A stretch of DNA of 50,838 nucleotides. Origin: Minisyncoccota bacterium. GTDB taxonomy: Bacteria > Patescibacteriota > Minisyncoccia > Phycocordibacterales > UBA9973. The translations under genes were made by a program, and so were the position numbers. Each line of letters starts with the position of its first letter. Within the stretch, counting starts at the first letter, position 1. Positions 1 through 50,838 of this stretch are shown piece by piece. Where the stretch lies: positions 1-50,838 of the forward strand of contig JAYSVN010000023.1 in the NCBI GenBank assembly GCA_043718505.1, written 5' to 3'. The notes under the pieces were generated by a model. The model saw only the letters and a list, made by a program, of their open reading frames with translations. It made no database searches and had not been told where the DNA came from.

Positions 1-1463
1 GGTGGCGGTGGAGGCGGAAGAATTTGACCAAGTGTCGTACAGTTGAGAATCGTGCCGTAAGCAGTACCGCCCTGATTTTGAGCAACAGCCTGGAAATAAT
101 ATGTCGTATTTGGGAATAGACCGCTAATTACAGAGCTGAAATTTCCTGAAGAATTAAATTGAGTCTGATTGCCGACTTGATTGCCAAGTGAGTTGATATT
201 GGTACCGTACTGGAACCATGTTGTCGTAGATGAAGAACCGTTCGAGCTAAATGAGCCTGAAGCGGTAAAAGCATTTTGACTTGGGAAACAATTACCGGAA
301 GTAGTAACAACACTTGGCGCATTAATTTGCTGAGTACCTGTCAGGAAAGACAGAATTGAACCACATGATTGCGATGTTGCAGTTGTATCAGCACATGCAC
401 GGAAATGATAGGTTGTATTTGGTGAAAGACTTGAGATAAAGGCAGTAAAATTACCAGACGAGCCGAACATTTGCTGTTGTGATGTCTGATTACCGAGGCT
501 CTGTGTTGTACCCCATTCAAACCAAACAGTTGTTTGAGACTGGTTTGTCGCAAATGTACCGTTTAATGTTGCGCTTGTTTGAACAACATTTGTGGCTGGT
601 TGTGTGCCGGCAGTAACATAAGCCTGTGGCTGAACAACATTGTATTCGTCATTGTCAGTCGGACCGAAACAACCTGGGTCACTTGGGTAGTCGGTAAATC
701 CATCATTGTCATTATCCTGTTGATCGCTACACTGGTAAACAGTTGGAGGAGCATTGTATTCATCGTTATCAGTTGGACCAAAGCAGCCTGGATCACTTGG
801 ATAGTCAGTTCGACCATCGTGATCATTATCGTTGCCGTCACTGCACTGATAGACGGTAGGAGGGATAACAGTGTTGCCGATTTGGAAACGAGCAACAACT
901 GAACCCTGGTGACAGAAAGTCTGAGTTATCGGACATGTACTGTCAGGTAAAATATTACCAATTGAAAGGCCGGCCGCACTAAAGAGTGCAGCTTCTTGAG
1001 CAGTATTTAAATATTGAGGAGAAGTTGTGTGTTCAGGGAAAAGCGCAGCTGAACCCGGAATGTAAGTAATAGTTTGAGGAGTACCCGGGATTGAGACAAT
1101 AGCGTTGCCCATAACAGGACTGACGCCGGTTGCCCAAACGCCACCGACGAAAATCTTCTGATTTACGGCCGGATTATTTTGAGGAGCAATACGAAGACGT
1201 GTATCAGGTGCAATTTGGTTACCGGTGTTGTGGTAGTAGACAGTTACTGAAACAACTTCACCTGGTGCCATTGAAACACTTGGAGACCAGCAATTGAAAC
1301 AGCCCGGATTTTGTGTGTAGTTTGAAACACGGGTTGTCTGGTAGTCATTCGGATTTATATTAAAAGTTACACTTGCGTTCGCCCGAGAAATTGCCACACC
1401 AAAGAATGCCGTTGCGGCAACCGTGAACACAAAAATTATTTTTAATATATTCTTCATTTGCAT
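1..1463 (-). CDS. Secreted surface protein, N-terminal about 487 aa only. The ORF runs off the left edge, so it is missing from the ORF track. It has a signal peptide, two Cys-bracketed Asp-rich repeats and at least 2 Fn3-like modules.
   Basis: ATG at 1463 with AAGGAG (1470-1475 region) 6 nt upstream. My translation MQMKNILKIIFVFTVAATAFFGVAISRANA... stays open down to position 1. The motif PPTVYQCSDGNDNDHDGRTDYPSDPGCFGPTDNDEYN occurs twice. WFEWGTT...NTTYHFRA and WFQYGTN...NTTYYFQA modules follow. Confidence 0.8.
   Translation of the reverse strand, partial: MQMKNILKIIFVFTVAATAFFGVAISRANASVTFNINPNDYQTTRVSNYTQNPGCFNCWSPSVSMAPGEVVSVTVYYHNTGNQIAPDTRLRIAPQNNPAVNQKIFVGGVWATGVSPVMGNAIVSIPGTPQTITYIPGSAALFPEHTTSPQYLNTAQEAALFSAAGLSIGNILPDSTCPITQTFCHQGSVVARFQIGNTVIPPTVYQCSDGNDNDHDGRTDYPSDPGCFGPTDNDEYNAPPTVYQCSDQQDNDNDGFTDYPSDPGCFGPTDNDEYNVVQPQAYVTAGTQPATNVVQTSATLNGTFATNQSQTTVWFEWGTTQSLGNQTSQQQMFGSSGNFTAFISSLSPNTTYHFRACADTTATSQSCGSILSFLTGTQQINAPSVVTTSGNCFPSQNAFTASGSFSSNGSSSTTTWFQYGTNINSLGNQVGNQTQFNSSGNFSSVISGLFPNTTYYFQAVAQNQGGTAYGTILNCTTLGQILPPPPP
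640..867 (-). repeat. Two tandem 114-bp coding repeats (38 aa each) encoding the Cys-bracketed DxDxDG-like Asp-rich motif
   Basis: ttgtattcgtcattgtcagtcggaccgaaacaacctgggtcacttgggtagtcgg... at 640 is repeated as ttgtattcatcgttatcagttggaccaaagcagcctggatcacttggatagtcag... at 754. The period is 114 bp. Confidence 0.85.
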
Positions 1464-1539
1464 ATGCTTCTCCTTTTATAAATAATAAACAGTAAATTTT
1501 AAACTTACTTTTAAAAATTCGAGTCTCCTCAAATTCTTG

Positions 1540-1570
1540 AAAATAAGGAGGTCTCTAATGCGAGACCTCC
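1540..1570 (-). terminator. Rho-independent terminator of the 1602-3944 gene
   Basis: Perfect 9-bp stem ggaggtctc (1547-1555) / gagacctcc (1562-1570) with loop taatgc. On the minus strand it is followed by UUAUUUU. Confidence 0.8.
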
Positions 1571-1601
1571 AATTTGTTATTACAGTAATTTAAATAGCGT
1601 T

Positions 1602-3944
1602 CTACCTGCGTCCGTTCATTGCTATGCCGCGTCCTCCGTTGCCTCTTGATTGATTCATATTCTGATTCATTTGAGGGCGCGGAGCTTGTGATTGTTGCAT
1701 GCTTTGATTTTGGCGCTGCATGTTTTGCTGCGGAGCAACATTCTGACGAGCCGGAGCTTGTTGAGCAACTCTTTGAGTCTGCTGCGTCGGCTGAGTTTGC
1801 GACGGAGCCTGTGTCTGCGGTGTTGTATTCCGATTTTGAGAAGCATTGTAATTACTCTTCTGTTCCGGTTGATACGTTTGTCTCTGCTGAGACACATCCG
1901 ATAACTGACTTCCGTTGCCATTTCCCCTGCCACCAGTAACTCTGTTCGCCTGATCTATATTATTTTGGTAATTAGATCTTTGGCCAACATTATTCTGTTG
2001 CTGGTTTGTCTGTACTTGTTGCTGATATCGCTCCAGGTTTTTATTAACACCATTCGAGCGACCTTGATTGTTCTGTTGAAAGTTATTTCTTTGAACATCA
2101 TTTGCAACACGCTGATCGTTGTTACGAGCTGCGACATCTTGCTGAGGAAATGTGGAATTGCGGGCTGTAGTTTGGTTACTCTTTGGCGCAAAATCATTCT
2201 GCACCGAACCATTGCTACGGCTTCCCCTACCTCCGGTCACATTTCTAGCCTGTTCAACTTTAGCTGTTTCAGAACGAGTAACATCATTAAATGAAGTTTG
2301 ATTCATTTTTGTGCTGCCTGTTCTTGTATCGCTTGCTCTAGTTCCTTGGAACTGAGTTTGATTTTGGCTGACAACATTACTTCTACCCTTACTTACTGCA
2401 TTGTTTGTTACATCATTAAATTTTGATGCATCATTGAATGCAGGTGTAGTTGCAGTCGTTATGCTTGACCTCATTCCGCGACCGCCAGTTACATTTTGGG
2501 CGTCGTTGACCTTTGCATTATTAACCGTTGAGTTATTAGCTCCTACGTCGCTTAATCTTGCAAGGCTGGAATGAGTAGACGTTGATCCCGTGTTAGGGGT
2601 TGCCATTCCATTACGATTAATGGTGCCGCCGTCATCTGGATTCCATGGATCTGTTCCACCTGTTGTACCTCCGGTGTTTCCACCTGTACCTGTAGGAATA
2701 CCCCCGTTTGTTGTTGCTGTACCTGTTGATGTTGTCCAGTCTCCGTTACTCGTACCTGCTGGTCCGTTTTGCGGATTTTGCGGTGAGCCGGTTGGCCAAG
2801 GATTTGGATTAGGATTTACCGGAGTAGTTCCAGTATGTGTCCAGTTCCAAGTTTGAGTAACAGGATTATAAACAAATGTACTGCGATCGCTGTAGTCGTT
2901 GTAGCTTCTATCACTATAGTCTCTATAACTTCTGTCGCTGTAATCGTTGTAACTATTGTCTATGTTGTAGATGTTGGTGATTTGGGCTTGTTGCCATGGT
3001 GACATACCTTGGTTTTGGCCACAATTGTTGTAGCCTCCGCCAAAATTATTGTAACCTCCACCAAAACCTCCTGAAGAATACCCGGCACCAAAGCCAACAC
3101 TGGCACTAATACTGGCACTAAAACCACCGCCGAAAGTCGAAGTCGCATAAGGACCATAACCTGTTTGGTAAGGTCCACAATATGGTTGCGGTGGCGGACA
3201 ATACGGTACTGGAGGTGGGCAATAAGGTGTTTGGAGAACTCCATAACCCTGATTTTGCCCTTGCGAATAGTAATTATTCGTCACGTACGTATCGCCTGCG
3301 TCGGCTCCGCCAGCTGTTGCTGTAGCAATTGCTGTAACGTCACCATTGTCGCCACCATCACTTTTAGATTCGCGATGTTGTGATTCCGGTGCGTCATAAT
3401 CTGATCCTGCGCCACTACCTTCTGAAGAAAATGTTTCTTCTTCGGGTTTAGCGATGTCAGGCGGATTCAAGCATGTTGCGTAACAGATAATCATTGGCGG
3501 ATAGTCTTTTTCCAGAGTTTCATCCAATTCATTTGGATCAACTCCGAAATAGTCTTCCCCTTCGACAGCTGCTCTTCCTTTTTTACCGTCCTGGGTTACT
3601 GCCGCAAACGTATTGTCTTTGGCAACTCCAAGCGGATATATCCACGGTGTAGCTTTGTACCGGTGAATAAAAGGAATTATGGATTCAAAATATTCTGCTG
3701 TGATAACAGTTCCAGGCGCCCATGATTGGGACTGGTAGGTTAACATTTCGTAATACTTTTCCTTGGCAGCATCATTAATTTTTTCATCAGCGTACATGCT
3801 GGTAAATTCTTCAGTGGTGTAATTTATCCTTTTTCCTGCATCGTCGTATTTATACGGCGCAACGGGGCTAAGGGCGTAACAATTTTGGAATGCAGAAATA
3901 GACACTGCTATTAGTACTGCAATGTAAATGAACTTTGTCTTCAT
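1602..3944 (-). CDS. Secreted protein, 780 aa. It has a signal peptide, an N-terminal globular domain of about 170 aa, and a very long Q/N/G/S/T-rich low-complexity region with VTGGRG repeats.
   Basis: ORF track. The N-terminus MKTKFIYIAVLIAVSISAF is signal-like. It contains YCPPPVPYCPPPQPYCGPY, a YSDRSYRDYSDRSYNDYSDRS tandem, and three copies of [NR]VTGGRG. The C-terminus is dominated by Q, N and R. Confidence 0.75.
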   Translation of the reverse strand: MKTKFIYIAVLIAVSISAFQNCYALSPVAPYKYDDAGKRINYTTEEFTSMYADEKINDAAKEKYYEMLTYQSQSWAPGTVITAEYFESIIPFIHRYKATPWIYPLGVAKDNTFAAVTQDGKKGRAAVEGEDYFGVDPNELDETLEKDYPPMIICYATCLNPPDIAKPEEETFSSEGSGAGSDYDAPESQHRESKSDGGDNGDVTAIATATAGGADAGDTYVTNNYYSQGQNQGYGVLQTPYCPPPVPYCPPPQPYCGPYQTGYGPYATSTFGGGFSASISASVGFGAGYSSGGFGGGYNNFGGGYNNCGQNQGMSPWQQAQITNIYNIDNSYNDYSDRSYRDYSDRSYNDYSDRSTFVYNPVTQTWNWTHTGTTPVNPNPNPWPTGSPQNPQNGPAGTSNGDWTTSTGTATTNGGIPTGTGGNTGGTTGGTDPWNPDDGGTINRNGMATPNTGSTSTHSSLARLSDVGANNSTVNNAKVNDAQNVTGGRGMRSSITTATTPAFNDASKFNDVTNNAVSKGRSNVVSQNQTQFQGTRASDTRTGSTKMNQTSFNDVTRSETAKVEQARNVTGGRGSRSNGSVQNDFAPKSNQTTARNSTFPQQDVAARNNDQRVANDVQRNNFQQNNQGRSNGVNKNLERYQQQVQTNQQQNNVGQRSNYQNNIDQANRVTGGRGNGNGSQLSDVSQQRQTYQPEQKSNYNASQNRNTTPQTQAPSQTQPTQQTQRVAQQAPARQNVAPQQNMQRQNQSMQQSQAPRPQMNQNMNQSRGNGGRGIAMNGRR

Positions 3945-3971
3945 CTTTTTTAGATTTAGTTATTTTGGTTC

Positions 3972-4000
3972 ATGATACCACTTCCTGCTATAAAAGTCAA
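3972..4000 (-). promoter_or_regulatory. Sigma70-like promoter of the 780-aa gene (TTGACT-17-TATCAT)
   Basis: The reverse complement reads TTGACT tttatagcaggaagtgg TATCAT. It lies about 28 nt upstream of the ATG at 3944. Confidence 0.55.
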
Positions 4001-4059
4001 GCTCCACAAGGCTTTTACCTATTTTGCCCCTCTTTTCACCAAATTAGCCTTTATTTCCA

Positions 4060-4068
4060 TGCTACAAT
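4060..4068 (+). promoter_or_regulatory. Extended -10 (TGcTACAAT), 6 nt upstream of the pilB ATG. This implies a leaderless mRNA.
   Basis: tgctacaat ttccct ATG(4075). No Shine-Dalgarno sequence is present. Confidence 0.6.
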
Positions 4069-4074
4069 TTCCCT

Positions 4075-5769
4075 ATGCCCCAGTTCGATGAAGTAAAAGA
4101 AATGAAGAAGATTGACGACCTCAAAAAGAAGGAGGAGGAGGAGCTTATCCAAATGCTGGCCGAGCAAAAGTACCAAATCCCCTACGTTAATCTCAATAAT
4201 ATGCCTATTGAAAACGAGGCTGTCCGCGCTATTCCCGAAAATGAAGCCCGTGAGATAGAAGCCGCGCCTTTTAAAGTCCTGGGTAAAACCATTCATGTTG
4301 CTGTTCACTCTCCTGAGCGTTCTGAGATTCAGGAACTTCATAAAACACTTGAGGGTAAGGGTCTTAATCCTATTTTCTACATGGCTTCACGCGCTTCACT
4401 TGAAAAAGTCTGGGAGCGATATAAAGAAATTTCATACGCTGACCGTGTTAAGGCCGGCTCGCTTGATATTTCCGGTGATAAGCTTGTTGAGCTTGGTAAA
4501 GAGATTCACGTTATTGCTGATCTCACTAAAATGATTGAAAAAGTATCGGCTGATGATAAAACGCATAAAATCACTCACCTACTTGAAATTATTTTGGCTG
4601 GTGCGATATCAATGAACGCTTCTGATATTCATATTGAACCGGAAGAAGATCGTATTCGTTTGCGTTATCGTCTCGATGGTGTGCTTGAAGACGTTCTTTT
4701 TTTTAACTATGACGTTTATAAATATTTAAATTCTCGCATTAAGCTTCTCTCTGGCATGAAGCTTACTTTGGTCAAAAATCAGGACGGCCGATTCTCTATT
4801 TGGGTTGGTGAGTCTGAAATTTCGGTCCGTGTTTCAGCTATTCCGGGCACATATGGTGAATCAACTGTTATGCGTTTACTTAATCCGAAATCTATTCAGG
4901 TTGATCTCGAGGAAATGGGTATTGAGCCGAAACTTTTTAAAGTTATTGAAACTGAAATTAAAAAGCCGAACGGCCTCATCCTCATTACTGGTCCGACAGG
5001 TTCGGGTAAAACCACGACACTCTACGCTTTTTTGCGTAAAATTTATTCAGAAGAAATAAAAATTATTACTATTGAAGATCCGGTTGAATATCATCTCAAA
5101 GGTATCACCCAGACGCAAACAGATCATAAAAAAGGCTACACATTTTTGGAAGGTTTGCGAAGTGCTCTTCGTCAGGACCCGGACGTTATCATGGTTGGTG
5201 AAATTCGTGATCCGGAAACTGCCAAGATTGCCGTTGAATCGGCCCTCACCGGCCACTTGGTTTTTTCCACACTCCACACCAATAATGCCGCCGGTGTTAT
5301 TCCTCGCCTGATTGACCTCGACGTCAATCCAAAAATTTTGGTTTCAGCGCTTACTCTTTCTATGGCACAGCGCCTCATTCGAAAACTCTGCCCGATTTGC
5401 AAAGAGAAGCGCCCACCAACACCTGACGAAGAAACACTCATACGAAAAATCCTCAATGACGCCGTCAGCGAAGGTAAAAATATTGAAGCCTATGGTGTCA
5501 AAGCTGACCAGAAAGTAGAGTTATTTGTGCCAAAAGGTTGCGATAAATGTAACCTCGGCTATAAAGGCCGCATTGGGGTTTTCGAGGCTATTTATACTGA
5601 TGAAAATTTAGAAAAGCTTATTCCGAGCAATCCTTCTGAGCGCGATATTAAAAAAATCGGCCAAATGCAGGGCACGCTTGATATGAAAGAAGATGGGGTT
5701 GTTAAAGTTTTAAATGGTGTGACAAGTTTTGAGGAATTGCGAAGTGTGGTTGATTTGGATGAAGAATAA
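4075..5769 (+). CDS. pilB: GspE/PilB-family type IV pilus / type II secretion assembly ATPase
   Basis: Walker A GPTGSGKTT, Asp box IITIEDPVEY, Walker B DPDVIMVGEIRD and His box TGHLVFSTLHTN. There is a tetracysteine CPICKE...CDKCN and an N-terminal T2SSE_N-like region. Confidence 0.9.
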   Translation: MPQFDEVKEMKKIDDLKKKEEEELIQMLAEQKYQIPYVNLNNMPIENEAVRAIPENEAREIEAAPFKVLGKTIHVAVHSPERSEIQELHKTLEGKGLNPIFYMASRASLEKVWERYKEISYADRVKAGSLDISGDKLVELGKEIHVIADLTKMIEKVSADDKTHKITHLLEIILAGAISMNASDIHIEPEEDRIRLRYRLDGVLEDVLFFNYDVYKYLNSRIKLLSGMKLTLVKNQDGRFSIWVGESEISVRVSAIPGTYGESTVMRLLNPKSIQVDLEEMGIEPKLFKVIETEIKKPNGLILITGPTGSGKTTTLYAFLRKIYSEEIKIITIEDPVEYHLKGITQTQTDHKKGYTFLEGLRSALRQDPDVIMVGEIRDPETAKIAVESALTGHLVFSTLHTNNAAGVIPRLIDLDVNPKILVSALTLSMAQRLIRKLCPICKEKRPPTPDEETLIRKILNDAVSEGKNIEAYGVKADQKVELFVPKGCDKCNLGYKGRIGVFEAIYTDENLEKLIPSNPSERDIKKIGQMQGTLDMKEDGVVKVLNGVTSFEELRSVVDLDEE

Positions 5770-5775
5770 AAAACC

Positions 5776-5937
5776 CAAAGAAAAAGGCCTTGAATCTCTA
5801 AACAATCCTTATATCCCGGAGGATAAAAGTAAAAGATTTTTGAAGGATAGTCCCAGGAACACGGCCGAAGCCATGCACCAAGACGTCCTTCGCAAAACTC
5901 TATAGACGTTGATCCGATTGCTTAGAGATTCAAGACC
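5776..5937 (-). ncRNA. Candidate structured small RNA of unknown class. The architecture is loosely 6S-like: a closing helix, an internal bubble with a small 3'-side hairpin, and a long apical hairpin.
   Basis: A 22-bp closing helix pairs 5916-5937 with 5786-5807. Two G-U pairs in it form only on the minus strand and would be A-C mismatches on the plus strand. There is a C(UUCG)G hairpin at 5860-5875 and a C(UCCG)G hairpin at 5812-5825. A U-rich tail UUUUUCUUUGGGUUUUUU follows the helix. A possible TTGAAA/ATTAAT promoter lies just upstream at 5944-5975. Confidence 0.55.
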
Positions 5938-6024
5938 TCTTCCAAGAATTAATTGGAGAAATCTGCTATTATTTCAATTGTAGTTCGGTGGCAAAAATTG
6001 AAAGACATACCTTGTGTGTATGTC

Positions 6025-6053
6025 TGTGGAAAAAATGTTAATTGTGTGGATAA
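6025..6053 (-). promoter_or_regulatory. Pair of DnaA-box sequences upstream of ruvB
   Basis: tgtggataa at 6045-6053 is a perfect reverse complement of TTATCCACA. tgtggaaaa at 6025-6033 matches 8/9. Both have the same orientation and are 20 nt apart. Confidence 0.5.
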
Positions 6054-6100
6054 CCACAGTTATTTGCCGATCTGAACAGATTGTATCACAACTAAAATTT

Positions 6101-7153
6101 ATGTCAAGAGATTCAAATACTGATAATCAAACTAATGAAGGGTTTAAAAAACCGGCTGATGACGGTTTTCTTGACGTTACTCTTCGCCCCGCGAAATGGG
6201 AAGAATACATCGGACAAGGTCACATCAAGGAAAATCTCCGCATTTTACTTGATGCCGCGCGTGAGCGTGGCCATACAGCTGAGCATATTCTCTTTTATGG
6301 TCCGCCGGGTCTTGGAAAAACCACACTCGCCCATCTCATTGCCAAAGAAACTGGTAGAAATATCCGTGTGACATCTGGTCCGGCAATTGAACGTGTCGGT
6401 GATCTGGCTTCTATTCTCACCAACCTTACACCTGGTGACATTTTATTTATCGATGAAATCCATCGCCTCAATAAATTAATTGAAGAGGTTCTCTACCCTG
6501 CCATGGAAGGCGGCACACTCGACATTATCATCGGCAAAGGTCCTTCGGCTCGTACAATTCAGCTTGAGCTTCCGCCTTTTACACTCATCGCCGCCACAAC
6601 TCGTATTTCCCTCTTGTCTGCGCCACTTCGTTCACGTTTTTCCGGCGGCACGTTTCGTCTTGAATACTACACACCGGAAGAAATTGAGAAAATCATTGAA
6701 CGTTCAGCGAAAATTTTGGAAATTGAGCTCAACAACGATGCCCGTAGTGAAATTGCCAAGAGAAGCCGCCGCACCCCTCGTACTGCCAACTACTTTCTTA
6801 AGCGTGTCCGTGACTATGCCCAAGTTCACAAAACCGATGCCGGTGGTGATGCTGCTAAGAAAGCTCTTGCGCTTCTTGGTGTTGATGAATATGGTCTTGG
6901 TCAAACAGACAGGCAGCTTTTAGAAGTTCTTATAGAAAAATTTAACGGCGGACCGGTTGGCGTCAAAACCCTTGCCGCAGCCACCAGTGAAGAAGAAGGT
7001 ACTATTGAAGAAGTTATTGAACCATACTTATTACAAATTGGTTTCCTTGAGCGCACTCCGCGCGGCCGCACCGCCACCAAGCGCGCGTACGACCATCTCG
7101 GTTTTGAATATAAAGAAGAAAATAACGAGCCTAAGCAAGATACTCTTATATAA
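6101..7153 (+). CDS. ruvB: Holliday junction branch-migration helicase RuvB. I place the start at the internal ATG 6101 rather than the ORF-track GTG 6014.
   Basis: LRPAKWEEYIGQ, Walker A GPPGLGKTTLA and Walker B ILFIDEIHRL. The N-terminal 29 aa of the track ORF are hydrophobic and overlap the DnaA-box region. Confidence 0.92.
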   Translation: MSRDSNTDNQTNEGFKKPADDGFLDVTLRPAKWEEYIGQGHIKENLRILLDAARERGHTAEHILFYGPPGLGKTTLAHLIAKETGRNIRVTSGPAIERVGDLASILTNLTPGDILFIDEIHRLNKLIEEVLYPAMEGGTLDIIIGKGPSARTIQLELPPFTLIAATTRISLLSAPLRSRFSGGTFRLEYYTPEEIEKIIERSAKILEIELNNDARSEIAKRSRRTPRTANYFLKRVRDYAQVHKTDAGGDAAKKALALLGVDEYGLGQTDRQLLEVLIEKFNGGPVGVKTLAAATSEEEGTIEEVIEPYLLQIGFLERTPRGRTATKRAYDHLGFEYKEENNEPKQDTLI

Positions 7154-7169
7154 AGACACAAAAAAATAA

Positions 7170-7200
7170 AAACCCCTCGTGTTGAAGGGTTTATTTTTTA
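7170..7200. terminator. Bidirectional hairpin terminator between ruvB and the convergent 101-aa gene
   Basis: aaacccctcgtgttgaagggttt is flanked by an A-run upstream and by ttatttttt downstream. Confidence 0.6.
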
Positions 7201-7208
7201 ATAAAATA

Positions 7209-7514
7209 TTATTTTTTTACAGATTGTATTGCCTTACTTTGTAGTACGTGGGCTTCTTTTATAGCATCAATAAGCATTCCATTATTTTTTGGATTCTCTC
7301 TACCACAAGAATGCCAATGCTGCGGATTATTAAAATAATTTTCAGCTCCCGTAGAGTTACCGGCTAAAAATAACATTCGACTCAATTGAAACTTAGTTAC
7401 TTCTCCGCGCTCTGTTTTTACTCTGAATTCCATATAGTTAATAAGTTCTGAGTCTGACATAGGCACGTCGGGATGTACGGTCGTATAGTCATGATCTTTC
7501 GTAATAGTATCCAT
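7209..7514 (-). CDS. Hypothetical protein, 101 aa, no recognisable motif
   Basis: ORF track only. It is bounded by a terminator and a divergent promoter region. Confidence 0.5.
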   Translation of the reverse strand: MDTITKDHDYTTVHPDVPMSDSELINYMEFRVKTERGEVTKFQLSRMLFLAGNSTGAENYFNNPQHWHSCGRENPKNNGMLIDAIKEAHVLQSKAIQSVKK

Positions 7515-7595
7515 ATCGCTTTTTTTAATTGTGGTTTTTTAGAGATTACCTTTTTTAAGGTAAATGTCAATAAAAGAGGTTTGCTCGGTATGGTC

Positions 7596-7623
7596 TTGAC
7601 ACCCCGTTTTACAGGTCTATAGT
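7596..7623 (+). promoter_or_regulatory. Near-consensus sigma70 promoter TTGACA-16-TATAGT, ending 6 nt before the ATG at 7630 (leaderless)
   Basis: ttgaca (7596-7601), ccccgttttacaggtc, tatagt (7618-7623), gagttt, then ATG. Confidence 0.75.
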
Positions 7624-7629
7624 GAGTTT

Positions 7630-8193
7630 ATGAAGCAATATACATATGTTTTCGCAGGTGTGTTCGCTCTCTTATTAATAATCACAGGTGTTAAGGTTGT
7701 ACGGGCTGAACTACAGTCAATGTGTCCGGCAGATTGTCGCGTGTATGTATCAAGTAATGGTGATGTTTTATTGACACCATATACAACACAGTTGTCATTT
7801 AATGGTCAGACTTACTATAACCAGAACATGACTGAAAGTGCTCTCCAAAGTGTACTCAGGAAGCAGTGCAAGACTGGTTGTAAAGTTTATAAAGAAGAAA
7901 ACGGTAATGCGGTTTTGTCTTATAAGAGTGGGCCTTATAATTCCTCTGTTGTGAATATAAACCAGTCAATGTGCCCAACAGACTGCGCAACGTATGTTTC
8001 TCAAAATGGCGCCATTATTTTGGTTGATCTTGTTCACAACCTGGCGCTCAATGGCCAAGTTTATAATCATGTAAACCTCGATAATGCAGGGATAGCAGCC
8101 GTTATCCGTAACGAATGCGCTTCTAGCTGTCAGGTTTATAGAGGAGTAGACAACCAAGTAATTACAGATTACACAGTGGAAATCGAAAGCTAA
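7630..8193 (+). CDS. Secreted Cys-repeat protein, 187 aa, with an internally duplicated A-B-A-B arrangement of CxxxC-x-(V/T)Y units
   Basis: It has a signal-like N-terminus. The repeat units are MCPADCRVYVSSNGDVLL / CKTGCKVYKEENGNAVL / MCPTDCATYVSQNGAIIL / CASSCQVYRGVDNQVI. Confidence 0.65.
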   Translation: MKQYTYVFAGVFALLLIITGVKVVRAELQSMCPADCRVYVSSNGDVLLTPYTTQLSFNGQTYYNQNMTESALQSVLRKQCKTGCKVYKEENGNAVLSYKSGPYNSSVVNINQSMCPTDCATYVSQNGAIILVDLVHNLALNGQVYNHVNLDNAGIAAVIRNECASSCQVYRGVDNQVITDYTVEIES

Positions 8194-8217
8194 TAGTATA
8201 AAATATCCAAATTAAAT

Positions 8218-8242
8218 CCCCCGCTTTTAGTGCGGGGGTTTT
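8218..8242. terminator. Hairpin terminator between convergent genes
   Basis: cccccgc ttttagt gcggggg followed by tttt. Confidence 0.75.
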
Positions 8243-8522
8243 AGTTTACGTTCGATAATACAATTACTATTTTATTTCTGCTTATTATTTTATTATTGTA
8301 AGCAGTCTGTCTGTCTATTTTTTTTATTTCAAAACCGAGGAGTACTCCATGTGTACATAATGATATCCCCCCAATGATAACCATTTGAATAACAATATTA
8401 ATTACAATATTGAAGTAGGCACTGTCTAAGGAATGATCTTTTAATTGGTATCCTACCAAAGCACATAGTGAGAGACCAGATATCATAGAAATCCAGCCTG
8501 CCCAAAAGAAGAATTTTTTCAT
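8241..8522 (-). CDS. Small membrane protein, 93 aa, with two predicted TM helices
   Basis: Two hydrophobic stretches: FFFWAGWISMISGLSLCALVGY and IVINIVIQMVIIGGISLCTHGVLLGF. Confidence 0.5.
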   Translation of the reverse strand: MKKFFFWAGWISMISGLSLCALVGYQLKDHSLDSAYFNIVINIVIQMVIIGGISLCTHGVLLGFEIKKIDRQTAYNNKIISRNKIVIVLSNVN

Positions 8523-8602
8523 AGTGTTATTTTTCTATATTATATAACTATATTTTATAAATGTCAATTCTCTTCTTTAGTCGCCTGTTCTATACTTACC
8601 CC

Positions 8603-9091
8603 ATGAAAATCATCGGTATTGATCCTGGTTTTGATAGAAATGGAGTGGCTGTCGTTGAACGAACTGGCGCGAAAGATATTCTTATATACTCATTTCTTAT
8701 TCAAACGGATAGAAAAATGGAAATGTCAGAGCGTCTGGCTTCCCTCTTCACTCAATTTGAGCAAATTTTAAAAGATTATAAACCTGATCTCCTTATTATG
8801 GAGCAATTATTTTTGTCGAAGAATGCCAAGACGGTTATTGGTGTAGCTGAGGCACGCGGCGTGATTTTGGCGGCGGCCGGCAGAGCAAATATACCGACAA
8901 AGGAAATCGGCCCGCTTCAGGTAAAACAAGCCATCACCGGTTACGGCAAAGCTGAAAAATCGGCTGTGGCCATGATGGTGAGCAAGCTTATTGCACTTCC
9001 TGACCGCAAAATAATCGATGATGAGATCGATGCAATTGCTATTGCGCTGGCTGGTTGTGCTATATATGGCCGCGGGTTTTCCACAAAATAG
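8603..9091 (+). CDS. ruvC: Holliday junction resolvase RuvC. The start is moved to ATG 8603.
   Basis: MKIIGIDPGFDRNGVAV..., MEQLF, and DAIAIAL near the C-terminus. TATACT (8591-8596) lies exactly 6 nt upstream of ATG 8603. Confidence 0.88.
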   Translation: MKIIGIDPGFDRNGVAVVERTGAKDILIYSFLIQTDRKMEMSERLASLFTQFEQILKDYKPDLLIMEQLFLSKNAKTVIGVAEARGVILAAAGRANIPTKEIGPLQVKQAITGYGKAEKSAVAMMVSKLIALPDRKIIDDEIDAIAIALAGCAIYGRGFSTK

Positions 9092-9182
9092 CAGCTTGGC
9101 GCTTGCTAAAAAAAACACAATTTGATACAACTATTTCTGTCCACAATTTAAAAATAGTTCTGGGTAAAACCTTTTTGCGAAA

Positions 9183-9359
9183 ATGTACAACGATGATGAT
9201 AAAATATTCCCTCTCGTAGAGGAGGATGAGGCCACTGACTTTGATGGTGATGCTTTTCCGGGTCTCGAAGATGATCTTTTGGATGAAGACGAGGTTCTTG
9301 CTGTTGTTCCGGGTGAAGCCGAAGAGTCGGTTGAGATAGAATTAGAAGAAGGATTATAA
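9183..9359 (+). CDS. Small, highly acidic protein, 58 aa. It falls below the ORF-track length cut-off.
   Basis: My translation is MYNDDDKIFPLVEEDEATDFDGDAFPGLEDDLLDEDEVLAVVPGEAEESVEIELEEGL*. A strong terminator follows immediately. Confidence 0.5.
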   Translation: MYNDDDKIFPLVEEDEATDFDGDAFPGLEDDLLDEDEVLAVVPGEAEESVEIELEEGL

Positions 9360-9381
9360 AACGCCCCGTCGGGGCGTTTTA
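9358..9381. terminator. Bidirectional rho-independent terminator for the small acidic ORF and tyrS
   Basis: aaa acgcccc gtc ggggcgt tttt. Confidence 0.8.
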
Positions 9382-9436
9382 TTCTACATACTTTTTACTT
9401 TTTTATATTTAATTTTATTTTTCTTTTAACTCTTCA

Positions 9437-10780
9437 TTAGACAATTTTTATGAAACGGCGCTTGCCTATTTTATACGTTCCCGCTTCCGCCTCGGTGAAC
9501 TGATCAGTGATTGTACTTTCGGTAGTAAGGTTATGAACGCCTCCTTGTTCAACAAGCCGGCGAAATTCACTTTTTGATTCAATAATTCCTGCGCGAACAA
9601 GTAAATCGCTTAGTTTTTCATTTTCACCTGATTCATTTTTTTCAGTAGTAATTTCTTCGATATCGGCCGGAATTTCTTTTTTCTGGAAAGTATTAATAAA
9701 AACTTCTTCGGCTGCACTGGCTGCGTCTTCGCTGTGATACATTTTTATAATTTCTCTGGCGAGGCACATTTTTGCGTCACGAGGATTGATTTCATTATTA
9801 TTTATTTGTGTTTCAATCTCTTTGATTTCTTCTGTTGCCAAATCGGTGCAAAGCTCAAGGTATTCAACAATGACACTGTCAGGGATAGACATAACTTTGC
9901 CATACATATCTGTCGGTTCGTCCGTAATAGCAATGTAGTTATCAAGACTTTTAGACATTTTTTCTTTACCATCTAGTCCTGGGAGAATTTTGAAAACCAA
10001 AACTGATTGCTGGTCTTGCTGGCTAACTTTCATAATATTTCTTCCCATCAGCATGTTGAATGTTTGGTCTGTTCCGCCAACTTCCAGATCACAGGAACCA
10101 TAAATTTTGGCTATTGCGGAAGAATCAATACCCTGCAAAACAGGATACATCATTTCATGCATGTATAATTCTCTGCCTTCTTTAATACGCTCCTGGAACA
10201 TATCCCTTTCAATCAATTGGGCAAATGTAATTTTTCTTAAAATGGACAAGAAGTTAATTAAAGAAACAGATTCAATTCCCTGTTTGTTATCTTTCCTGGT
10301 AACGCTTAGTTGTTTCCTTGTACTTGTATACCTCTCTAATTTTTCACCAATATCCTGTCCGAAAATATCAAAAGGGGCTATGTACCAGTCAGAATTTGTA
10401 ATCCAGTCAAATACTTTTGTATCGGTCGATAAAATTTTTCCAACCTGGTCTTTAAATGTTTCCATATTGTCCTCTATTTCTTTTATACTTATTTCCGGCC
10501 TGACTTTCGTTCTACCTGTCGGATCTCCAATTTGAGCAGTTAAATCTCCGATAAGAAAAATTACTTTGCATCCTAGATCTTGGAGCTGTCGTAGTTTCCT
10601 TAAAACAACAGCGTGTCCCAGGTGAATATCCGGACGCGTCGGATCAACTCCAAATTTAATAACAATTTTATCCGGATTATTGATTAATTTTTCTTTAAAT
10701 TTTCCTTCCGGATCAATAAATTCACTCACACCGCGGGAGAGCAATTCATCTAAATCAGTCTTCATACTTTTTTCTTTCAT
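9437..10780 (-). CDS. tyrS: Tyrosyl-tRNA synthetase with a C-terminal S4-like domain
   Basis: HIGH-type motif DIHLGH, KMSKS, GGTDQTFNMLMGR, and a C-terminal LLVRAGIIESKSEFRRLVEQGGV. Confidence 0.88.
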   Translation of the reverse strand: MKEKSMKTDLDELLSRGVSEFIDPEGKFKEKLINNPDKIVIKFGVDPTRPDIHLGHAVVLRKLRQLQDLGCKVIFLIGDLTAQIGDPTGRTKVRPEISIKEIEDNMETFKDQVGKILSTDTKVFDWITNSDWYIAPFDIFGQDIGEKLERYTSTRKQLSVTRKDNKQGIESVSLINFLSILRKITFAQLIERDMFQERIKEGRELYMHEMMYPVLQGIDSSAIAKIYGSCDLEVGGTDQTFNMLMGRNIMKVSQQDQQSVLVFKILPGLDGKEKMSKSLDNYIAITDEPTDMYGKVMSIPDSVIVEYLELCTDLATEEIKEIETQINNNEINPRDAKMCLAREIIKMYHSEDAASAAEEVFINTFQKKEIPADIEEITTEKNESGENEKLSDLLVRAGIIESKSEFRRLVEQGGVHNLTTESTITDQFTEAEAGTYKIGKRRFIKIV

Positions 10781-10852
10781 TGGGTCAAATGTAACACAAA
10801 AAGCCCTGTTTCGTCATCTCTAACACAGCACTCCCGTGTTAGTATATACACT

Positions 10853-13381
10853 ATGAAGAAGAAACATTTACTGCCACGATTGGCGCGAAATATTATTTTT
10901 TTTATCCTTGGTCTTGGCTTTCTGGTAGTCGGCTTTTTATTTATCTGGATAGGTACTGCCAAAATTCCTGATTTTCACTCAATTAATGACCGCAAAATTC
11001 TCAATTCAACTAAAATCTATGACCGTACCGGCGAAACCCTCCTCTACGACCTCCACCAGGATGTTAAGCGCACTGTTATTCCTTTTAATACCATGGGCGA
11101 CAATATTAAGAATGCGACTATCGCTATTGAAGACAAAGATTTTTACACTCACCAGGGTATTCGTGTAAGTTCTATTATTCGGGCATTTTACGCCAATATC
11201 ATCAAGGGCCAATCACAGGGTGGTTCAACAATTACTCAACAAGTTATAAAGAATTCATTACTCACTAAAGACAAGAGCTTAACCAGAAAATTTAAGGAAT
11301 GGATTTTGTCGATCAAGATTGATCGAAGTTTGCCGAAGGATGAAATTTTGGCTATTTACCTCAATGAAAATCCGTACGGCGGTACAATCTATGGCATTCA
11401 GGAAGCTTCTCAGGCTTACTTCAAAAAAAATCCTTCTGACCTGACCGTCGCTGAAGCTGCTTATCTTGCCGCTATTCCTCAGGCACCAACAACATACTCA
11501 CCATACGGTAAAAATAAAAACCGGCTTGATGCCCGCAAAAATCTTGTCCTCTCGCGCATGCACAATCTTGGATATTTAGATGATGAAGGATATGAGAAAT
11601 CTAAAAATGAACCGGTTGCTTTTGTTCCACAAGAAGCTGTTGGCATCAAAGCTCCTCATTTTGTTTTTTATGTTCGTGATTACCTTTTAAATAAATATGG
11701 TGAAGACACGGTTTATACCGGCGGACTAAAAGTAATTACGACACTCGACTGGGATTTACAGCAAACCGGTGAAAAAGTTGTTAAAGAAAATGCCGAGAAA
11801 AGTGATAAAGCTTACAAGGCCGGAAATGCCGGTCTTGTGGCTATTGATCCAAAGACCGGACAGATTTTAACTATGGTCGGCAGTCGTGATTATTTTGGTA
11901 AACCACTTCCTGAAGGTTGTACTCCCGGTGTAGACTGTCGATTTGATCCAAATTTTAATGCTTCTACAGCACCAAGGCAACCTGGGTCTTCATTTAAACC
12001 ATTTGCTTACGTGACCGCATTTGCAAAAGGTTTTCTCCCTGAAACTGTCATCTTTGATGTGCCGACTGAATTTTCAACTTCTTGTGCAAATAATAAAAGT
12101 TCTTGTTACAACCCCGACAACTTTGATAATTTATTTAAGGGGCCGATTTCTCTGCGGGCTGCCCTCGCTGAATCGCGCAACGTTCCTTCGGTTAAAACAC
12201 TTTATTTGGCTGGTCTCGACGATACACTTAAACTTGCCAAAGATTCAGGTATTCGTTCTCTTGGTGAAGCAAAAACATATGGCCTCACTCTTGTTCTCGG
12301 GGGTGGTGAAGTTAAACTTGTTGATATAACAAGTGCATATGGTGTTTTTGCAAACCAGGGAATAAGAGTTCCGCCAACACCAGTTCTCACTATTACGGAC
12401 AAAGACGGCAAAACAATTGAAGAATATAAAGCAGAAGAAACTATTGTTATTCCTAAAAATGCCACGCTTCAACTTTCAAGTGTTCTCTCTGATAACGCGG
12501 CCAGAACCCCGACATTCGGCGCCAATTCTCCCCTCCACTTCCCTGGACGTGATGTAGCCGCAAAAACTGGTACCACAAACGATAACCGCGATGCCTGGCT
12601 CGTTGGGTATACTCCATCTATCACTGTTGGTGTCTGGTCAGGAAATAATGATAATTCCAAAATGTTAAAGGGTGGCTCGGCTATTGCCGGACCAATTTGG
12701 CACGCCTTTATGGCCGAAGCATTAAAGACATTGCCTAATGAACAATTTGAGGAACCAGACCAGCCGGCAAATTACAATCAGATCAAACCAATTATCCGCG
12801 GTAAGTGGCAAGGTAATAGTAGCTACTTTATTGATACTATTTCCGGTGGTTCAGCCACAGAATTTACTCCGGAAGAAACCAAAAAAGAAGTTGTGGTTAC
12901 TAATGTCCATAGCATTCTCTATTGGGTAGACAGAGACGACCCGCTTGGTCCACCACCCGCCAATCCGGAAGATGATCCTCAATTTCGTTTATGGGAATCC
13001 GGAGTTTTGGCTTGGGCAGCTAGTAATGGTGGTTCTATTCCTTACTCTTCCAGTACACCGCCAAATAATACTGATACTGTTCATACCGGACAAGGTGGTC
13101 CGACTATTCAGATTACAAGTCCAATGGGTGGCAGTGTATATAGTGCCAATAGTTCCGTACCTATAAATATTTCTGCTAGTGGTCCATATCCAATAACCAA
13201 AGTTGAATACTATGTAAACAATGTATATGTCGGAACATCTCAATTTGCTCCATTTGCACTTAGTTTTACTCCTTCGACAGTAAACGGAATTGATTCAACT
13301 AATCAGCTCAAAGCCGTAGCGACTGATAGTGTCTTTAATAAAAAAACAACAACGGTTCAATTTAGTGTTAGTGGTCTTTAA
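10853..13381 (+). CDS. Class A penicillin-binding protein (GT51 glycosyltransferase plus transpeptidase) with a C-terminal Ig-like domain
   Basis: It has an N-terminal TM segment. GT51 motifs are EDKDFYTHQGI and GGSTITQQ. Transpeptidase motifs are SSFKPF (SxxK), SRN and KTGTT. Confidence 0.9.
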   Translation: MKKKHLLPRLARNIIFFILGLGFLVVGFLFIWIGTAKIPDFHSINDRKILNSTKIYDRTGETLLYDLHQDVKRTVIPFNTMGDNIKNATIAIEDKDFYTHQGIRVSSIIRAFYANIIKGQSQGGSTITQQVIKNSLLTKDKSLTRKFKEWILSIKIDRSLPKDEILAIYLNENPYGGTIYGIQEASQAYFKKNPSDLTVAEAAYLAAIPQAPTTYSPYGKNKNRLDARKNLVLSRMHNLGYLDDEGYEKSKNEPVAFVPQEAVGIKAPHFVFYVRDYLLNKYGEDTVYTGGLKVITTLDWDLQQTGEKVVKENAEKSDKAYKAGNAGLVAIDPKTGQILTMVGSRDYFGKPLPEGCTPGVDCRFDPNFNASTAPRQPGSSFKPFAYVTAFAKGFLPETVIFDVPTEFSTSCANNKSSCYNPDNFDNLFKGPISLRAALAESRNVPSVKTLYLAGLDDTLKLAKDSGIRSLGEAKTYGLTLVLGGGEVKLVDITSAYGVFANQGIRVPPTPVLTITDKDGKTIEEYKAEETIVIPKNATLQLSSVLSDNAARTPTFGANSPLHFPGRDVAAKTGTTNDNRDAWLVGYTPSITVGVWSGNNDNSKMLKGGSAIAGPIWHAFMAEALKTLPNEQFEEPDQPANYNQIKPIIRGKWQGNSSYFIDTISGGSATEFTPEETKKEVVVTNVHSILYWVDRDDPLGPPPANPEDDPQFRLWESGVLAWAASNGGSIPYSSSTPPNNTDTVHTGQGGPTIQITSPMGGSVYSANSSVPINISASGPYPITKVEYYVNNVYVGTSQFAPFALSFTPSTVNGIDSTNQLKAVATDSVFNKKTTTVQFSVSGL

Positions 13382-13383
13382 TT

Positions 13384-13635
13384 TTATCTAATTTCTGTAA
13401 CAGAAATTCCGGCGCCCTGTAAAAGGCGCTGTATTTCTTTTGATTTAAGTCTGATCTCTTGTTTTTTGGCGCCGCTTACTTTAATAGAAAGCACAGTATC
13501 ACGGATAGAAATTGAATCTTTTTTTACGTCTTCTTTGAGAAATTTTTTGAGAATAATTGAAATAACTTCTTTTTCATCATACGATTTCATAATTCTTTTT
13601 CTTATTTCGTCTCCGTATGTTGAGAAAGGGTTCAT
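13384..13635 (-). CDS. Small protein, 83 aa, downstream of dnaN. It may be DUF721/DciA-like.
   Basis: The position is immediately after dnaN. The C-terminal pattern ISIRDTVLSIKVSGAKKQEIRLKSKEIQRLL resembles the DUF721 core, recalled from memory only. Confidence 0.35.
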   Translation of the reverse strand: MNPFSTYGDEIRKRIMKSYDEKEVISIILKKFLKEDVKKDSISIRDTVLSIKVSGAKKQEIRLKSKEIQRLLQGAGISVTEIR

Positions 13636-13669
13636 ATATTTTAATTAAATTTAAAATTTTTTTAAAATT

Positions 13670-14764
13670 TTATCTATTCATCGGCATCATGAGGTAAAGA
13701 AAGCCGCCTTCACCCACCCCGCGAACAACAATTGGTTTCATTTCGCTACATTCGATAGAAATACTGTCACTACCGATAACATTGAGGACTTCGGACAAAT
13801 AACGGTAATTTACAAGCACTTCAATAGGATTACCCTTTAAAGCCCCTGTTAAAACTGTTTTTTGTTCGCCAACATCACTGTTTTTTGAAGATAAAGAAAA
13901 CATTTTCTGGCTTGGATCAAGATTGAGAATAATTTGATTAAATTTTCCGGAAAAAACATTTGAAAGTCTGAGGGCCTGTACGAGGTCGCCCTTTAGCACC
14001 ACAGCCTCGGTTGTGTGGTCTTTCGGGATAATCTGCCTGTAATCAGGGAAAATGCCGCTGACGAGCCGGCTGGTGACGTAAAAGCCACCTGAGGTGAAGG
14101 ACACCTGGTGTTCTGAAACCGTAACTGTCATATCTTCTCCCCCGGCTTCAAAAGTTCTAACTATATCAACAACATTTTTAAGCGGAATTAAAATAGCCGG
14201 CATATCGATTGGGTTTTTCATTTTTATTTTCTTTTCAGCCAGGCGAAATGAATCTGTTGAAACAAAAACCATTTCACTTTCGTCTATGTAGACATATACA
14301 GCTGCAATCTCCGGTTTTATATCAGACACCGATCCGGCAAACATCACCGAACGAAAGCCGTCGAGTAGTTTTTCTGTCGGTATAGTAAAACTAATACCGG
14401 TTACGGTTGGTAGAGTTGGAAAATCATCATAAGAAACACATTTTATAAGGGCATTGCTGGTTTTTGATGTTAGGCGAATATTATCATTTTCAGTCGTGAT
14501 AGCGGTTGAACCATTTGAGAGAGTATTTGCCAGAAAATTACTGAGAATTGCACCTGTTACAGCCACGATACCCTCCTCTTCAATCTTTGCCGGTATTTCA
14601 ATTTCAATACCAAGGCTTAGGTTTGTAGCACGGACCTTGAGTGATTTACCGGAGGCAACCAAAAGAATAGATGAAAGAGCAGGGAGAGCGACATTCTTAC
14701 CTGTTATTCGATCAGCAACATTGATAATATTTTTTAGGTTTTCGTTTATGCACTCCAGTTTCAT
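13670..14764 (-). CDS. dnaN: DNA polymerase III beta sliding clamp
   Basis: The length is 364 aa, with three-domain clamp-like sequence. It lies directly downstream of dnaA and ends in LMMPMNR. Confidence 0.9.
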   Translation of the reverse strand: MKLECINENLKNIINVADRITGKNVALPALSSILLVASGKSLKVRATNLSLGIEIEIPAKIEEEGIVAVTGAILSNFLANTLSNGSTAITTENDNIRLTSKTSNALIKCVSYDDFPTLPTVTGISFTIPTEKLLDGFRSVMFAGSVSDIKPEIAAVYVYIDESEMVFVSTDSFRLAEKKIKMKNPIDMPAILIPLKNVVDIVRTFEAGGEDMTVTVSEHQVSFTSGGFYVTSRLVSGIFPDYRQIIPKDHTTEAVVLKGDLVQALRLSNVFSGKFNQIILNLDPSQKMFSLSSKNSDVGEQKTVLTGALKGNPIEVLVNYRYLSEVLNVIGSDSISIECSEMKPIVVRGVGEGGFLYLMMPMNR

Positions 14765-14986
14765 AATTTATTGTATATAGAATCTATTATTACTATTATC
14801 GCTGTGGATATGTGGATTACTTTTTCAGCCTTTATTTTTCAGTATATTTTTTATGTTCGGTTTTTCACACTTGGGGATAACTTATTTTATTTTTCATGTA
14901 ACTTTTATTTAAAAAAGTTATTCTTTTTCAGTTCACAGTTTATTTTTCACTTATCAGATTCTTTTTCAACACTTATCCACCGACTT
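14765..14986. other. oriC candidate, dnaA-dnaN sub-region: four 8/9 DnaA boxes plus AT-rich repeats that may act as the unwinding element
   Basis: The boxes are tgtggatat 14803-14811, tgtggatta 14811-14819, tggggataa 14872-14880 and ttatccacc 14973-14981. The 11-mer TTTATTTTTCA occurs at 14831, 14886 and 14939. Additional TTTTTCA copies are present. Confidence 0.6.
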
Positions 14987-16348
14987 CTACACAGATTTAA
15001 ATAAAATTCTAATCTGTTCTACTTCATCAACCAGTGTCTGATCCACTTTTAAATCATTCCTAATCTTCAAATGAGAGTGAATAACAGTCGTATGGTCTTT
15101 ACCCCCGAGCTTTTGACCGATGAGAGGATAGGAAACATTAAAGTCTTCACGCAGAACATACATAATCACCTGCCTGGCCTTCACAATTTCCTTCCGGCGG
15201 GTTTTTTCATAGACAGTAGCCTCTTCAAGATTATAAAAATCAGTAATAATTTTCACAATATCTTTTACTGAGACGTTTTTCTTTGGCTTTACACTATTTT
15301 TGATGAGATTTTTAATTTCATTAATAGAAAGTGGTTTCTGTTTGAGTTGGGTTTGAATGATTATTGTGTTCAGTACGCCCTCTAATTCGCGGATATTTCC
15401 CTGTATAGCGGTTGCGATGAAAGAAAGTACCTCATCGGTAATTTCTATACCCAGTTGACGGCTCTTGGCTTTCAAAATAGCAACACGAGATTCATAGTCA
15501 GGATCAATAATGTCGACAATCATGCCGGCCGCAAAGCGCGATTTGAGGCGATCTTCGAGACCAGGGATGAAATTAGGATGTTTATCAGAAGAAAAGATAA
15601 TTTGTTTATTGTGATCGTAGAATGTATTAAAGAGATGGAAGAGCTCTTCCTGAGTCTTTTCCATTTTACCGATGAATTGAATGTCGTCGATCACAATACA
15701 GTCGTATTTTCGGTATTTCTCCTTAAATTGGAATGGATTTGATTTACTATTCCCTTGAAGTGAGTTGATATAGTCATTGGCAAATTTCTCGAGAGTAATA
15801 TAGTGAACTTTTTTCTCCGGATACTTTTCTTTAATAGCATTTCCTGTTGCTTGAATGAGGTGAGTCTTTCCAAGACCAGTACTACCATAGATAAAAAATG
15901 GATTATAAAGGACACCGGGCTTATTTATAATTGCCTGACCTGCTGCATAGGCAAGTTCATTAAATGAACCGACGATAAATGTATCGAAAGTATAGCGTGG
16001 ATTTAAATTATCTTCTTTGTTTATGTAGAGATCTTTAAGAGGTAGTTCCCTCGAAGGTAAAAGGTGAACCGGACTTTCATCTTTGGTGCGGTTGTGATCA
16101 AAACGAGTAATAGTATATTCAACACCACGAACATTCTCTGAATAATTCATGAGAACCTTTAAAATAAGCTTGTGATATTTAGTCACCAGCCATTCCTTCA
16201 CAAATTCATTTGGTACACCAACAAAAATAGTTCCCGAGTCTTCTTTTGCAATATGAGTATTTTTAAACCATGTACTAAAGTTTGCTTTTGAAACATTGGT
16301 CTCAATCTCTTGTAAGCAGCTATTCCAAATTTCTCTAGTATCGAGCAT
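14987..16348 (-). CDS. dnaA: Chromosomal replication initiator DnaA
   Basis: Walker A GSTGLGKTHL, Walker B IVIDDIQF, and a domain IV motif KDHTTVIHS. TATAAT (16355-16360) lies exactly 6 nt upstream of the ATG. Confidence 0.95.
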   Translation of the reverse strand: MLDTREIWNSCLQEIETNVSKANFSTWFKNTHIAKEDSGTIFVGVPNEFVKEWLVTKYHKLILKVLMNYSENVRGVEYTITRFDHNRTKDESPVHLLPSRELPLKDLYINKEDNLNPRYTFDTFIVGSFNELAYAAGQAIINKPGVLYNPFFIYGSTGLGKTHLIQATGNAIKEKYPEKKVHYITLEKFANDYINSLQGNSKSNPFQFKEKYRKYDCIVIDDIQFIGKMEKTQEELFHLFNTFYDHNKQIIFSSDKHPNFIPGLEDRLKSRFAAGMIVDIIDPDYESRVAILKAKSRQLGIEITDEVLSFIATAIQGNIRELEGVLNTIIIQTQLKQKPLSINEIKNLIKNSVKPKKNVSVKDIVKIITDFYNLEEATVYEKTRRKEIVKARQVIMYVLREDFNVSYPLIGQKLGGKDHTTVIHSHLKIRNDLKVDQTLVDEVEQIRILFKSV

Positions 16349-16576
16349 GGCACCATTATAGGCTTATTGAAGACATGTGCAAACCTTGATTTTTTTATGA
16401 AGTAATGTGGATAACTTGTTGAAAAGTCCTGAAAATCCTTATTGTGTATGGCTCAAACGAATCCACACATATTTTCCAATAATTGGAAGCAAAAAAGTAT
16501 AAACAAATTATGAAGTAATAATCAAATTTGTCTAAATATTGTCTAAATTGATTCAGTAGTGTATAGTGGGTCGCAT
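16349..16576. other. oriC candidate, dnaA-rpmH sub-region, also holding the divergent dnaA and rpmH promoters
   Basis: A perfect DnaA box tgtggataa lies at 16406-16414 and a degenerate gaatccaca at 16459-16467. The 12-nt direct repeat ttatgaagtaat occurs at 16395 and 16508. The tandem ttgtctaaat a ttgtctaaat spans 16528-16548. The rpmH promoter reads TTGTCT-17-TATAGT. Confidence 0.55.
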
Positions 16577-16726
16577 ATGTCACAAACATACAAGCCAAAG
16601 AAGCGAAAAAGAGCCACAACACACGGCTTTCTTGTTCGTGGCAAGTCTAAAAACGGTAAAAAAGTACTCATTCGCCGCCGCCGCAAGGGCCGAAAAGCGC
16701 TCACGGTCTCCAGCCACAAAAAATAG
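16577..16726 (+). CDS. rpmH: 50S ribosomal protein L34. It is absent from the ORF track because it is 49 aa and is overlapped by a spurious longer frame.
   Basis: My translation is [49 protein letters not shown]. It sits in the classic position upstream of rnpA. Confidence 0.92.
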
Positions 16727-16727
16727 T

Positions 16728-17054
16728 ATGTTGCCTAAGGGTAAAAGAATGAAAGGGCTGGAGATTGCTCTTATTTTTTCTCGTGCCAAAACAGCCCGCA
16801 GCTCCCTTTTTATCCTTAAATATGTAAAAAATCCTACAACTAAACCATCTTTCGCTATAGCGGCTGCCAAAAAAGTTTTTAAAACAGCAGTTGAGAGAAA
16901 TAAAGTCCGTCGACGAATATATTCTGCTATTCGATCAGCTAAAATGGAAAATATTCCCTACTCAATCGTTATTATGCCAAACTATGAGGCAATACAAGCG
17001 CCGTATAAGAAGCTTGTCGAAGCAATTGAGACAATATGCAAAGACTTAAAATAA
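16728..17054 (+). CDS. rnpA: RNase P protein component. It starts at an internal Met of the 162-aa track ORF.
   Basis: The sequence [33 protein letters not shown]...[20 protein letters not shown] contains the RNR-type basic motif. The ATG lies 1 nt after the rpmH stop. Confidence 0.85.
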
Positions 17055-17290
17055 TCTTGAATACTGTCACTATAGCCCTCATTAGGGGTTATCAGAAATT
17101 CCTGTCACCTGACCATAGTTTCCTGCGATACATATTTCAAAAAAGAATTTGTCGCTTTCATCCGACATGCTCAGAATATGCAATTGAGGCCATAGAAAAA
17201 TATGGACTGTCAAAAGGTATTCCTATGGCAATGAAGCGTATTAGCCGCTGCCACCCATTTTCTCCAGGGGGGTATGATCCAGTCGAGTAG
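17036..17290 (+). CDS. yidD: Membrane protein insertion efficiency factor YidD
   Basis: YQKFLSP...[19 protein letters not shown]...[16 protein letters not shown]. Confidence 0.9.
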
Positions 17291-17315
17291 AATAATAATT
17301 AAAAACTAGAAGTAA

Positions 17316-17348
17316 AAATCGGCAAATTGTATGCCGATTTTGATTTTT
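17316..17348 (+). terminator. Rho-independent terminator after yidD
   Basis: aaatcggca aattgta tgccgattt followed by tgattttt. Confidence 0.7.
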
Positions 17349-17373
17349 CCTTTCTCTCCGCTACAATACGAGG

Positions 17374-18105
17374 ATGTTTAAGACCCTTTGGAACGTCGTC
17401 CTCTATAATCCGCTCTACAACCTCCTCATCCTTCTCGTTGGGCTGTTTGGGGGAAATGCCGGGCTTGGTATTCTTGCTCTTACCCTCGTTGTAAAGGCAA
17501 TTTTATTGCCATTTACAGCCAAAACGATCAAAAGCCAGATTGCCATGAAGGCCATCGAGCCGAAATTACAGAAAATTCGTGAAGAGCACTCTACAGACAA
17601 ACAGCTTCAGACCAAGAAAACTTTTGAATTATATAAAGAGCACAAAGTAAATCCATTTACCGGCTGCCTACTTCTCCTGGTTCAGTTGCCGGTTATTATT
17701 GCTCTCTACCAGGTGGTGCTTGGTGGTTTCGATATCCGTCCCGAACTTCTCTATGGAGGTATCAACTTCCCTGAAAATATCAGCACAATGTTTCTCGGGC
17801 TTGATATTACAAAAAAGAGTTTAATCCTTGCTATTCTTGTCGCTGGCCTGCAATTCTTACAAGGCTGGCTCGCCGGAAAAAATATGGGACCAGTGGCCCC
17901 AACAACCGGTAAAAGTATGCAGGCTGATTTACAAAAGAGTATGCAAATGCAAATGAAATATTTCCTGCCTGTTATGGTTGGCTTCATTACCTATACGCTT
18001 CCGGCAGCCATCGGCCTCTATTGGGCCGCCAACATCCTGGTGACAATTGCCCAGGAATACTACCTTCGTAACCGATATAAAAAAATCTATGAGCGAAGCA
18101 ATTAA
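17374..18105 (+). CDS. yidC: YidC/Oxa1-family membrane insertase, short form
   Basis: It has multi-TM sequence with the LPFTAKTIKSQIAMKAIEPKLQKIRE pattern and a C-terminal GLYWAANILVTIAQ. TACAAT (17362-17367) lies 6 nt upstream of the ATG. Confidence 0.88.
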   Translation: MFKTLWNVVLYNPLYNLLILLVGLFGGNAGLGILALTLVVKAILLPFTAKTIKSQIAMKAIEPKLQKIREEHSTDKQLQTKKTFELYKEHKVNPFTGCLLLLVQLPVIIALYQVVLGGFDIRPELLYGGINFPENISTMFLGLDITKKSLILAILVAGLQFLQGWLAGKNMGPVAPTTGKSMQADLQKSMQMQMKYFLPVMVGFITYTLPAAIGLYWAANILVTIAQEYYLRNRYKKIYERSN

Positions 18106-18565
18106 AAAAATTATTGAAGAAGTTCTCAAGACCGGCAACTTATCCTATGAAGACATTACGCTCCATGTACCAGCGTCTGAAGAAATAGTTTGGTATCAGG
18201 TTCGAACTAGCGAGCCATATTCACTTATCGGCAACCACGGCGAAACACTTTCTGCCCTCAATCACTTAGTTAAAAAAATAGTCGATAAGAAAAAATCAGA
18301 AAATGATGCCGCCTTCGATTTCTTTATCGACGTTAACGATTTTCAGAAGAAAAAAGTTGATAATATTAAAACTATCGCTCACATGATGGCTGAGCGCGCC
18401 CGATTTTTCAAAAGCTCAGTTGAAGTTGATCCAATGTCACCATTTGAACGCAAAATAATGCATTCATATCTTTCAAAACACAATGATATAAAAACCGAAT
18501 CTGAGGGAACGGGCCCGAAGAGACATATAGTGATTCGGTACGTAGAAAACAAAGAGCAAATATAA
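18089..18565 (+). CDS. jag: Jag/SpoIIIJ-associated KH plus R3H RNA-binding protein. I place the start at the internal ATG 18089.
   Basis: An R3H-like segment FERKIMHSYLSKHNDIKTESEGTGPKRHIVIRY is present. The gene has conserved synteny after yidC. Confidence 0.75.
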   Translation: MSEAIKKIIEEVLKTGNLSYEDITLHVPASEEIVWYQVRTSEPYSLIGNHGETLSALNHLVKKIVDKKKSENDAAFDFFIDVNDFQKKKVDNIKTIAHMMAERARFFKSSVEVDPMSPFERKIMHSYLSKHNDIKTESEGTGPKRHIVIRYVENKEQI

Positions 18566-18573
18566 AAATCGCC

Positions 18574-19161
18574 ATGGAATCAAATCCGATCGAAATAGAA
18601 AAAAGTTCCAATCCCTACGAAAATATTATTAAAAGTGAAAGTTTCCAGAAATGGTTTTCTGGAAGTGTGGTGGTTGATGAAAATAACGAACCCCTGGTTG
18701 TATATCACTCAAGCACAATTAAGAATTTTGACGGCATTGAACTCAAGCCAGACACCCAGACTGATAATTGGTCTTCTTATGGTATATATTTTTCTTCAGA
18801 CAGGTCTGCTACCAGAGACTTCTTTAAGACAGATTATGAACAATCTACGGAGCGTTTTAAGAGACTAATGCGTGACCCGCTATTAAAGGAAAAAGACTCA
18901 ATTATTAAAGATCGCAAAGAATACGTAAAGAAACACGAACCCATTGTTAAAACATTTAATTCCTTTTTAAGTATAAAAAAACCCCTAAAATTAAATAACC
19001 ACCAAGAACTCATGGATCTCTATTATTCAGGTGCAACCAGAGAAAAACTTATGGAACACTATGATGGAATTATTGTGAAATTCGACCCTAATTTTACTGA
19101 CCAATATATAATTTTCAATCCTGAACAGGCAATGATTCTGCCGTCTAATTTAGCTGAATAA
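18574..19161 (+). CDS. Hypothetical protein, 195 aa. Its N-terminal region resembles the ADP-ribosyltransferase-like module of phage and plasmid polyvalent proteins.
   Basis: FQKWFSGSVVVDENNEPLVVYHSS...SYGIYFSSDRSATRDF matches the remembered pattern F..WFG.S.VVD..G.PLVVYHGT...G.YF(S/T). This has not been verified by any search. Confidence 0.4.
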   Translation: MESNPIEIEKSSNPYENIIKSESFQKWFSGSVVVDENNEPLVVYHSSTIKNFDGIELKPDTQTDNWSSYGIYFSSDRSATRDFFKTDYEQSTERFKRLMRDPLLKEKDSIIKDRKEYVKKHEPIVKTFNSFLSIKKPLKLNNHQELMDLYYSGATREKLMEHYDGIIVKFDPNFTDQYIIFNPEQAMILPSNLAE

Positions 19162-19165
19162 TTTT

Positions 19166-20494
19166 TTATTGATTAGAAGTTGTCTCAGGCCGCAGGTCCA
19201 AACTCCACAGCGAACCATCCTTTTTATTTAAGAAAACCAGAAATGTATTTAACGGATCAACTGTAAGATTCGTCGCATCTATTGAAGCACTTACATCTGA
19301 AGGATTGGCGATAACAACTGAAGAAAAAGTAGCCGTATCTATTTTATAAATCTGATCAGTAAAGCTCACAATTCCCTGGTACCAGGCGTCGGGATATTCG
19401 GCATTCGGCATATATGAAGGCACAGCACAGTAGAGAATAGTATTAGACTGCCACAGGCATTTTTCCGGCAATGTTGTTGCGCCAGGAAGTTGGAAGACGC
19501 CTTTTGAGCCCAAATTGTACAAACTCGTTGTTGTTGAACCGTTTCCTGCTCTTGATAAAAGAACTTGTTTGCCGTCGGGACTCATGAGCGTCGTTAAACC
19601 CAGGATACCGCCAAAGATTTTTTTCATGACCTTGCTTGATGTATCGATAGAGTAATAGTAACCGGGAACTTTGGCTGACGGTTTGGTTGTAAGCGTTACA
19701 AATTTCGCAGTCGGCCACTCAGTTGTCCAGTCTGAAAAAGCCAGAGAGAAAAGCTGATTCTTTTTTGTACCGTCAGGAAGAGAAATTGTACCGGCTGAAC
19801 CATTCTCCCCTTTTGCAACACTAAATATTTTTTCACGGTCCGGAGAAAGAGCAATTGCGGTAATATCTTCCGGTAAATATGTGCCCCGAAGACTTGTATC
19901 CGGCGAACCGTCTTTTTTGGCAATAAGCGGGATATTACCGGCGAATGTTTGAATCGCATTACTCGTGTCAGCATAACGAAGCACGGCCGTTGTTCCGGAT
20001 TTGCCGGTAAAAAATGACTCAACAATTTTTGGAATAGTAGTATTAGTTATTTTACTAATATCAATTTTATCTAAATAGGTTTCGTTGGTGTGACCAGTGG
20101 AACTTTCACTATAGCGAAGCATGGTCGCCGGTTCCATTTCTATTGGTACAGGTTTGCCATCTTTATCTTTTTTGTTTGGATCCTGTCCGGCCTTTGGTCG
20201 TGTGACATCAAAAGCGACAGCGCCTGAAATCGGTCCTTTGGCAACCATAACAAGCTTTGGTGGTTTACTTGGCTCAGGTATTTCGTCAGGCAGCACCTCG
20301 TCGTCGTTCTCATTGTCCGTTGTTCCATTTTGAGTATTATTGCCGCTATCATTAAATGGAAAAAGGTCCTGAAGAGAAAAACCACCACCTGTGTCAGTCG
20401 GCGTTTTTTTTGACGAAAAAAGCAGAAAATATGCCATAATCCCGGCGCCAAGGAGGAGAACAACCAATATGATGATGAAAATTTTTTTAAGCAT
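19166..20494 (-). CDS. Membrane-anchored protein, 442 aa, with an acidic/Pro linker and a TolB-like (PD40-type) beta-propeller region. It is the last gene of the T4SS-like train.
   Basis: The N-terminal TM segment is IFIIILVVLLLGAGIMAYFLLF. SPDREKIF and SPDGKQVLL repeats are present. The start lies 1 nt after the upstream stop. Confidence 0.6.
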   Translation of the reverse strand: MLKKIFIIILVVLLLGAGIMAYFLLFSSKKTPTDTGGGFSLQDLFPFNDSGNNTQNGTTDNENDDEVLPDEIPEPSKPPKLVMVAKGPISGAVAFDVTRPKAGQDPNKKDKDGKPVPIEMEPATMLRYSESSTGHTNETYLDKIDISKITNTTIPKIVESFFTGKSGTTAVLRYADTSNAIQTFAGNIPLIAKKDGSPDTSLRGTYLPEDITAIALSPDREKIFSVAKGENGSAGTISLPDGTKKNQLFSLAFSDWTTEWPTAKFVTLTTKPSAKVPGYYYSIDTSSKVMKKIFGGILGLTTLMSPDGKQVLLSRAGNGSTTTSLYNLGSKGVFQLPGATTLPEKCLWQSNTILYCAVPSYMPNAEYPDAWYQGIVSFTDQIYKIDTATFSSVVIANPSDVSASIDATNLTVDPLNTFLVFLNKKDGSLWSLDLRPETTSNQ

Positions 20495-20495
20495 G

Positions 20496-21797
20496 TTATT
20501 GAATGACCACTTTTGTTCCTGTCTTCATATATTTTGCCAGAACAATCAGATCATCATTATACATTCGAACACAACCGTTTGTGACAGCCAAACTATTCGA
20601 GGCCCGGCCGTGGAAACCAATTCCTCTGTCCGGCGTTGTACCAATATTTATAAATGCGGCACCCATATTGTATTTTCCACTGCGATCAAATATGGAATTG
20701 GTTTGATTTATTGAAAGTCGCTGATCAGTATTAATATATGTTGTACCTTTTGGTGTTTTACCGTCTCCACTTGTTGCTTGTGTAGCTTCAGCAATTCCAT
20801 TTTTACCAAGACCTACTGATACTGTTGCTGAGTCAGTCAGAGTACCGTTACTAATTTTAAAAGTAGCTTTTTTGGATGTTGTATCAACAACTATTTCCTG
20901 AAGTGTATAACCAGAACCAAGTTTTTGTCCGATCTGGGCGACTCCCGCGCTCGGGGCTGGGGTAAGAAAACTACCATGCATAGTGTAGCCGGCATTAGGA
21001 GCAGTTTGCTCTTCTGTTTGACCAAACAGTGTTTCATCAGGAGTAAATTGAATATTTACTTTATCTACTCCAAAGGTAAAATTCAGTAATTTGGGATTTA
21101 CTGTATTTAAAATCGCATAAGAGCCAAGAGCAATAATTAATCCGTACACAGCATTCTTAATTCTTGTTCTACCCTCTTCTTTGCCGCCAAGAGCATCAGT
21201 CGTCATATATTGAACACCGCCGAAGAAAATCATAATCACGGCCAGTACTCCGGCCAGACCGATCAGAATTTTATACATCATGCCGAAGTAATCATTGAGG
21301 TCTTTGTCGCGAATAACTGAAACTCCGCCGAGCGGTGCAAGAAGACAATAGCCGTCACGGCCGGCGGAACAAGTTGGTGTCGGGGTGGTACTTCCAACTC
21401 CAACAAAGTTAGCTTGAGTAGTAAAAGTAATTGCACCTGGAGTGTAAACGGTAGTAGGGTTGGCAGCGTCTACAATTTGGAAAGTATACGTTGTATTTGG
21501 CTGAAGGTTAGGAATAGTGTGAACAAAAGAACTATTCATAGGGGCAGTAAACGGTCCTTCAAATTGGTGAGGATACATACTAATTTCTCCGCCTTCCCAA
21601 TATTCAATTTTAACCTGCTTGTCAGTCATAAAATTACTGGTTGTACCAGTAATATCAGTCGAAGTTGGAGACGTTTGACTAATGTCCGAAGCACTAACTG
21701 TTATTGTCGGTAGAAGAAGTTGTGCCTGAGCCGTCGCAGAAAATAAAACACCCATTACTAAACATGAAATTATTATTTTTTTGAATGTCTTTTTCAT
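20496..21797 (-). CDS. Fusion protein, 433 aa: signal peptide, Fn3/Ig-like domain, T4SS (VirB2/TrbC-type) pilin module with 2 TM helices, and a C-terminal L,D-transpeptidase (YkuD) catalytic domain
   Basis: The pilin-like core is LLAPLGGVSVI...YKILIGLAGVLAVIMIFFGGVQYMTTDALGGKEEGRTRIKNAVYGLIIALGSYAILNTVNP. The YkuD motif is GFHGRASNSLAVTNGCVRM, giving His...Cys. Confidence 0.65.
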   Translation of the reverse strand: MKKTFKKIIISCLVMGVLFSATAQAQLLLPTITVSASDISQTSPTSTDITGTTSNFMTDKQVKIEYWEGGEISMYPHQFEGPFTAPMNSSFVHTIPNLQPNTTYTFQIVDAANPTTVYTPGAITFTTQANFVGVGSTTPTPTCSAGRDGYCLLAPLGGVSVIRDKDLNDYFGMMYKILIGLAGVLAVIMIFFGGVQYMTTDALGGKEEGRTRIKNAVYGLIIALGSYAILNTVNPKLLNFTFGVDKVNIQFTPDETLFGQTEEQTAPNAGYTMHGSFLTPAPSAGVAQIGQKLGSGYTLQEIVVDTTSKKATFKISNGTLTDSATVSVGLGKNGIAEATQATSGDGKTPKGTTYINTDQRLSINQTNSIFDRSGKYNMGAAFINIGTTPDRGIGFHGRASNSLAVTNGCVRMYNDDLIVLAKYMKTGTKVVIQ

Positions 21798-21798
21798 A

Positions 21799-22827
21799 TT
21801 ATTTTCCCAGCGTCACACTGACTGTCTGCTTAACCTCCTGAAAAAGCGTGATGATATTGGTAATATCGAGCGAAATAGTAGCCAGGCCGGCCTGGTTGTT
21901 ACCGCGAATAGTGAGCTCATTTGGTTTTTCCGGCGGCGGGACATTGGTGCCGTTAATTTTCCATTTATATTCCATATTTTTTCCTGTCACACTACTTTTG
22001 TTTTTGGAAAAGTAAAACGGCTCAGCCCTAATAGTCATTTCTCCACTTGGAAGACTAAAGCCGGTGTTGAGTAATTTATTTAATTTAAGACCGAGCGCCG
22101 GATTATTTTCATAAAACATAATCTGAGGTTTTACATAATTGAGATTGAGCGTACCAACACTACCACTTCCCGACTGACTTGAAACGTTAACCGAAACAAT
22201 GTCGCTTTGGTCGAGGTACGAATTTTTGACGATGTATGAATATTTACCGTAGCCGGAATTGGTCTGGTCAACGGTATATTTTTTCTTCCAGCTGTAGACT
22301 TTATTACCAGGAATAATTGAACCATTACTCTCAATAGGCAGAGCAACAACGTTTACTTTTGATTCCTGAGAAGCCATGGCCTTACCTTTATAAAAAGGAG
22401 AAACGTAGGAATCGGGCGCTTCCCAAAGGAGATCAACCTGAGAAGGCTGAATAGTAATTTTTTTATCAATTCTTGAACCCTCAGCGACAATAATGACAAT
22501 ATTTACTTCTGTTTTTGAACCAATATCGCCGGTTGTAAATGAAAATGTTGTCTTCCCTGTTCCAGAAATAGAATCTTTGCCGTTAATATTCCAGCTAATA
22601 CTGGCTTTATTAATGTTGGTAGAATAACTCGAAAGAGTAATTCTGACATTTTGATTTGGACCAGGAACCTCAGGTGAAATTTCCACATCAATATCATTAT
22701 CGCGAATTGCACCCGGATTTGTGAGAAAAGAAGCATCAAATTGGGCATGAGCAAAAATCGCTTTTCCGGCGAAAAAAACCAGGATAAAACTCAGAAAAAC
22801 AAAGCTAATATTTTTTACTATGCGCAT
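21799..22827 (-). CDS. Secreted protein, 342 aa, with about three Ig-like beta-sandwich repeats
   Basis: It has a signal peptide. The pattern ISWNINGKD / YSWKKKY / YKWKINGTN recurs. Confidence 0.6.
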   Translation of the reverse strand: MRIVKNISFVFLSFILVFFAGKAIFAHAQFDASFLTNPGAIRDNDIDVEISPEVPGPNQNVRITLSSYSTNINKASISWNINGKDSISGTGKTTFSFTTGDIGSKTEVNIVIIVAEGSRIDKKITIQPSQVDLLWEAPDSYVSPFYKGKAMASQESKVNVVALPIESNGSIIPGNKVYSWKKKYTVDQTNSGYGKYSYIVKNSYLDQSDIVSVNVSSQSGSGSVGTLNLNYVKPQIMFYENNPALGLKLNKLLNTGFSLPSGEMTIRAEPFYFSKNKSSVTGKNMEYKWKINGTNVPPPEKPNELTIRGNNQAGLATISLDITNIITLFQEVKQTVSVTLGK

Positions 22828-22834
22828 TAAAAGT

Positions 22835-22843
22835 ATTATAGCA
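22835..22843 (-). promoter_or_regulatory. Internal extended -10 promoter (TGcTATAAT), 7 nt upstream of ATG 22827
   Basis: The reverse complement reads tgctataat actttta ATG. It lies in the 56-nt gap after virB4. Confidence 0.6.
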
Positions 22844-22883
22844 GCAAAGCAGAGTAGAAACAGGCATCTCCTGAGGAAAGATT

Positions 22884-24728
22884 TTAACCAATCTTCGGTG
22901 CAGGACCGCCTTTTTCTGCTTCCTCGAGGTCGTCTTTGGCCTTTTTAATAGCCAAAACCTGCGATGGATCGGATGTAATAATCTGATCTTCAGTATATGA
23001 AGCAATGATTTTAATAGCCACGTGCTTAAGGCCGGCAAAAAAGATGCCTTCCCCGACATTTGACTCAAGCAAGAGGTATTTTTCCTCATCTGTCAGATTA
23101 AAAGTCTTTTGGAGGAGGTCAATTGAGCTCGGCGACTGTTTAAGGAGAAGTTGAAGCGAAGAGTTAGTCACGATAGGCGCGCCATACGGAGAACGCATAA
23201 AGTCAGCAACATCTTGAGTAATTGTACAGAGACCGAGATAGTATTTGCGGCAACGCTTGGCAATAGAGTAAAGGAAACTAGCCGTATCCTCTGATTTCAT
23301 CATCCACCAGGCCTCGTCAACAACAAGAAGGCGCTTCTTAATATCACGACGCACGGCATTCCAAATATAGTGAGTGACAATATACATAGCGACCGGCTTC
23401 AGGTCATCTTCCATATCGCGAACTGAAAAAACAATAAATTTTTTATTAATATCAATGTTCGTCGGCTGGTTAATAAAGTTTGCCCATGAACCTCGGGTAA
23501 ATTTTGTCAGACGCTGAATAATTGATTCACTACCCTCCATTCCGGAAAGCACCATTTCAAAGTCAGAGAGAAGCGGCGGCTCAATTGAAGCAAAATCAGA
23601 ATCAGGTGTAATATCTTTGATTGCATAGGTTTCAGTGATGGCTCGATCAATAACCGCGTCTTCTTCCGGCGTAAGCCCCCCAAGCATGATACGGAAAAGT
23701 CCGACAAGGTTAATAGTATTACTGCGCAAAACATCCGCCCCGGTTTCATCTTCGCGCGGAACCGGCAGATCAAATGGATTGATATGGTGTTCGGAAGAAA
23801 GTGAAATGTTGAAGAAGCGACCACCGACAGCTTCAGCCAAATATAAATATTCATGTTCCGGATCGATTACAATAACTTCCGTATCGAACATGAGCGTACG
23901 CAAAATTTCTAATTTTGTTGTATACGACTTACCGGAACCTGACTTGGCAAAAATAATTGAATTATAGTTTTCCAGAGAGAAACGATCGAAAATAACAAGT
24001 GAAGAGTTGTGACGATTAACGCCGTAGAGAATTCCTTTATTTGACGTCAGATCGAAGGAAACAAAAGGAAAAATCGAAGACAGGGGTTCAGAATTAAGCT
24101 TTTGGTGAACATTAAGAAGGTCATTTCCTATAGGTAAAACGCTCTTAAAACCGTCTTCCTGCATAAAGAGTGCCGGTTTAAAATAGACGAGGCGTGATTC
24201 AAGGATAGATTTAATTTCGTTTTCAGTTTTGAAAAGTTCATTTTCATTATCGGCATAAATAGTGAGGTAGAGGCCTATGTCAAAAATCTTTTCCTGAGCT
24301 TGTTGAAGATTATCACGCAAAGATTCAAGGTCTCGATAAGCAGTATCAAGCACCGGATCACGCACAAGGCCTTTGGCTTCACGGGAATTAATCTGACTTT
24401 GGACTTCAGCGACTTTTTTCTGGAATGTGCGCAGAATTTTAGTTGTTTCGATCGGATGAATAAAAATTGAAACATCAAAAATTTTATCCAGGTTAATAAC
24501 CGGTGAAAACCAATTATCAGTGAGAAAGCGCGGATATGAAATAACAAAATAAGTACGGGCAATTTTTCCACCGAGGCTGATGGACTTAGGATCAACCTTA
24601 AGCGCAGGTGGCGCAATCATGTCCTGAAATTCCAAAGTTGCGGCCTGGAAAATTTCCTGTGGTAACGTTGGCAGCGCAGTGGCGCTTTCAGTTTTTTTCT
24701 TATTTAAAATGTTATCAAATATGCCCAT
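22884..24728 (-). CDS. virB4: VirB4/TrbE/TraE-family T4SS ATPase, comprising the middle and ATPase domains
   Basis: Walker A IFAKSGSGKSYTTK, Walker B LLVVDEAWWMM, and CTITQDVADF. The N-terminal part IARTYFVISYPRFLTDNWFSPVINL resembles the VirB4 pre-ATPase region. Confidence 0.88.
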   Translation of the reverse strand: MGIFDNILNKKKTESATALPTLPQEIFQAATLEFQDMIAPPALKVDPKSISLGGKIARTYFVISYPRFLTDNWFSPVINLDKIFDVSIFIHPIETTKILRTFQKKVAEVQSQINSREAKGLVRDPVLDTAYRDLESLRDNLQQAQEKIFDIGLYLTIYADNENELFKTENEIKSILESRLVYFKPALFMQEDGFKSVLPIGNDLLNVHQKLNSEPLSSIFPFVSFDLTSNKGILYGVNRHNSSLVIFDRFSLENYNSIIFAKSGSGKSYTTKLEILRTLMFDTEVIVIDPEHEYLYLAEAVGGRFFNISLSSEHHINPFDLPVPREDETGADVLRSNTINLVGLFRIMLGGLTPEEDAVIDRAITETYAIKDITPDSDFASIEPPLLSDFEMVLSGMEGSESIIQRLTKFTRGSWANFINQPTNIDINKKFIVFSVRDMEDDLKPVAMYIVTHYIWNAVRRDIKKRLLVVDEAWWMMKSEDTASFLYSIAKRCRKYYLGLCTITQDVADFMRSPYGAPIVTNSSLQLLLKQSPSSIDLLQKTFNLTDEEKYLLLESNVGEGIFFAGLKHVAIKIIASYTEDQIITSDPSQVLAIKKAKDDLEEAEKGGPAPKIG

Positions 24729-24739
24729 ATGTTTTTGTT

Positions 24740-25378
24740 TTACGATTGAGCGGCTGATGTCCCCTCTCCCGGATTAAAGACTCTATAGAAAAGTTCAACA
24801 ATTTCCTCGCTGCCAAGTTGTGCAGTGCGGACGCCGACGCGGGAAAGTCCCTGGGAAATAACAGCGATACGCTGTTCAAGTTGGCTACGGGCTTCTTCAA
24901 ACTGTGTCGTGTCAATTTCACCAACTGTGTCCTTCTTTTTAACAAAGCTACTAAAAAGGCCGCTTAGTCCCTTGCCTCCTCCAAGCGTAGTTGGCGTAAA
25001 TGGCACAACAACGAAGAAGCTTTTTTCCATAATATTAGTCTGGTCTGAAAAAGCCCTGATAAATTCAATGTATTCTTTGGTCTGAATTTTAAGAAGAGGT
25101 TCGTTTTGATCTATTTCCCGGGCCTCAAGTGTGGCAAGGTATGGGCGCATATCACGGCGGCGGGAATGGATGACAATTTGAGTTGAAAATTCAAGTGTAT
25201 TAAGAAAGTTTTGGAATTGAAGGAGAATGGCGACTTGTTCATCGGCGGATTTGAGCGACAGATTAACAGATGTAGCCAGCAGAATTGCCCTAAGGCCGCC
25301 ATCTTTAAGAACCATGATGCCGTCGCGCACTTCACTAATTGAAATAAAGTTTTGAGTCGGTTTGCCGACAGGTGCCAT
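24740..25378 (-). CDS. Protein resembling the extreme N-terminal domain of Gram-positive VirB4 ATPases. It is possibly the detached 5' part of virB4.
   Basis: FISISEVRDGIMVLKDGGLRAILLATSVNLSLKSADEQVAILLQFQNFLNTLEFSTQIVIHSR matches the remembered VirB4 N-terminal pattern. It ends 11 nt before the virB4 ATG. I place the start at ATG 25378 rather than the track TTG at 25387. Confidence 0.5.
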   Translation of the reverse strand: MAPVGKPTQNFISISEVRDGIMVLKDGGLRAILLATSVNLSLKSADEQVAILLQFQNFLNTLEFSTQIVIHSRRRDMRPYLATLEAREIDQNEPLLKIQTKEYIEFIRAFSDQTNIMEKSFFVVVPFTPTTLGGGKGLSGLFSSFVKKKDTVGEIDTTQFEEARSQLEQRIAVISQGLSRVGVRTAQLGSEEIVELFYRVFNPGEGTSAAQS

Positions 25379-25425
25379 ACTAGACAATAATACCGCAGAT
25401 TGGCTTATATGCCACTACTTTTTCC

Positions 25426-25830
25426 CTATTTTTTCTCGGCGTCGAGGACATCGAGGCTCCAGGAAATGTCTTTAAGCTTCGATTCTGACAATTTTGGCAT
25501 AAAAGCTTCTGCTTGCGGGGTTTTCATGGTTTTCATATTACCTTTTGGCGGCGGTCCTTTATGCCAGACATAGAGTTTTGATCCTACTTGATAATGAAGC
25601 CAGGCCTGCATGACAATAATAAACGGACGGTTGTTGATTTTATAGAAAGCTAACATAAGAGCAAGCACTGCTGCCCCTATACCGAGAGGGACACCAATAA
25701 GCAAAGGCAATGTTTTGAATGATAAGTAAGCAATAAAAGCCCCGCCAAGCATGTAGATGAATTGCTTAAAGGTAAATGGCCCGAAAATCTTATCTTCAAT
25801 ATCAATGAATTGCGGTGTTCGAAACTGCAT
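25426..25830 (-). CDS. PrgI-family / VirB3-like small membrane protein. The start is moved to ATG 25830.
   Basis: MQFRTPQFIDIEDKIFGPFTFKQFIYMLGG... is followed by two TM helices. TACAAT (25837-25842) lies exactly 6 nt upstream of ATG 25830. Confidence 0.65.
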   Translation of the reverse strand: MQFRTPQFIDIEDKIFGPFTFKQFIYMLGGAFIAYLSFKTLPLLIGVPLGIGAAVLALMLAFYKINNRPFIIVMQAWLHYQVGSKLYVWHKGPPPKGNMKTMKTPQAEAFMPKLSESKLKDISWSLDVLDAEKK

Positions 25831-25836
25831 ATCTAT

Positions 25837-25842
25837 ATTGTA
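25837..25842 (-). promoter_or_regulatory. -10 hexamer TACAAT, 6 nt upstream of the PrgI-like ATG
   Basis: The reverse complement reads tacaat atagat ATG. Confidence 0.5.
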
Positions 25843-25862
25843 TACCAAAAGCACTGTTTCTT

Positions 25863-26660
25863 TTATGCTATCGGTTCTCGATACGGATCGCCTGAATCTT
25901 TTCTCGGCGGCTCAACCCTAATTGGTGTCTTGTCCTGGTACTTAGTTTTTTCCGGAGGATTTATTACAGCAGCAGACAACTTGGATTTAATTAAATTTGA
26001 GAATTGTCTCATTTCAGTTTTTGGCGGATGTTCAAGATCAGACAAGACCTCTTTTCGGCTTGGAGCTTCAGCGCTTCCGACATTTGCCTGGTCTTCGTTT
26101 ATTAATACACCGGAATGAATAAGTGTTTGGCGCTCTGCACCGCTCATTGTCGAAGCCATAATTTCCTCAGTAATTGGCGGACGTTCAGCAGTTAGTTCGA
26201 TGCCGGTTTTTTTGAGAATATTTTCCGGGGCCGCTTGTTGTGGAGAGGAAAATTGAGTTGGTATTGTGCTTATTATTGGAGTAGGTGCTGTTGTGGGCGG
26301 TGGCGTTAATACCGGTACAGGCTGTTCCCCTTTTTCTTCTGTCGTCAAAAAATCAATAAGTGCCTGGCGAACATTTTTTAATATATGTTCGTTAATATCA
26401 TTTACAATTTCATCAATTTTTTCTCTCGGTATATGAAGTTCTTGCTTGAGGTTTTTTGGATATTCATCAGGGTGTACAAGCCCAACAAGAACCATAACTG
26501 TTTCCGTCTGGAGAATTCCCATTTCATCAACATGTAGCCCATGCTTTTTACCGATAGCCAAAATTTCTTCACCCCATTTTATGTTGTCGAGTGTTGTTTT
26601 AATATATGGCGGCAATTTACTGAGCCGCTCGTCGATTATTTTTTGAGTTTCGGTGTTCAT
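25863..26660 (-). CDS. Paralog A of a lineage-specific protein, 265 aa: a conserved N-terminal domain of about 110 aa plus a Pro/Thr-rich disordered tail
   Basis: It shares KLP..I....W.....I.K......ET..VL.GL.HPDEY....L.......NE....KN.R....FL..EE with the adjacent gene. Confidence 0.6.
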   Translation of the reverse strand: MNTETQKIIDERLSKLPPYIKTTLDNIKWGEEILAIGKKHGLHVDEMGILQTETVMVLVGLVHPDEYPKNLKQELHIPREKIDEIVNDINEHILKNVRQALIDFLTTEEKGEQPVPVLTPPPTTAPTPIISTIPTQFSSPQQAAPENILKKTGIELTAERPPITEEIMASTMSGAERQTLIHSGVLINEDQANVGSAEAPSRKEVLSDLEHPPKTEMRQFSNLIKSKLSAAVINPPEKTKYQDKTPIRVEPPRKDSGDPYREPIA

Positions 26661-26690
26661 ATGATTTATTATGCGTTTTTTTATTTACGT

Positions 26691-27428
26691 TTATTTTATG
26701 GGCGAAACTGGCGGCTTTGGCGGCGGCAGCGGTGTTAGGCCGGTGGTATTTTGCGCAGGAGCCGGTGTAGGTTTGGTCGCAGGCGTAATTGAAGGTGTCG
26801 CTGAAGGAGTGGCTGGTTTAATAATAGGAGTAATTATCGGTGTAACTAGTGGAGTAACTATCGGTTCGGGTTTTTTGATTTCGATTTTTTTAACTTCAGG
26901 TATTGGTAATGGTTTTGGGGCTACGTTTGGTGTCGGGATTTTATTCGCGGCACGCATTTGAGCAATAATGCTTTCTTTATCCTGAGAAGTTTTAATAGTT
27001 GGAGCAGTATTTACAGGCCCAGTTTCAAGATGCCCCTTTTCAAGAGAAAGCGCCTTCATTTTTAATTTAATAGATTTTGATAAAGGGTTATCATCTTCCT
27101 CTTCAATCGCCAAGAAAGAAATAATTTGGCTGCGAATATTTTTGAAAACCTTCTCGTTCATAGAAAGTGCAATCATCTTAACTTTTTCCTGAGACAGACC
27201 AAGTCCATTGAAAAGTTCTTGCTCATATTCGTCCGGATGTAAAAGTCCTATTAACACAAGCATTGTTTCAATTTTAAGTTTTTCAACTTGGTCAGGATTG
27301 AGGCTGTAGTTTTTTGCTATCTGGGATATTGGTGTCTCCCATTCAATAGTTTTAATCAGGTCACGGATCCCTTTTGGAAGTTTCCTTAATTGAACTCTTA
27401 TTATTTGGTCTGTTGTATTTTCATCCAT
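26691..27428 (-). CDS. Paralog B, 245 aa: the same N-terminal domain plus a (T/I)P-rich tail
   Basis: As above. The tail reads PIVTPLVTPIITPIIKPATPSATPSITPATKPTPAPA. Confidence 0.6.
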   Translation of the reverse strand: MDENTTDQIIRVQLRKLPKGIRDLIKTIEWETPISQIAKNYSLNPDQVEKLKIETMLVLIGLLHPDEYEQELFNGLGLSQEKVKMIALSMNEKVFKNIRSQIISFLAIEEEDDNPLSKSIKLKMKALSLEKGHLETGPVNTAPTIKTSQDKESIIAQMRAANKIPTPNVAPKPLPIPEVKKIEIKKPEPIVTPLVTPIITPIIKPATPSATPSITPATKPTPAPAQNTTGLTPLPPPKPPVSPIK

Positions 27429-27431
27429 ATA

Positions 27432-30233
27432 TTATTTTTCTTCCTTTTCTTCGTCTTTCTTTTCATTTTTCTTTTCTTCCTTTTTCTCATCTCCTCCCCC
27501 TTCTTCCTTTTCCAGATCCTTAAGAATATCCTTAATCTTATCAAGCGGCTTTTCTGATTTTATTTTCTCATTTGTTCTAATTGCGTTAGCTGCTGCTACA
27601 GCATTTTTCTCAGTATACTTATTGCCGACGCCAGCCTCTACTTGATCCGCGTAACTATTTCTTCTTGTCTTGTTTATTTCCTTTATGTCGTTGATATCCC
27701 TATTCTTTTCTGCCGCCTTTAGATTTTCCTTTTCTTTTTCTGTTATCTTCTTTTTAAGTTCAAGTTCTTTTTCAAGGGCCTCAATCTTATTTTTCTCGAT
27801 TAACATTGCGATATCATCAGGCTTATATTTGCCACTCTCTTCCATCTCCTTAACTTTCTTCTGCTGCTCTGCTAATTTCTTACTAGACTCCTTCTGTTCT
27901 TCTGTGGCTTCCTTTGTTTTTTCTTCCTGAGCCTTAACTTTTACCTCTTCATCAGCAAACTTCTTTCCCCACGCCTTAGCCTGTGGAGAATCTTTATCAA
28001 CCTCCAATAGTTTTGCTTTCTCAAGCTCGGCTTTCTTTGTTCTATCCTGCATTCCCTTTGCTCCACCTTTTGTTGTGAAGTAATCTTTTTCATATCCAGC
28101 AATATTTCCGGCAAAATTAGCTGCCTTAGCAAGGCCCTTATTCTTGAAGTCCATTCCGGTGTTCTTAGACGCCCAGTTACCAGCAACGGTATTGCGTGCA
28201 TCGAACGTAGCATTTTTCATTGAATCAGCCAGTTGAACTCGTCTCATTGCTCCCTTATCGCCCTTTGCTGCTGCTTCACGGACTTTTTCACTTGCAATAC
28301 TACCTGCCATTCTGCCAGCCAAATTTCTTCCTGCAATCGCTACACCACCGGTTGCAAGCCCAACCGCGGCTCCGCCGACAAAACTGCCAACCTTACCCAT
28401 TGCAGCTCCAAAGTCCCCTGACATTGACTGAGCAGTTTCTTTGGTTTTAAGAAGAAGAATAGAAATAACGAGGAGTGGCAAAAGAACGCTCATAAACATA
28501 CCGGTTGTCGTTGTTGATGAACCAAGTTGACCCAAGAAATTTGATTTAAGAAATGACAAAATGAGGAAAATCATAAGCATGGCAATTGCCGGCATAACAG
28601 CCATTTCCAAAAGACTCTTTATCCACGAATTAAAGTTCATGTATTTGGCCGCACCCTTACCTGCAATACTAGGCTGCACAGGAAGAGCAAGAGAAAGAAA
28701 TGCCAGCGGTGCAAATATCATAGCCAGCCATATGCCGGCCACACGGGCAATAAAGAGCCAGGCCAGAGAAAAGAAAACAAAGGCAGCGACAAGATTAACG
28801 ACAGCACCAACAAGAGAAAATAGGGCAAAGAAACTAGCATACTGTTCATCGGTCAGACCAACGTTCGTTGTTCCACCACTTGTTGAAATTGATGTTTGCG
28901 GTGTCAGGCCTTTGAAAAGTTTGAGTGGGTTAAATGTAGCCGCAAAACCGTATGAAATACTCTTATAGTTCGAAGAACTACTGGTAATTTGCTGCTGGTT
29001 CTGGGTATTTGTCACTGAAATTTGATTATAGAAAAAGCGCGAGGCGATATTACCGAAATCGACAATAACTTTGGTCATAAAAAGACTAAAGTTAATCGTC
29101 AGTGCCACCAAAATAACCATACCGATAAACCGGTCATTCTTTTTGCCGATAATAGTCGTTATGGCAATAAAAACTAAAATAAAGATAAAGAAAATATTAG
29201 CCAGATCACGCATCACTCTCCAGCCATCAGTCACAAAACTGTGTCCGGAAACCGGGTACGAGTTACTGTCTATTGAATAACCAATTCCCCAGTCCATAAT
29301 TTCACCAGCGAGAGCCATAACAAAAGAAGTCGGCTTGAAAACAATAAAGTAAACAATCTGTCCGACGCAACCCATAACTTTTGATGAAGAGAAAATTCCA
29401 CATTCAGGAAGCTCAGCATCACCATCAGTAACCGTATTACTACTGGTTTGTTGAACACCTTGCTGAATTAGGCTTGCACTTCCAGCAGGAAGGGTTCGAA
29501 AAGCAAAAAGTTTTGAACTGCCGACATCCGGAGACCCGTCTTCTTCGATTCTAATGCGAGCAACATATTCTGTATCAGGTGTTAGGCTGCTTGTCCTGAG
29601 GCTTTGGTTTATAACATTTGAGCGCATTGGGAGATTTCCTGCGGCATCCTTTGTTAGAAATATATAAATAAGAGCAATCCTTTGATTGATAGGGAAACAG
29701 GAATCTGAAACAAAACCATTAATACTACCTGGCGTACTTCCACTATCATCAAGACAAGCAGCCGATAAATCACTCTTTTTCGCATACTCCAACCAGGCTC
29801 CATTACCTGAAACTGGTTTTAGTTCTGATGGATTATACAAGGCTCGCCAAGAACCCAAAATACTATTTGCTTCGGAAGTTGTGGGAACGTTAATTTTACC
29901 GACGTTCAATGCATTTGCTGCTCCTACAAAACCATCAGTATATTCGAATTTTTTTAGAATCCTATTGTCTGCATCATCGCCCTTAGGTTCAGGGGCAGTA
30001 TCAATCGGTTTAACTGTTATATTTAATTGTACTTCAGTGTCTGATACGCCACCCTGTCCTAATCGCAGATTAGTTGATTCTATAAAATGACCAGTGGCAT
30101 TACTCGAGGAGTACCACTCATTCATACTATTACCGATGAGTTGTGCCTCTACTTTATGTGCAACTAAAAACCCCGCCAGTAAAAAAACGGTCAATAAAAT
30201 GCCTTTTCGTATCGCATTGCCCTTCCGGTTCAT
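27432..30233 (-). CDS. Large polytopic membrane protein, 933 aa. It is the VirB6/TrbL-like channel candidate, with a signal peptide, an extracytoplasmic domain of about 300 aa and a Lys/Glu-rich coiled-coil tail of about 250 aa.
   Basis: At least 6 hydrophobic helices lie between about residues 290 and 640. The tail reads KKFADEEVKVKAQEEKTKEATEEQKESSKKLAEQQKKVKEMEE...EKKEEKKNEKKDEEKEEK. Confidence 0.5.
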   Translation of the reverse strand: MNRKGNAIRKGILLTVFLLAGFLVAHKVEAQLIGNSMNEWYSSSNATGHFIESTNLRLGQGGVSDTEVQLNITVKPIDTAPEPKGDDADNRILKKFEYTDGFVGAANALNVGKINVPTTSEANSILGSWRALYNPSELKPVSGNGAWLEYAKKSDLSAACLDDSGSTPGSINGFVSDSCFPINQRIALIYIFLTKDAAGNLPMRSNVINQSLRTSSLTPDTEYVARIRIEEDGSPDVGSSKLFAFRTLPAGSASLIQQGVQQTSSNTVTDGDAELPECGIFSSSKVMGCVGQIVYFIVFKPTSFVMALAGEIMDWGIGYSIDSNSYPVSGHSFVTDGWRVMRDLANIFFIFILVFIAITTIIGKKNDRFIGMVILVALTINFSLFMTKVIVDFGNIASRFFYNQISVTNTQNQQQITSSSSNYKSISYGFAATFNPLKLFKGLTPQTSISTSGGTTNVGLTDEQYASFFALFSLVGAVVNLVAAFVFFSLAWLFIARVAGIWLAMIFAPLAFLSLALPVQPSIAGKGAAKYMNFNSWIKSLLEMAVMPAIAMLMIFLILSFLKSNFLGQLGSSTTTTGMFMSVLLPLLVISILLLKTKETAQSMSGDFGAAMGKVGSFVGGAAVGLATGGVAIAGRNLAGRMAGSIASEKVREAAAKGDKGAMRRVQLADSMKNATFDARNTVAGNWASKNTGMDFKNKGLAKAANFAGNIAGYEKDYFTTKGGAKGMQDRTKKAELEKAKLLEVDKDSPQAKAWGKKFADEEVKVKAQEEKTKEATEEQKESSKKLAEQQKKVKEMEESGKYKPDDIAMLIEKNKIEALEKELELKKKITEKEKENLKAAEKNRDINDIKEINKTRRNSYADQVEAGVGNKYTEKNAVAAANAIRTNEKIKSEKPLDKIKDILKDLEKEEGGGDEKKEEKKNEKKDEEKEEK

Positions 30234-30301
30234 TATTTAGATTTAAGTATACCCCTACCGTATCATTTTAAGAAGATTTATCTGGGGGTTTACTTATTAA
30301 A

Positions 30302-32884
30302 CTAGTAAATAGTAAGGCTATTTTCCAATGTTGAATCGAGGTTGAATTTTACCGTGGGAGAGCCATTTCCTCCCTGTAGTGGAGAAGCACCCCACATATA
30401 GTCCCAGACAAAAATCCAGTCTGGGTGGTTAGCATTTGTATGGTCTCTATCACCGCTTATTTCTACATTAGGTAAGAAAGTCGCATTAGTCTGTGTTCTG
30501 AAAGGAGCGGGGCTAGGCCATCCATGGTCAAGATAGTCTTGGTTGCTTGCATGTAAACCGGCTGGGTACGCACGTCTGGAATATTGTGGGAAAGGAATAG
30601 CAGCGAGGTTGGCATTGCATTCACGGACCAAGCCGCTGTCTTTGTCAGCCATAGCGGTTGTTGTATCTTTGGCGACAGAAATTTCCGCTACAGCTCGGTC
30701 AATATCATCTCCTGTTTTGAGATTTGACACCAAGCTTGAGAAAATTCTGAGTTGTGTCGCGTAGTATCGGTCATAAATAATTTGTTGAGCGGCGGTAGGT
30801 GGCGTCACAGTGTTATTTATATTGTTATCTTGTTGTGAAGCAAGAACATCGCGGTAAATTTTCTCGATTCGCGGAATGATGGTCATAAATACATCAAGGT
30901 CTTCATTAATAGACTCCGCAGCACTATTAAAGACTGAGATTTTCCTGTATTCCTGCTTAAGCAATATATTCAAGATCTGAAGCTCATCGGGCGGGTTGGT
31001 ACCATTGTAGATTTTTTTTATTTTTTCCTTGTAGCCATCATTTGTGCCGTCGACTGAACGAATCATTTGCATGACGCCATTATTAGCGTTCTGAGGTATT
31101 TTCAAGTCATGAGCTGTGTCGTGGTCTGTATCACCATCTGGTCTTGCACGGAAGCCAGTAAAGCTTTTCACAAATTCAAAACCAATTTCTCGACGATCAT
31201 CATTTAGCTGTTCGGCTCCAAAGCTAGATATAAGACCACTTGGATCGAAACTCCCGATAGTATTCAATAATGATTCATTTTCTTTAGCTGCGTCGTACTT
31301 AGCATTCATACCAGCCAGTTTTTCCTGGGCTATCGAAACAGCTGTTTGTTCCCAGTCAGGCCTAGGTCCTGGCACGCAGTAATCAAGTTCATGTAACCAT
31401 CTCTTTGTTTCAGCGAGTGCCTCACTCTCTTCCTCAATTAGTGCTTTGTATTCTTTGAGTACAACCAAGATACCTTGTCTATCAAATCCACCTTTTATAC
31501 ATTCAGGATCGTTTGCATATAGAGAAGGATTTCCAGAATTGATATTACATGCAGGATCAGGATCTACTGCACCCGGCCCGTTAGGTGCTATTGCTGTAAT
31601 AAGGTCAAAATTCTTATTTTGGTTGTACCATTGATCCGCTGCTGCTGGGGTATTACTGCTTGAGCCGACAGCTATTGTATTTGTCGAACTATTGCTGCCG
31701 TAGCCGCCAAGAGTTGATACGTTCGATCCAGCCTGGTTATTGTCGCTACCAGATAGTGAAGCCACACCCTTTGAGAAGAATTGCTTAAGCAGGGCATCAA
31801 AAACAGCAGAAATGCTTTCGTTGATAGTATCAGCAAGTTCAAGTTGGCGTTGGGGTATACCAAGAGAAATATTCATCTGCTGGGAAATCGCAGTTCCAGG
31901 AGTTTGTGTCTGGAATCGTTTGCAGGTGTGCTTGCGAAGCCATTCTACGGCTGCGTCTTCAGCAGGACTAACATCGACTGGTCCGACTGTGTCTGGGTCT
32001 GATGTATTGTTGGCGCTGCCTATTATCGCCATAGCCTCAGCTCTTGTAAACGTTGTGTCGTCACTTTCCGGTTTATAATCATTTGGATCGATACATTTCT
32101 TGAGCGATAGAAATCCGCCTGATTCTTGTAACTCCTTGGTAACGTTATCAATCGGGCTTGCTTCTCTTTTGGCGCTATTTACAGTTGTACCAATTTTGTT
32201 CACACTTTTGATGTATGAATCAAACGGATTCGCATCCGTGATTTGTGTTACAGCCAAGTATCCGTCCCACCCCCCGCCATAAAGAAAGTCATCGGTAAAA
32301 TTATTAAAACGCTCCTCATATGGCATATTCGGATTATTATCATTATTGAGCAAATTACCAGATGAGACTGAAGCATTATAATCAAGCTGGCCTTGAATTG
32401 ATTTGACGATATTTTGAGCAGTCAAGCGGCCAAACGGAAAACGCTTTGGGTCAAAGGCGATTTTGGCGGTAAAGTCTGACACTTGCTCATTGGCAATACT
32501 GGTAAAAAATGATCCTCTGTCTTGGACAAATGTAGGTGAGCCTTGGAATCCGGAGTTAATCCATTCAAGTGAAGACCTGGTAATTTTGGCGAGAACTGCT
32601 TTCGCAGCAGTGTATGCAATAGCATTGAGACATTCAGCAACATTTTGCAGTTTTGCGTCTGCGACCGGTACGTCCTTTGCAGTTACTGTGTTGAGTAGGC
32701 CAGTCAGTGCGCTTGCGCCTTTATTGAGAATGCCGCTACAACCAAGTGCTGTCGATATAATACCGCCGCCATTGTCACTCATAAAATTCTGAGCCTGGGC
32801 TGTTTTTACAAATGTAAATACTGGCGATAGCGCAAGAGAAAGACCAGCGATAGCAAGGAGAATTTTTTTCCCGAAAAGTAACAT
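30302..32884 (-). CDS. Large secreted protein, 860 aa, of unknown function
   Basis: It has a signal peptide ending ...FVKTAQAQ. No catalytic motif was recognised. TATAAT lies 8 nt upstream of the ATG. Confidence 0.6.
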   Translation of the reverse strand: MLLFGKKILLAIAGLSLALSPVFTFVKTAQAQNFMSDNGGGIISTALGCSGILNKGASALTGLLNTVTAKDVPVADAKLQNVAECLNAIAYTAAKAVLAKITRSSLEWINSGFQGSPTFVQDRGSFFTSIANEQVSDFTAKIAFDPKRFPFGRLTAQNIVKSIQGQLDYNASVSSGNLLNNDNNPNMPYEERFNNFTDDFLYGGGWDGYLAVTQITDANPFDSYIKSVNKIGTTVNSAKREASPIDNVTKELQESGGFLSLKKCIDPNDYKPESDDTTFTRAEAMAIIGSANNTSDPDTVGPVDVSPAEDAAVEWLRKHTCKRFQTQTPGTAISQQMNISLGIPQRQLELADTINESISAVFDALLKQFFSKGVASLSGSDNNQAGSNVSTLGGYGSNSSTNTIAVGSSSNTPAAADQWYNQNKNFDLITAIAPNGPGAVDPDPACNINSGNPSLYANDPECIKGGFDRQGILVVLKEYKALIEEESEALAETKRWLHELDYCVPGPRPDWEQTAVSIAQEKLAGMNAKYDAAKENESLLNTIGSFDPSGLISSFGAEQLNDDRREIGFEFVKSFTGFRARPDGDTDHDTAHDLKIPQNANNGVMQMIRSVDGTNDGYKEKIKKIYNGTNPPDELQILNILLKQEYRKISVFNSAAESINEDLDVFMTIIPRIEKIYRDVLASQQDNNINNTVTPPTAAQQIIYDRYYATQLRIFSSLVSNLKTGDDIDRAVAEISVAKDTTTAMADKDSGLVRECNANLAAIPFPQYSRRAYPAGLHASNQDYLDHGWPSPAPFRTQTNATFLPNVEISGDRDHTNANHPDWIFVWDYMWGASPLQGGNGSPTVKFNLDSTLENSLTIY

Positions 32885-32885
32885 G

Positions 32886-33797
32886 TTATCGTATTATACC
32901 ATTAGCTTCAAAATAGCCCGCAAGTGAAGCGACGGCTGCCTCAAGTTTCGGTTCATGTTTTTCAAACTGGGCAACAGCAATAAGACCGACAATAGAATTA
33001 TCGTTTATTTCAGTCATATTTTTGAAAATAAGACTCATATTGTAGCTTTCGTTCAGAAAAGCAATATGACTTGATCGAGCGCCTGGTGGCACTGCCATGG
33101 CAGCAAGTTCTTTGGCAAGCGTGCTGTAGGTTTTCGCAAACATTTGAAAATCGGCTGTTTTTGCCGGCTCCTCGCCAAAAGATAAAGCAATAACTTCTAG
33201 TTCTGTTCCCATGCCGCCCTTTTCCCCTGTGGTAATTGCGGCTTTTATTTTTGAATAGTACACACTCTTGGCTTCTTTGGTATCAGCCGATGTTTTAATG
33301 TCAGCAATCACATAGTGGTTTGGTAAATCAACGTTTTGGCCAATGTCACCACTGAATTTTTGAGCAAGGTTTTCTATATTAAATGTATTGAGTGTACCAG
33401 CCTGGTGAAGAGCAATAATGGTTGTTAGAAATTCCCGGGCAATTTTCTCAGTGTCGTTAAGATTTTCAACTGAAGCAGTACCTTCTCCTCCAGTAGAGTT
33501 ACTAACCTCTGCTCGTTTCTTGGCAATATACTGCTTGTCCGGTTCATTGAATGTTGAAGGATTATTTGAATCTGTCCCCCAAAGCGCTTCTTCCCAGTCA
33601 GGCACACCATCGAAGTCCAAATCTCGCTCAATAATTTCCTTAGGGGTGGTGGTTTCAGTAACAATAAGCGGGTTTTTAATTGATGAATAGGTTTTTGTAT
33701 ACAGGAAAATAAAATAACCTAGGACAATAACCGCAAGACTAACACCTGCGATTTTGGTAAATTTTTTACTTGGTAAATAACGACGCAAAGAATCCAT
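32886..33797 (-). CDS. Membrane-anchored protein, 303 aa, with a thrombospondin-type-3-like Asp motif and an alpha-helical ectodomain
   Basis: The TM segment is IAGVSLAVIVLGYFIFLY. The Asp motif is DLDFDGVPDWEEALWGTDSNNP. Confidence 0.55.
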   Translation of the reverse strand: MDSLRRYLPSKKFTKIAGVSLAVIVLGYFIFLYTKTYSSIKNPLIVTETTTPKEIIERDLDFDGVPDWEEALWGTDSNNPSTFNEPDKQYIAKKRAEVSNSTGGEGTASVENLNDTEKIAREFLTTIIALHQAGTLNTFNIENLAQKFSGDIGQNVDLPNHYVIADIKTSADTKEAKSVYYSKIKAAITTGEKGGMGTELEVIALSFGEEPAKTADFQMFAKTYSTLAKELAAMAVPPGARSSHIAFLNESYNMSLIFKNMTEINDNSIVGLIAVAQFEKHEPKLEAAVASLAGYFEANGIIR

Positions 33798-33798
33798 A

Positions 33799-34161
33799 TT
33801 ATTTCGATTTTCCGAATAATGTTACATTGTAGACGCTTCCAGGGACTCTGTATGGACCCATTTGGTAGTAGCAATTAGAAATGTTCGGCACAGTGTCATA
33901 AAGCCCGAGTACCCAATCCTTGGCTTTTGGTTGTGAGGTGCCGGCTTTATAGAAATAGTAACTTGCAGGTGCTTTACCAACAGATCTTTGGGTTACAGGC
34001 CCAGTTCCACCAGTGCATATAAAGTTTCCTTGAGGGCCAGTTATAAGAATTTGTCCACCAAATGGATTGGTAGTTACTGCGGCCAAAACTTTTTGTGTCT
34101 GTGTTGCGATACCTAAAGAAATAAACGACAGGCAGATGATAGAAAACACTGCATATTTCAT
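33799..34161 (-). CDS. Small secreted protein, 120 aa, the first gene of the T4SS-like train. The start is moved to the second ATG.
   Basis: The signal peptide is MKYAVFSIICLSFISLGIATQ. TATAAT (34168-34173) lies exactly 6 nt upstream of ATG 34161. Confidence 0.55.
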   Translation of the reverse strand: MKYAVFSIICLSFISLGIATQTQKVLAAVTTNPFGGQILITGPQGNFICTGGTGPVTQRSVGKAPASYYFYKAGTSQPKAKDWVLGLYDTVPNISNCYYQMGPYRVPGSVYNVTLFGKSK

Positions 34162-34167
34162 TGCCAT

Positions 34168-34173
34168 ATTATA
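34168..34173 (-). promoter_or_regulatory. Consensus TATAAT -10, placed between the rsmA stop and the first T4SS-train gene
   Basis: The reverse complement reads TAG g t TATAAT atggca ATG. Confidence 0.6.
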
Positions 34174-34175
34174 AC

Positions 34176-35096
34176 CTACTTTTCCAGTTCTTCTACAAGC
34201 TTTAACCAGCCGTTCATGGTGATATCTTCGGCTCGGGTATTGATAGTCATACCCAATTGCTCAAAAACCTCTTTAATTTTGTCTTTTTTATATAAAATAG
34301 TCAGATTTCCGGCCAGCTTTTTCCTTTTATGAGCAAATCCGGCTCGGACAACGGCAAAAAAGGTTTTTTCGTCAATATTTTTCGCTGAATCAGGGGTTTT
34401 CCTTGTACCATCTTTATTTTGAAAGTGTTTTTTGGAAATATCCTCAATAACCAGGATGGCCGAATCGACTTTTGGTGGCGGATTAAAGGCACCGGCCGGG
34501 ACCTTGGCCACTATTTTCGGCGTTCCATAGGCTTTTACGGCGATAGAGAGTAAACTTTCCTTTTTATTTCTGGCCACAATCCGCTCGGCAACTTCTTTTT
34601 GGATTAAAAGGACCATTGTGCTCGGCTGAGCGGTGCTTTCGAGAAAAAGACGGATAATAGCATTGGTTATGTAGTAGGGAATGTTGGCAATGACTTTATA
34701 TTCGAGTTCTCGTTTATAAAATTCCATAACTGACGGATCAAAATCAAGAATATCGCCTTCAATGAGGTCGAGTCGGTTTTCAGTAATTGCTTTTGAGAAT
34801 TTTTCCCGAAGCTGGGTAACAAGCATCCTGTCTTTTTCAATGGCGATTACTTTGCCGGCAAATATTAAAAGGCTTTCGGTAAGAATTCCCTTACCCGGAC
34901 CGACTTCGATAATAATATCGTCTCCGGACGGGTCACCGGCATCAATGATTTTGCCAAGTACGCTTTTTGAAGTCAGAAAATGCTGACCGAGAGACTTTTT
35001 CGGCTGATGTTTTTGTTCTGTGTGCAAGTCAATTTTTTTAATTACACCTGCCCTTTTGTCTGTACGACCGGAATGTGGTCGTTTACTTTTTTTCAT
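34176..35096 (-). CDS. rsmA: 16S rRNA (adenine1518/1519-N6)-dimethyltransferase RsmA/KsgA, with a basic N-terminal extension
   Basis: LGQHFL, IIEVGPGKGILTE and VIANIPYYIT. Confidence 0.88.
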   Translation of the reverse strand: MKKSKRPHSGRTDKRAGVIKKIDLHTEQKHQPKKSLGQHFLTSKSVLGKIIDAGDPSGDDIIIEVGPGKGILTESLLIFAGKVIAIEKDRMLVTQLREKFSKAITENRLDLIEGDILDFDPSVMEFYKRELEYKVIANIPYYITNAIIRLFLESTAQPSTMVLLIQKEVAERIVARNKKESLLSIAVKAYGTPKIVAKVPAGAFNPPPKVDSAILVIEDISKKHFQNKDGTRKTPDSAKNIDEKTFFAVVRAGFAHKRKKLAGNLTILYKKDKIKEVFEQLGMTINTRAEDITMNGWLKLVEELEK

Positions 35097-35137
35097 ATTT
35101 ATATTAATTTTTTGTTTATATAATTTATTCCGTAATT

Positions 35138-37081
35138 TTATAGATCAAAATAAATTGTCTTCTCCCTATAATTTGGTTCACTACCTCCGCCGCCATTGGT
35201 TTTCTCCAAAAGCTCTTCGGGAATGTCATATAAATATTCTGACGGACTGCGAACTTCTTTGTCTCCATATATTGTACGAAACATAACATGTGACAAGTAC
35301 AATTTTTTCTTGGCACGAGTAACTGCTACATACATCAGTCGTCTCTCCTCTTCTTCGTCTTCTCGCGCCAGCCTCTGCCCGTCACGACGCAAAGGGAAAA
35401 GTCCGTCTTCGAGTCCGGCAATAAAAACCGTATCAAACTCTAGTCCTTTGGCAGCATGAATAGTCATGAGACGTACTCCTTCAGCTTTGTCGCGATCACT
35501 TTCATCCTGATCACTGGCCAGAGCTGCATCAGCCAGAAATTGTTCAATACCTTCTTCGGGAGAAAGATGATCATACTTGAGTGCAAGCGTCACCAATTCT
35601 TCAAGGTTCATGAGTCGTTCAACTTCATCTGCACTTCCCTCTTTGAGCATACGCTCAATACCGGATTTTGTAAGGGCGAACTTTACTGTTTCAGACGGAA
35701 TATTTGTTTCGGCAAAAGTTCTGATGCTTGAGAGAATTCCATAGTATTCATTTATTTTTGCCATAGTTTTGGCAGGAATGTCAGCGTTAGCAAGATTTTC
35801 ACCGGCCAGAAAAAGTTTTGTAAGAGTAACTTTGCCGATGCCACGCGCCGGAATATTAATACTGCGCTTCACGTCTTCTGCGCTTTTTGGGTTAAGTGCT
35901 GCACGCAAATATGCCAGCAAATCACGCACTTCTTTGCGTTCAAAAAATCTCACACCCAAAACTGTGTACGGCACATTAGCGGCAAGCATGGCTTCTTCGA
36001 GAATGCGCGACTGGAAGTTGGTGCGGTAAAGCACGGCGATGTCTTTGCCGCCTACGCCGGAAACTATTGCCTCGGCTGCTTTTTCAGCTACAAACATGCC
36101 TTCATGCCGCTCATCGTAGCCCTCAAATGTTGTGATTTTCTCCCCTCCGCCGGCGCGCGTAAAAAGATTTTTCTCTTTTCGATTTTCATTCTTACGAATG
36201 ATTTCATTGGCGGCATCAAGTATATTTTTGGTTGAGCGGTAATTTTCTTCGAGTAAAACAATTTTGGATTCAGGATAATCAACTTCAAAACGCAAAATGT
36301 TTTCTATTTGCGCGCCGCGCCAGGTGTAAATAGTCTGATCGGCATCACCGACGATGCAAATATTTTTATGTGTAGCGGCAAGGAGATTGGCAAAACGGTA
36401 TTGCACTTCATTTGTGTCCTGGTACTCATCGATGTGAATATATTGAAAACGCATTTGGTATTCCTGTAAAATGTCCGGTCGTTTTTCAAAAAGTACGATC
36501 GGAAAAAGGAGAAGATCGTCAAAGTCCATTGAGTTTTGTTTCTTGAGATCAATTTGATAAAAACCCCAAACCTGCGCTGCCAGTTTTTCCATCGGCGTAC
36601 GAGCGTTCTGATGATATTCCTCTACCGTCCGACATTCATTTTTGGCGCGGGAAATTTTTTCCCGAATGCCGCGCGGATCATGATCCTTTGGCTCATAGCC
36701 AAGATCTTTCAAAATACTTTTTATAATAGAAAGACCGTCATCAGGATCGAGAATACTGAAGTGTCGGGTAAATCCAAGCACGGTTGCATGTTCGCGCATA
36801 ATTGTTGCGCCGAGTGAATGGAAAGTTGCCATCACTGGCATTGCCGTATTCCCCGCAATCTCTGCTCTCACACGCTCGCGCATTTCTCTGGCAGCTTTAT
36901 TTGTAAAAGTCACAGCCAAAATATTCGACGGCGCTGTGCCATGTTCAATAATATTTAAAATTCTATGGACAATTGTTTTGGTTTTACCCGCCCCTGCTCC
37001 GGCAATAATCAAAAGCGGCCCGTTTATTGTACTTGCCGCTTCTTTTTGCCTTTCATTTAAACCCTCCAAAACATCTCGCAT
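35138..37081 (-). CDS. pcrA: UvrD/PcrA-family superfamily 1 DNA helicase. The start is moved to ATG 37081.
   Basis: LNERQKEAAS, Walker A AGAGAGKTKTIVHR, IHIDEYQDTN, and further helicase motifs. TATAGT (37088-37093) lies exactly 6 nt upstream of ATG 37081. Confidence 0.88.
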   Translation of the reverse strand: MRDVLEGLNERQKEAASTINGPLLIIAGAGAGKTKTIVHRILNIIEHGTAPSNILAVTFTNKAAREMRERVRAEIAGNTAMPVMATFHSLGATIMREHATVLGFTRHFSILDPDDGLSIIKSILKDLGYEPKDHDPRGIREKISRAKNECRTVEEYHQNARTPMEKLAAQVWGFYQIDLKKQNSMDFDDLLLFPIVLFEKRPDILQEYQMRFQYIHIDEYQDTNEVQYRFANLLAATHKNICIVGDADQTIYTWRGAQIENILRFEVDYPESKIVLLEENYRSTKNILDAANEIIRKNENRKEKNLFTRAGGGEKITTFEGYDERHEGMFVAEKAAEAIVSGVGGKDIAVLYRTNFQSRILEEAMLAANVPYTVLGVRFFERKEVRDLLAYLRAALNPKSAEDVKRSINIPARGIGKVTLTKLFLAGENLANADIPAKTMAKINEYYGILSSIRTFAETNIPSETVKFALTKSGIERMLKEGSADEVERLMNLEELVTLALKYDHLSPEEGIEQFLADAALASDQDESDRDKAEGVRLMTIHAAKGLEFDTVFIAGLEDGLFPLRRDGQRLAREDEEEERRLMYVAVTRAKKKLYLSHVMFRTIYGDKEVRSPSEYLYDIPEELLEKTNGGGGSEPNYREKTIYFDL

Positions 37082-37095
37082 GGAGACACTATACA

Positions 37096-40000
37096 CTATC
37101 GATAGACATCATCGATAATCTGTTCTTTTTTCGGTTTAACTGGTTCCATATCGAAGTCTGAACCGCTATTTTCAGGTGTTGATTCAACTGGAGTATCGCC
37201 GTAACTGTCCTCCAGGAATTTTTCCAATGCCTTTCTAAATTGTCTGATGTTTACACCATTATTTTTCATGCTCTGCAAAGCCTCCTTAAGATAGATACCG
37301 GTCGGCTCACCTTCTCGCGGTTCAAGACCGGATACTTTATGAATTTGATCGACGATAGAAAGGTACTTTTTCATATTTTCTCCGGCGTCTTCGGCTGCTA
37401 CCGCGTTTATGTCATCTTCGGCCAGGTGATGATCGAGCATATTTTGAATATTCCTATCGATAGTCTTATCTCCGGTAATAATATCTCTTTGGCCACCAAA
37501 AGTATCTTCAATAAGATTGTTGTATTGTCTATTAACAGCACCATCAAAAGCATGTGATCGTGGCAGGTCAAAACCTCCCGGCTGATTTATTCCACCCTCC
37601 CTTTGATACATACCATCGTAGGCATAGTGAGGATTTCCCGTAGCATTTGCTGTCTGGTAAGGACCGTCACCCGTATAAAATGTACCGGCAGTTGTCTCAT
37701 ATGGTCCGAAACCGGTTCGTCTTGGACGGAATGGTTCGTTTAAACTTTTGCCAACCTTGGCTTTTGGTGTGTGCTCTGCGTCACTATACCTCGCGGCATT
37801 TTGTGCTGTAAAATCTGTTTCTGGTTGTGCTTGCATCCACTTCCCATCCGCAGCATCTTTTTCGGCACTATTGGCCGCTTCTACTTGGGCCTTTGCTTCA
37901 TCAAGACTGGGGTGATTAATGACAGGAACTTTTTGTCCATTTTTAATTATGTATTCATCTTTATTGCCTCCAGAGTTATGAGCGTCGTAGTCAAACATTT
38001 TTTCGCCGTAACGGTAACTCTGTTTCCCGTCCGAAGTTTCAAGAATGTGATACGAATTTTCTCCCACATGGTGATAATCAATATTTCCGGCACTATCAAT
38101 AGAAAGTGTCGAGCCTTTCATTACCATTGCACTTTCATTAATTTCACCGGGTTTAAAAAATCCGAACTTCATGGCTAATTTTGTCGGGTCTCCGTTCATT
38201 ATCTCTTTTACAGATGCAGGAATTTTATCAGGATCGATGCCTTTGTAATCAGTAATAAGTTTTGCTTTCAGTTGACGTATTGTATCGATAGAGCCTTTTG
38301 ATGAAAATTCAACTGTTTGTGGTTTTACTATGTATTCAGAATGCGGAGCCTCCGGTATAGCACTCGGTTCATCCATTTGCACATACGTTGATTCAGCAAC
38401 GTCCTGGTGAATACCTTCTATGCCGACACTGTCGGGTCCAGCATTAATTTCCGATGCAGCCTGTCCAGCAATCGCGTCGTGAGGAGAAATGTTAGTGTCA
38501 TCTTTTCCAAAAAATTCACTAATATCTTTTCCGCCATGTAATTTCCCAACTCTCGGAATCCCAGCATCTGTCGGTACGTGACCTACAGCAGCAGCACCCG
38601 CTGCGGCATGCGATACACCCATGGAATCTTTAATTTCCCCAACTGAATTTTTAATCCAGTCCCAAGTTTCACCCATGATGCCGGATTCTTTCAAAGCTTC
38701 ATAGCCATGACGGGCAGCATAACCTGCGCCACCAAAGAGTGCACCCAAAGCTGCATTTTTGGCGGCATGCTTAGAAATAAATTTCATGCGGGCTTTTTTC
38801 TCTGCCAAATCTTGTTTTCCGTAGCTCATATCCATGAGGGCGTTCATTCTTTGTTCATATCCCTTTTTTGCTTCAGGGTTACCTGCGGCGGCATAGGCCT
38901 CACTCTCTCGAATTTTACCCAAAAGCATCATTTGATTTGCTAATCTTTCACTCTTATTACCGAAACTGATTTTACCGGCCTTGGCCTTTTCGATAGTGTC
39001 TCTTACACGGTTATTGAGCATGGCTGTGAAGAGCTCCACTCCTTTGGTGTCTCCGGCAAGACTGGCCGCTTTTATTTTTTCAGAAATATCATTTACTTTT
39101 TCTAAATAACCTTTGCGACCGCCCTCTTCTTTGTTGTCGCGAAGTTCAGTCATTTTGACGTCCATGTGACTGTTGATGATAGAACCCAATTTGCTTTCAT
39201 TTTCTTTTTTACCCAATTTATTTTCCGCACCACGTCTCATCGCGGCTTCATTTTCTCGGATCATTTTCCTGCCTTTGGCAACACCGCGGAAAGCGCCGAT
39301 AATACCTGAAATAGCTCCGGCAGAAGCAAAGTTAATAACATCAAAATATTGCGTAGCTCCCCTTGCGCCCCAACCTGCGGCAGCGTAGTAACCACGATGC
39401 TCTTTTACAAAAACATCTTTCCCTGCCCGCATTACTGAATCAAGAACTTTTCCTTTACTGTCGCGATACAAATTATTGAGAACCATTTCATTGTCTGGAT
39501 GAGCATTCATGACCCGATTGAGCTCAACTTTGTTATCGATATCACTCATTGTGCCAAAAAACTTGCCTGTATTCTCATAGTCATGCTTTTCAAAATATCC
39601 CATACACCTCATTTTTTCAGCATCGTACAATTCTTTGGCTGCTCTGGCAGCATTGCGTTGAGATTTTGTTGCGCTCTGGCTTTCCCATTCAGGCGGAATG
39701 TGTTGAAGCCTGGTAGCTGCCTGGTTGAAAGCCCGTTGAGCTTTAGCAACCTCGCGCGCAGTTTCCGGGAGTTCTCCTTTAACCATCATGTCTTTAAATT
39801 TTGAGGAATATTGAATTTCAATTTCACCTTTTTCATTTTCAACCATCGGTGTGTCCATAATTTGGACTCGGGCAATAAGAGCATCTATAGTACCTTTATG
39901 TCTTTCTAGCCCACCAGAGCGAAGATCATCAAAAGCACGCTTTTTTACACCGGCCATTTTGCTTTCAGAGAAAAACCGATTGAAGAATTTTCCTACCCGC

Positions 40001-40767
40001 CCTTTGGTTGCCAGTTCCTGGTTAAAACGGTCGCCCGCTATTTCATCTACGCTTTCAAGAGTTGTAGCAGTCAGGTTTTCGAGCACAAAACGCTTCTGAC
40101 CAACCGAAAGCTTGGCGTAGTCAGGATTGGTCTCAAGTTTATTTATGTCTTTTTCGTCAAAACCAAAACGAACCCTGTAGTCTTCTCTCAGGTTCTCGCG
40201 ACTAGTTTTTGCGGCGCCTTCAATGAGTACTGAATCAATTTTTGTAGTTTCGCCGGTCGTTATATCTTTGGCCCCGAAAACTGTCTCGCTTAGTGGACCT
40301 TTTATTTCATATGTTTTGGTTACACCGTTAATTTCAATAGTATAAGTTTCGCCTTCTGGTTTAAGTGGCGGCAGCTGGTTCTCTTTGCCGACTATATAGC
40401 CTTTTTCCAATTCTTCTTGTGTAGGCTTTTTCTGCTCGAAAGTTTGGTCAATATCCTTTTTCAAGTCTTCGGCCTTGGCTTCTTTGCTTTCAACAGGTTC
40501 GTGTTCAACAGGTTCAGGTTCTAGGGTTTTTTCTTTGCTTGGCGGGAGTATTTCTATCGTTTGCTCGTCTTGCAGATTGTCTTTTTCGAGCGCACCTTCC
40601 TCCATTTCTTCCGTCTCTATCTGGTCTTCTTTTACCATTTGGAATTTAACATCATAGGGACCACCATGTCTTTTTATGTTAGTCTCCACCCTATTTTTAA
40701 GGTTAGCAAAGTTTTTTTGAACGATATCCGCATCAGTTTGTTTTTGGGAAGGTTTTTCGACTAGCAT
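37096..40767 (-). CDS. Giant hypothetical protein, about 1223 aa, with no recognised domain. The start is moved from the track TTG at 40845 to ATG 40767.
   Basis: It is a long uninterrupted ORF. TACAAT (40774-40779) lies exactly 6 nt upstream of ATG 40767. There is no signal peptide. Two Gly/Ala-rich hydrophobic segments are present: GAISGIIGAF and AALGALFGGAGYAA. Confidence 0.6.
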   Translation of the reverse strand: MLVEKPSQKQTDADIVQKNFANLKNRVETNIKRHGGPYDVKFQMVKEDQIETEEMEEGALEKDNLQDEQTIEILPPSKEKTLEPEPVEHEPVESKEAKAEDLKKDIDQTFEQKKPTQEELEKGYIVGKENQLPPLKPEGETYTIEINGVTKTYEIKGPLSETVFGAKDITTGETTKIDSVLIEGAAKTSRENLREDYRVRFGFDEKDINKLETNPDYAKLSVGQKRFVLENLTATTLESVDEIAGDRFNQELATKGRVGKFFNRFFSESKMAGVKKRAFDDLRSGGLERHKGTIDALIARVQIMDTPMVENEKGEIEIQYSSKFKDMMVKGELPETAREVAKAQRAFNQAATRLQHIPPEWESQSATKSQRNAARAAKELYDAEKMRCMGYFEKHDYENTGKFFGTMSDIDNKVELNRVMNAHPDNEMVLNNLYRDSKGKVLDSVMRAGKDVFVKEHRGYYAAAGWGARGATQYFDVINFASAGAISGIIGAFRGVAKGRKMIRENEAAMRRGAENKLGKKENESKLGSIINSHMDVKMTELRDNKEEGGRKGYLEKVNDISEKIKAASLAGDTKGVELFTAMLNNRVRDTIEKAKAGKISFGNKSERLANQMMLLGKIRESEAYAAAGNPEAKKGYEQRMNALMDMSYGKQDLAEKKARMKFISKHAAKNAALGALFGGAGYAARHGYEALKESGIMGETWDWIKNSVGEIKDSMGVSHAAAGAAAVGHVPTDAGIPRVGKLHGGKDISEFFGKDDTNISPHDAIAGQAASEINAGPDSVGIEGIHQDVAESTYVQMDEPSAIPEAPHSEYIVKPQTVEFSSKGSIDTIRQLKAKLITDYKGIDPDKIPASVKEIMNGDPTKLAMKFGFFKPGEINESAMVMKGSTLSIDSAGNIDYHHVGENSYHILETSDGKQSYRYGEKMFDYDAHNSGGNKDEYIIKNGQKVPVINHPSLDEAKAQVEAANSAEKDAADGKWMQAQPETDFTAQNAARYSDAEHTPKAKVGKSLNEPFRPRRTGFGPYETTAGTFYTGDGPYQTANATGNPHYAYDGMYQREGGINQPGGFDLPRSHAFDGAVNRQYNNLIEDTFGGQRDIITGDKTIDRNIQNMLDHHLAEDDINAVAAEDAGENMKKYLSIVDQIHKVSGLEPREGEPTGIYLKEALQSMKNNGVNIRQFRKALEKFLEDSYGDTPVESTPENSGSDFDMEPVKPKKEQIIDDVYR

Positions 40768-41029
40768 AAGATCATTGTACAAGATTTTTACTCTTCCTTC
40801 TAAAAAAGCTGTTAATATTGCGCCAATTTTGTCGGTTTTTGTCAAAAAAATTAGACCACATGTTGGCCATTGACTCGGCTTGCGAGGCGCGCTACCCTTG
40901 TATTACGACTGTATTGACGTTGATTACGATTGTTTTAAAAGCCTTATATTATAAAGCTTTTCTCCCGAAATCCCGAAAGACCCTTATATTCCCTGCCTTG
41001 TATGCATTGAGCGCCCCCGGTCGGACTCT

Positions 41030-42391
41030 ATGCGTCCTAATAGACAGGCAGCAAGCCATGGGAATAAAATCATTAGGCTTATAAAACCCTCCAATAAAAT
41101 AGTGCCGGGCTCGTCAAAAAGCCCTTCATTTATAACCCGTTTTAAGAAATCGGCAGGAATTGTCCCCCTCGCCTTAATTCTTCTAGCTTCTACTTTTAGC
41201 GCCGGCCAAGCCGAAGCAGGAGTTTTTTCTCTATTCAGGACTGTCTCCGGTAAGACTTCAACTGAAAATTCACCAACTGTTCAGAAGATGAGAATTCTGG
41301 AAGCTATTTTTTCTCCGACTCTCAATGGTCAGGGCGGACCCGACATTATCATGGATGAATCAGCACTCATTTCAAACAACAGTCCTTTGATTGATGATTC
41401 CGCCTCTATATATGTGCCTGATGTACCAGTTGATTACCAGGGTGACTCCGCAATCAGGATATACGTAGTTAAAAGCGGTGACACTATTTCCACTATTGCC
41501 GGCAAGTTTGATGTTTCAGTAAATACTATCGTTTGGGCAAATAGCCTCGATCGAAGACAGGCCCTTAAAGTTGGCGACAAGCTGACTATTTTACCGGTTT
41601 CGGGTATTCAGTACACAGTTCGTAAAGGTGACACTGTTAGTGGTATTGCCAGTCGCTATGGCGCAGAGATATCAGATATTCGTGACTACAATGACAAGAC
41701 TGACAGTACTTTAGTTGTTGGCGAGAAGATTATTATTCCAGGAGTTGAGCTTACTCCGGCAAAACCGCCGGTAGTAGCGAAGGCTGCAACGAATGCTGCG
41801 GCTAATACAGCAGATAAAAAAGTTATGCTAGCAGAACCCGTTGTAGAAAAAACAATAGCTCCAAAAGTAGTTATTGTCCCTGCACCAGTAGTTGTACCAA
41901 ATGTTCCCCCAACTATTGTGCCAACAGTTGTGCCAATACAAGCCGAAATACATATAGATGCTGTTACGCCAATTGCTGAACCGGTCTTTGGTACTTTAGT
42001 TCGTCCTAAAACTAATAAAGGTGATAGCTCAAGCTTCATTCGTCCGCTTGCTGACGGTGTCGGCGTAATTTCTCAGTATATGCATGATAAGTGGGCAGTA
42101 GATATTGCTGCTCCGATCGGTACTCCTATTCATGCTGCCGCGGCTGGTACGGTTATTCTTGTTAAACCAACCGGCTATAATGGCGGTTACGGTAAATACG
42201 TTGCCATTGAGCACGATGGTGGTATCCAGACTCTTTATGCTCACATGTCTCAAACAAAAGTTGATGTTGGTGATGTTGTCACCCAAGGGCAGACTATCGG
42301 TCTCGTTGGTTCAACTGGTAAATCAACCGGTCCGCACGTTCACTATGAAGTTCGTGGCGCGCCGAATAACTGTCTGAAGAGTTGCGAGTAA
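41030..42391 (+). CDS. Membrane-anchored cell-wall hydrolase: 2x LysM, a Pro/Val-rich linker and an M23 metallopeptidase domain
   Basis: The LysM domains are YVVKSGDTISTIAGKF... and YTVRKGDTVSGIASRY... The M23 motifs are HDKWAVDIAAP and STGPHVHYEV. Confidence 0.85.
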   Translation: MRPNRQAASHGNKIIRLIKPSNKIVPGSSKSPSFITRFKKSAGIVPLALILLASTFSAGQAEAGVFSLFRTVSGKTSTENSPTVQKMRILEAIFSPTLNGQGGPDIIMDESALISNNSPLIDDSASIYVPDVPVDYQGDSAIRIYVVKSGDTISTIAGKFDVSVNTIVWANSLDRRQALKVGDKLTILPVSGIQYTVRKGDTVSGIASRYGAEISDIRDYNDKTDSTLVVGEKIIIPGVELTPAKPPVVAKAATNAAANTADKKVMLAEPVVEKTIAPKVVIVPAPVVVPNVPPTIVPTVVPIQAEIHIDAVTPIAEPVFGTLVRPKTNKGDSSSFIRPLADGVGVISQYMHDKWAVDIAAPIGTPIHAAAAGTVILVKPTGYNGGYGKYVAIEHDGGIQTLYAHMSQTKVDVGDVVTQGQTIGLVGSTGKSTGPHVHYEVRGAPNNCLKSCE

Positions 42392-42402
42392 TACACTGTT
42401 CT

Positions 42403-42427
42403 AAATCCCGCGATTCCCGGGATTTTA
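42403..42427. terminator. Bidirectional hairpin between the convergent M23 and comM genes
   Basis: aaatcccg cgattcc cgggattt followed by t. Confidence 0.65.
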
Positions 42428-43978
42428 ATTAAATATCTTCGGCCGATACTGGAACGCCTCCAAAACGTGGCGTTCTTTTATTTCTTCTGACATGTCGAGA
42501 TCGGCAATGGTACGCGAAAGACGCAGTACTCGATGGTATGCGCGAACTGAAAGCATTAATTTTTCGGCGCAGGTATTTAATAGGAGGCGAACAGGATCAT
42601 TAAGTTCTGCGGCCCGAGCTAATTCTTTGCCGGTTAGTTCAGCATTTGTTTCTTTATGTATTCCGAGCGACCGTAATCGATGTTTTTGTCTTTCTCTCAC
42701 GATTTTAATTTCCTGTCTGATTGTTTCTGACGAAACTAGTACTTCATTACCCGGCGCGTTATCTTGTTGGTGTAATTTGTCATACGGGATATGTTCAACG
42801 GGAAGCGTAATATCAATACGATCTAAAATTGGTCCGGAAATTTTCTTGCGATATCGGGTAATATCGTATGGCGCACAAACACATCGTTTGACCGAAGAAC
42901 CTTCATAGCCGCACGGGCAGGGATTCATAGCAGCAATGAGAATAAAATCCGAGGGAAAAGTTTCGCTGCCTTTTGATCGTGAAAGAGTAACAGATCCTTC
43001 TTCCAAAGGTTCACGCAGTGTTTCAATTACTCGCCGGTCGAATTCGGCAAATTCATCAAGAAAAAGTATACCTTTGTGAGCGAGAGTTACTTCCCCCGGC
43101 CGCGGAAATGCACCACCGCCAATGATCGCCGTATATGAAGATGAATGGTGAGGTGACCTGATCGGCGGAAAACTAATCAGACTTTGCTTTAACCTTCCGG
43201 CGGCCGAGTGAATGCCTGTCACTGTCAGTGCGTCTTCGTGGGAAAGGAGCGGCAATATCCCGGCAAAAGCTTTGGCAAGCATTGTTTTTCCGGTTCCGGG
43301 CGGTCCGTACATGAGTGTGTTATGTCCGCCAGCCGCTGCCACAAGTAATCCACGTTTAGCATTTTCCTGGCCGCGTATATCGGCAAAATCGATGAAATTA
43401 TTCCGGCCTTGGTTTTCATCAATAATATTCACATCATCTCTTTCATATGTCGGTAACCTATCCTCCTGTAGTGCCGTAACAATTTCCCTGAGATTTCTGC
43501 CACCAAAGACTTTTATGTTTTTAACGAGTGCTGCCTCAGCTGCATTTTCATACGGCACGATAATGCGCCCGAAACCCGAAAGCTTAGCTTCCATAGTAAT
43601 AGGTAAAATTCCCCGCACAGGACGTAAACTCCCATCGAGTGAAAGTTCACCAACGAAAACTATGTCTTCTGTGGCTACCTTTAATTCCTCACTTGAGAGA
43701 AGTAGTGCAATAGCCATTGCTAAATCAAAAAACGAACCCTCTTTTTTTAAATCAGACGGCGAAAGAGAAAGAATAATTTTCTGATTTTGTGACTTAATAT
43801 TTTCAAAACCGGAATTTTTGAGAGAGGCCGAAACTCGCTCACGTGATTCCTCAACAGCTTTCCCGGCTAGTCCGACAATGGTAAAAGAATGCAGACCTCT
43901 GGTACGATCAACTTCAACTCTGACAATACTGCCGCGCAGTCCCGTTATTTGTGCTCCGATAACTTTTGCAAATGCCAT
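42425..43978 (-). CDS. comM: YifB/ComM-family Mg-chelatase-like AAA+ ATPase. The start is moved to ATG 43978.
   Basis: Walker A YGPPGTGKTMLA and Walker B ILFLDEFAEF. There is an N-terminal Lon-protease-like domain and a C-terminal ChlI-like region. TACGAT lies 6 nt upstream of ATG 43978. Confidence 0.88.
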   Translation of the reverse strand: MAFAKVIGAQITGLRGSIVRVEVDRTRGLHSFTIVGLAGKAVEESRERVSASLKNSGFENIKSQNQKIILSLSPSDLKKEGSFFDLAMAIALLLSSEELKVATEDIVFVGELSLDGSLRPVRGILPITMEAKLSGFGRIIVPYENAAEAALVKNIKVFGGRNLREIVTALQEDRLPTYERDDVNIIDENQGRNNFIDFADIRGQENAKRGLLVAAAGGHNTLMYGPPGTGKTMLAKAFAGILPLLSHEDALTVTGIHSAAGRLKQSLISFPPIRSPHHSSSYTAIIGGGAFPRPGEVTLAHKGILFLDEFAEFDRRVIETLREPLEEGSVTLSRSKGSETFPSDFILIAAMNPCPCGYEGSSVKRCVCAPYDITRYRKKISGPILDRIDITLPVEHIPYDKLHQQDNAPGNEVLVSSETIRQEIKIVRERQKHRLRSLGIHKETNAELTGKELARAAELNDPVRLLLNTCAEKLMLSVRAYHRVLRLSRTIADLDMSEEIKERHVLEAFQYRPKIFN

Positions 43979-44027
43979 ATTGGCATCGTACAAAAAGAAG
44001 ATGAAATCCCTATTAATTTTTTCTAAA

Positions 44028-44060
44028 ATAAAAATCCCGCAACATATGCGAGATTTTTTA
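44028..44060 (-). terminator. Terminator downstream of the DksA/TraR gene
   Basis: atcccgca acata tgcgagat forms a stem with one mismatch. It is flanked by A/T runs, and the minus strand reads UUUUUAUUUU after the stem. Confidence 0.55.
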
Positions 44061-44078
44061 ATACTATTTTGTAAATAA

Positions 44079-44432
44079 TTAGCCGTTCATGTGCGCTTTA
44101 CATGTTTTGGCTGCCGGATTTGCTCCCATGCGATCAGCTTCTATATGCACACCGCAGACTTCACAAATACCAAAACCTTTGGTATCCATTTTCTGCAATG
44201 CCGAAATGATTTCATTGTAACGGATTTTGAGTGTCTTCAGCATATCACTTCGCTCTTCGTATGATTCAAACTTATCAGCCAAGTCATTTTCATCAGATGT
44301 CGGAAGTTGCTTCTCCGGAACTGCTTCCCAGTCACCGGTCTTGGCATCGACAATCATGCCGATTTCCTTAAGTTCATTGATTAAAATTACCTTTTCTTCC
44401 TCCAGTTTTGTTCTTAAGGCATCATTTTTCAT
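44079..44432 (-). CDS. DksA/TraR-family zinc-finger protein
   Basis: A coiled-coil N-terminus is followed by CEVCGVHIEADRMGANPAAKTCKAH. An extended -10 TGcTATAGT lies 7 nt upstream of the ATG. Confidence 0.75.
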   Translation of the reverse strand: MKNDALRTKLEEEKVILINELKEIGMIVDAKTGDWEAVPEKQLPTSDENDLADKFESYEERSDMLKTLKIRYNEIISALQKMDTKGFGICEVCGVHIEADRMGANPAAKTCKAHMNG

Positions 44433-44493
44433 ATGGAATACTATAGCATACGGCGCCTGATTCCGAAATTAGACAGAGCCTTGCCCTGTCAGC

Positions 44494-45405
44494 CTAGCGG
44501 ACGCTTTGCAAACGGCGCAGGATTTCCTTAAACGATTCAATTGAGTCAGTGATAATGATAGTGTTTTCATCAGCAAAGCCGTATATGAGCAATATAGTAC
44601 CATCGTCTTTTTGGAGAACACGGGTATCTTTATTTTCAACCAGGAGATCTGTAAATTTACCGGTGAAAGAACTTTCGTCAGCCGGGAAATTAAATGGCAA
44701 GTATAAGTCGCTGAAAAGTTTTTTCTCCCAAATGAACATGTTGGCGAAAGCGATGCTGTGATCATTGGTTTTGAAAATAAGGAATGGATGACGAGCGGTA
44801 GCTTTTGTATATATGCCGAGCATAAAAGCGTTGGCGAGGGAACGTAAAAGCGGTGCCGGAATAGCAGATTTGATGCCGCCCATAAATTCACCGGTTACAA
44901 TTGTACGTTTTATGCCAGCTGTTGAATCAGTGTAATAAATATTAACTACTTCCCCGTCTTTAGCTGAGACATTTTTAAGAGCAGTCCTGGTAAGATCAAC
45001 AATTTTCCCGGCTTCCGCGCCGCCGACCTCAATACTTGTCGTGGCCTCAGCCTTGATAATAGATGGTGTACTTACCTCACCAGAAATAATATCGGGCGTG
45101 CGACTTTTCTTTACGATGAATGCCGCAGCAATACCACCAACTGCCAGGATAATAAAAATAATACCGAAAATAACATAGGCTCTGTTTTTCGGTGACTTCG
45201 GTGATTCTTCGTTTTCAACTTCATGTCGGCGTTTATCTTCAGCCATGGCCACTTTAATAACCGACATTTCATCTTTGCGTACAGCCTGAGCCAGATCAGT
45301 CGAAAAAGTCCGAAGCGGTGAGGCGGGATTATTGACGGTGCGGTTTTTAGGCGGCAAAGCGCTGCTGTCTTCTTTTTTTATATTCTTCGTATCGTCAGTC
45401 TCCAT
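44494..45405 (-). CDS. Single-pass membrane protein, 303 aa, with an extracytoplasmic domain of unknown function
   Basis: The TM segment is AYVIFGIIFIILAVGGIAAAFIV. TATACT lies 7 nt upstream of the ATG. Confidence 0.55.
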   Translation of the reverse strand: METDDTKNIKKEDSSALPPKNRTVNNPASPLRTFSTDLAQAVRKDEMSVIKVAMAEDKRRHEVENEESPKSPKNRAYVIFGIIFIILAVGGIAAAFIVKKSRTPDIISGEVSTPSIIKAEATTSIEVGGAEAGKIVDLTRTALKNVSAKDGEVVNIYYTDSTAGIKRTIVTGEFMGGIKSAIPAPLLRSLANAFMLGIYTKATARHPFLIFKTNDHSIAFANMFIWEKKLFSDLYLPFNFPADESSFTGKFTDLLVENKDTRVLQKDDGTILLIYGFADENTIIITDSIESFKEILRRLQSVR

Positions 45406-45420
45406 GACAAATAGTATACA

Positions 45421-46431
45421 TTAAAATCCTCTCTGTACGCTTTCAATTTCTTGCGCCTGGAGAACGCCGGCAAAAAGTGTTTCAATTACTATGCGTCGTG
45501 AATTTTCCGGCATGTAATGCCACGGACCGTGCATTTTGCGGCCACCACCTTCCCAGTTTTTAAGCGCATTTCGTACAATTCCCTGATCGATCGTAACAAG
45601 CAGAATATCGTCTACGTCAGTTGCACGTCCTTTGGCTTTTTCAATTTGATCCATTTTGAATGCAGTTTTTGAAGCATTGATTGTAAACTGGATGCCAAAG
45701 TTTTTCTCTTCATATTCGTCGCCACTGGTACTGTCGTTCGTTTCAACGCCAACTCCCCTTTTCTTGGTATGAGTTGAAATAATGAAATCAATTTTTTCTT
45801 CAACATCCTGAAAAGCATTTGCCGGGCGAACCTCAAGGTGTAAATCCGGTCGATCAAGTGCAACCATTTCAGCGATTCCCTGCATCATGCGTTCAGCCAC
45901 CACACCAAGTTGTTCCTGGCTTGTCTCACCTTCTTTTTCCTCTTTAGTATTCCTCTCTGCAATAGCTTCATAGGCTTTCGACTTAAACATATCCTCGCGG
46001 CGAGTTTTTTCAGCAAGTGCTGTCGCCAGTTTGCCGTTGAGATTTTCAGTCAGGATGTCGCGAACCTTGTATTCCGTGTATATGCGAACTAATTTCTTGC
46101 CCTCAAATGTTTTTGCCGTATTTTCCGGAATATTAATATGTTCATCAAAATGCCTGCTTGCCAGCATTTGCCCGAGTGTTACAGGCTCACCATCAATGAG
46201 AAAAGATTTCTTGTATTTATCATACACAACTTCTTTACCGCCAGACTGAAGTTCTTGTGCCAGCATCTTTTCTGTTTCAATAGCTTTTTCTTTTGCCTCA
46301 GCTATGCTTTGTTCGCCGAGTAATTCCGCATGTTCGGGATCGATAAAAGAATTAATTTCTTTATTGTGGTCAATAATAGAGGTGAATTCGGGCGGCGTTT
46401 CTACTGCTGGTAGCGGAAATTCGTGATTCAT
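45421..46431 (-). CDS. Hypothetical cytoplasmic protein, 336 aa
   Basis: ORF track. TATACT (46438-46443) lies exactly 6 nt upstream of the ATG. Confidence 0.55.
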   Translation of the reverse strand: MNHEFPLPAVETPPEFTSIIDHNKEINSFIDPEHAELLGEQSIAEAKEKAIETEKMLAQELQSGGKEVVYDKYKKSFLIDGEPVTLGQMLASRHFDEHINIPENTAKTFEGKKLVRIYTEYKVRDILTENLNGKLATALAEKTRREDMFKSKAYEAIAERNTKEEKEGETSQEQLGVVAERMMQGIAEMVALDRPDLHLEVRPANAFQDVEEKIDFIISTHTKKRGVGVETNDSTSGDEYEEKNFGIQFTINASKTAFKMDQIEKAKGRATDVDDILLVTIDQGIVRNALKNWEGGGRKMHGPWHYMPENSRRIVIETLFAGVLQAQEIESVQRGF

Positions 46432-46444
46432 AGACTGAGTATAG

Positions 46445-47842
46445 CTAATTATTATTCATCGTAGTTGAGATCACCTCCGTTGTGATATTTAATGGCACAG
46501 AAACTGTGGGCGTACTGTCTTCACTCGTCGCCCAGCCTGTTCCGGTAATTTTTACCTGGAAAGTCCCGCTCTTATTACTAGCGAGTGCTATCGTAGCGTT
46601 GAGATTGAGTTGATTTTGGCTGTCGACATAAATCGTACTGGTGAGCCCCAGGCGCGTGCCCTCATTGATTAAGCTGATCGCCTGCGTACCGCTTATTAGA
46701 CTGAAGGAAATATCATTTGGTGTAATATTGCTGCTGATAATTGAGTAATCAATCGTGCGTAAATAGTAACGAATAGTACTTGATGTTGCTGTAATACCAA
46801 GACAGCCGTCAAAGACATAATTACCGTTCGATTGACTCTGATTGCATTCTGAGTTGCCTGTATTTGATTGTACTTGCGGAGGTTCGAGATTTTGTTGTAT
46901 ACCTGTCACCTGGACACTTTTGGCGATTGTTGCGAGTAGTGAAGTCAGATGAAGAACAAGGCCATTGTTGCCTGGTACGCCCGGTCGATAGTAGAGCATG
47001 TAGTAACATTCATCAAGGTTTTTGGCATTCGGTTCGAGCGATGAATTATTGGGGCAGTAATTTTGTCCTGAAATAGTATGAGATTCATTGTAAGCATCGG
47101 CATCATAGGATACTGAACCATTTTTAATCCTGGCATTGCTGTCGTCATAGGCACGGAAAACAATTTTGGCAGCAACTGAAGGATTTTGAAGATACGAATT
47201 GTAGCCTCCGACATAATTCGGAATAGTAATTGCCGAAAGAGTGCTCAGGCTGTTGTTGATTTCGATTCTCGGCAGAATACCAGTTCCAGTCGGTGTCGCA
47301 GGAGGAGTTTCTGTCTGAGGGTTGCCTGCTTGCTGCGTAGATTGCTGCGGGCTATTTGTGGAATTGTTGGTGACGGTTGAGCCGGTAGTAGCTGAGTTGT
47401 TTGAATTGGTTGAGTTATTTGTACCAGAGGAATTTTTTGTAGTGGCAGAGCTATTTGTACCTGCCGGATCTTTGGTAATAGTATTGCCACCCGTGAGAGC
47501 GTAGCCAACTTTAACGACACCACCCGTGTTTTTATTAGCCGCCATATCAGCTAACAAGGCGTTTAATGTCGCTCTGGTTATCGGGCCAACAGTACCAGTC
47601 GGCGGAATACCGTTAGTTTTTTGGAAAGCTCTGACTGCCACTTTGGTTTTTGGACCGTACGTTTGCGAAATAGGTCCGGAATAATATTTTTGGCTTGCCA
47701 GAGTTTGGAGTAAAACTTTGACCATCGGTCCTTTTGAACCCAAAAAGAGCGGCGTAGTAAAAGTATCAGCAGCCAGTGTAGTAAGCGGCATTGCGACGAG
47801 CGTCATTGAGAGAAAAATTAAGATAACCGCAATTTTCTTCAT
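46445..47842 (-). CDS. Secreted protein, 465 aa: signal peptide, PG_binding_1-type peptidoglycan-binding domain, S/T/N-rich linker and a beta-rich C-terminal domain
   Basis: LFLGSKGPMVKVLLQTLASQKYYSGPISQTYGPKTKVAVRAFQKTNGIPPTGTVGPITRATL. TATATT (47849-47854) lies 6 nt upstream of the ATG. Confidence 0.7.
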   Translation of the reverse strand: MKKIAVILIFLSMTLVAMPLTTLAADTFTTPLFLGSKGPMVKVLLQTLASQKYYSGPISQTYGPKTKVAVRAFQKTNGIPPTGTVGPITRATLNALLADMAANKNTGGVVKVGYALTGGNTITKDPAGTNSSATTKNSSGTNNSTNSNNSATTGSTVTNNSTNSPQQSTQQAGNPQTETPPATPTGTGILPRIEINNSLSTLSAITIPNYVGGYNSYLQNPSVAAKIVFRAYDDSNARIKNGSVSYDADAYNESHTISGQNYCPNNSSLEPNAKNLDECYYMLYYRPGVPGNNGLVLHLTSLLATIAKSVQVTGIQQNLEPPQVQSNTGNSECNQSQSNGNYVFDGCLGITATSSTIRYYLRTIDYSIISSNITPNDISFSLISGTQAISLINEGTRLGLTSTIYVDSQNQLNLNATIALASNKSGTFQVKITGTGWATSEDSTPTVSVPLNITTEVISTTMNNN

Positions 47843-47967
47843 GGCTTAAATATACAATAAAGGTAGTTAAGTGACTAGAAATTAAATATTTCTCAGCTTT
47901 CGCTAAGGCCGTGGGATACCCCAAAAGTAATTAAAGTATATTCTCACGAAAATTTATTGGCAAGTTT

Positions 47968-48828
47968 TCAGCTCTTCACCAAAAAGTATTTCTTAAACAC
48001 TTTCTTCAGTTTCTCCGCCTTCCTTCTATTTTTTGAAATGACAAACTTGTTTCTGCCTCTTTTTTCAAATATCTTCTTTATTCTTTCTTTCGCGTTTTCG
48101 TCGAACTCTTTTGTTTCTTTGTAAAATTTATCTACTTCATCGGACGTTGTCGTATCCAACCAGACCTCAATTATGTAATCATCGAAAATATTCAAATAGT
48201 AATTGTTTTTGCCAAAGAGAAGCTGGTCATTCGCATAATATTGACTCAAATCATTATCAAATTCTTTGTGTATCCAGATATCGAGCGGATCTCTATTGCC
48301 ACTGATGAGGAAAAGTTGCTTCCCTTTGTTTCTGACTTCGTCAAAGAGGTGACGCTCGCTTTCGTAACGAATGAGCATAAACCATTCATGCGGATTATAG
48401 AGGTAAGCCGGCTCACTTACTTTTGTAGCATCAGTAAGAATGCCGAAAGCATGGCCCCAGAACATATCGGTTTGGACCGGGTTTTTAAACGTGTACGAGA
48501 TTCTGTCCCCGTCTTCCATTTGCAGGAAATCTTCACCTTGCATTTCATTGCCATAGTATCTTTCGGCAGTGGCAAAATATTCAGTCATTTTATTGATCCA
48601 AATATGGGAAAGCGAGACCTGCTTACTGCGCATGACGACCACCTCTTCCTTTTTAAGCTTGCGGAGAGCTTGGTATAAGGCTTGTTTAGTTGTGCCAGGT
48701 CGGTTGGCCTGGGTTTTCGCTAGAAGGTCAGCTGTACCCAAAGAACCTTTCTGAATGAAGCCAAGGATGTGTTCTTCAACTGTTTTTGGCTGGAATAGCA
48801 CCCATTCAAAGTAGCATAGGATGGTCAA
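47968..48828 (-). CDS. Putative winged-helix DNA-binding protein, about 277-286 aa, with an uncharacterised C-terminal domain. The start is uncertain and may be GTG 48801.
   Basis: The wHTH-like segment is GTADLLAKTQANRPGTTKQALYQALRKLKKEEVVVMRSKQVSLS. The gene is divergent from the operator-bearing genes. Confidence 0.45.
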   Translation of the reverse strand: MTILCYFEWVLFQPKTVEEHILGFIQKGSLGTADLLAKTQANRPGTTKQALYQALRKLKKEEVVVMRSKQVSLSHIWINKMTEYFATAERYYGNEMQGEDFLQMEDGDRISYTFKNPVQTDMFWGHAFGILTDATKVSEPAYLYNPHEWFMLIRYESERHLFDEVRNKGKQLFLISGNRDPLDIWIHKEFDNDLSQYYANDQLLFGKNNYYLNIFDDYIIEVWLDTTTSDEVDKFYKETKEFDENAKERIKKIFEKRGRNKFVISKNRRKAEKLKKVFKKYFLVKS

Positions 48829-48935
48829 AAAGTAAACAATATAATTACTTTTATAATATAAAACCCTTATAATTAGACAAATAGTGAAATAGATGTCATA
48901 ATATGCCTAAGAAATGATCTATACAACTTTAGTTC

Positions 48936-48966
48936 TTGTGGGTCTCAGCTGAACCCATAAAAACTA
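48936..48966 (+). promoter_or_regulatory. Copy 1 of a 31-nt conserved promoter/operator element containing a 19-nt dyad
   Basis: TTGTGGGTCTCAGCTGAACCCATAAAAACTA ends 5 nt before ATG 48972. The dyad is TGGGT(c)TCAG|CTGAACCCA. Confidence 0.6.
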
Positions 48967-48971
48967 AAAAT

Positions 48972-49757
48972 ATGAAAAATACACTAATAATCGTTGCTGG
49001 CGCAGCTGGTGAAATAGGTACTCAATACTGCAAAGAAATTACAGAAAACGGTATCGAGTGCATTGGAGTAATCAGAAATAAGCCTCTTGAGCTTAGTTCT
49101 CCCCTATTAACCACAATAACTTGCCACCTTAATGATGAGAAATCAATCATCGATACATTCTCTAGTCTCGATTTCAGTAAGTATAAGAAAATAATTTACT
49201 TGCATACGATCGGTGTCGACAAGTTCGACCCACGCGGATATCCAAACATTAAGCCAATGGAAACTATCCCGGCCGAAATATATGATACCAACGTAAATTC
49301 ATTCAAGTATTTACTCAGATACTGTGTCTCTCGAATTAACTTTATCAATCAGGGTAGAACAAAAAAAGATAAAGTTAAGTTCAAGATTGCCATAGTAGCT
49401 GGTGCTGCCGACAAGCATACACCATTCGTGATTGAATCATTCTGCGAAGCCAAATTTATTCTGAAGCAGTACATTCAATCATGCATTGGATTGTATCCAA
49501 GTTGGGTATCAGGACTCTCAATCAACATTAGTTCAACCATCACGAAGGCGGCACTCAGTGTGCGACCCAACGCCGATACAACCTACTGGTTGGAACCCAG
49601 AGAAGTTGTAGTTCAGTCGTTTGATCAATTAGTTTCTCAAACACGTCGTTATGCAGAAATTAATATTATCAAAAAGTCCCCAGACTTCTTTACGGGATAC
49701 TATGACTGCAATAAAGCTCTGTACGAAAAGTGGAGTAAGGAGACAGGGATAAAGTAA
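48972..49757 (+). CDS. Rossmann-fold NAD(P)-binding, SDR-like protein, apparently lacking the canonical Ser/Tyr catalytic residues. The start is moved to ATG 48972.
   Basis: MKNTLIIVAGAAGEIGTQY carries a GxxGxxG-like dinucleotide motif. The region expected to hold YxxxK reads FCEAK. Confidence 0.6.
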   Translation: MKNTLIIVAGAAGEIGTQYCKEITENGIECIGVIRNKPLELSSPLLTTITCHLNDEKSIIDTFSSLDFSKYKKIIYLHTIGVDKFDPRGYPNIKPMETIPAEIYDTNVNSFKYLLRYCVSRINFINQGRTKKDKVKFKIAIVAGAADKHTPFVIESFCEAKFILKQYIQSCIGLYPSWVSGLSINISSTITKAALSVRPNADTTYWLEPREVVVQSFDQLVSQTRRYAEINIIKKSPDFFTGYYDCNKALYEKWSKETGIK

Positions 49758-49776
49758 TTAAGTACAAAAAGGAAAA

Positions 49777-49810
49777 GGGCGAGCCTAATAGTAAAATTCG
49801 CCCACATTTT
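49777..49810 (+). terminator. Weak candidate terminator after the SDR-like gene
   Basis: gggcga (49777-49782) pairs with tcgccc (49798-49803), leaving a 15-nt loop, followed by acatttt. Confidence 0.35.
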
Positions 49811-49871
49811 AGAGCTCATCAATGCCGGTGGTCTCTAAATGAAATTGTTCATTCACATAGATATATAAATT

Positions 49872-49902
49872 TTGTGGGTCTCGATCGAACCCATAAAAAC
49901 TA
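49872..49902 (+). promoter_or_regulatory. Copy 2 of the 31-nt promoter/operator element
   Basis: TTGTGGGTCTCGATCGAACCCATAAAAACTA ends 5 nt before ATG 49908. It is 27/31 identical to copy 1, and all 4 differences lie in the dyad centre and preserve its symmetry. Confidence 0.6.
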
Positions 49903-49907
49903 TATAA

Positions 49908-50838
49908 ATGAAAACAAAAAAATCAGTACATGTCTTCTACAGAAGAGAATTTGAGCAAAGTAAAAAACTTTACTCGTCACCAAAAGAAACCGAGTATCTA
50001 ATCAAAGATGCAAAAAGACTTCTGGGAAAATTACCCGCTGGAATTGTCTACGACGTAGGCACTGGTACAGGTATTGTCGGCTTAACGATTGCTCTCGAGA
50101 CAAAGAGAAAAGTAATTGGAGTCGATATCGATAATTTCGCAGTTAAACTTTCAAATAAGAATGCCAGCCTGCATAAGGCGACAAAAGTTTTTTCGGCGAT
50201 AAACTCAGATTACCTAAGTGCGCTCAGCGAAGCACCTGCTCTCATTGTTGCTTGTTTGCCGTGGGGATCTAATGAATATCTTCTCGAGTCAAACAAAAAT
50301 AGAGATTTGGGGAGTATTCCTCATAAAATGCTTTTTCCCGCCAATGGTCCAATGGGAAGCTACAAGCAACTCATTAAGCAAATTGTTGCTAAAGGCTGGA
50401 GTACATCTCTCTTAATAGAAACCGGATGTATGCCAGAAAAGTTAGTTCGGCAAGAGATTCGAAAAGTCGCGAAGCATGCAAGGATTATATTTAAGCAACA
50501 TTCAAAGTCGTATGCAACAGCTTTGATACAGTTTAAAGACCAACCGATTAATAAAAAAATGAAATGGAAAAACCTTGCGCCAAAACTTTGTAGGCAGAGA
50601 GTCCAAATCGAATGCAATATTGATCGACTTGTGGGTAGAGCTGAAATTAAAGACTACATGGTTAAGCTCTCGGAAGTTACCAGAATGCATGTTTTACAAG
50701 AACCATTTACCCATCCTGCGATTAAAAATAATCGTTTAGCTGGATACGGTGGTTGGATACATTGGGTTACTTCAGGTTGCTCAGTGTATTCATATAATAA
50801 GAAGTGGACCAAAAATGGTCACTACTTTCTTACCGTCG
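49908..50838 (+). CDS. Class I SAM-dependent methyltransferase-fold protein continuing into an unknown C-terminal region. It is open to the right edge, at least 310 aa, and absent from the ORF track.
   Basis: My codon-by-codon translation finds no stop from 49908 to 50837. Motif I is VYDVGTGTGIVGL, the post-I acidic motif is VIGVDID, and ALIVACLPWG sits at the motif IV position. Confidence 0.7.
   Translation, partial: MKTKKSVHVFYRREFEQSKKLYSSPKETEYLIKDAKRLLGKLPAGIVYDVGTGTGIVGLTIALETKRKVIGVDIDNFAVKLSNKNASLHKATKVFSAINSDYLSALSEAPALIVACLPWGSNEYLLESNKNRDLGSIPHKMLFPANGPMGSYKQLIKQIVAKGWSTSLLIETGCMPEKLVRQEIRKVAKHARIIFKQHSKSYATALIQFKDQPINKKMKWKNLAPKLCRQRVQIECNIDRLVGRAEIKDYMVKLSEVTRMHVLQEPFTHPAIKNNRLAGYGGWIHWVTSGCSVYSYNKKWTKNGHYFLTV

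What the first reader, a model, noticed from the sequence alone, without database searches (positions are those of the whole stretch)
5776..5937. Strongly structured ~160-nt small RNA candidate antisense-oriented between pilB and ruvB
The 330-nt pilB-ruvB spacer contains a 22-bp helix pairing 5916-5937 with 5786-5807.

**Evidence for the minus strand**
- On the minus strand every position of the helix pairs, with two G-U wobbles. On the plus strand those two positions become A-C mismatches.
- The enclosed sequence forms a long irregular hairpin capped by C(UUCG)G at 5860-5875. The supporting stems are GAAGGA/UCCUUC, GUCUU/GGGAC and GG/CC.
- A second small hairpin is capped by C(UCCG)G at 5812-5825. 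Both are UNCG tetraloops only in the minus orientation.
- The closing helix is followed by UUUUUCUUUGGGUUUUUU, which looks like an intrinsic terminator.
- A TTGAAA-18-ATTAAT promoter-like sequence lies just upstream.

**Interpretation**
- The layout is a closing helix, a bubble with a 3'-side mini-hairpin, and an apical helix. This is reminiscent of 6S RNA, but at about 160 nt it is short for that family.
- I could not match conserved SRP, RNase P or tmRNA motifs.
Basis: seen in the sequence. Interest (0 to 1): 0.72.

Follow-up and report, generated by a model that had tools for sequence, protein, structure and literature searches.

The report
New four-way-junction small RNA beside ruvB
The pilB-ruvB spacer encodes a real, previously undescribed ~165-nt structured RNA, conserved across a whole class of ultra-small uncultivated (CPR) bacteria, whose promoter is built into the start codon of the DNA-repair gene ruvB; its function is unknown.

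Summary
On the minus strand, 5780-5943 folds into a 28-bp closing helix (P1) that encloses three hairpins, forming a four-way junction. MFE is -81.2 kcal/mol (z = -9.8).

Homologues occur in 21 Minisyncoccia (Parcubacteria/Paceibacteria) genomes and in more than 110 metagenome contigs. They always lie antisense-upstream of ruvB, and usually convergent with pilB.

- **Covariation:** strong. 92.7% of cells pair, against 41-52% when partners are slid, and 34 of 50 pairs show double changes.
- **Strand:** 627 G·U cells against 72 A·C cells fix the RNA on the minus strand.
- **Known families:** no Rfam 15 family matches (6S, SRP, Y, RNase P and others), no paper describes it, and no viral contig carries it.
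- **Promoter:** a near-consensus promoter, TTGACAT-N13/14-TGnTAnnnT, drives it. Its -35 is the reverse complement of ruvB's ATG-TCA-A start. A ruvB-sense extended -10 faces it, so the two transcription units interlock.
it is not the conserved one.

The 6S analogy is not supported as membership, but cannot be excluded functionally.

Best reading: a new class of stable, probably protein-binding RNA whose transcription also antagonises ruvB expression. The partner and the mechanism are inferred, not shown.

The parts
6102..6107 (-). -35 hexamer TTGACA of the conserved promoter for the RNA. It is the reverse complement of ruvB codons 1-2 (ATG TCA A; ATG at 6101-6103).
   Evidence: Promoter scan scores 11/12 with a TG extension. 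TTGACAT is found in 92/108 relatives. It coincides with the ruvB start in 73/103 metagenome loci. Among genome loci it does so in 10/15 that carry the RNA and 0/48 that lack it.
6080..6088 (-). Extended -10 element TGaTACAAT of the RNA promoter. The predicted transcription start is near 6073.
   Evidence: In the family, the TG lies 19-20 nt from the start of the -35 in 58 cases. The family consensus is TATGCTATACT.
5944..6073 (-). Predicted 5' leader of about 130 nt, antisense to the ruvB 5' UTR. It contains a terminator-like hairpin (6003-6025) and DnaA-box-like motifs (6045-6053 perfect, 6025-6033 with one mismatch).
   Evidence: Inferred from the promoter position. Hairpin, boxes. Leader length varies from about 10 to 170 nt across the family.
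5916..5943 (-). P1 5' arm of the 28-bp closing helix. The inner half, AAUCUCUAAGCAAUC, is nearly invariant in close relatives.
   Evidence: The 26 P1 pairs are 95.9% paired and 18 show double changes.
5904..5915 (-). P2, a short and weak 5' hairpin (GGAU-CAAC-GUCU).
   Evidence: Across the family this segment averages -2.7 kcal/mol against -0.9 for shuffles, and it is a 13-nt segment in 40/87 members.
5832..5901 (-). P3, the long irregular hairpin capped by UUCG (5866-5869). Its conserved core is AGGAC..UGG (5878-5889) opposite CUG..AUCCU (5844-5856). In the family the core includes a tandem U·G/G·U wobble.
   Evidence: AGGAC and AUCCU are invariant. Pair counts are U·G 77/87, G·U 74/87 and G-C 87/87. 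Consensus.
5808..5829 (-). P4, the 3' hairpin capped by UCCG (5817-5820).
   Evidence: Seven of its 8 pairs show double changes.
5780..5807 (-). P1 3' arm (GAUUGUUUAGAGAUUCAAGGCCUUUUUC).
5766..5779 (-). U-rich tail (UUUGGGUUUUUUAU) after P1. It is the probable intrinsic-termination site and overlaps the pilB stop codon (5767-5769).
   Evidence: Read directly from the sequence. A U-run follows P1 in 65/114 relatives.
5964..5972 (+). ruvB-sense extended -10 element TGcTATTAT. It faces the RNA promoter, and the predicted ruvB transcription start is near 5979.
   Evidence: Its reverse complement ATTATAGCA (= TGCTATAAT) occurs in 49/108 relatives between P1 and the RNA promoter. Window sequence.
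4075..5769 (+). pilB (T2SSE ATPase), convergent with the RNA.
   Evidence: Pfam PF00437, E = 8e-113. Synteny.
6101..7153 (+). ruvB, divergent from the RNA. Its start codon lies inside the RNA promoter's -35.
   Evidence: Pfam RuvB_N, AAA_lid_4 and RuvB_C. Synteny.

Best explanation
**What it is**
This is the gene for a previously undescribed family of ~165-nt small RNAs of Minisyncoccia (Parcubacteria/Paceibacteria, CPR). It is encoded on the strand opposite to pilB and ruvB.

**Shown**
- The RNA folds into a near-perfect four-way junction. It has a 26-31-bp uninterrupted closing helix P1, a weak 5' hairpin P2, a long hairpin P3 and a 3' hairpin P4.
- P3 carries an invariant AGGAC/AUCCU internal loop and a tandem U·G/G·U wobble.
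- The structure, the strand and the position next to ruvB are conserved in more than 130 loci.
- A near-consensus sigma-70 extended -10 promoter precedes the RNA. Its -35 (TTGACA) is the reverse complement of the ruvB start (ATG TCA A).
- A ruvB-sense extended -10 faces that promoter.

**Inferred (about 0.8)**
- Transcription starts about 30 nt upstream of the ruvB ATG and runs antisense through the ruvB 5' UTR and promoter.
- It ends at P1 plus the U-tract, next to the pilB stop codon.
- The variable leader is trimmed to leave the structured core.

**Inferred (about 0.5 each)**
- The mature junction is an abundant, stable RNA that works by binding a protein. The conserved positions lie in helices and in one internal loop, not in loops available for base pairing. 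The partner is unknown, and RNA polymerase (6S-like) is the leading single candidate.
- Firing of the strong RNA promoter interferes with the facing ruvB promoter. The two would then be expressed reciprocally.
For: **Stability and homologues**
- Minus-strand fold is -81.2 kcal/mol, z = -9.8.
- Homologues were found by nhmmer and by covariance model upstream and antisense of ruvB in L001-L018, L026, L032 and L034. None was found in 46 non-CPR ruvB loci.
- A DNA pattern containing no protein information hit at least 120 metagenome stretches. Essentially all of them flank ruvB.

**Covariation and strand**
- 92.7% of cells pair, against 78.9% in shuffles (0 of 500 shuffles reach it) and 41-52% when partners are slid.
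- 34 of 50 pairs carry double changes.
- There are 627 G·U cells against 72 A·C cells.
- Distant members keep a ~28-bp P1 with a different sequence.

**Promoter**
- TTGACAT occurs in 92/108 relatives. The 19-20 nt spacing to TGnTAnnnT occurs in 58. It overlaps the ruvB ATG in 73/103.
- The promoter persists in L003, L004 and L034, where it is not the ruvB start.
- Among genome loci, the ATGTCAA ruvB start is present in 10/15 that carry the RNA and 0/48 that lack it.
- The facing ruvB-sense TGCTATAAT occurs in 49/108.

**Not merely a terminator**
- 43% of members lack a U-run after P1 and often have a separate hairpin downstream.
- The interior of the RNA is conserved.
Against: - No expression data were available, so the transcript, its ends, its abundance and any processing are all inferred.
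- No protein partner is identified.
- A perfect 28-bp duplex would be an RNase III substrate. That is unusual for a stable bacterial RNA.
- The junction strands carry no conserved nucleotides, so there is no obvious active site or ligand pocket.
- The strict linkage to ruvB could simply follow from the promoter overlapping the start codon. It need not reflect any regulatory relationship.
- The ruvB-sense promoter was recognised in fewer than half of the loci.
Confidence: 0.55

Rival explanations
1. It is the 6S RNA of these bacteria, or a functional analogue. P1 and P3 would stack into a rod that mimics promoter DNA. The weak P2 strand would act as the open-bubble template, and the RNA would sequester the sigma-70 holoenzyme.
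For: - Size is about 165 nt, with two long arms flanking a central region.
- The 5' strand of that central region is a weak 13-nt segment in 40/87 members, and the 3' strand forms a hairpin, as in many 6S RNAs.
- The promoter is very strong and a leader suggests processing.
- The gene is single-copy in the 50.8-kb window and occupies one syntenic site across the class.
- Anecdotally, the P1 ends (UCUCUAAG / UUAGAGAUUC) resemble the E. coli 6S ends (UCUCUGAG / CGGAGAUUC).
Against: - No Rfam 6S or 6S-Flavo hit at E <= 10 in the window or in 20 other members.
- The family model scores E. coli 6S at 3.6 bits or less.
- P1 is a perfect A-form duplex without the periodic bulges of 6S stems.
- P4 covaries (7 of 8 pairs), and junction linkers are only 0-2 nt in the window. 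There is therefore no large open bubble.
Confidence: 0.2
2. It acts purely in cis. The point would be strong antisense transcription across the ruvB promoter and 5' UTR. The structured domain would only stabilise and terminate that transcript and insulate pilB, with no function in trans.
For: - The facing, interlocked promoters are conserved.
- The leader is fully complementary to the ruvB 5' UTR.
- P1 plus the U-tract abuts the pilB stop codon.
Against: - A simple terminator hairpin would do that job.
- Instead, a 165-nt four-way junction is conserved across a class, with an invariant internal loop, tandem wobbles and a conserved P1 length of about 28 bp.
- 43% of members terminate elsewhere.
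Confidence: 0.15
3. The RNA four-way junction mimics a Holliday junction. Its two long opposite arms (P1, P3) and two short arms (P2, P4) would bind or titrate RuvA, RuvB or RuvC. This would explain the linkage to ruvB.
For: - It is a perfect four-way junction with long opposite arms.
- Adjacency to ruvB is invariant.
- ruvC lies 2.5 kb away, at 8561-9088.
Against: - RuvA and RuvB recognise B-form DNA, from general knowledge of their helix-hairpin-helix and AAA+ contacts. These RNA arms are A-form.
- The linkage is already explained by the promoter overlapping the start codon.
- There is no evidence of any kind for binding.
Confidence: 0.05
4. The functional strand is the plus strand. The hairpin would be a processing or termination element inside a pilB-ruvB co-transcript.
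For: - pilB and ruvB share the plus strand, and no plus-strand U-tract terminator follows pilB.
- The plus strand still folds at -52.7 kcal/mol.
Against: - Only 80.0% of cells would pair on that strand, against 92.7% on the minus strand. There are 627 G·U cells against 72 A·C cells.
- The conserved promoter and the U-tracts point the other way.
Confidence: 0.03
5. It is a DNA-level element: a MITE or other mobile-element relic, or a protein-binding inverted repeat.
For: It has long terminal inverted repeats, and the inner arm sequence is conserved in close relatives.
Against: - It is single-copy in the window and syntenic in more than 130 loci.
- It is absent from viral contigs.
- Compensatory changes occur in all helices, and the G·U bias is specific to one strand.
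- The arm sequence changes in distant members while pairing is kept.
Confidence: 0.02

Closest known systems
6S RNA (ssrS; Rfam RF00013 and RF01685)
   Same: - Length is about 160-185 nt.
- Two long helical arms flank a central region, with a hairpin on the 3' side.
- It is a stand-alone gene with a strong sigma-70 promoter and a 5' leader that is probably trimmed.
- It is conserved as one copy at a fixed site.
   Different: - No covariance-model similarity in either direction.
- The closing helix is a perfect 28-bp duplex.
- The centre is a closed four-way junction with a covarying P4, not an open bubble.
- Conserved positions lie in helices, in the inner half of P1 and the core of P3.
Overlapping, facing (convergent) promoter pairs and 5'-overlapping cis-antisense RNAs that act by transcriptional interference
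   Same: - Two promoters fire towards each other.
- Their transcription starts are 0-130 nt apart.
- Each transcript runs through the other's core promoter.
- The RNA leader is complementary to the ruvB 5' UTR.
   Different: - Here the antisense partner carries a large, independently conserved structured domain.
- Its -35 is embedded in the sense gene's start codon. This fixes the RuvB N-terminus as M-S-(S/R/T/I).
Bacterial Y RNAs (YrlA) and tRNA-like cloverleaf scaffolds
   Same: - A long stem is formed by the 5' and 3' ends.
- That stem carries a multi-hairpin module.
- The topology is a four-way junction, like a cloverleaf.
   Different: - No Rfam Y_RNA or tRNA match.
- Loops are variable, with no T-loop or D-loop signatures.
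- No rsr (Ro) gene is adjacent; the neighbours are pilB and ruvB.
Retron msr-msd non-coding RNA
   Same: Long terminal inverted repeats (a1/a2-like) enclose several hairpins.
   Different: - No reverse transcriptase gene is adjacent in any locus. The flanks are always ruvB and usually pilB.
- There is one syntenic copy per locus, conserved across a class.

Membership tests
6S RNA | Scores against the curated 6S covariance models (Rfam RF00013, RF01685). | tested here: not met
   No hit at gathering score in the window. No hit at E <= 10 on 5650-6150 or on 20 other family members. In the reverse test, model R1 scores E. coli ssrS at 3.6 bits or less.
6S RNA | A rod of bulge-interrupted helices around a large, mostly single-stranded central bubble. 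| tested here: inconclusive
   Two long arms are present. However, P1 is uninterrupted over 28 bp, and the centre is a four-way junction with 0-2-nt linkers. P4 covaries. P2 is weak and could open.
6S RNA | Binds the sigma-70 RNA polymerase holoenzyme and templates pRNA synthesis. | not testable with these tools
   This needs biochemistry with the cognate polymerase.
SRP RNA (4.5S / ffs) | Helix 8 with a GNAR tetraloop and the conserved symmetric and asymmetric loops; match to Rfam SRP models. | tested here: not met
   No Rfam SRP hit. The apical loops are variable across members: UUCG, UUUA and others.
Y RNA / YrlA | Match to Y RNA models and linkage to rsr (Ro). | tested here: not met
   No Rfam hit. 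The neighbours are ruvB and pilB in all loci.
Retron ncRNA | An adjacent reverse transcriptase gene downstream of the msd. | tested here: not met
   The downstream gene is convergent pilB and the upstream gene is ruvB.
MITE / mobile inverted-repeat element | Multiple dispersed copies with variable insertion sites. | tested here: not met
   One copy in 50.8 kb. The same syntenic site is used in more than 130 loci.
Intrinsic terminator only | A GC-rich hairpin followed by a U-tract, with no conserved interior. | tested here: not met
   A U-run follows P1 in only 65/114 members. The interior helices covary and carry invariant motifs.
Structured ncRNA (generic criterion) | Compensatory base changes that support the helices on one strand, across diverged sequences. 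| tested here: met
   34 of 50 pairs have double changes. 92.7% of cells pair, against 41-52% when partners are slid, and 0 of 500 shuffles reach the observed values. G·U cells outnumber A·C cells 627 to 72.

The most novel reading that the evidence does not exclude
The four-way-junction RNA is a structural mimic of a Holliday junction. It would bind and regulate the RuvAB(C) branch-migration and resolution machinery, much as 6S RNA mimics an open promoter. Its gene is physically interlocked with ruvB. A less exotic but still novel alternative is that it is the RNA subunit of a housekeeping ribonucleoprotein specific to Parcubacteria and not yet known.
Probability: 0.05. Interest if true: 0.9.

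Novelty: categorically new. Interest (0 to 1): 0.68.

Why it matters
**A new RNA class in a poorly understood lineage**
- Minisyncoccia/Parcubacteria are among the most abundant and least understood bacteria. They have ~1-Mb genomes, in which every conserved element is likely to matter.
- A large RNA with complex folding and strong covariation, kept at one site across the class, is a candidate new housekeeping RNA. No such class-wide RNA has been described for CPR bacteria in Rfam 15 or in the searched literature.

**An unusual overlapping code**
- The -35 hexamer of the RNA promoter is the start codon plus codon 2 of ruvB on the other strand.
- This fixes the RuvB N-terminus and locks the two genes together.
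- It also gives a directly testable model of reciprocal expression between an abundant RNA and a recombination-repair gene.

**If it proves 6S-like**
- It would extend RNA-polymerase-sequestering RNAs to the CPR with a new architecture.

Tried and rejected
**Known RNA families**
- Rfam at gathering score over the whole window found nothing.
- Rfam at E <= 10 around the element and on 20 other family members found only chance miRNA and sRNA hairpin hits.
- ARAGORN found no tRNA or tmRNA.

**Other kinds of element**
- MITE or repeat: single copy.
- Phage origin: 0 hits in viral contigs.
- Plus-strand element: rejected by the G·U versus A·C count.
- Retron: no adjacent reverse transcriptase.
- RuvA next to ruvB: the 187-aa ORF at 7630-8190 has no RuvA domains.

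**Promoter**
Position profiles are flat and -10-like hexamers are scattered.
- The real promoter emerged only from k-mer enrichment.

**Origin of replication**
- The spacer was considered as oriC because of its DnaA boxes, and rejected.
- The boxes are restricted to a subfamily.
- dnaA, dnaN, rnpA and yidC, with their own box, lie about 10 kb away.

**6S and literature**
- E. coli 6S against the family model gives no signal.
- Searches for 6S in CPR, Parcubacteria RNA motifs, a ruvB motif and Patescibacteria ncRNA found no relevant paper. The one paper holding both '6S RNA' and 'Patescibacteria' was irrelevant.
- A small ORF within the RNA was not pursued. Covariation in all four helices and length variation among aligned members argue against coding.

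Full report
**1. The observation**

The window carries pilB (4075-5769, +; T2SSE ATPase) and ruvB (6101-7153, +), separated by 331 nt. It is the inner part of an uninterrupted 28-bp helix, P1, pairing 5916-5943 with 5780-5807. P1 encloses three hairpins:
- P2 (5904-5915) is short and weak.
- P3 (5832-5901) is long and capped by UUCG.
- P4 (5808-5829) is capped by UCCG.

Linkers between helices are 0-2 nt, so the fold is a near-perfect four-way junction.

The minus strand folds at -81.2 kcal/mol (z = -9.84). The plus strand folds at -52.7 kcal/mol (z = -5.96). The element is single-copy in the window. The U-rich tail (5766-5779) overlaps the pilB stop codon.

**2. Is it a known RNA?**

Rfam 15 gives no hit at gathering score anywhere in the window. 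At E <= 10 it gives no meaningful hit around the element or on 20 other family members. That covers 6S, SRP, Y RNA, RNase P, tmRNA, riboswitches and ribozymes. ARAGORN finds nothing. Six literature searches found no description.

**3. Relatives**

The closest RuvB proteins (73-75% identity) are from Minisyncoccia/Parcubacteria metagenome-assembled genomes.

- nhmmer found the element upstream of ruvB and antisense to it in nine of those loci.
- A 10-sequence alignment already gave 28 of 47 pairs with compensatory changes.
It hit none in viral contigs.
- About 113 of the metagenome stretches are genuine members.
- In practically every locus with enough flank, the RNA lies 50-400 nt upstream of ruvB and divergent from it.
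- pilB is convergent downstream, usually within 15-350 nt and sometimes 0.7-7 kb away. The link to ruvB is therefore the tighter one.

A covariance model (R1) also finds the RNA at the same place in more distant lineages. These include Ryanbacteria, Kaiserbacteria, Sungiibacteriota, Moraniibacteriota and Zambryskibacteria. In total, 21 of the best CPR ruvB loci carry it, and none of 46 non-CPR loci do.

**4. Structure and strand**

On an 88-sequence model-based alignment (A3):
- 92.7% of cells form standard pairs, against 78.9% in shuffles (0 of 500 shuffles reach it) and 41-52% with slid partners.
- 34 of 50 pairs carry changes on both sides.
- P1, the base of P3 and P4 all covary.
- There are 627 G·U cells and 72 A·C cells. 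The opposite strand would pair only 80.0% of cells, so the RNA is the window's minus strand.

The invariant or near-invariant positions are as follows:
- the inner half of P1, AAUCUCUAAG paired with CUUAGAGAUU;
- the P3 core, where AGGA pairs with UCCU around a C / YA internal loop;
- a tandem U·G/G·U wobble closed by a G-C pair.

Loops and junction strands are variable.

Distant members change the P1 sequence but keep a perfect duplex of about 28 bp. P1 length is 26-31 bp throughout. P2 is weak. It is a 13-nt segment in 40 of 87 members and averages -2.7 kcal/mol against -0.9 for shuffles.

**5. The transcription unit**

A position profile upstream of P1 shows no fixed promoter, and -10-like hexamers are scattered.

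K-mer enrichment in the 200 nt upstream of P1 revealed the real promoter:
- CTTGACAT is present as TTGACAT in 92 of 108 loci.
- TATGCTATACT lies at a fixed 19-20 nt from the start of the -35 to the TG.
- Together these form a near-consensus sigma-70 extended -10 promoter with a 17-nt spacer, pointing towards the RNA.

The TTGACAT is the reverse complement of ATG-TCA-A, the start of ruvB. This holds in 73 of 103 metagenome loci. There RuvB begins M-S-(S/R/T/I) before its sequence becomes variable. Among genome loci it holds in 10 of 15 that carry the RNA and 0 of 48 that lack it. In L003, L004 and L034 the same promoter is present but is not the ruvB start. It is therefore a promoter in its own right.

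In the window the elements are as follows:
- The -35 is at 6107-6102.
- The TG is at 6088-6087.
- The -10 (TACAAT) is at 6085-6080.
- The predicted start is near 6073, which gives a ~130-nt leader.

Between this promoter and P1, 49 of 108 loci carry ATTATAGCA. This is the reverse complement of TGCTATAAT, an extended -10 pointing to ruvB. In the window it is TGcTATTAT at 5964-5972.

The two promoters therefore face each other, and each transcribes through the other's core elements. In compact loci the two predicted starts nearly coincide. In the window the transcripts would overlap by about 90 nt. The promoters and their orientation are observed in the sequence. Mutual exclusion and antisense pairing are inferred.

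At the 3' end, 65 of 114 members, including the window, have a U-run directly after P1. The others often have a separate GC-rich hairpin 15-30 nt downstream. P1 is therefore not merely a terminator.

**6. What it most likely does**

The evidence supports a discrete, probably abundant, structured RNA. Three lines point to a stable housekeeping-type RNA:
- The promoter is near-consensus.
- The gene lies close to the origin region. dnaN, dnaA, rnpA and yidC sit at 13.7-18.1 kb.
- The RNA is conserved across the class.

Conservation sits in helices and one internal loop, not in loops. This argues for recognition by a protein rather than base pairing with targets. The interlocked promoters argue for reciprocal expression with ruvB. 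I put the existence of the RNA family at about 0.9 or higher, the transcription-unit model at about 0.8, and each functional inference at about 0.5.

**7. Rivals**

- **6S-like RNA polymerase decoy (0.2).** The dimensions, the weak 5' junction strand and the strong promoter fit. The model tests in both directions do not. Nor do the bulge-free P1 and the closed junction. The resemblance between the P1 ends and the E. coli 6S ends is anecdotal.
- **Purely cis antisense or insulator element (0.15).** It does not explain the conserved 165-nt junction.
- **Holliday-junction mimic for RuvAB(C) (0.05).** The four-way geometry and the nearby ruvB and ruvC genes are suggestive, but A-form RNA is a poor substrate and the linkage is already explained.
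- **Plus-strand mRNA element (0.03) and DNA-level or mobile element (0.02).** Both are contradicted.

**8. Novelty**

No Rfam family, no paper in the searched library and no recalled bacterial RNA class has this architecture. It combines a perfect 28-bp closing helix with a four-way junction and an AGGAC/AUCCU core carrying tandem wobbles. I therefore class it as a new RNA class. Its mode of action may yet turn out to resemble a known one, such as 6S-like sequestration or cis-antisense interference.

Noticed in passing
window 6045-6053 and 6025-6033; family spacers, e.g. L099, L112, L162, L198: DnaA-box-like motifs sit between the RNA promoter and P1. In the long-leader subfamily, three direct repeats of TATC(A/C)ACA lie 11-12 nt apart, and the last one abuts the ruvB-sense -10 (TGCTATAATGTTGATAG). 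The motif TATN[AC]ACA has 95 sense and 3 antisense hits in 96 spacers, or 10.3 per kb against 0.26 per kb elsewhere. This suggests that DnaA controls ruvB, the RNA, or both.
   Followed up: partly
window 13673-18102: This is the classical origin neighbourhood: dnaN (13673-14764, -), dnaA (14990-16348, -), rnpA (16566-17051, +) and yidC (17374-18102, +). A perfect DnaA box at 16406 lies in the dnaA-rnpA spacer. The RNA gene is only about 10 kb from it. Because rnpA is present, a normal RNase P RNA should exist elsewhere.
   Followed up: partly
metagenome loci L084-L198, 1.2-2.5 kb on the ruvB side of the RNA: The perfect 9-mer TGTGGATAA (read on the RNA-sense strand) recurs just beyond the 3' end of ruvB in about 30 loci. 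In total there are 48 perfect boxes in 719 kb, where about 5 are expected. Whether these lie in coding or intergenic sequence was not determined.
   Followed up: no
window 6003-6025 (minus strand): A terminator-like hairpin, AGACAUAC..GUAUGUCU followed by UUCAAUUUUU, lies inside the predicted RNA leader. It could attenuate the transcript before it reaches the structured domain, or it could be the mirror image of a ruvB 5' UTR hairpin.
   Followed up: no
window 6101-6109 and ruvB starts in L081-L200: The overlapping -35 hexamer constrains the RuvB N-terminus to M-S-(S/R/T/I) across the family. The 30 nt upstream of the ATG are A/U-rich promoter sequence with no evident Shine-Dalgarno motif.
   Followed up: yes
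window 638-863: Two tandem copies of a ~112-nt unit (638-749 and 752-863) share 74% identity (family D1).
   Followed up: no
window 48921-48978 and 49857-49914: A repeated 58-nt motif contains a small hairpin (TGGGT..ACCCA), then AAAAACTA and ATGAAAA. It looks like a shared upstream region of two neighbouring paralogous genes (family D5).
   Followed up: no
window 18574-24728: A cluster with a mobile or conjugative flavour includes an ART-PolyVal ADP-ribosyltransferase domain (18574-19158). It also has a YkuD protein with a T4SS-pilin-like segment (20499-21797) and a TraG-like P-loop ATPase (22887-24728). Several large neighbouring ORFs have no Pfam match.
   Followed up: no
L201 (E. coli ssrS) compared with window 5780-5943: The ends of E. 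coli 6S RNA (5' UUUCUCUGAGAUG, 3' CAUCUCGGAGAUUC) resemble the conserved P1 arms here (AAUCUCUAAGCAAU / UUGUUUAGAGAUUC). No model-based score supports homology.
   Followed up: partly

What the first reader, a model, noticed from the sequence alone, without database searches (positions are those of the whole stretch)
19166..34173. Compact 12-gene type IV secretion-like locus with no DNA-processing or coupling components
**What the sequence shows**
- Twelve co-directional genes are packed with gaps of 1-68 nt behind their own TATAAT promoter (34168-34173).
- Internal -10 elements lie before the 860-aa gene, the PrgI-like gene and the 342-aa gene.

**Recognisable T4SS parts**
- A PrgI/VirB3-like protein.
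- A VirB4 ATPase, in two pieces.
- A VirB6-like polytopic protein.
- A VirB2-type pilin module.

**Why it is interesting**
- The remaining seven proteins are all secreted or membrane-anchored and match no family I recognise. They are a 120-aa secreted protein, a 303-aa anchored protein, an 860-aa secreted protein, two paralogous Pro-rich proteins, a 342-aa Ig-repeat protein and a 442-aa beta-propeller protein.
- I found no VirD4-type coupling ATPase, relaxase, VirB11, lytic transglycosylase, integrase or oriT-like feature anywhere in the 50 kb.
- The locus is embedded in core genes: rsmA and pcrA lie upstream, and the origin block downstream.
- This argues for a chromosomal, non-conjugative envelope machine (adhesion, effector or nucleic-acid exchange with a host cell) rather than a mobile-element T4SS.
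- The accessory set is the candidate undescribed system.
Basis: partly seen in the sequence, partly recalled or inferred. Interest (0 to 1): 0.85.

Follow-up and report, generated by a model that had tools for sequence, protein, structure and literature searches.

The report
Paceibacteria chromosomal type IV secretion locus
This is the origin-proximal, relaxase-free type IV secretion gene cluster that ultra-small Patescibacteria carry on their chromosome, a system already described in 2023-2025, here in its Paceibacteria form with conserved but still unexplained envelope proteins.

Summary
The 12 co-directional genes are real. The VirB4, PrgI/VirB3 and VirB2-pilin calls hold in profile searches. 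VirB6 is only weakly supported.

The "two-piece VirB4" is a conserved two-gene arrangement, a TrsD-like N-terminal domain plus VirB4, and not a broken gene.

At least 80 Paceibacteria species have the same genes in the same order, in the block dksA-comM-M23/LysM-pcrA-rsmA-[locus]-jag-yidC-rnpA-dnaA. The contig has no relaxase, VirD4, integrase, tRNA or att-like repeats. It is therefore a vertically inherited chromosomal machine and not an ICE.

This reading was already published for Patescibacteria (Wang 2023; Quinonero-Coronel 2025).

- The 433-aa "pilin" also carries a YkuD L,D-transpeptidase-fold domain.
- The two Pro-rich paralogues have no signal peptide or TM segment.
- Absence of VirD4 cannot be judged from 50 kb.

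Possibly new details:
- The pilin gene is a fixed slot whose C-terminal peptidoglycan-active domain is swapped between species, even at 93% VirB4 identity.
- The 860-aa orphan belongs to a Pfam-less family of about 5,600 sequence clusters.

Verdict: a new member of a known kind, of moderate interest.

The parts
34168..34173 (-). TATAAT -10 box. It lies 6 nt before the second ATG (34161) of g1 and is the likely promoter of a leaderless g1-g2 transcript.
33799..34167 (-). g1: small secreted protein, 122 aa from ATG 34167 or 120 aa from ATG 34161. It is a patchy accessory: a similar small secreted ORF with a PFGG motif occupies the same slot in 5 of 27 relatives.
32886..33797 (-). g2: 303-aa protein with an N-terminal TM anchor, an acidic Ca-binding TSP3-type repeat region and an orphan C-terminal domain.
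   Evidence: TSP3_bac is found in 10 of 32 sequences scanned (window protein plus 31 orthologues); the window protein itself had no hit. No VirB8-like signal.
32893..32898 (-). TATAAT -10 box 8 nt before the g3 ATG, inside the end of g2.
30302..32884 (-). g3: 860-aa secreted, mostly alpha-helical orphan. It belongs to a very large Pfam-less family.
27432..30233 (-). g4: 933-aa extended VirB6-like candidate. It has a signal peptide, an FN3-like ectodomain, 6 TM helices (about aa 344-633) and a charged cytoplasmic tail of about 300 aa.
26691..27428 (-). g5: 245-aa Pro-rich paralogue of g6 with no signal peptide or TM segment. It is a lineage-specific duplicate.
25863..26660 (-). g6: 265-aa protein with a conserved 108-aa N-terminal domain, a Pro-rich linker and a near-invariant C-terminal DPY(RE) motif. 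It has no signal peptide or TM segment.
25837..25842 (-). TACAAT -10 box 6 nt before ATG 25830 of g7.
25426..25854 (-). g7: PrgI/VirB3-like membrane protein. The likely true start is ATG 25830, giving 134 aa.
24740..25387 (-). g8: TrsD/TraC-like protein, the VirB4 N-terminal domain encoded as its own gene.
22884..24728 (-). g9: VirB4 ATPase of the CD1110/MPF_FATA-like type, with Walker A GSGKS and Walker B VVDEAW.
22835..22840 (-). TATAAT -10 box 7 nt before the g10 ATG, conserved in 51 of 71 relatives.
21799..22827 (-). g10: 342-aa protein with an N-terminal hydrophobic segment (signal peptide or anchor). It gives sub-threshold Ig/PKD-like hits, and orthologues are found in 76 of 77 relatives.
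20496..21797 (-). g11: signal peptide, FN3-like ectodomain, VirB2-type pilin hairpin (aa about 146-238) and a YkuD L,D-transpeptidase-fold domain (aa 301-432).
19166..20494 (-). g12: 442-aa TM-anchored protein, probably a PD40/TolB-like beta-propeller. Some homologues carry an N-terminal PG_binding_1 domain.

Best explanation
[quoted passage not shown] This system descends from monoderm (MPF_FATA-like) conjugation machinery but has been uncoupled from DNA processing.

**Shown**
- The motor is a VirB4 ATPase (g9). Its N-terminal domain is encoded separately as a TrsD-like protein (g8).
- A PrgI/VirB3 membrane partner (g7) is present.
- A VirB2-type pilin hairpin (g11) is present.
- g11 has a signal peptide and a single pilin hairpin, so its C-terminal YkuD-fold peptidoglycan-active domain is predicted to lie outside the membrane.
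- The whole set is inherited vertically at one chromosomal site.

**Inferred**
- g4 is an extended VirB6-type channel subunit that forms the membrane translocon with g7, g8 and g9.
- g11 fills the VirB1 (wall-remodelling) role and may also build a short pilus or stalk.
- The anchored or secreted proteins g2, g3, g10 and g12 (helical, Ig-like, and a TolB-like propeller that is sometimes peptidoglycan-binding) form the wall-spanning or host-contact part.
- g6 and g5 act on the cytoplasmic side.
- The machine most likely mediates contact-dependent exchange of macromolecules with the host cell on which these epibionts live. Protein export versus import of host nucleic acid or nutrients is unresolved. 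It is unlikely to be conjugation.
- It is probably transcribed as several leaderless units: g1-g2, g3-g6, g7-g9 and g10-g12.
For: **T4SS components**
- Profile hits for PrgI, VirB4, pilin and YkuD are above or at curated cutoffs.
- g8 aligns to aa 35-193 and g9 to aa 205-754 of a full-length clostridial plasmid VirB4.
- The split is kept in all 78 relatives that have enough upstream flank. The frame offsets vary between relatives (33/23/23), so it is not a frameshift.

**Conservation**
- Flank-corrected conservation in 80 species:

| Gene | Relatives with an orthologue |
|---|---|
| g8 | 78/78 |
| g7 | 73/73 |
| g4 | 58/58 |
| g3 | 44/52 |
| g2 | 34/51 |
| g10 | 76/77 |
| g11 | 68/71 |
| g12 | 67/68 |

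- Order and strand are the same.
- The same block is seen in Kaiserbacteria and other, more divergent Patescibacteria contigs.
- VirB4 median identity is 78%, against 42-52% for the neighbouring RsmA, PcrA, YidC and Jag.

**VirB6**
- Distant g4 homologues give weak TrbL, TrbL_3 and TrbL_4 hits.
- The g4 AlphaFold model has pLDDT around 90 in the TM region. Its best membrane-protein Foldseek probabilities are R388 TrwI/VirB6 chains (prob 0.93, TM 0.40).

**Wall-remodelling slot**
- g11 orthologues keep the pilin core in 71 of 71 cases.
- They carry NlpC/P60, VanY/M15, YkuD, SLT, Amidase_5 or 3D domains.

**Not mobile**
- The contig has no relaxase, T4CP, integrase, tRNA or att repeat.

**Literature**
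- The same system class is essential for epibiotic growth in a Saccharibacterium and is widespread in Patescibacteria.
Against: - VirB6 status is not significant: Foldseek E is 0.075, there is no direct Pfam or NCBIfam hit, and tblastn against plasmids finds nothing.
- No VirB8-like component was found.
- No substrate, effector or direction of transport is shown by anything here.
- T4CP or relaxase genes elsewhere in the genome cannot be excluded from one 50.8-kb contig.
- Roles assigned to g2, g3, g5, g6, g10 and g12 rest only on location, predicted topology and conserved synteny.
- Promoter assignments are sequence-pattern inferences without transcript data.
Confidence: 0.8

Rival explanations
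1. The same machine works as an uptake device, comparable to ComB or Ced. It would import host DNA or RNA (or nucleotides) and would not export effectors.
For: - There is no relaxase or T4CP on the contig.
- g9 has weak NCBIfam similarity to CedB and CedD.
- There is conserved linkage to pcrA/uvrD and comM.
- A 2026 preprint proposes host-RNA feeding and possible T4SS pili in a cultivated Patescibacterium.
- In the ABY1 class the T4SS is linked to comF, recG and radA.
Against: - In S. epibionticum a comEC knockout abolished competence but not viability, while the T4SS was essential.
- pcrA, rsmA and comM are housekeeping genes whose linkage may reflect only the origin-proximal location.
- The CedB and CedD hits are far below cutoff.
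Confidence: 0.2
2. It is a degraded or cryptic integrative conjugative element whose relaxase, T4CP and integrase lie just off the contig.
For: - The VirB4 is of the CD1110 conjugative type at 32-35% identity to monoderm plasmid VirB4s.
- The PrgI-VirB4-wall enzyme order resembles that of a clostridial conjugative plasmid.
Against: - The identical chromosomal site and gene order are found in 80 species and in more distant lineages, between rsmA and jag/yidC next to dnaA.
- There is no integrase, tRNA or flanking repeats.
- GC content of the locus equals that of the window, 0.413 vs 0.411.
- VirB4 is more conserved than the neighbouring core genes.
Confidence: 0.02
3. The seven orphan genes form an independent, undescribed envelope system that merely sits beside a minimal T4SS.
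For: None of them has detectable homology to the accessory proteins of a CD1110-type conjugative cluster, to Pfam or to PDB.
Against: - They interleave with the T4SS genes: g2-g3-[VirB6-like]-g5/g6-[PrgI][TrsD][VirB4]-g10-[pilin]-g12.
- They share 1-68-nt spacing and apparent transcription units with them.
- They co-occur with virB4 in nearly every relative.
Confidence: 0.05
4. The locus builds only an adhesive pilus or stalk for attachment to the host, with no substrate transport.
For: - It has a VirB2-type pilin and FN3- or Ig-like ectodomains.
- Literature notes possible T4SS pili at the host interface.
Against: - There is a single pilin gene in the window. Its hairpin is flanked by about 145-aa and 195-aa ectodomains, which is unusual for a filament subunit.
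- A type IV pilus ATPase for adhesion exists separately at 4075-5769.
Confidence: 0.08

Closest known systems
Patescibacteria-clade chromosomal T4SS (Quinonero-Coronel et al. 2025, PMC12102498; S. epibionticum SEML1_0006-0019, Wang et al. 2023, PMC10633639)
   Same: - VirB4 plus TrsD plus PrgI/VirB3 plus a VirB6-like protein plus a VirB2-like pilin.
- No relaxase or T4CP beside virB4.
- Located next to dnaA, dnaN, rnpA and ksgA.
- Many unannotated neighbouring genes.
   Different: - This is the Paceibacteria arrangement, with one pilin gene and not a 2-11-gene pilin array.
- The pilin is fused to a peptidoglycan-active domain.
- The conserved partners g2, g3, g10 and g12 are not named in those papers as far as I could read.
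Monoderm MPF_FATA conjugative T4SS (pGO1/pIP501 TrsD-TrsE; CD1110-family clusters such as C. perfringens pSXP-169_2)
   Same: - VirB4 is of the CD1110 type at 32% identity.
- PrgI lies just upstream of it.
- A wall-degrading enzyme lies downstream.
- There is a TrsD-like N-terminal-domain protein, as in pGO1.
   Different: - The plasmid cluster has MobC, a relaxase and a VirD4-like T4CP, and its VirB4 is a single 783-aa protein.
- This locus has none of those and is chromosomal and fixed.
- Gram-positive systems normally lack VirB2 pilins.
T4SS-related uptake systems without relaxase or T4CP (Helicobacter ComB; Sulfolobales Ced)
   Same: They use a VirB4-family ATPase and membrane components without DNA-processing genes.
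   Different: - Only weak sub-threshold similarity to CedB and CedD was found.
- No evidence was obtained here for the direction of transport.
Mycoplasma ICE T4SS (VirB4_plasma; Mbov_0395 pilin-like protein)
   Same: - It is a wall-less or monoderm-type T4SS with a small pilin-like membrane protein.
- g8, g9 and g11 give sub-threshold hits to these NCBIfam models.
   Different: - Those are mobile ICEs.
- The scores here are far below the curated cutoffs.

Membership tests
Patescibacteria-clade chromosomal T4SS | VirB4 ATPase of the monoderm (MPF_FATA/CD1110-like) type | tested here: met
   - P-loop_TraG scores 91.7 bits.
- NCBIfam conju_CD1110 scores 377.8 bits against a cutoff of 325.
- The nearest plasmid VirB4s are monoderm CD1110-family proteins at 32-35% identity.
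Patescibacteria-clade chromosomal T4SS | Separate TrsD-like gene (VirB4 N-terminal domain) next to virB4 | tested here: met
   - g8 matches CD1110 model positions 2-117 and TrsD.
- It aligns to aa 35-193 of a full-length VirB4.
- Orthologues carry Pfam TraC-like PF26593.
- The split is conserved in 78 of 78 relatives.
Patescibacteria-clade chromosomal T4SS | VirB3/PrgI membrane protein near virB4 | tested here: met
   Pfam PrgI scores 34.3 bits against a cutoff of 27. Orthologues are found in 73 of 73 relatives.
Patescibacteria-clade chromosomal T4SS | VirB6-like polytopic channel protein | tested here: inconclusive
   - There is no direct Pfam or NCBIfam hit.
- Distant homologues give sub-threshold TrbL, TrbL_3 and TrbL_4 hits.
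- Foldseek matches R388 TrwI/VirB6 with prob 0.93, TM 0.40 and E 0.075.
- The architecture has 6 TM helices.
Patescibacteria-clade chromosomal T4SS | VirB2-like pilin encoded near virB4 | tested here: met
   - T4SS_pilin scores 26.7 bits against a cutoff of 26.6 in the window.
- 56 of the 71 sequences scanned (window protein plus 70 positional orthologues) hit T4SS_pilin, and 4 hit TrbC/VirB2.
Patescibacteria-clade chromosomal T4SS | No relaxase or coupling protein beside virB4 | tested here: met
   - None is found among the 30 flanking ORFs of the contig scanned by Pfam or in the locus genes.
- None is found within +-10 kb in L081, L084, L085 or L086.
- Genome-wide absence is not testable.
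Patescibacteria-clade chromosomal T4SS | Chromosomal position near dnaA, dnaN, rnpA and ksgA | tested here: met
   rsmA abuts g1. jag, yidC, yidD, rnpA, dnaA and dnaN lie within 5.5 kb downstream.
Patescibacteria-clade chromosomal T4SS | VirB4 falls inside the monophyletic Patescibacteria clade | not tested
   No tree was built. As a proxy, the best 80 of 560 genome hits are all Patescibacteria MAGs at 74-93% identity.
Patescibacteria-clade chromosomal T4SS | Required for epibiotic growth | not testable with these tools
   This is known only for S. epibionticum.
Conjugative T4SS / ICE | Relaxase, T4CP and oriT | tested here: not met
   No relaxase or VirD4 family hit is found on the contig. 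oriT was not searched for.
Conjugative T4SS / ICE | Integrase, att repeats, tRNA target, and variable presence among relatives | tested here: not met
   - There is no integrase.
- There is no tRNA.
- Only chance-level repeats are found.
- The locus is fixed at the same site in 80 species.
YkuD L,D-transpeptidase fold (C-terminal domain of g11) | Pfam YkuD match above cutoff, with the conserved His and the G-C-x-R Cys motif | tested here: met
   The match is 61.4 bits against a cutoff of 23.4, over aa 301-432. The motif FHG...TNGCVRM is read directly from the translation. Enzyme activity is not tested.
VirB8-like (NTF2-like) bitopic component | Sequence or profile similarity of an anchored protein to VirB8, PrgL, TraM or TcpC | tested here: not met
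   The g2 profile finds only a Ca-binding repeat match in PDB and TSP3_bac in Pfam. The g10 profile finds only weak Ig-like hits. No structure models were made for g2 or g10.

The most novel reading that the evidence does not exclude
The three-gene unit g10-g11-g12 behind the conserved internal promoter, possibly together with the large g3 family, may be a host-wall-breaching module.
- It would consist of a VirB2-type pilin hairpin displaying an exchangeable peptidoglycan-active domain (YkuD, NlpC/P60, VanY/M15, SLT or amidase).
- The enzyme type would be matched to the cell-wall chemistry of the host, not of the epibiont itself, making this slot a host-range determinant.
- The machine might be used to pull host macromolecules in.
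Probability: 0.2. Interest if true: 0.75.

Novelty: new member of a known kind. Interest (0 to 1): 0.35.

Why it matters
**Why the system matters**
- Patescibacteria make up a large share of bacterial diversity and live attached to host cells.
- Their T4SS is the only T4SS shown to be essential for the bacterium that carries it. Its substrate and most of its parts are unknown.

**What this window adds**
- It gives no new system. It gives a clean Paceibacteria example and three testable leads.
- Lead 1: a defined set of ten co-inherited components, six without any annotated family. One of these families has about 5,600 sequence clusters.
- Lead 2: a fixed pilin slot with rapidly swapped peptidoglycan enzymes. 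This points to wall remodelling, of self or host, as a variable and selected step.
- Lead 3: an apparent leaderless-promoter layout that predicts the operon structure.

Tried and rejected
- **g3 structure.** The AlphaFold model has pLDDT 64.5. Foldseek against PDB gave only generic helix bundles, with the best E at 0.099. The profile search against PDB sequences gave nothing.
- **g4 by sequence.** The profile against PDB returned only coiled-coil noise from the charged tail. tblastn of the TM region against 72,556 plasmids found no match.
- **g2 as VirB8-like.** Rejected. Only a Ca-binding repeat match was found.
- **g10, g5/g6 and g12 profiles against PDB.** Nothing was significant. TolB was the top hit for g12 at E 0.14.
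- **g8 as a paralogue of the g9 N-terminus.** Rejected. They are complementary and not similar.
- **Frameshifted VirB4 pseudogene.** Rejected. There is a clean stop, an 11-nt spacer and then an ATG. The split is conserved with varying frame offsets.
- **ICE.** Rejected. There is no tRNA, repeat or integrase, and synteny is fixed.
- **My first view that the TATAAT boxes were chance.** I based this and withdrew it after the positional analysis.
- **Orphan profiles against a CD1110-type conjugative cluster.** No hits.
- **The second-largest C-terminal cassette of g11 orthologues (L002 type).** No PDB match. My reading of an H-x7-D...H-x-H metallopeptidase motif in it is from the sequence only.

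Full report
**1. What is there**

The window is a whole 50,838-bp contig (one search lists it as the longest contig for its own protein). Between 19166 and 34167 lie twelve minus-strand ORFs with gaps of 1-68 nt. I call them g1-g12.

| Gene | Coordinates | Length (aa) |
|---|---|---|
| g1 | 33799-34167 | 122 |
| g2 | 32886-33797 | 303 |
| g3 | 30302-32884 | 860 |
| g4 | 27432-30233 | 933 |
| g5 | 26691-27428 | 245 |
| g6 | 25863-26660 | 265 |
| g7 | 25426-25854 | 142 |
| g8 | 24740-25387 | 215 |
| g9 | 22884-24728 | 614 |
| g10 | 21799-22827 | 342 |
| g11 | 20496-21797 | 433 |
| g12 | 19166-20494 | 442 |

- Locus GC (0.413) equals window GC (0.411).
- Upstream, on the same strand, lie rsmA/ksgA (34176-35096), pcrA/uvrD (35138-37096) and a 1249-aa unknown. 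Further up are an M23+LysM peptidase, comM and a dksA/traR-type gene.
- Downstream lie an ART-PolyVal gene, jag/khpB, yidC, yidD, rnpA, dnaA, dnaN, a class A PBP, tyrS, ruvC, ruvB and a PilB-type ATPase.
- Pfam finds no VirD4, relaxase, VirB11 or integrase family among the 30 other ORFs scanned.
- There is no tRNA and no meaningful flanking repeat.

**2. The T4SS calls**

- **g7.** It matches Pfam PrgI above the gathering score (34.3 vs 27).
- **g9.** It matches P-loop_TraG (91.7 bits), AAA_10 and DUF87. It passes the curated cutoff of NCBIfam "VirB4-like conjugal transfer ATPase, CD1110 family" (377.8 vs 325; model positions 180-733 of 752).
- **g8.** It matches positions 2-117 of the same model, and TrsD below cutoff.
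- **g8 and g9 against a full-length VirB4.** Against the 783-aa VirB4 of a C. perfringens conjugative plasmid, g8 aligns to aa 35-193 (E 1e-7) and g9 to aa 205-754 (E 4e-85).
- **The split.** "VirB4 in two pieces" is therefore literally right, but it is not damage. The junction is stop, 11 nt, then ATG. The split is present in 78 of 78 relatives, with frame offsets of 33/23/23. Orthologues carry Pfam TraC-like PF26593. This is the TrsD+VirB4 pair described for Patescibacteria.
- **g11.** It hits T4SS_pilin at the threshold (26.7 vs 26.6) and an NCBIfam pilin-like model below cutoff. Of the 71 sequences scanned (window protein plus 70 positional orthologues), 56 hit T4SS_pilin and 4 hit TrbC/VirB2.
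- **g4.** It has no direct family hit. Its architecture is a signal peptide, a beta-rich ectodomain, six TM helices and a charged tail. Distant homologues at the same genomic position give weak TrbL, TrbL_3 and TrbL_4 hits. In the AlphaFold model (mean pLDDT 74.9, TM region around 90), the highest-probability membrane matches are TrwI/VirB6 chains of the R388 T4SS (prob 0.93, TM 0.40, E 0.075). The ectodomain matches FN3 domains. I treat VirB6 as likely but unproven.

**3. Relatives and synteny**

- A genome-collection scan with g9 found 560 relatives. The best 80, one per species, are all Paceibacterota, Nomurabacteria or Parcubacteria-type MAGs with 74-93% VirB4 identity.
- tblastn of all twelve proteins against these loci, corrected for available flank, gave the following. 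Order and strand are the same.

| Gene | Relatives with an orthologue |
|---|---|
| g8 | 78/78 |
| g7 | 73/73 |
| g4 | 58/58 |
| g3 | 44/52 |
| g2 | 34/51 |
| g6 | 49/68 |
| g10 | 76/77 |
| g11 | 68/71 |
| g12 | 67/68 |
| g1 | 4/49 |

- A positional look finds g1-like small secreted ORFs in 5 of 27 relatives.
- Most relatives have one g5/g6-family gene, so the pair here is a local duplication.
- More divergent Patescibacteria contigs show the whole block dksA-comM-M23/LysM-pcrA-rsmA-[g2][g3][g4][g6]-PrgI-TraC-like-VirB4-...-jag-yidC-rnpA-dnaA. These are a Kaiserbacteria genome and two others.
- This is a vertically inherited chromosomal locus and not an island.
- VirB4 (median 78% identity) is far more conserved than the neighbouring core genes: RsmA 47, PcrA 52, Jag 45, YidC 42. 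The envelope proteins (26-42%) are near or below YidC.

**4. The accessory proteins**

- **g3.**
  - The word-indexed search found 36 homologues, none with a Pfam domain.
  - The exhaustive profile search found 5,610 representatives of 50%-identity clusters at E<=1e-3, and 3,143 at 1e-30.
  - Its model is mostly alpha-helical, with a confident C-terminal half, and has no PDB counterpart.
  - Long family members add FN3, InlB-type or SASA domains, which fits a surface location.
- **g12.** It has at least 334 homologues. Some carry PD40 hits or an N-terminal PG_binding_1 domain. TolB is the top, non-significant, PDB hit.
- **g10.** It gives only weak Ig/PKD-type hits.
- **g2.** It has a TM anchor and TSP3-type Ca-binding repeats (10 of 32 sequences scanned; the window protein itself had no hit) and an orphan C-terminal domain. 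There is no VirB8 signal.
- **g5 and g6.** They share a 108-aa N-terminal domain (39% identity, E 4e-23). The family ends in a near-invariant DPY(RE) motif.
- **Comparison with a conjugative cluster.** None of the orphan profiles hits any protein of a CD1110-type conjugative cluster.

**5. The pilin-enzyme slot**

- With a signal peptide and a two-helix hairpin, both ectodomains should face outward.
- Across 71 orthologues the pilin core is always present. 59 have a C-terminal extension of 100 aa or more, and these extensions fall into at least ten unrelated sequence clusters.
- Pfam names many of them: NlpC/P60 (11), VanY (7), YkuD (5), SLT types, Amidase_5, M15_4 and 3D.
- In the relative with 93% identical VirB4, g11 is 60% identical up to "FTPDE" (aa 255). 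After that it is unrelated.
- The wall-enzyme role (VirB1-like) is therefore a fixed slot with a rapidly exchanged cassette.
- The 2025 survey does not mention this fusion, NlpC or YkuD. Two further literature searches did not find it. I cannot exclude that it is in supplementary tables.

**6. Promoters**

- Overall, TATAAT (37 vs 40+-5.5) and full sigma-70-like sites (38 vs 41.7+-6.1) are at chance level.
- Position is not at chance. 14 of 38 gene starts have a hexamer with at least 5 of 6 matches to TATAAT ending 5-9 nt before the start codon, eight of them at exactly 6 nt. About 0.8 would be expected. Only one gene has an SD-like 4-mer.

| Box | Position | Gene start served |
|---|---|---|
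| TATAAT | 34168-34173 | 6 nt before the second ATG of g1 (34161) |
| TATAAT | 32893-32898 | 8 nt before g3 |
| TACAAT | 25837-25842 | 6 nt before ATG 25830 of g7, so PrgI is probably 134 aa |
| TATAAT | 22835-22840 | 7 nt before g10 |

- The box before g10 is conserved in 51 of 71 relatives. The one before g7 is conserved in 25 of 63.
- I infer leaderless transcription units g1-g2, g3-g6, g7-g9 and g10-g12. Downstream genes appear coupled at TAAT-ATG-type junctions. No transcript data were available.

**7. Comparison with what is known**

- Wang et al. 2023 showed by Tn-seq that a T4SS (SEML1_0006-0019) in a Saccharibacterium is essential for epibiotic growth. It has pilins and no recognisable relaxase or coupling protein.
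- Quinonero-Coronel et al. 2025 surveyed Patescibacteria. They found:
  - a monophyletic VirB4 clade related to MPF_FATA;
  - TrsD, PrgI/VirB3, VirB6 and VirB2-like pilins near virB4;
  - almost no relaxases;
  - T4CP homologues mostly far from virB4;
  - a location near dnaA, dnaN, rnpA, ksgA and rpmH, especially in Paceibacteria.
- A 2025 review lists these systems as a new T4SS branch.
- The nearest plasmid VirB4s are monoderm CD1110-family proteins at 32-35% identity. Such a plasmid cluster carries MobC, a relaxase and VirD4 just upstream of PrgI-VirB4-SLT. This locus has none of these.

**8. Verdict**

- It is a Patescibacteria-type chromosomal T4SS in its Paceibacteria form: a new member of a known kind.
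- The identity of the system is well supported (about 0.9).
- The mechanism is inferred from published work on relatives and is not shown here. That mechanism is host-contact macromolecule exchange, with direction and substrate unknown.
- The accessory proteins are conserved parts of this system and not a separate one.
- The pilin-anchored swappable wall-enzyme slot, the size of the g3 family and the leaderless-promoter layout are the points worth carrying forward.

Noticed in passing
whole window; examples 4075, 7630, 14987 (dnaA), 17374 (yidC), 44079-46445: Contig-wide signature of leaderless mRNAs. 14 of 38 gene starts have a TATAAT-like hexamer ending 5-9 nt (mostly 6) before the start codon. 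Only 1 of 38 has an SD-like 4-mer.
   Followed up: partly
window 18574-19161 (+): A 195-aa ART-PolyVal ADP-ribosyltransferase-family gene (37.4 bits vs 31.2) is wedged between jag and the end of the T4SS locus.
- Its GC is 34% against 41% for the window.
- It is absent from all 80 related loci.
- Its only other matches are 22-27% identical phage ORFs.
- It is possibly a recently acquired toxin or effector.
   Followed up: partly
window 20496-21797 and orthologues in L002-L080: The C-terminal peptidoglycan-enzyme cassette of the pilin protein differs between genomes whose VirB4 is 93% identical. The breakpoint is sharp, just after the pilin hairpin.
   Followed up: yes
window 22884-24728 vs flanking core genes: VirB4 (median 78% identity across 78 species) is much more conserved than RsmA, PcrA, YidC and Jag (42-52%) in the same loci.
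   Followed up: partly
window 37096-40845 (-): A 1249-aa K/E/A/G-rich ORF with no Pfam or NCBIfam hit overlaps the pcrA start by 1 nt. It is not present at this position in the Kaiserbacteria, L085 or L086 contexts.
   Followed up: no
window 41030-42391 (+), 42425-43993 (-), 44079-44432 (-): An M23+LysM peptidase, comM and a dksA/traR zinc-finger gene keep the same order upstream of pcrA-rsmA-T4SS in divergent Patescibacteria contigs (Kaiserbacteria, L085, L086). The M23/LysM protein may be what the 2025 survey counted as a VirB1-like neighbour.
   Followed up: partly
window 25863-26660 and orthologues (alignment A7): The g6 family ends in a near-invariant D-P-Y(-R-E) motif after a Pro-rich linker. 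g5 lacks it. No function is known.
   Followed up: no
L081 14917-15315, L082 14941-15315: In a Kaiserbacteria genome a bAvd/23S_rRNA_IVP-family gene is inserted between PrgI and the TrsD-like gene of the same T4SS locus. bAvd proteins are known as accessory proteins of diversity-generating retroelements (from memory, not checked here).
   Followed up: no
window 4075-5769 (+) and 3-3944 (-): A PilB-type T2SS/T4P ATPase lies about 13 kb beyond the origin block, next to large surface-type ORFs with FN3-like and acidic disulfide repeats.
   Followed up: no

What the first reader, a model, noticed from the sequence alone, without database searches (positions are those of the whole stretch)
48936..50660. 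Duplicated 31-nt dyad-symmetric promoter/operator in front of two adjacent genes, with a degenerate third copy inside the coding sequence
**The two clear copies**
- TTGTGGGTCTC-AGCT-GAACCCATAAAAACTA (48936-48966) and TTGTGGGTCTC-GATC-GAACCCATAAAAACTA (49872-49902) each end 5 nt before an ATG.
- The two genes are the SDR-like gene and the methyltransferase-fold gene.
- Identity is 27/31. All four differences lie in the centre of the 19-nt dyad TGGGT(c)TC NNNN GAACCCA, and both centres (AGCT, GATC) are themselves palindromic.
- This is what is expected of a dimeric DNA-binding protein site, or of a hairpin whose loop is free to vary.

**Promoter context**
- The element spans a plausible -35 (TTGTGG), the spacer and a -10 (TAAAAA, 8 nt from the ATG). 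A bound protein would therefore occlude the promoter.
- The divergently transcribed winged-helix protein (47968-48828) is the obvious candidate regulator.

**The possible third copy**
- A degenerate relic, TTGTGGGT-ag-AGCTGAA at 50629-50645, precedes an in-frame ATG at 50658. That is residue 251 of the methyltransferase ORF, where the MTase fold should end.
- This suggests an ancestral third cassette gene that fused to its upstream neighbour.
Basis: seen in the sequence. Interest (0 to 1): 0.62.

Follow-up and report, generated by a model that had tools for sequence, protein, structure and literature searches.

The report
Conserved leader RNA hairpin, not operator
The 31-base element repeated in front of two neighbouring genes of an ultra-small Paceibacteria bacterium is most likely the top of a conserved RNA stem-loop in each messenger's leader that acts after transcription, not a promoter with a repressor site.

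Summary
The two copies (48936-48966, 49872-49902) are real. They are 27/31 identical and are the only copies in the 742-kb genome.

Relatives do not support the promoter/operator reading:
- A canonical, conserved sigma-70 promoter (TAGACA-17-TGtCATAAT, 48874-48902) lies upstream of copy 1, so the dyad should be transcribed.
- The proposed -10 (TAAAAA) lacks the -7 T that this genome's many leaderless promoters carry.
- The divergent regulator is TrmB-like. Its own conserved palindrome (AGTAAA-N7-TTTACT, 48829-48852) is a better operator candidate.

Evidence for an RNA hairpin:
- I collected 17 copies from 13 genomes in at least 6 genera. They sit before SDR-like, AdoMetDC-like and methyltransferase genes.
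- In 15 aligned copies every helix position pairs, and 8 of 11 pairs show compensatory double changes.
- A G:U wobble and a one-base 5' bulge are invariant.
- Outer helices of unrelated sequence extend the stem to within 1-13 nt of the AUG.
- The sense strand folds better than the antisense strand in 15 of 17 copies.
- No Rfam family matches.

I read it as a new cis-acting leader stem-loop that covers the A-rich initiation region of a genome without Shine-Dalgarno sites.

The "third copy" is coding sequence inside the AdoMetDC-like domain. That domain is nonetheless a separate gene in relatives. The always self-complementary apex is unexplained. No transcript data could be obtained.

The parts
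47968..48801 (-). TrmB-like winged-helix regulator gene. The likely start is the GTG at 48801; the ORF is open up to the TTG at 48828.
   Evidence: It is 68% identical to the G005 orthologue, which starts at the equivalent GTG. The family occurs in 38 further loci. The AlphaFold model has pLDDT 87.9. The top Foldseek hits are TrmBL2 5bqt (E 1.7e-7) and TrmB 3qph (E 3.1e-5), and the C-terminal domain is PLD/Nuc-like.
48829..48852 (.). Palindrome AAAGTAAAC-N-TTACTTT next to the regulator's start. It is the better candidate operator of the TrmB-like protein.
   Evidence: AGTAAA-N5-11-TTTACT (one mismatch allowed per half) is found 16-58 nt from the regulator's start in about 33 of 39 loci, whatever gene lies downstream. 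It overlaps the predicted minus-strand promoter TTGTCT-16-TATTAT.
48874..48902 (+). Canonical sigma-70 promoter TAGACA-17-(TG)tCATAAT for the SDR-like gene.
   Evidence: It is the best promoter match in the region, 10 of 12 with an extended TG. It is conserved in G005, a Nomurabacteria genome, G020 (TTGACA-17-TGCATAAT) and most of the 38 loci. In L048 the same promoter abuts the ATG of the orthologous gene, making it leaderless.
48928..48968 (+). Leader stem-loop, copy 1. The core is 48936-48960 and the apex is AGCU. The outer helix is UUUAGUU/AACUAAA. The stem ends 3 nt before the AUG.
   Evidence: RNAfold gives -16.5 kcal/mol, z -3.6. Covariation is shown. The covariance model scores it 44.5 bits.
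48972..49757 (+). SDR-like Rossmann gene (261 aa).
   Evidence: There are only weak N-terminal Pfam/NCBIfam hits. Orthologues are 51-82% identical. FCEAK replaces the SDR motif YxxxK (sequence).
49777..49810 (+). Conserved terminator-like hairpin GGGCGA...TCGCCC followed by ACATTTT, between the two genes.
   Evidence: It is conserved in G005 and G028 with a compensatory change (GGACGA/TCGTCC), and partly in L060. The simple scanner did not call it, because the loop is 15 nt and there are only 4 T.
49862..49906 (+). Leader stem-loop, copy 2. The core is 49872-49896 and the apex is GAUC. The outer helix is UAUAUA/UAUAUA. The stem ends 1 nt before the AUG.
   Evidence: RNAfold z -3.8. The covariance model scores it 44.2 bits. 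The orthologous G005 copy keeps GAUC but has U:A at the pair that is G:C here.
49908..50558 (+). HemK/PrmC-like class I methyltransferase-fold domain of the fusion ORF.
   Evidence: Matches are Pfam MTS and PrmA and NCBIfam PrmC (E 2.8e-18, below the cut-off).
50559..50838 (+). AdoMetDC-like (DC) domain of the fusion ORF, cut by the contig end. ATG 50559 is the ancestral start of a once separate gene.
   Evidence: PF02675 matches residues 236-341 of the full-length 342-aa G005 orthologue (E 7.5e-5, below the cut-off). Stand-alone genes of 123-135 aa starting M..W(K/R)NLAP.L.RQR occur in L050, L060, L042, L044, L074 and L065.
50629..50645 (+). It is coding sequence (LVGRAE) inside the DC domain and is not an element.
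   Evidence: It has no right arm, and there is no covariance-model hit up to E = 1. It lies 70 nt downstream of the DC domain's start. The Met at 50658 aligns with a non-conserved Leu in the stand-alone homologue.

Best explanation
Each 31-mer is the upper part of an RNA stem-loop of about 41-45 nt, with 17-18 predicted pairs here (17-24 across all copies), encoded in the 5' leader of its gene. The structure is:
- an AU-rich outer helix;
- an inner helix 5'-UUGUNGGU/ACCN'AUAA-3' with an invariant G:U;
- a single bulged base on the 5' arm;
- two more pairs;
- a four-base apex.

It works in cis on the mRNA. The genome has no Shine-Dalgarno sites and depends on leaderless starts or on open A-rich leaders. 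The 3' strand of the stem is the A-rich tract itself and ends 1-3 nt before the AUG in this window. Folding should therefore limit ribosome access and/or set the stability or processing of the mRNA. The invariant G:U, bulge and apex are the likely handle for a trans-acting factor, probably a protein.

Because the same element precedes two genes here, and SDR-like, AdoMetDC-like and methyltransferase genes in relatives, it would co-ordinate these genes after transcription. Transcription of the cassette is probably governed separately, by the TrmB-like protein at its own palindrome.

Shown: the sequence, the covariation, the strand bias, the position relative to a predicted conserved promoter, the absence of Shine-Dalgarno sites, and the gene association.

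Inferred: that the element is transcribed, that it affects translation or stability, and that a factor binds it.
For: **Covariation**
- In 15 distinct copies, 165 of 165 cells pair, 8 of 11 pairs have changes on both sides, and 0 of 500 shuffles reach the score. Partners slid by 1-3 columns pair in only 33-38% of cells.
- The same holds in the 10 copies found without any RNA model.
- The only one-sided changes create G:U (U:A to U:G, G:C to G:U). None creates A:C. G:U at pair 3:23 is invariant.

**Outer helices and strand**
- The outer helices differ completely in sequence between copies and classes but always pair.
- The sense strand is more stable than the antisense strand in 15 of 17 copies (mean -3.7 kcal/mol, Wilcoxon p 0.0007; the copies are related).
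- All copies have the same orientation to the downstream gene and lie 10-25 nt (core) from its ATG, before at least 5 gene families.

**Promoter and translation context**
- A conserved canonical promoter lies upstream of copy 1 and of the class B and C leaders.
- The genome lacks Shine-Dalgarno sites (3% against 5-8% in control windows), and TAnnnT lies 6 nt before the ATG in 92 long ORFs against about 19 expected.
- Species with many genes lacking Shine-Dalgarno sites show the strongest nucleotide biases expected to prevent secondary structure around the start codon (PMC5397173, abstract).

**Distribution**
- The covariance model finds the element in 12 of 251 family genomes (6 genera), with at most 2 copies per genome.
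Against: - There are no transcript data.
- No promoter could be assigned to copy 2, which follows a terminator-like hairpin.
- Many orthologues of the SDR-like gene have no such hairpin (L048, L049, L053, L064 and 16 metagenome loci whose leaders could be read), so it is not essential for these genes.
- The apex is a self-complementary tetranucleotide in every copy (AGCU, GAUC, GGCC, UGCA, and CUAG in class C). A simple hairpin loop does not require this, and it is what a symmetric DNA site would show.
- In class B, 7-13 nt of A-rich leader stay unpaired, so occlusion of the start region may be partial.
- The copies are phylogenetically related, so the statistics overstate independence. Five of the 15 aligned copies were found with a model that contains the structure.
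Confidence: 0.6

Rival explanations
1. The element is a sigma-70 promoter (-35 TTGTGG, 16-nt spacer, -10 TAAAAA) for a leaderless or nearly leaderless mRNA. Its dyad is the operator of a dimeric repressor, the divergent winged-helix protein.
For: - The geometry fits the genome's habit. -10 boxes lie 6-9 nt before many ATGs, and TAAAAA lies 7-10 nt before the four ATGs.
- G028 has TTGTTG-16-TAAATT 8 nt before its ATG.
- No other promoter is evident for copy 2, which follows a terminator-like hairpin.
- The apex is palindromic in all copies.
- The neighbour is a TrmB-type DNA-binding protein.
Against: - TAAAAA lacks the -7 T in 4 of 5 class A copies, and the scan does not call these sites.
- Class B homologues have no such hexamers.
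- Copy 1 has a strong conserved promoter upstream.
- The bases of the 'half-sites' differ between the two sites of one genome, yet stay complementary.
- The invariant G:T and the one-sided bulge break the symmetry in a fixed orientation.
- The regulator's own palindrome is elsewhere and travels with the gene.
Confidence: 0.12
2. The stem-loop is an RNase III (or other double-strand endonuclease) processing site. Cleavage would cut leadered or polycistronic transcripts just upstream of each AUG, giving short-leader mRNAs that a ribosome lacking Shine-Dalgarno recognition and preferring leaderless starts can use. It could also control mRNA half-life. This is a sub-model of the RNA reading.
For: - The stems have 17-24 pairs with internal loops, and their base lies 1-13 nt from the AUG.
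- One copy sits between two cistrons.
- The genome encodes RNase III and favours leaderless starts.
Against: - RNase III does not explain the conserved inner sequence, the G:U, the bulge or the apex.
- No cleavage data exist.
- The helices are at the short end for RNase III (my own knowledge: about two helical turns are preferred).
Confidence: 0.12
3. It is a small ligand-sensing RNA (a riboswitch-like hairpin with an A-rich tail) that reports a SAM-related or other metabolite to the enzymes it precedes.
For: - The downstream genes form a coherent SAM-related set: methyltransferases, an AdoMetDC-like protein and a Rossmann protein.
- From memory, the sequence resembles preQ1-I aptamers: UGGGUC.CAG..AACCC followed by an A-rich tail.
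- A self-complementary apex could allow loop-loop pairing, as in guanidine-II (my own knowledge).
Against: - No Rfam family, including the preQ1 classes, matches at E up to 10 or up to 1 in relatives.
- The A-rich tail is paired with an upstream U-rich strand.
- No loop-tail complementarity is available for a pseudoknot (by inspection of the sequence).
- The internal loops vary in sequence and length, which argues against a conserved pocket.
Confidence: 0.05
4. It is a DNA-level hairpin or cruciform element: a recombination or mobility site of the attC/REP kind that moves gene cassettes, or a palindrome kept symmetric by template switching without any function.
For: - The element precedes different gene families in different genomes, and the cassette content varies.
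- A bulged imperfect palindrome with fixed strand asymmetry is what folded single-stranded attC sites look like (my own knowledge).
- The apex is fully palindromic.
Against: - There are at most 2 copies per genome.
- It always lies 10-25 nt upstream of a start codon, in the sense orientation.
- No integrase or transposase is seen next to it in the window.
- Template switching would erase the bulge and the G:T, but they are invariant.
Confidence: 0.04

Closest known systems
Protein-bound translational operator hairpins (for example the MS2/R17 and PP7 coat-protein operators at the replicase start) - own knowledge
   Same: Both are short stem-loops with a single bulged base and a four-base apex, placed immediately upstream of or at a start codon. 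Identity elements are a few fixed bases plus shape. The rest of the stem is free to covary.
   Different: - This stem is longer (17-24 pairs).
- There is no Shine-Dalgarno site to hide.
- The binding protein is unknown.
- The apex is always self-complementary.
- The element is chromosomal, in Paceibacteria, and is used for 2 or more genes of one cassette.
RNA thermometers and other start-region occluding leader hairpins (fourU, ROSE) - own knowledge; ROSE is described in PMC9016746
   Same: Both are leader hairpins whose 3' strand covers the ribosome landing region. Weak AU/GU pairs, a bulge and internal loops lie near the base.
   Different: - Known thermometers pair with a Shine-Dalgarno sequence. 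Here an A-rich tract is paired, in a genome without Shine-Dalgarno use.
- The GC-rich top is strongly conserved in sequence, which a pure thermometer does not need.
- No temperature data exist.
RNase III processing stems (phage T7 R1.1-type sites, rnc/pnp leaders) - own knowledge
   Same: Both are imperfect hairpins of about 20 pairs in leaders and between cistrons. The host encodes RNase III.
   Different: The conserved apex, G:U and bulge are not RNase III determinants, and cleavage has not been shown.
preQ1-I riboswitch (Rfam RF00522)
   Same: From memory, both have a small hairpin with the motif GGGUC.CAG..AACCC followed by an A-rich tail close to the start codon.
   Different: - The covariance model gives no match.
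- The tail is paired with an upstream strand and not docked.
- There is no P2 complementarity.
- The downstream genes are not queuosine genes.
TrmB-family regulators and their palindromic operators
   Same: The divergent gene has the TrmB/TrmBL2 architecture: a winged helix, a long helix and a PLD-like effector domain. It is accompanied by a 6-N7-6 palindrome, as TrmB proteins are (own knowledge: TGM-type sites).

   Different: The palindrome that travels with the gene is AGTAAA-N7-TTTACT at 48829-48852, not the GGGTCTC dyad. Binding has not been tested.
CUUG-type tetraloops
   Same: In the CUUG loop the first and fourth bases form a Watson-Crick-like pair over a two-base turn (PMC10401711). 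That would explain the covariation of apex positions 1 and 4 here (G:C, A:U, U:A, C:G).
   Different: The apex sequences here (GGCC, AGCU, GAUC, UGCA, CUAG) are not CUUG. The two inner bases are also mutually complementary. No structure is known for these loops.

Membership tests
   The genome consensus is TGnTAnnnT, 6-9 nt before the ATG. TAAAAA has A at position 6 in the window and in G005. The promoter scan does not list either site. Only G028 has TAAATT.
   Class B copies have TAGTGT and (C)ATTAC at those positions and lie 19-25 nt from the ATG.
Operator of a dimeric DNA-binding protein | Half-site bases are conserved between the sites that one protein must read. | tested here: not met
   The two G005 sites have A:T and T:A where the window has G:C. 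The centres differ (AGCT, GATC). Only complementarity is kept.
Operator of a dimeric DNA-binding protein | Two-fold symmetry with no required orientation. | tested here: not met
   The G:T at 3:23 and the 1-nt bulge on the 5' arm are invariant in 15 aligned copies. All copies face the downstream gene in the same way.
Operator of a dimeric DNA-binding protein | The site co-occurs with the candidate regulator gene. | tested here: inconclusive
   Several hairpins are in cassettes headed by the TrmB-like gene. However, only about a third of the 39 regulator loci have any leader hairpin, whereas AGTAAA-N7-TTTACT is present in about 33 of 39.
Structured cis-regulatory RNA | Compensatory base changes keep a helix, with G:U tolerated and A:C not. 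| tested here: met
   100% of cells pair, 8 of 11 pairs have double changes, and 0 of 500 shuffles reach the score. The slid controls pair in 33-38% of cells. One-sided changes lead only to G:U. The sense strand is more stable than the antisense strand in 15 of 17 copies.
Structured cis-regulatory RNA | The element is present in the transcript. | not testable with these tools
Any described RNA family (Rfam 15) | A covariance-model match. | tested here: not met
   There is no match at the gathering score in the window. Nothing overlaps the elements at E up to 10, or at E up to 1 in 8 related loci.
Intrinsic terminator | A GC-rich hairpin followed by a U run. | tested here: not met
   The hairpin is followed by AUAAAAAC on the plus strand and CAAGAAC on the minus strand. 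It is not called by the scan.
Dispersed repeat (REP/MITE) | Many copies at unrelated positions. | tested here: not met
   There are 2 copies in this genome and at most 2 per genome in 251 relatives. All are just upstream of start codons.
preQ1-I riboswitch | An H-type pseudoknot (loop-tail P2), a free A-rich tail, and queuosine gene context. | tested here: not met
   There is no RF00522 hit. The tail is paired with an upstream strand. The downstream genes are SDR-like, methyltransferase and AdoMetDC-like.
RNase III substrate | An imperfect double helix of about 20 pairs, and the enzyme present. | tested here: inconclusive
   17-24 pairs are predicted, and an rnc gene is present. Cleavage cannot be tested here.
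TrmB family (divergent regulator) | An N-terminal winged helix, a long helix and a C-terminal PLD-like effector domain. | tested here: met
   The model has pLDDT 87.9. Foldseek hits are TrmBL2 at 1.7e-7 and TrmB at 3.1e-5, with Nuc/NucT/Zucchini for the C-terminal part. Pfam TrmB itself does not match.
AdoMetDC (PF02675) for the C-terminal domain | A profile match over the domain, and the self-cleaving Glu-Ser site. | tested here: inconclusive
   PF02675 gives E 7.5e-5 and 23.5 bits against a cut-off of 25, covering profile positions 8-103 of 107. TSG(C/A)S stands where ES is expected, by my own alignment by eye. No PDB sequence relative was found.

The most novel reading that the evidence does not exclude
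The element is a new class of regulatory RNA whose function requires a fully self-complementary apex. One option is that two leaders (or a leader and a partner) pair apex to apex, or switch to an extended duplex, possibly on binding a SAM-related ligand as in guanidine-II. Another is that the same sequence is read twice: as a symmetric or methylatable DNA site and as an RNA hairpin. In a bacterium that lacks Shine-Dalgarno recognition, this would be a previously unseen way of gating translation of a set of SAM-using enzymes.
Probability: 0.1. Interest if true: 0.8.

Novelty: new variant of a known kind. Interest (0 to 1): 0.5.

Why it matters
**Regulation in Patescibacteria.** Little is known about how these organisms regulate genes, and I found no cis-regulatory RNA reported for Paceibacteria. 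A full-text search for 'Paceibacteria' with 'riboswitch' returned nothing, and Rfam has no match. This gives a compact, well-covarying RNA candidate with clear identity elements: the G:U, the bulge and the apex.

**Translation context.** The element sits in a genome that uses no Shine-Dalgarno sites and has many leaderless genes. It offers a concrete test of how leadered mRNAs are controlled in such organisms.

**An uncharacterised gene cassette.** The element ties together an SDR-like protein without the catalytic Tyr, an AdoMetDC-like protein with no solved relative, and methyltransferases, under a TrmB-like regulator. These are therefore likely to work together.

**Annotation.** The two genes do not have the duplicated promoter/operator that was proposed. 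The regulator's likely operator is a different palindrome.

Tried and rejected
1. **Dispersed repeat or regulon in the genome.** Rejected. There are only 2 copies, and pattern hits in 401 relatives are at control level apart from G005 and G028.
2. **Known RNA families, including preQ1-I, which I suspected from memory.** No Rfam match.
3. **Intrinsic terminator on either strand.** There is no U run.
4. **Coding sequence.** An in-frame TTG at 48936 opens the ORF through copy 1, but the frame is not kept in G005, where the distance is 38 nt and a TAG intervenes.
5. **The third copy as a relic promoter.** Rejected, because it lies inside the DC domain.
6. **A relic of the dyad just upstream of the true fusion point (50520-50558).** Nothing convincing was found by eye.
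7. **A universal feature of the SDR-like gene.** Rejected. Of 19 metagenome loci, the leaders of 16 could be read, and these and several genome loci lack it.
8. **A promoter for copy 2.** Candidates such as TTGATA, conserved in L012 and L060, are degenerate in the window. It remains unassigned.
10. **PDB sequence relatives of the three proteins.** None was found.
11. **Earlier notes of this scan.** Nothing bears on the element.


Full report
**1. The observation**

The sequence contains TTGTGGGTCTC-AGCT-GAACCCATAAAAACTA at 48936-48966 and the same 31-mer with GATC at 49872-49902. Each ends 5 nt before an ATG. The similarity runs over 58 nt at 76%. The dyad occurs twice in the window. It occurs nowhere else in the window's genome (G000: 741,634 bp, 56 contigs, 41% GC, 96.6% complete), even with 3 mismatches allowed. 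The string TTGTGGGTAGAGCTGAA (50629-50645) and the in-frame ATG at 50658 (residue 251) are also there.

**2. The genes**

- The divergent gene (47968-48801, probable GTG start) has no Pfam match.
- A 29-sequence alignment of that gene's family gives a confident model (pLDDT 87.9).
- The best structural matches are TrmBL2 and TrmB. The C-terminal domain resembles PLD/Nuc nucleases. It is a TrmB-like winged-helix regulator.
- The first downstream gene is a Rossmann protein with only a weak SDR/epimerase N-terminal match.
- The second ORF runs off the contig end.
- Its full-length orthologue in a genome of the same genus (G005 = JAGOSA010000011, 342 aa) has a HemK/PrmA-like methyltransferase fold. 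This is followed by an AdoMetDC-like domain (PF02675, residues 236-341, E 7.5e-5, just below the cut-off).
- In relatives this domain ('DC') is a free-standing gene of 123-135 aa (L050, L060, L042, L044, L074, L065) or carries a membrane segment (L012, L101).
- Its start corresponds to the ATG at window 50559 (…KK-M-KWKNLAPKLCRQR).

The junction, however, is about 100 nt upstream of the proposed one, and the 'third copy' is codons LVGRAE inside the DC domain. The RNA model does not detect it.

**3. Where the promoter is**

The best sigma-70 match in the region is TAGACA-17-CATAAT with an extended TG, at 48874-48902 on the plus strand.

- It is conserved in G005, in a Nomurabacteria genome (L012), in G020 (TTGACA-17-TGCATAAT) and in most of 38 further loci that carry the regulator gene.
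- In L048 the same promoter abuts the ATG of the orthologous SDR-like gene.

Copy 1 therefore begins about 25 nt (outer stem) to 35 nt (core) downstream of the -10 box and should be transcribed.

The genome makes no use of Shine-Dalgarno sites (3% against 5-8% in control windows). About a quarter of its long ORFs look leaderless: TAnnnT ends exactly 6 nt before the ATG in 92 ORFs against a background of about 19, and the consensus is TGnTATAAT. But TAAAAA lacks the -7 T in four of five class A copies, and the homologous class B elements have nothing promoter-like at these positions.

**4. Relatives of the element**

*Class A (TTGTNGGT[C]TC-NNNN-GAACCN'ATAA)*
- G005 has both copies, in front of the same two genes. 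They are TTGTAGGTCTC-AGCT-GAACCTATAA and TTGTTGGTCTC-GATC-GAACCAATAA. The outer G:C of the window is replaced by A:T in one copy and T:A in the other.
- G028 has TTGTTGGTCTC-GGCC-GAACCAATAA before an SDR-like paralogue.

*Class B (TAGTGTG[A]TTC-GGCC-GAACACATTA)*
- It precedes SDR-like genes in L051, L055, L056 and L045, and a free DC gene in L060.

*Further copies from a covariance model*
- A model built from these ten copies finds the element in 12 of 251 genomes of the family, across 6 genera, with at most two per genome.
- The new copies precede two families of class I methyltransferases, an SDR-like gene and a membrane-anchored DC gene. One more was found in L054.

*Other hairpins at the same leader position*
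- Class C (L012, L042, L044) has a different hairpin at the same position, GGGG..GATTCTAGAATC..CCCC inside a 14-pair outer helix.
- L052, L054 and L075 have a GNRA-capped hairpin.

*Orthologues without it*
- Many SDR-like orthologues have no such hairpin.

**5. Evidence for a base-paired, strand-specific structure**

- On the ten copies found without any RNA model, all cells pair and 6 of 11 pairs show double changes.
- On 15 distinct copies, 165 of 165 cells pair and 8 of 11 pairs have changes on both sides. No shuffle out of 500 reaches the covariation score, and sliding the partners drops pairing to 33-38%.
- The two one-sided changes both give G:U.
- The pair 3:23 is G:U in every copy. The 5' arm always carries one extra base (C, A or U).
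- Folding shows that the core is extended by outer helices of unrelated sequence: UUUAGUU/AACUAAA in copy 1, UAUAUA/UAUAUA in copy 2, AGUUUUAGG/CCUAAAACU in class B.
- This gives 17-24 pairs. The 3' end of the stem lies 1-13 nt before the AUG, and 1-3 nt before it in this window.
- The sense strand folds better than the antisense strand in 15 of 17 copies (mean difference -3.7 kcal/mol).

All copies face the downstream gene in the same way. A symmetric protein site predicts neither covariation between sites of one genome, nor a fixed G:T, nor a fixed one-sided bulge.

**6. The regulator's own site**

A palindrome AGTAAA-N7-TTTACT lies 16-58 nt from the start of the regulator gene in about 33 of 39 loci, whatever lies downstream. 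In the window it is at 48829-48852 and overlaps the predicted minus-strand promoter. It is the better candidate operator.

**7. Mechanism**

I propose a cis-acting leader stem-loop.

- In a genome without Shine-Dalgarno sites, initiation on leadered mRNAs is expected to depend on an open start region. Genomes rich in genes without Shine-Dalgarno sites show the strongest nucleotide biases expected to prevent structure around the start codon (PMC5397173, abstract).
- Here the A-rich tract is locked in the stem. The element should therefore restrain initiation and/or define mRNA stability or processing. RNase III is encoded in the genome.
- The conserved top (G:U, bulge, apex) looks like a protein handle. 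The variable internal loops argue against a ligand pocket.

These functional steps are inferred.

**8. What remains odd**

- The four apex bases are self-complementary in every copy: AGCU, GAUC, GGCC, UGCA, and CUAG in class C. The adjacent pairs covary as well.
- A Watson-Crick pair between loop positions 1 and 4, as in the CUUG tetraloop (PMC10401711), would explain the outer two positions. The complementary inner dinucleotide is only weakly significant. Dimerisation through the apex, or an additional DNA-level role, is not excluded.
- The promoter for copy 2, which follows a conserved terminator-like hairpin (49777-49810), is unassigned.

**9. Comparison and novelty**

The element works like protein-bound translational operators, start-occluding leader hairpins or RNase III sites. 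It is not a member of any Rfam family, including preQ1-I, which it resembles superficially. It is not a terminator and not a dispersed repeat. I rate it a new variant of a known kind, a cis-regulatory leader hairpin. It is of moderate interest because of its host lineage, its setting without Shine-Dalgarno sites, its self-complementary apex and the uncharacterised SAM-related cassette it marks.

Noticed in passing
window 48829-48852: The palindrome AAAGTAAAC-N-TTACTTT abuts the start of the TrmB-like regulator gene. The same AGTAAA-N7-TTTACT motif is present in about 33 of 39 loci carrying this gene family. It is probably the regulator's (auto)operator.
   Followed up: partly
whole genome G000 (window = contig C16): There is no Shine-Dalgarno signal upstream of long ORFs (3% against 5-8% in control windows). 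There is a strong TAnnnT peak exactly 6 nt before the ATG (92 against about 19 expected). Roughly a quarter of the genes look leaderless, and the -10 consensus is TGnTATAAT.
   Followed up: partly
window 49777-49810: A terminator-like hairpin GGGCGA(15-nt loop)TCGCCC-ACATTTT lies between the two genes. It is conserved with its loop sequence in G005 and G028 (compensatory GGACGA/TCGTCC) and partly in L060. The downstream box AGCTCAT..GGTGG is conserved too. It could be more than a terminator.
   Followed up: partly
window 49908-50838; L009 6165-7193: The methyltransferase-fold plus AdoMetDC-like fusion occurs only in G000 and G005. The AdoMetDC-like protein is stand-alone elsewhere, has no PDB sequence relative, and has TSG(C/A)S where AdoMetDC has its self-cleaving ES. 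Its function is unknown.
   Followed up: partly
window 48972-49757: The SDR-like family has a conserved FCEAK where SDRs have the catalytic YxxxK. Its strongly conserved blocks (HTIGVDKFDPRGYP, NVNSFKYLL) are unlike those of known SDRs. It has no PDB sequence relative.
   Followed up: no
window 50629-50645 and L009 about 6888-6904: The coding 'third copy' shares 15 of 17 positions with copy 1. In G005 it carries the same position-5 variant (A) as G005 copy 1, through a synonymous change. I treated this as coincidence, but a long-range pairing with a hairpin 3' arm was not excluded.
   Followed up: partly
L045, L060, L101, L104, L106, L111, L054 (15-25 nt 5' of the hairpin): A conserved box GTWCWTTGAAA precedes the class B hairpins, both after promoters and inside operons. 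Its role is unknown.
   Followed up: no
L009 5925-6040: G005 carries a partial duplication of the 3' end of the SDR-like gene together with a degenerate copy of the terminator-like hairpin.
   Followed up: no
L009 7252-8016 and 8164-9294: In G005 the cassette is followed by a second regulator, which matches Pfam TrmB (E 3.3e-13), and by a PLP-dependent (PALP) enzyme gene. The corresponding part of G000 lies beyond the contig end.
   Followed up: no
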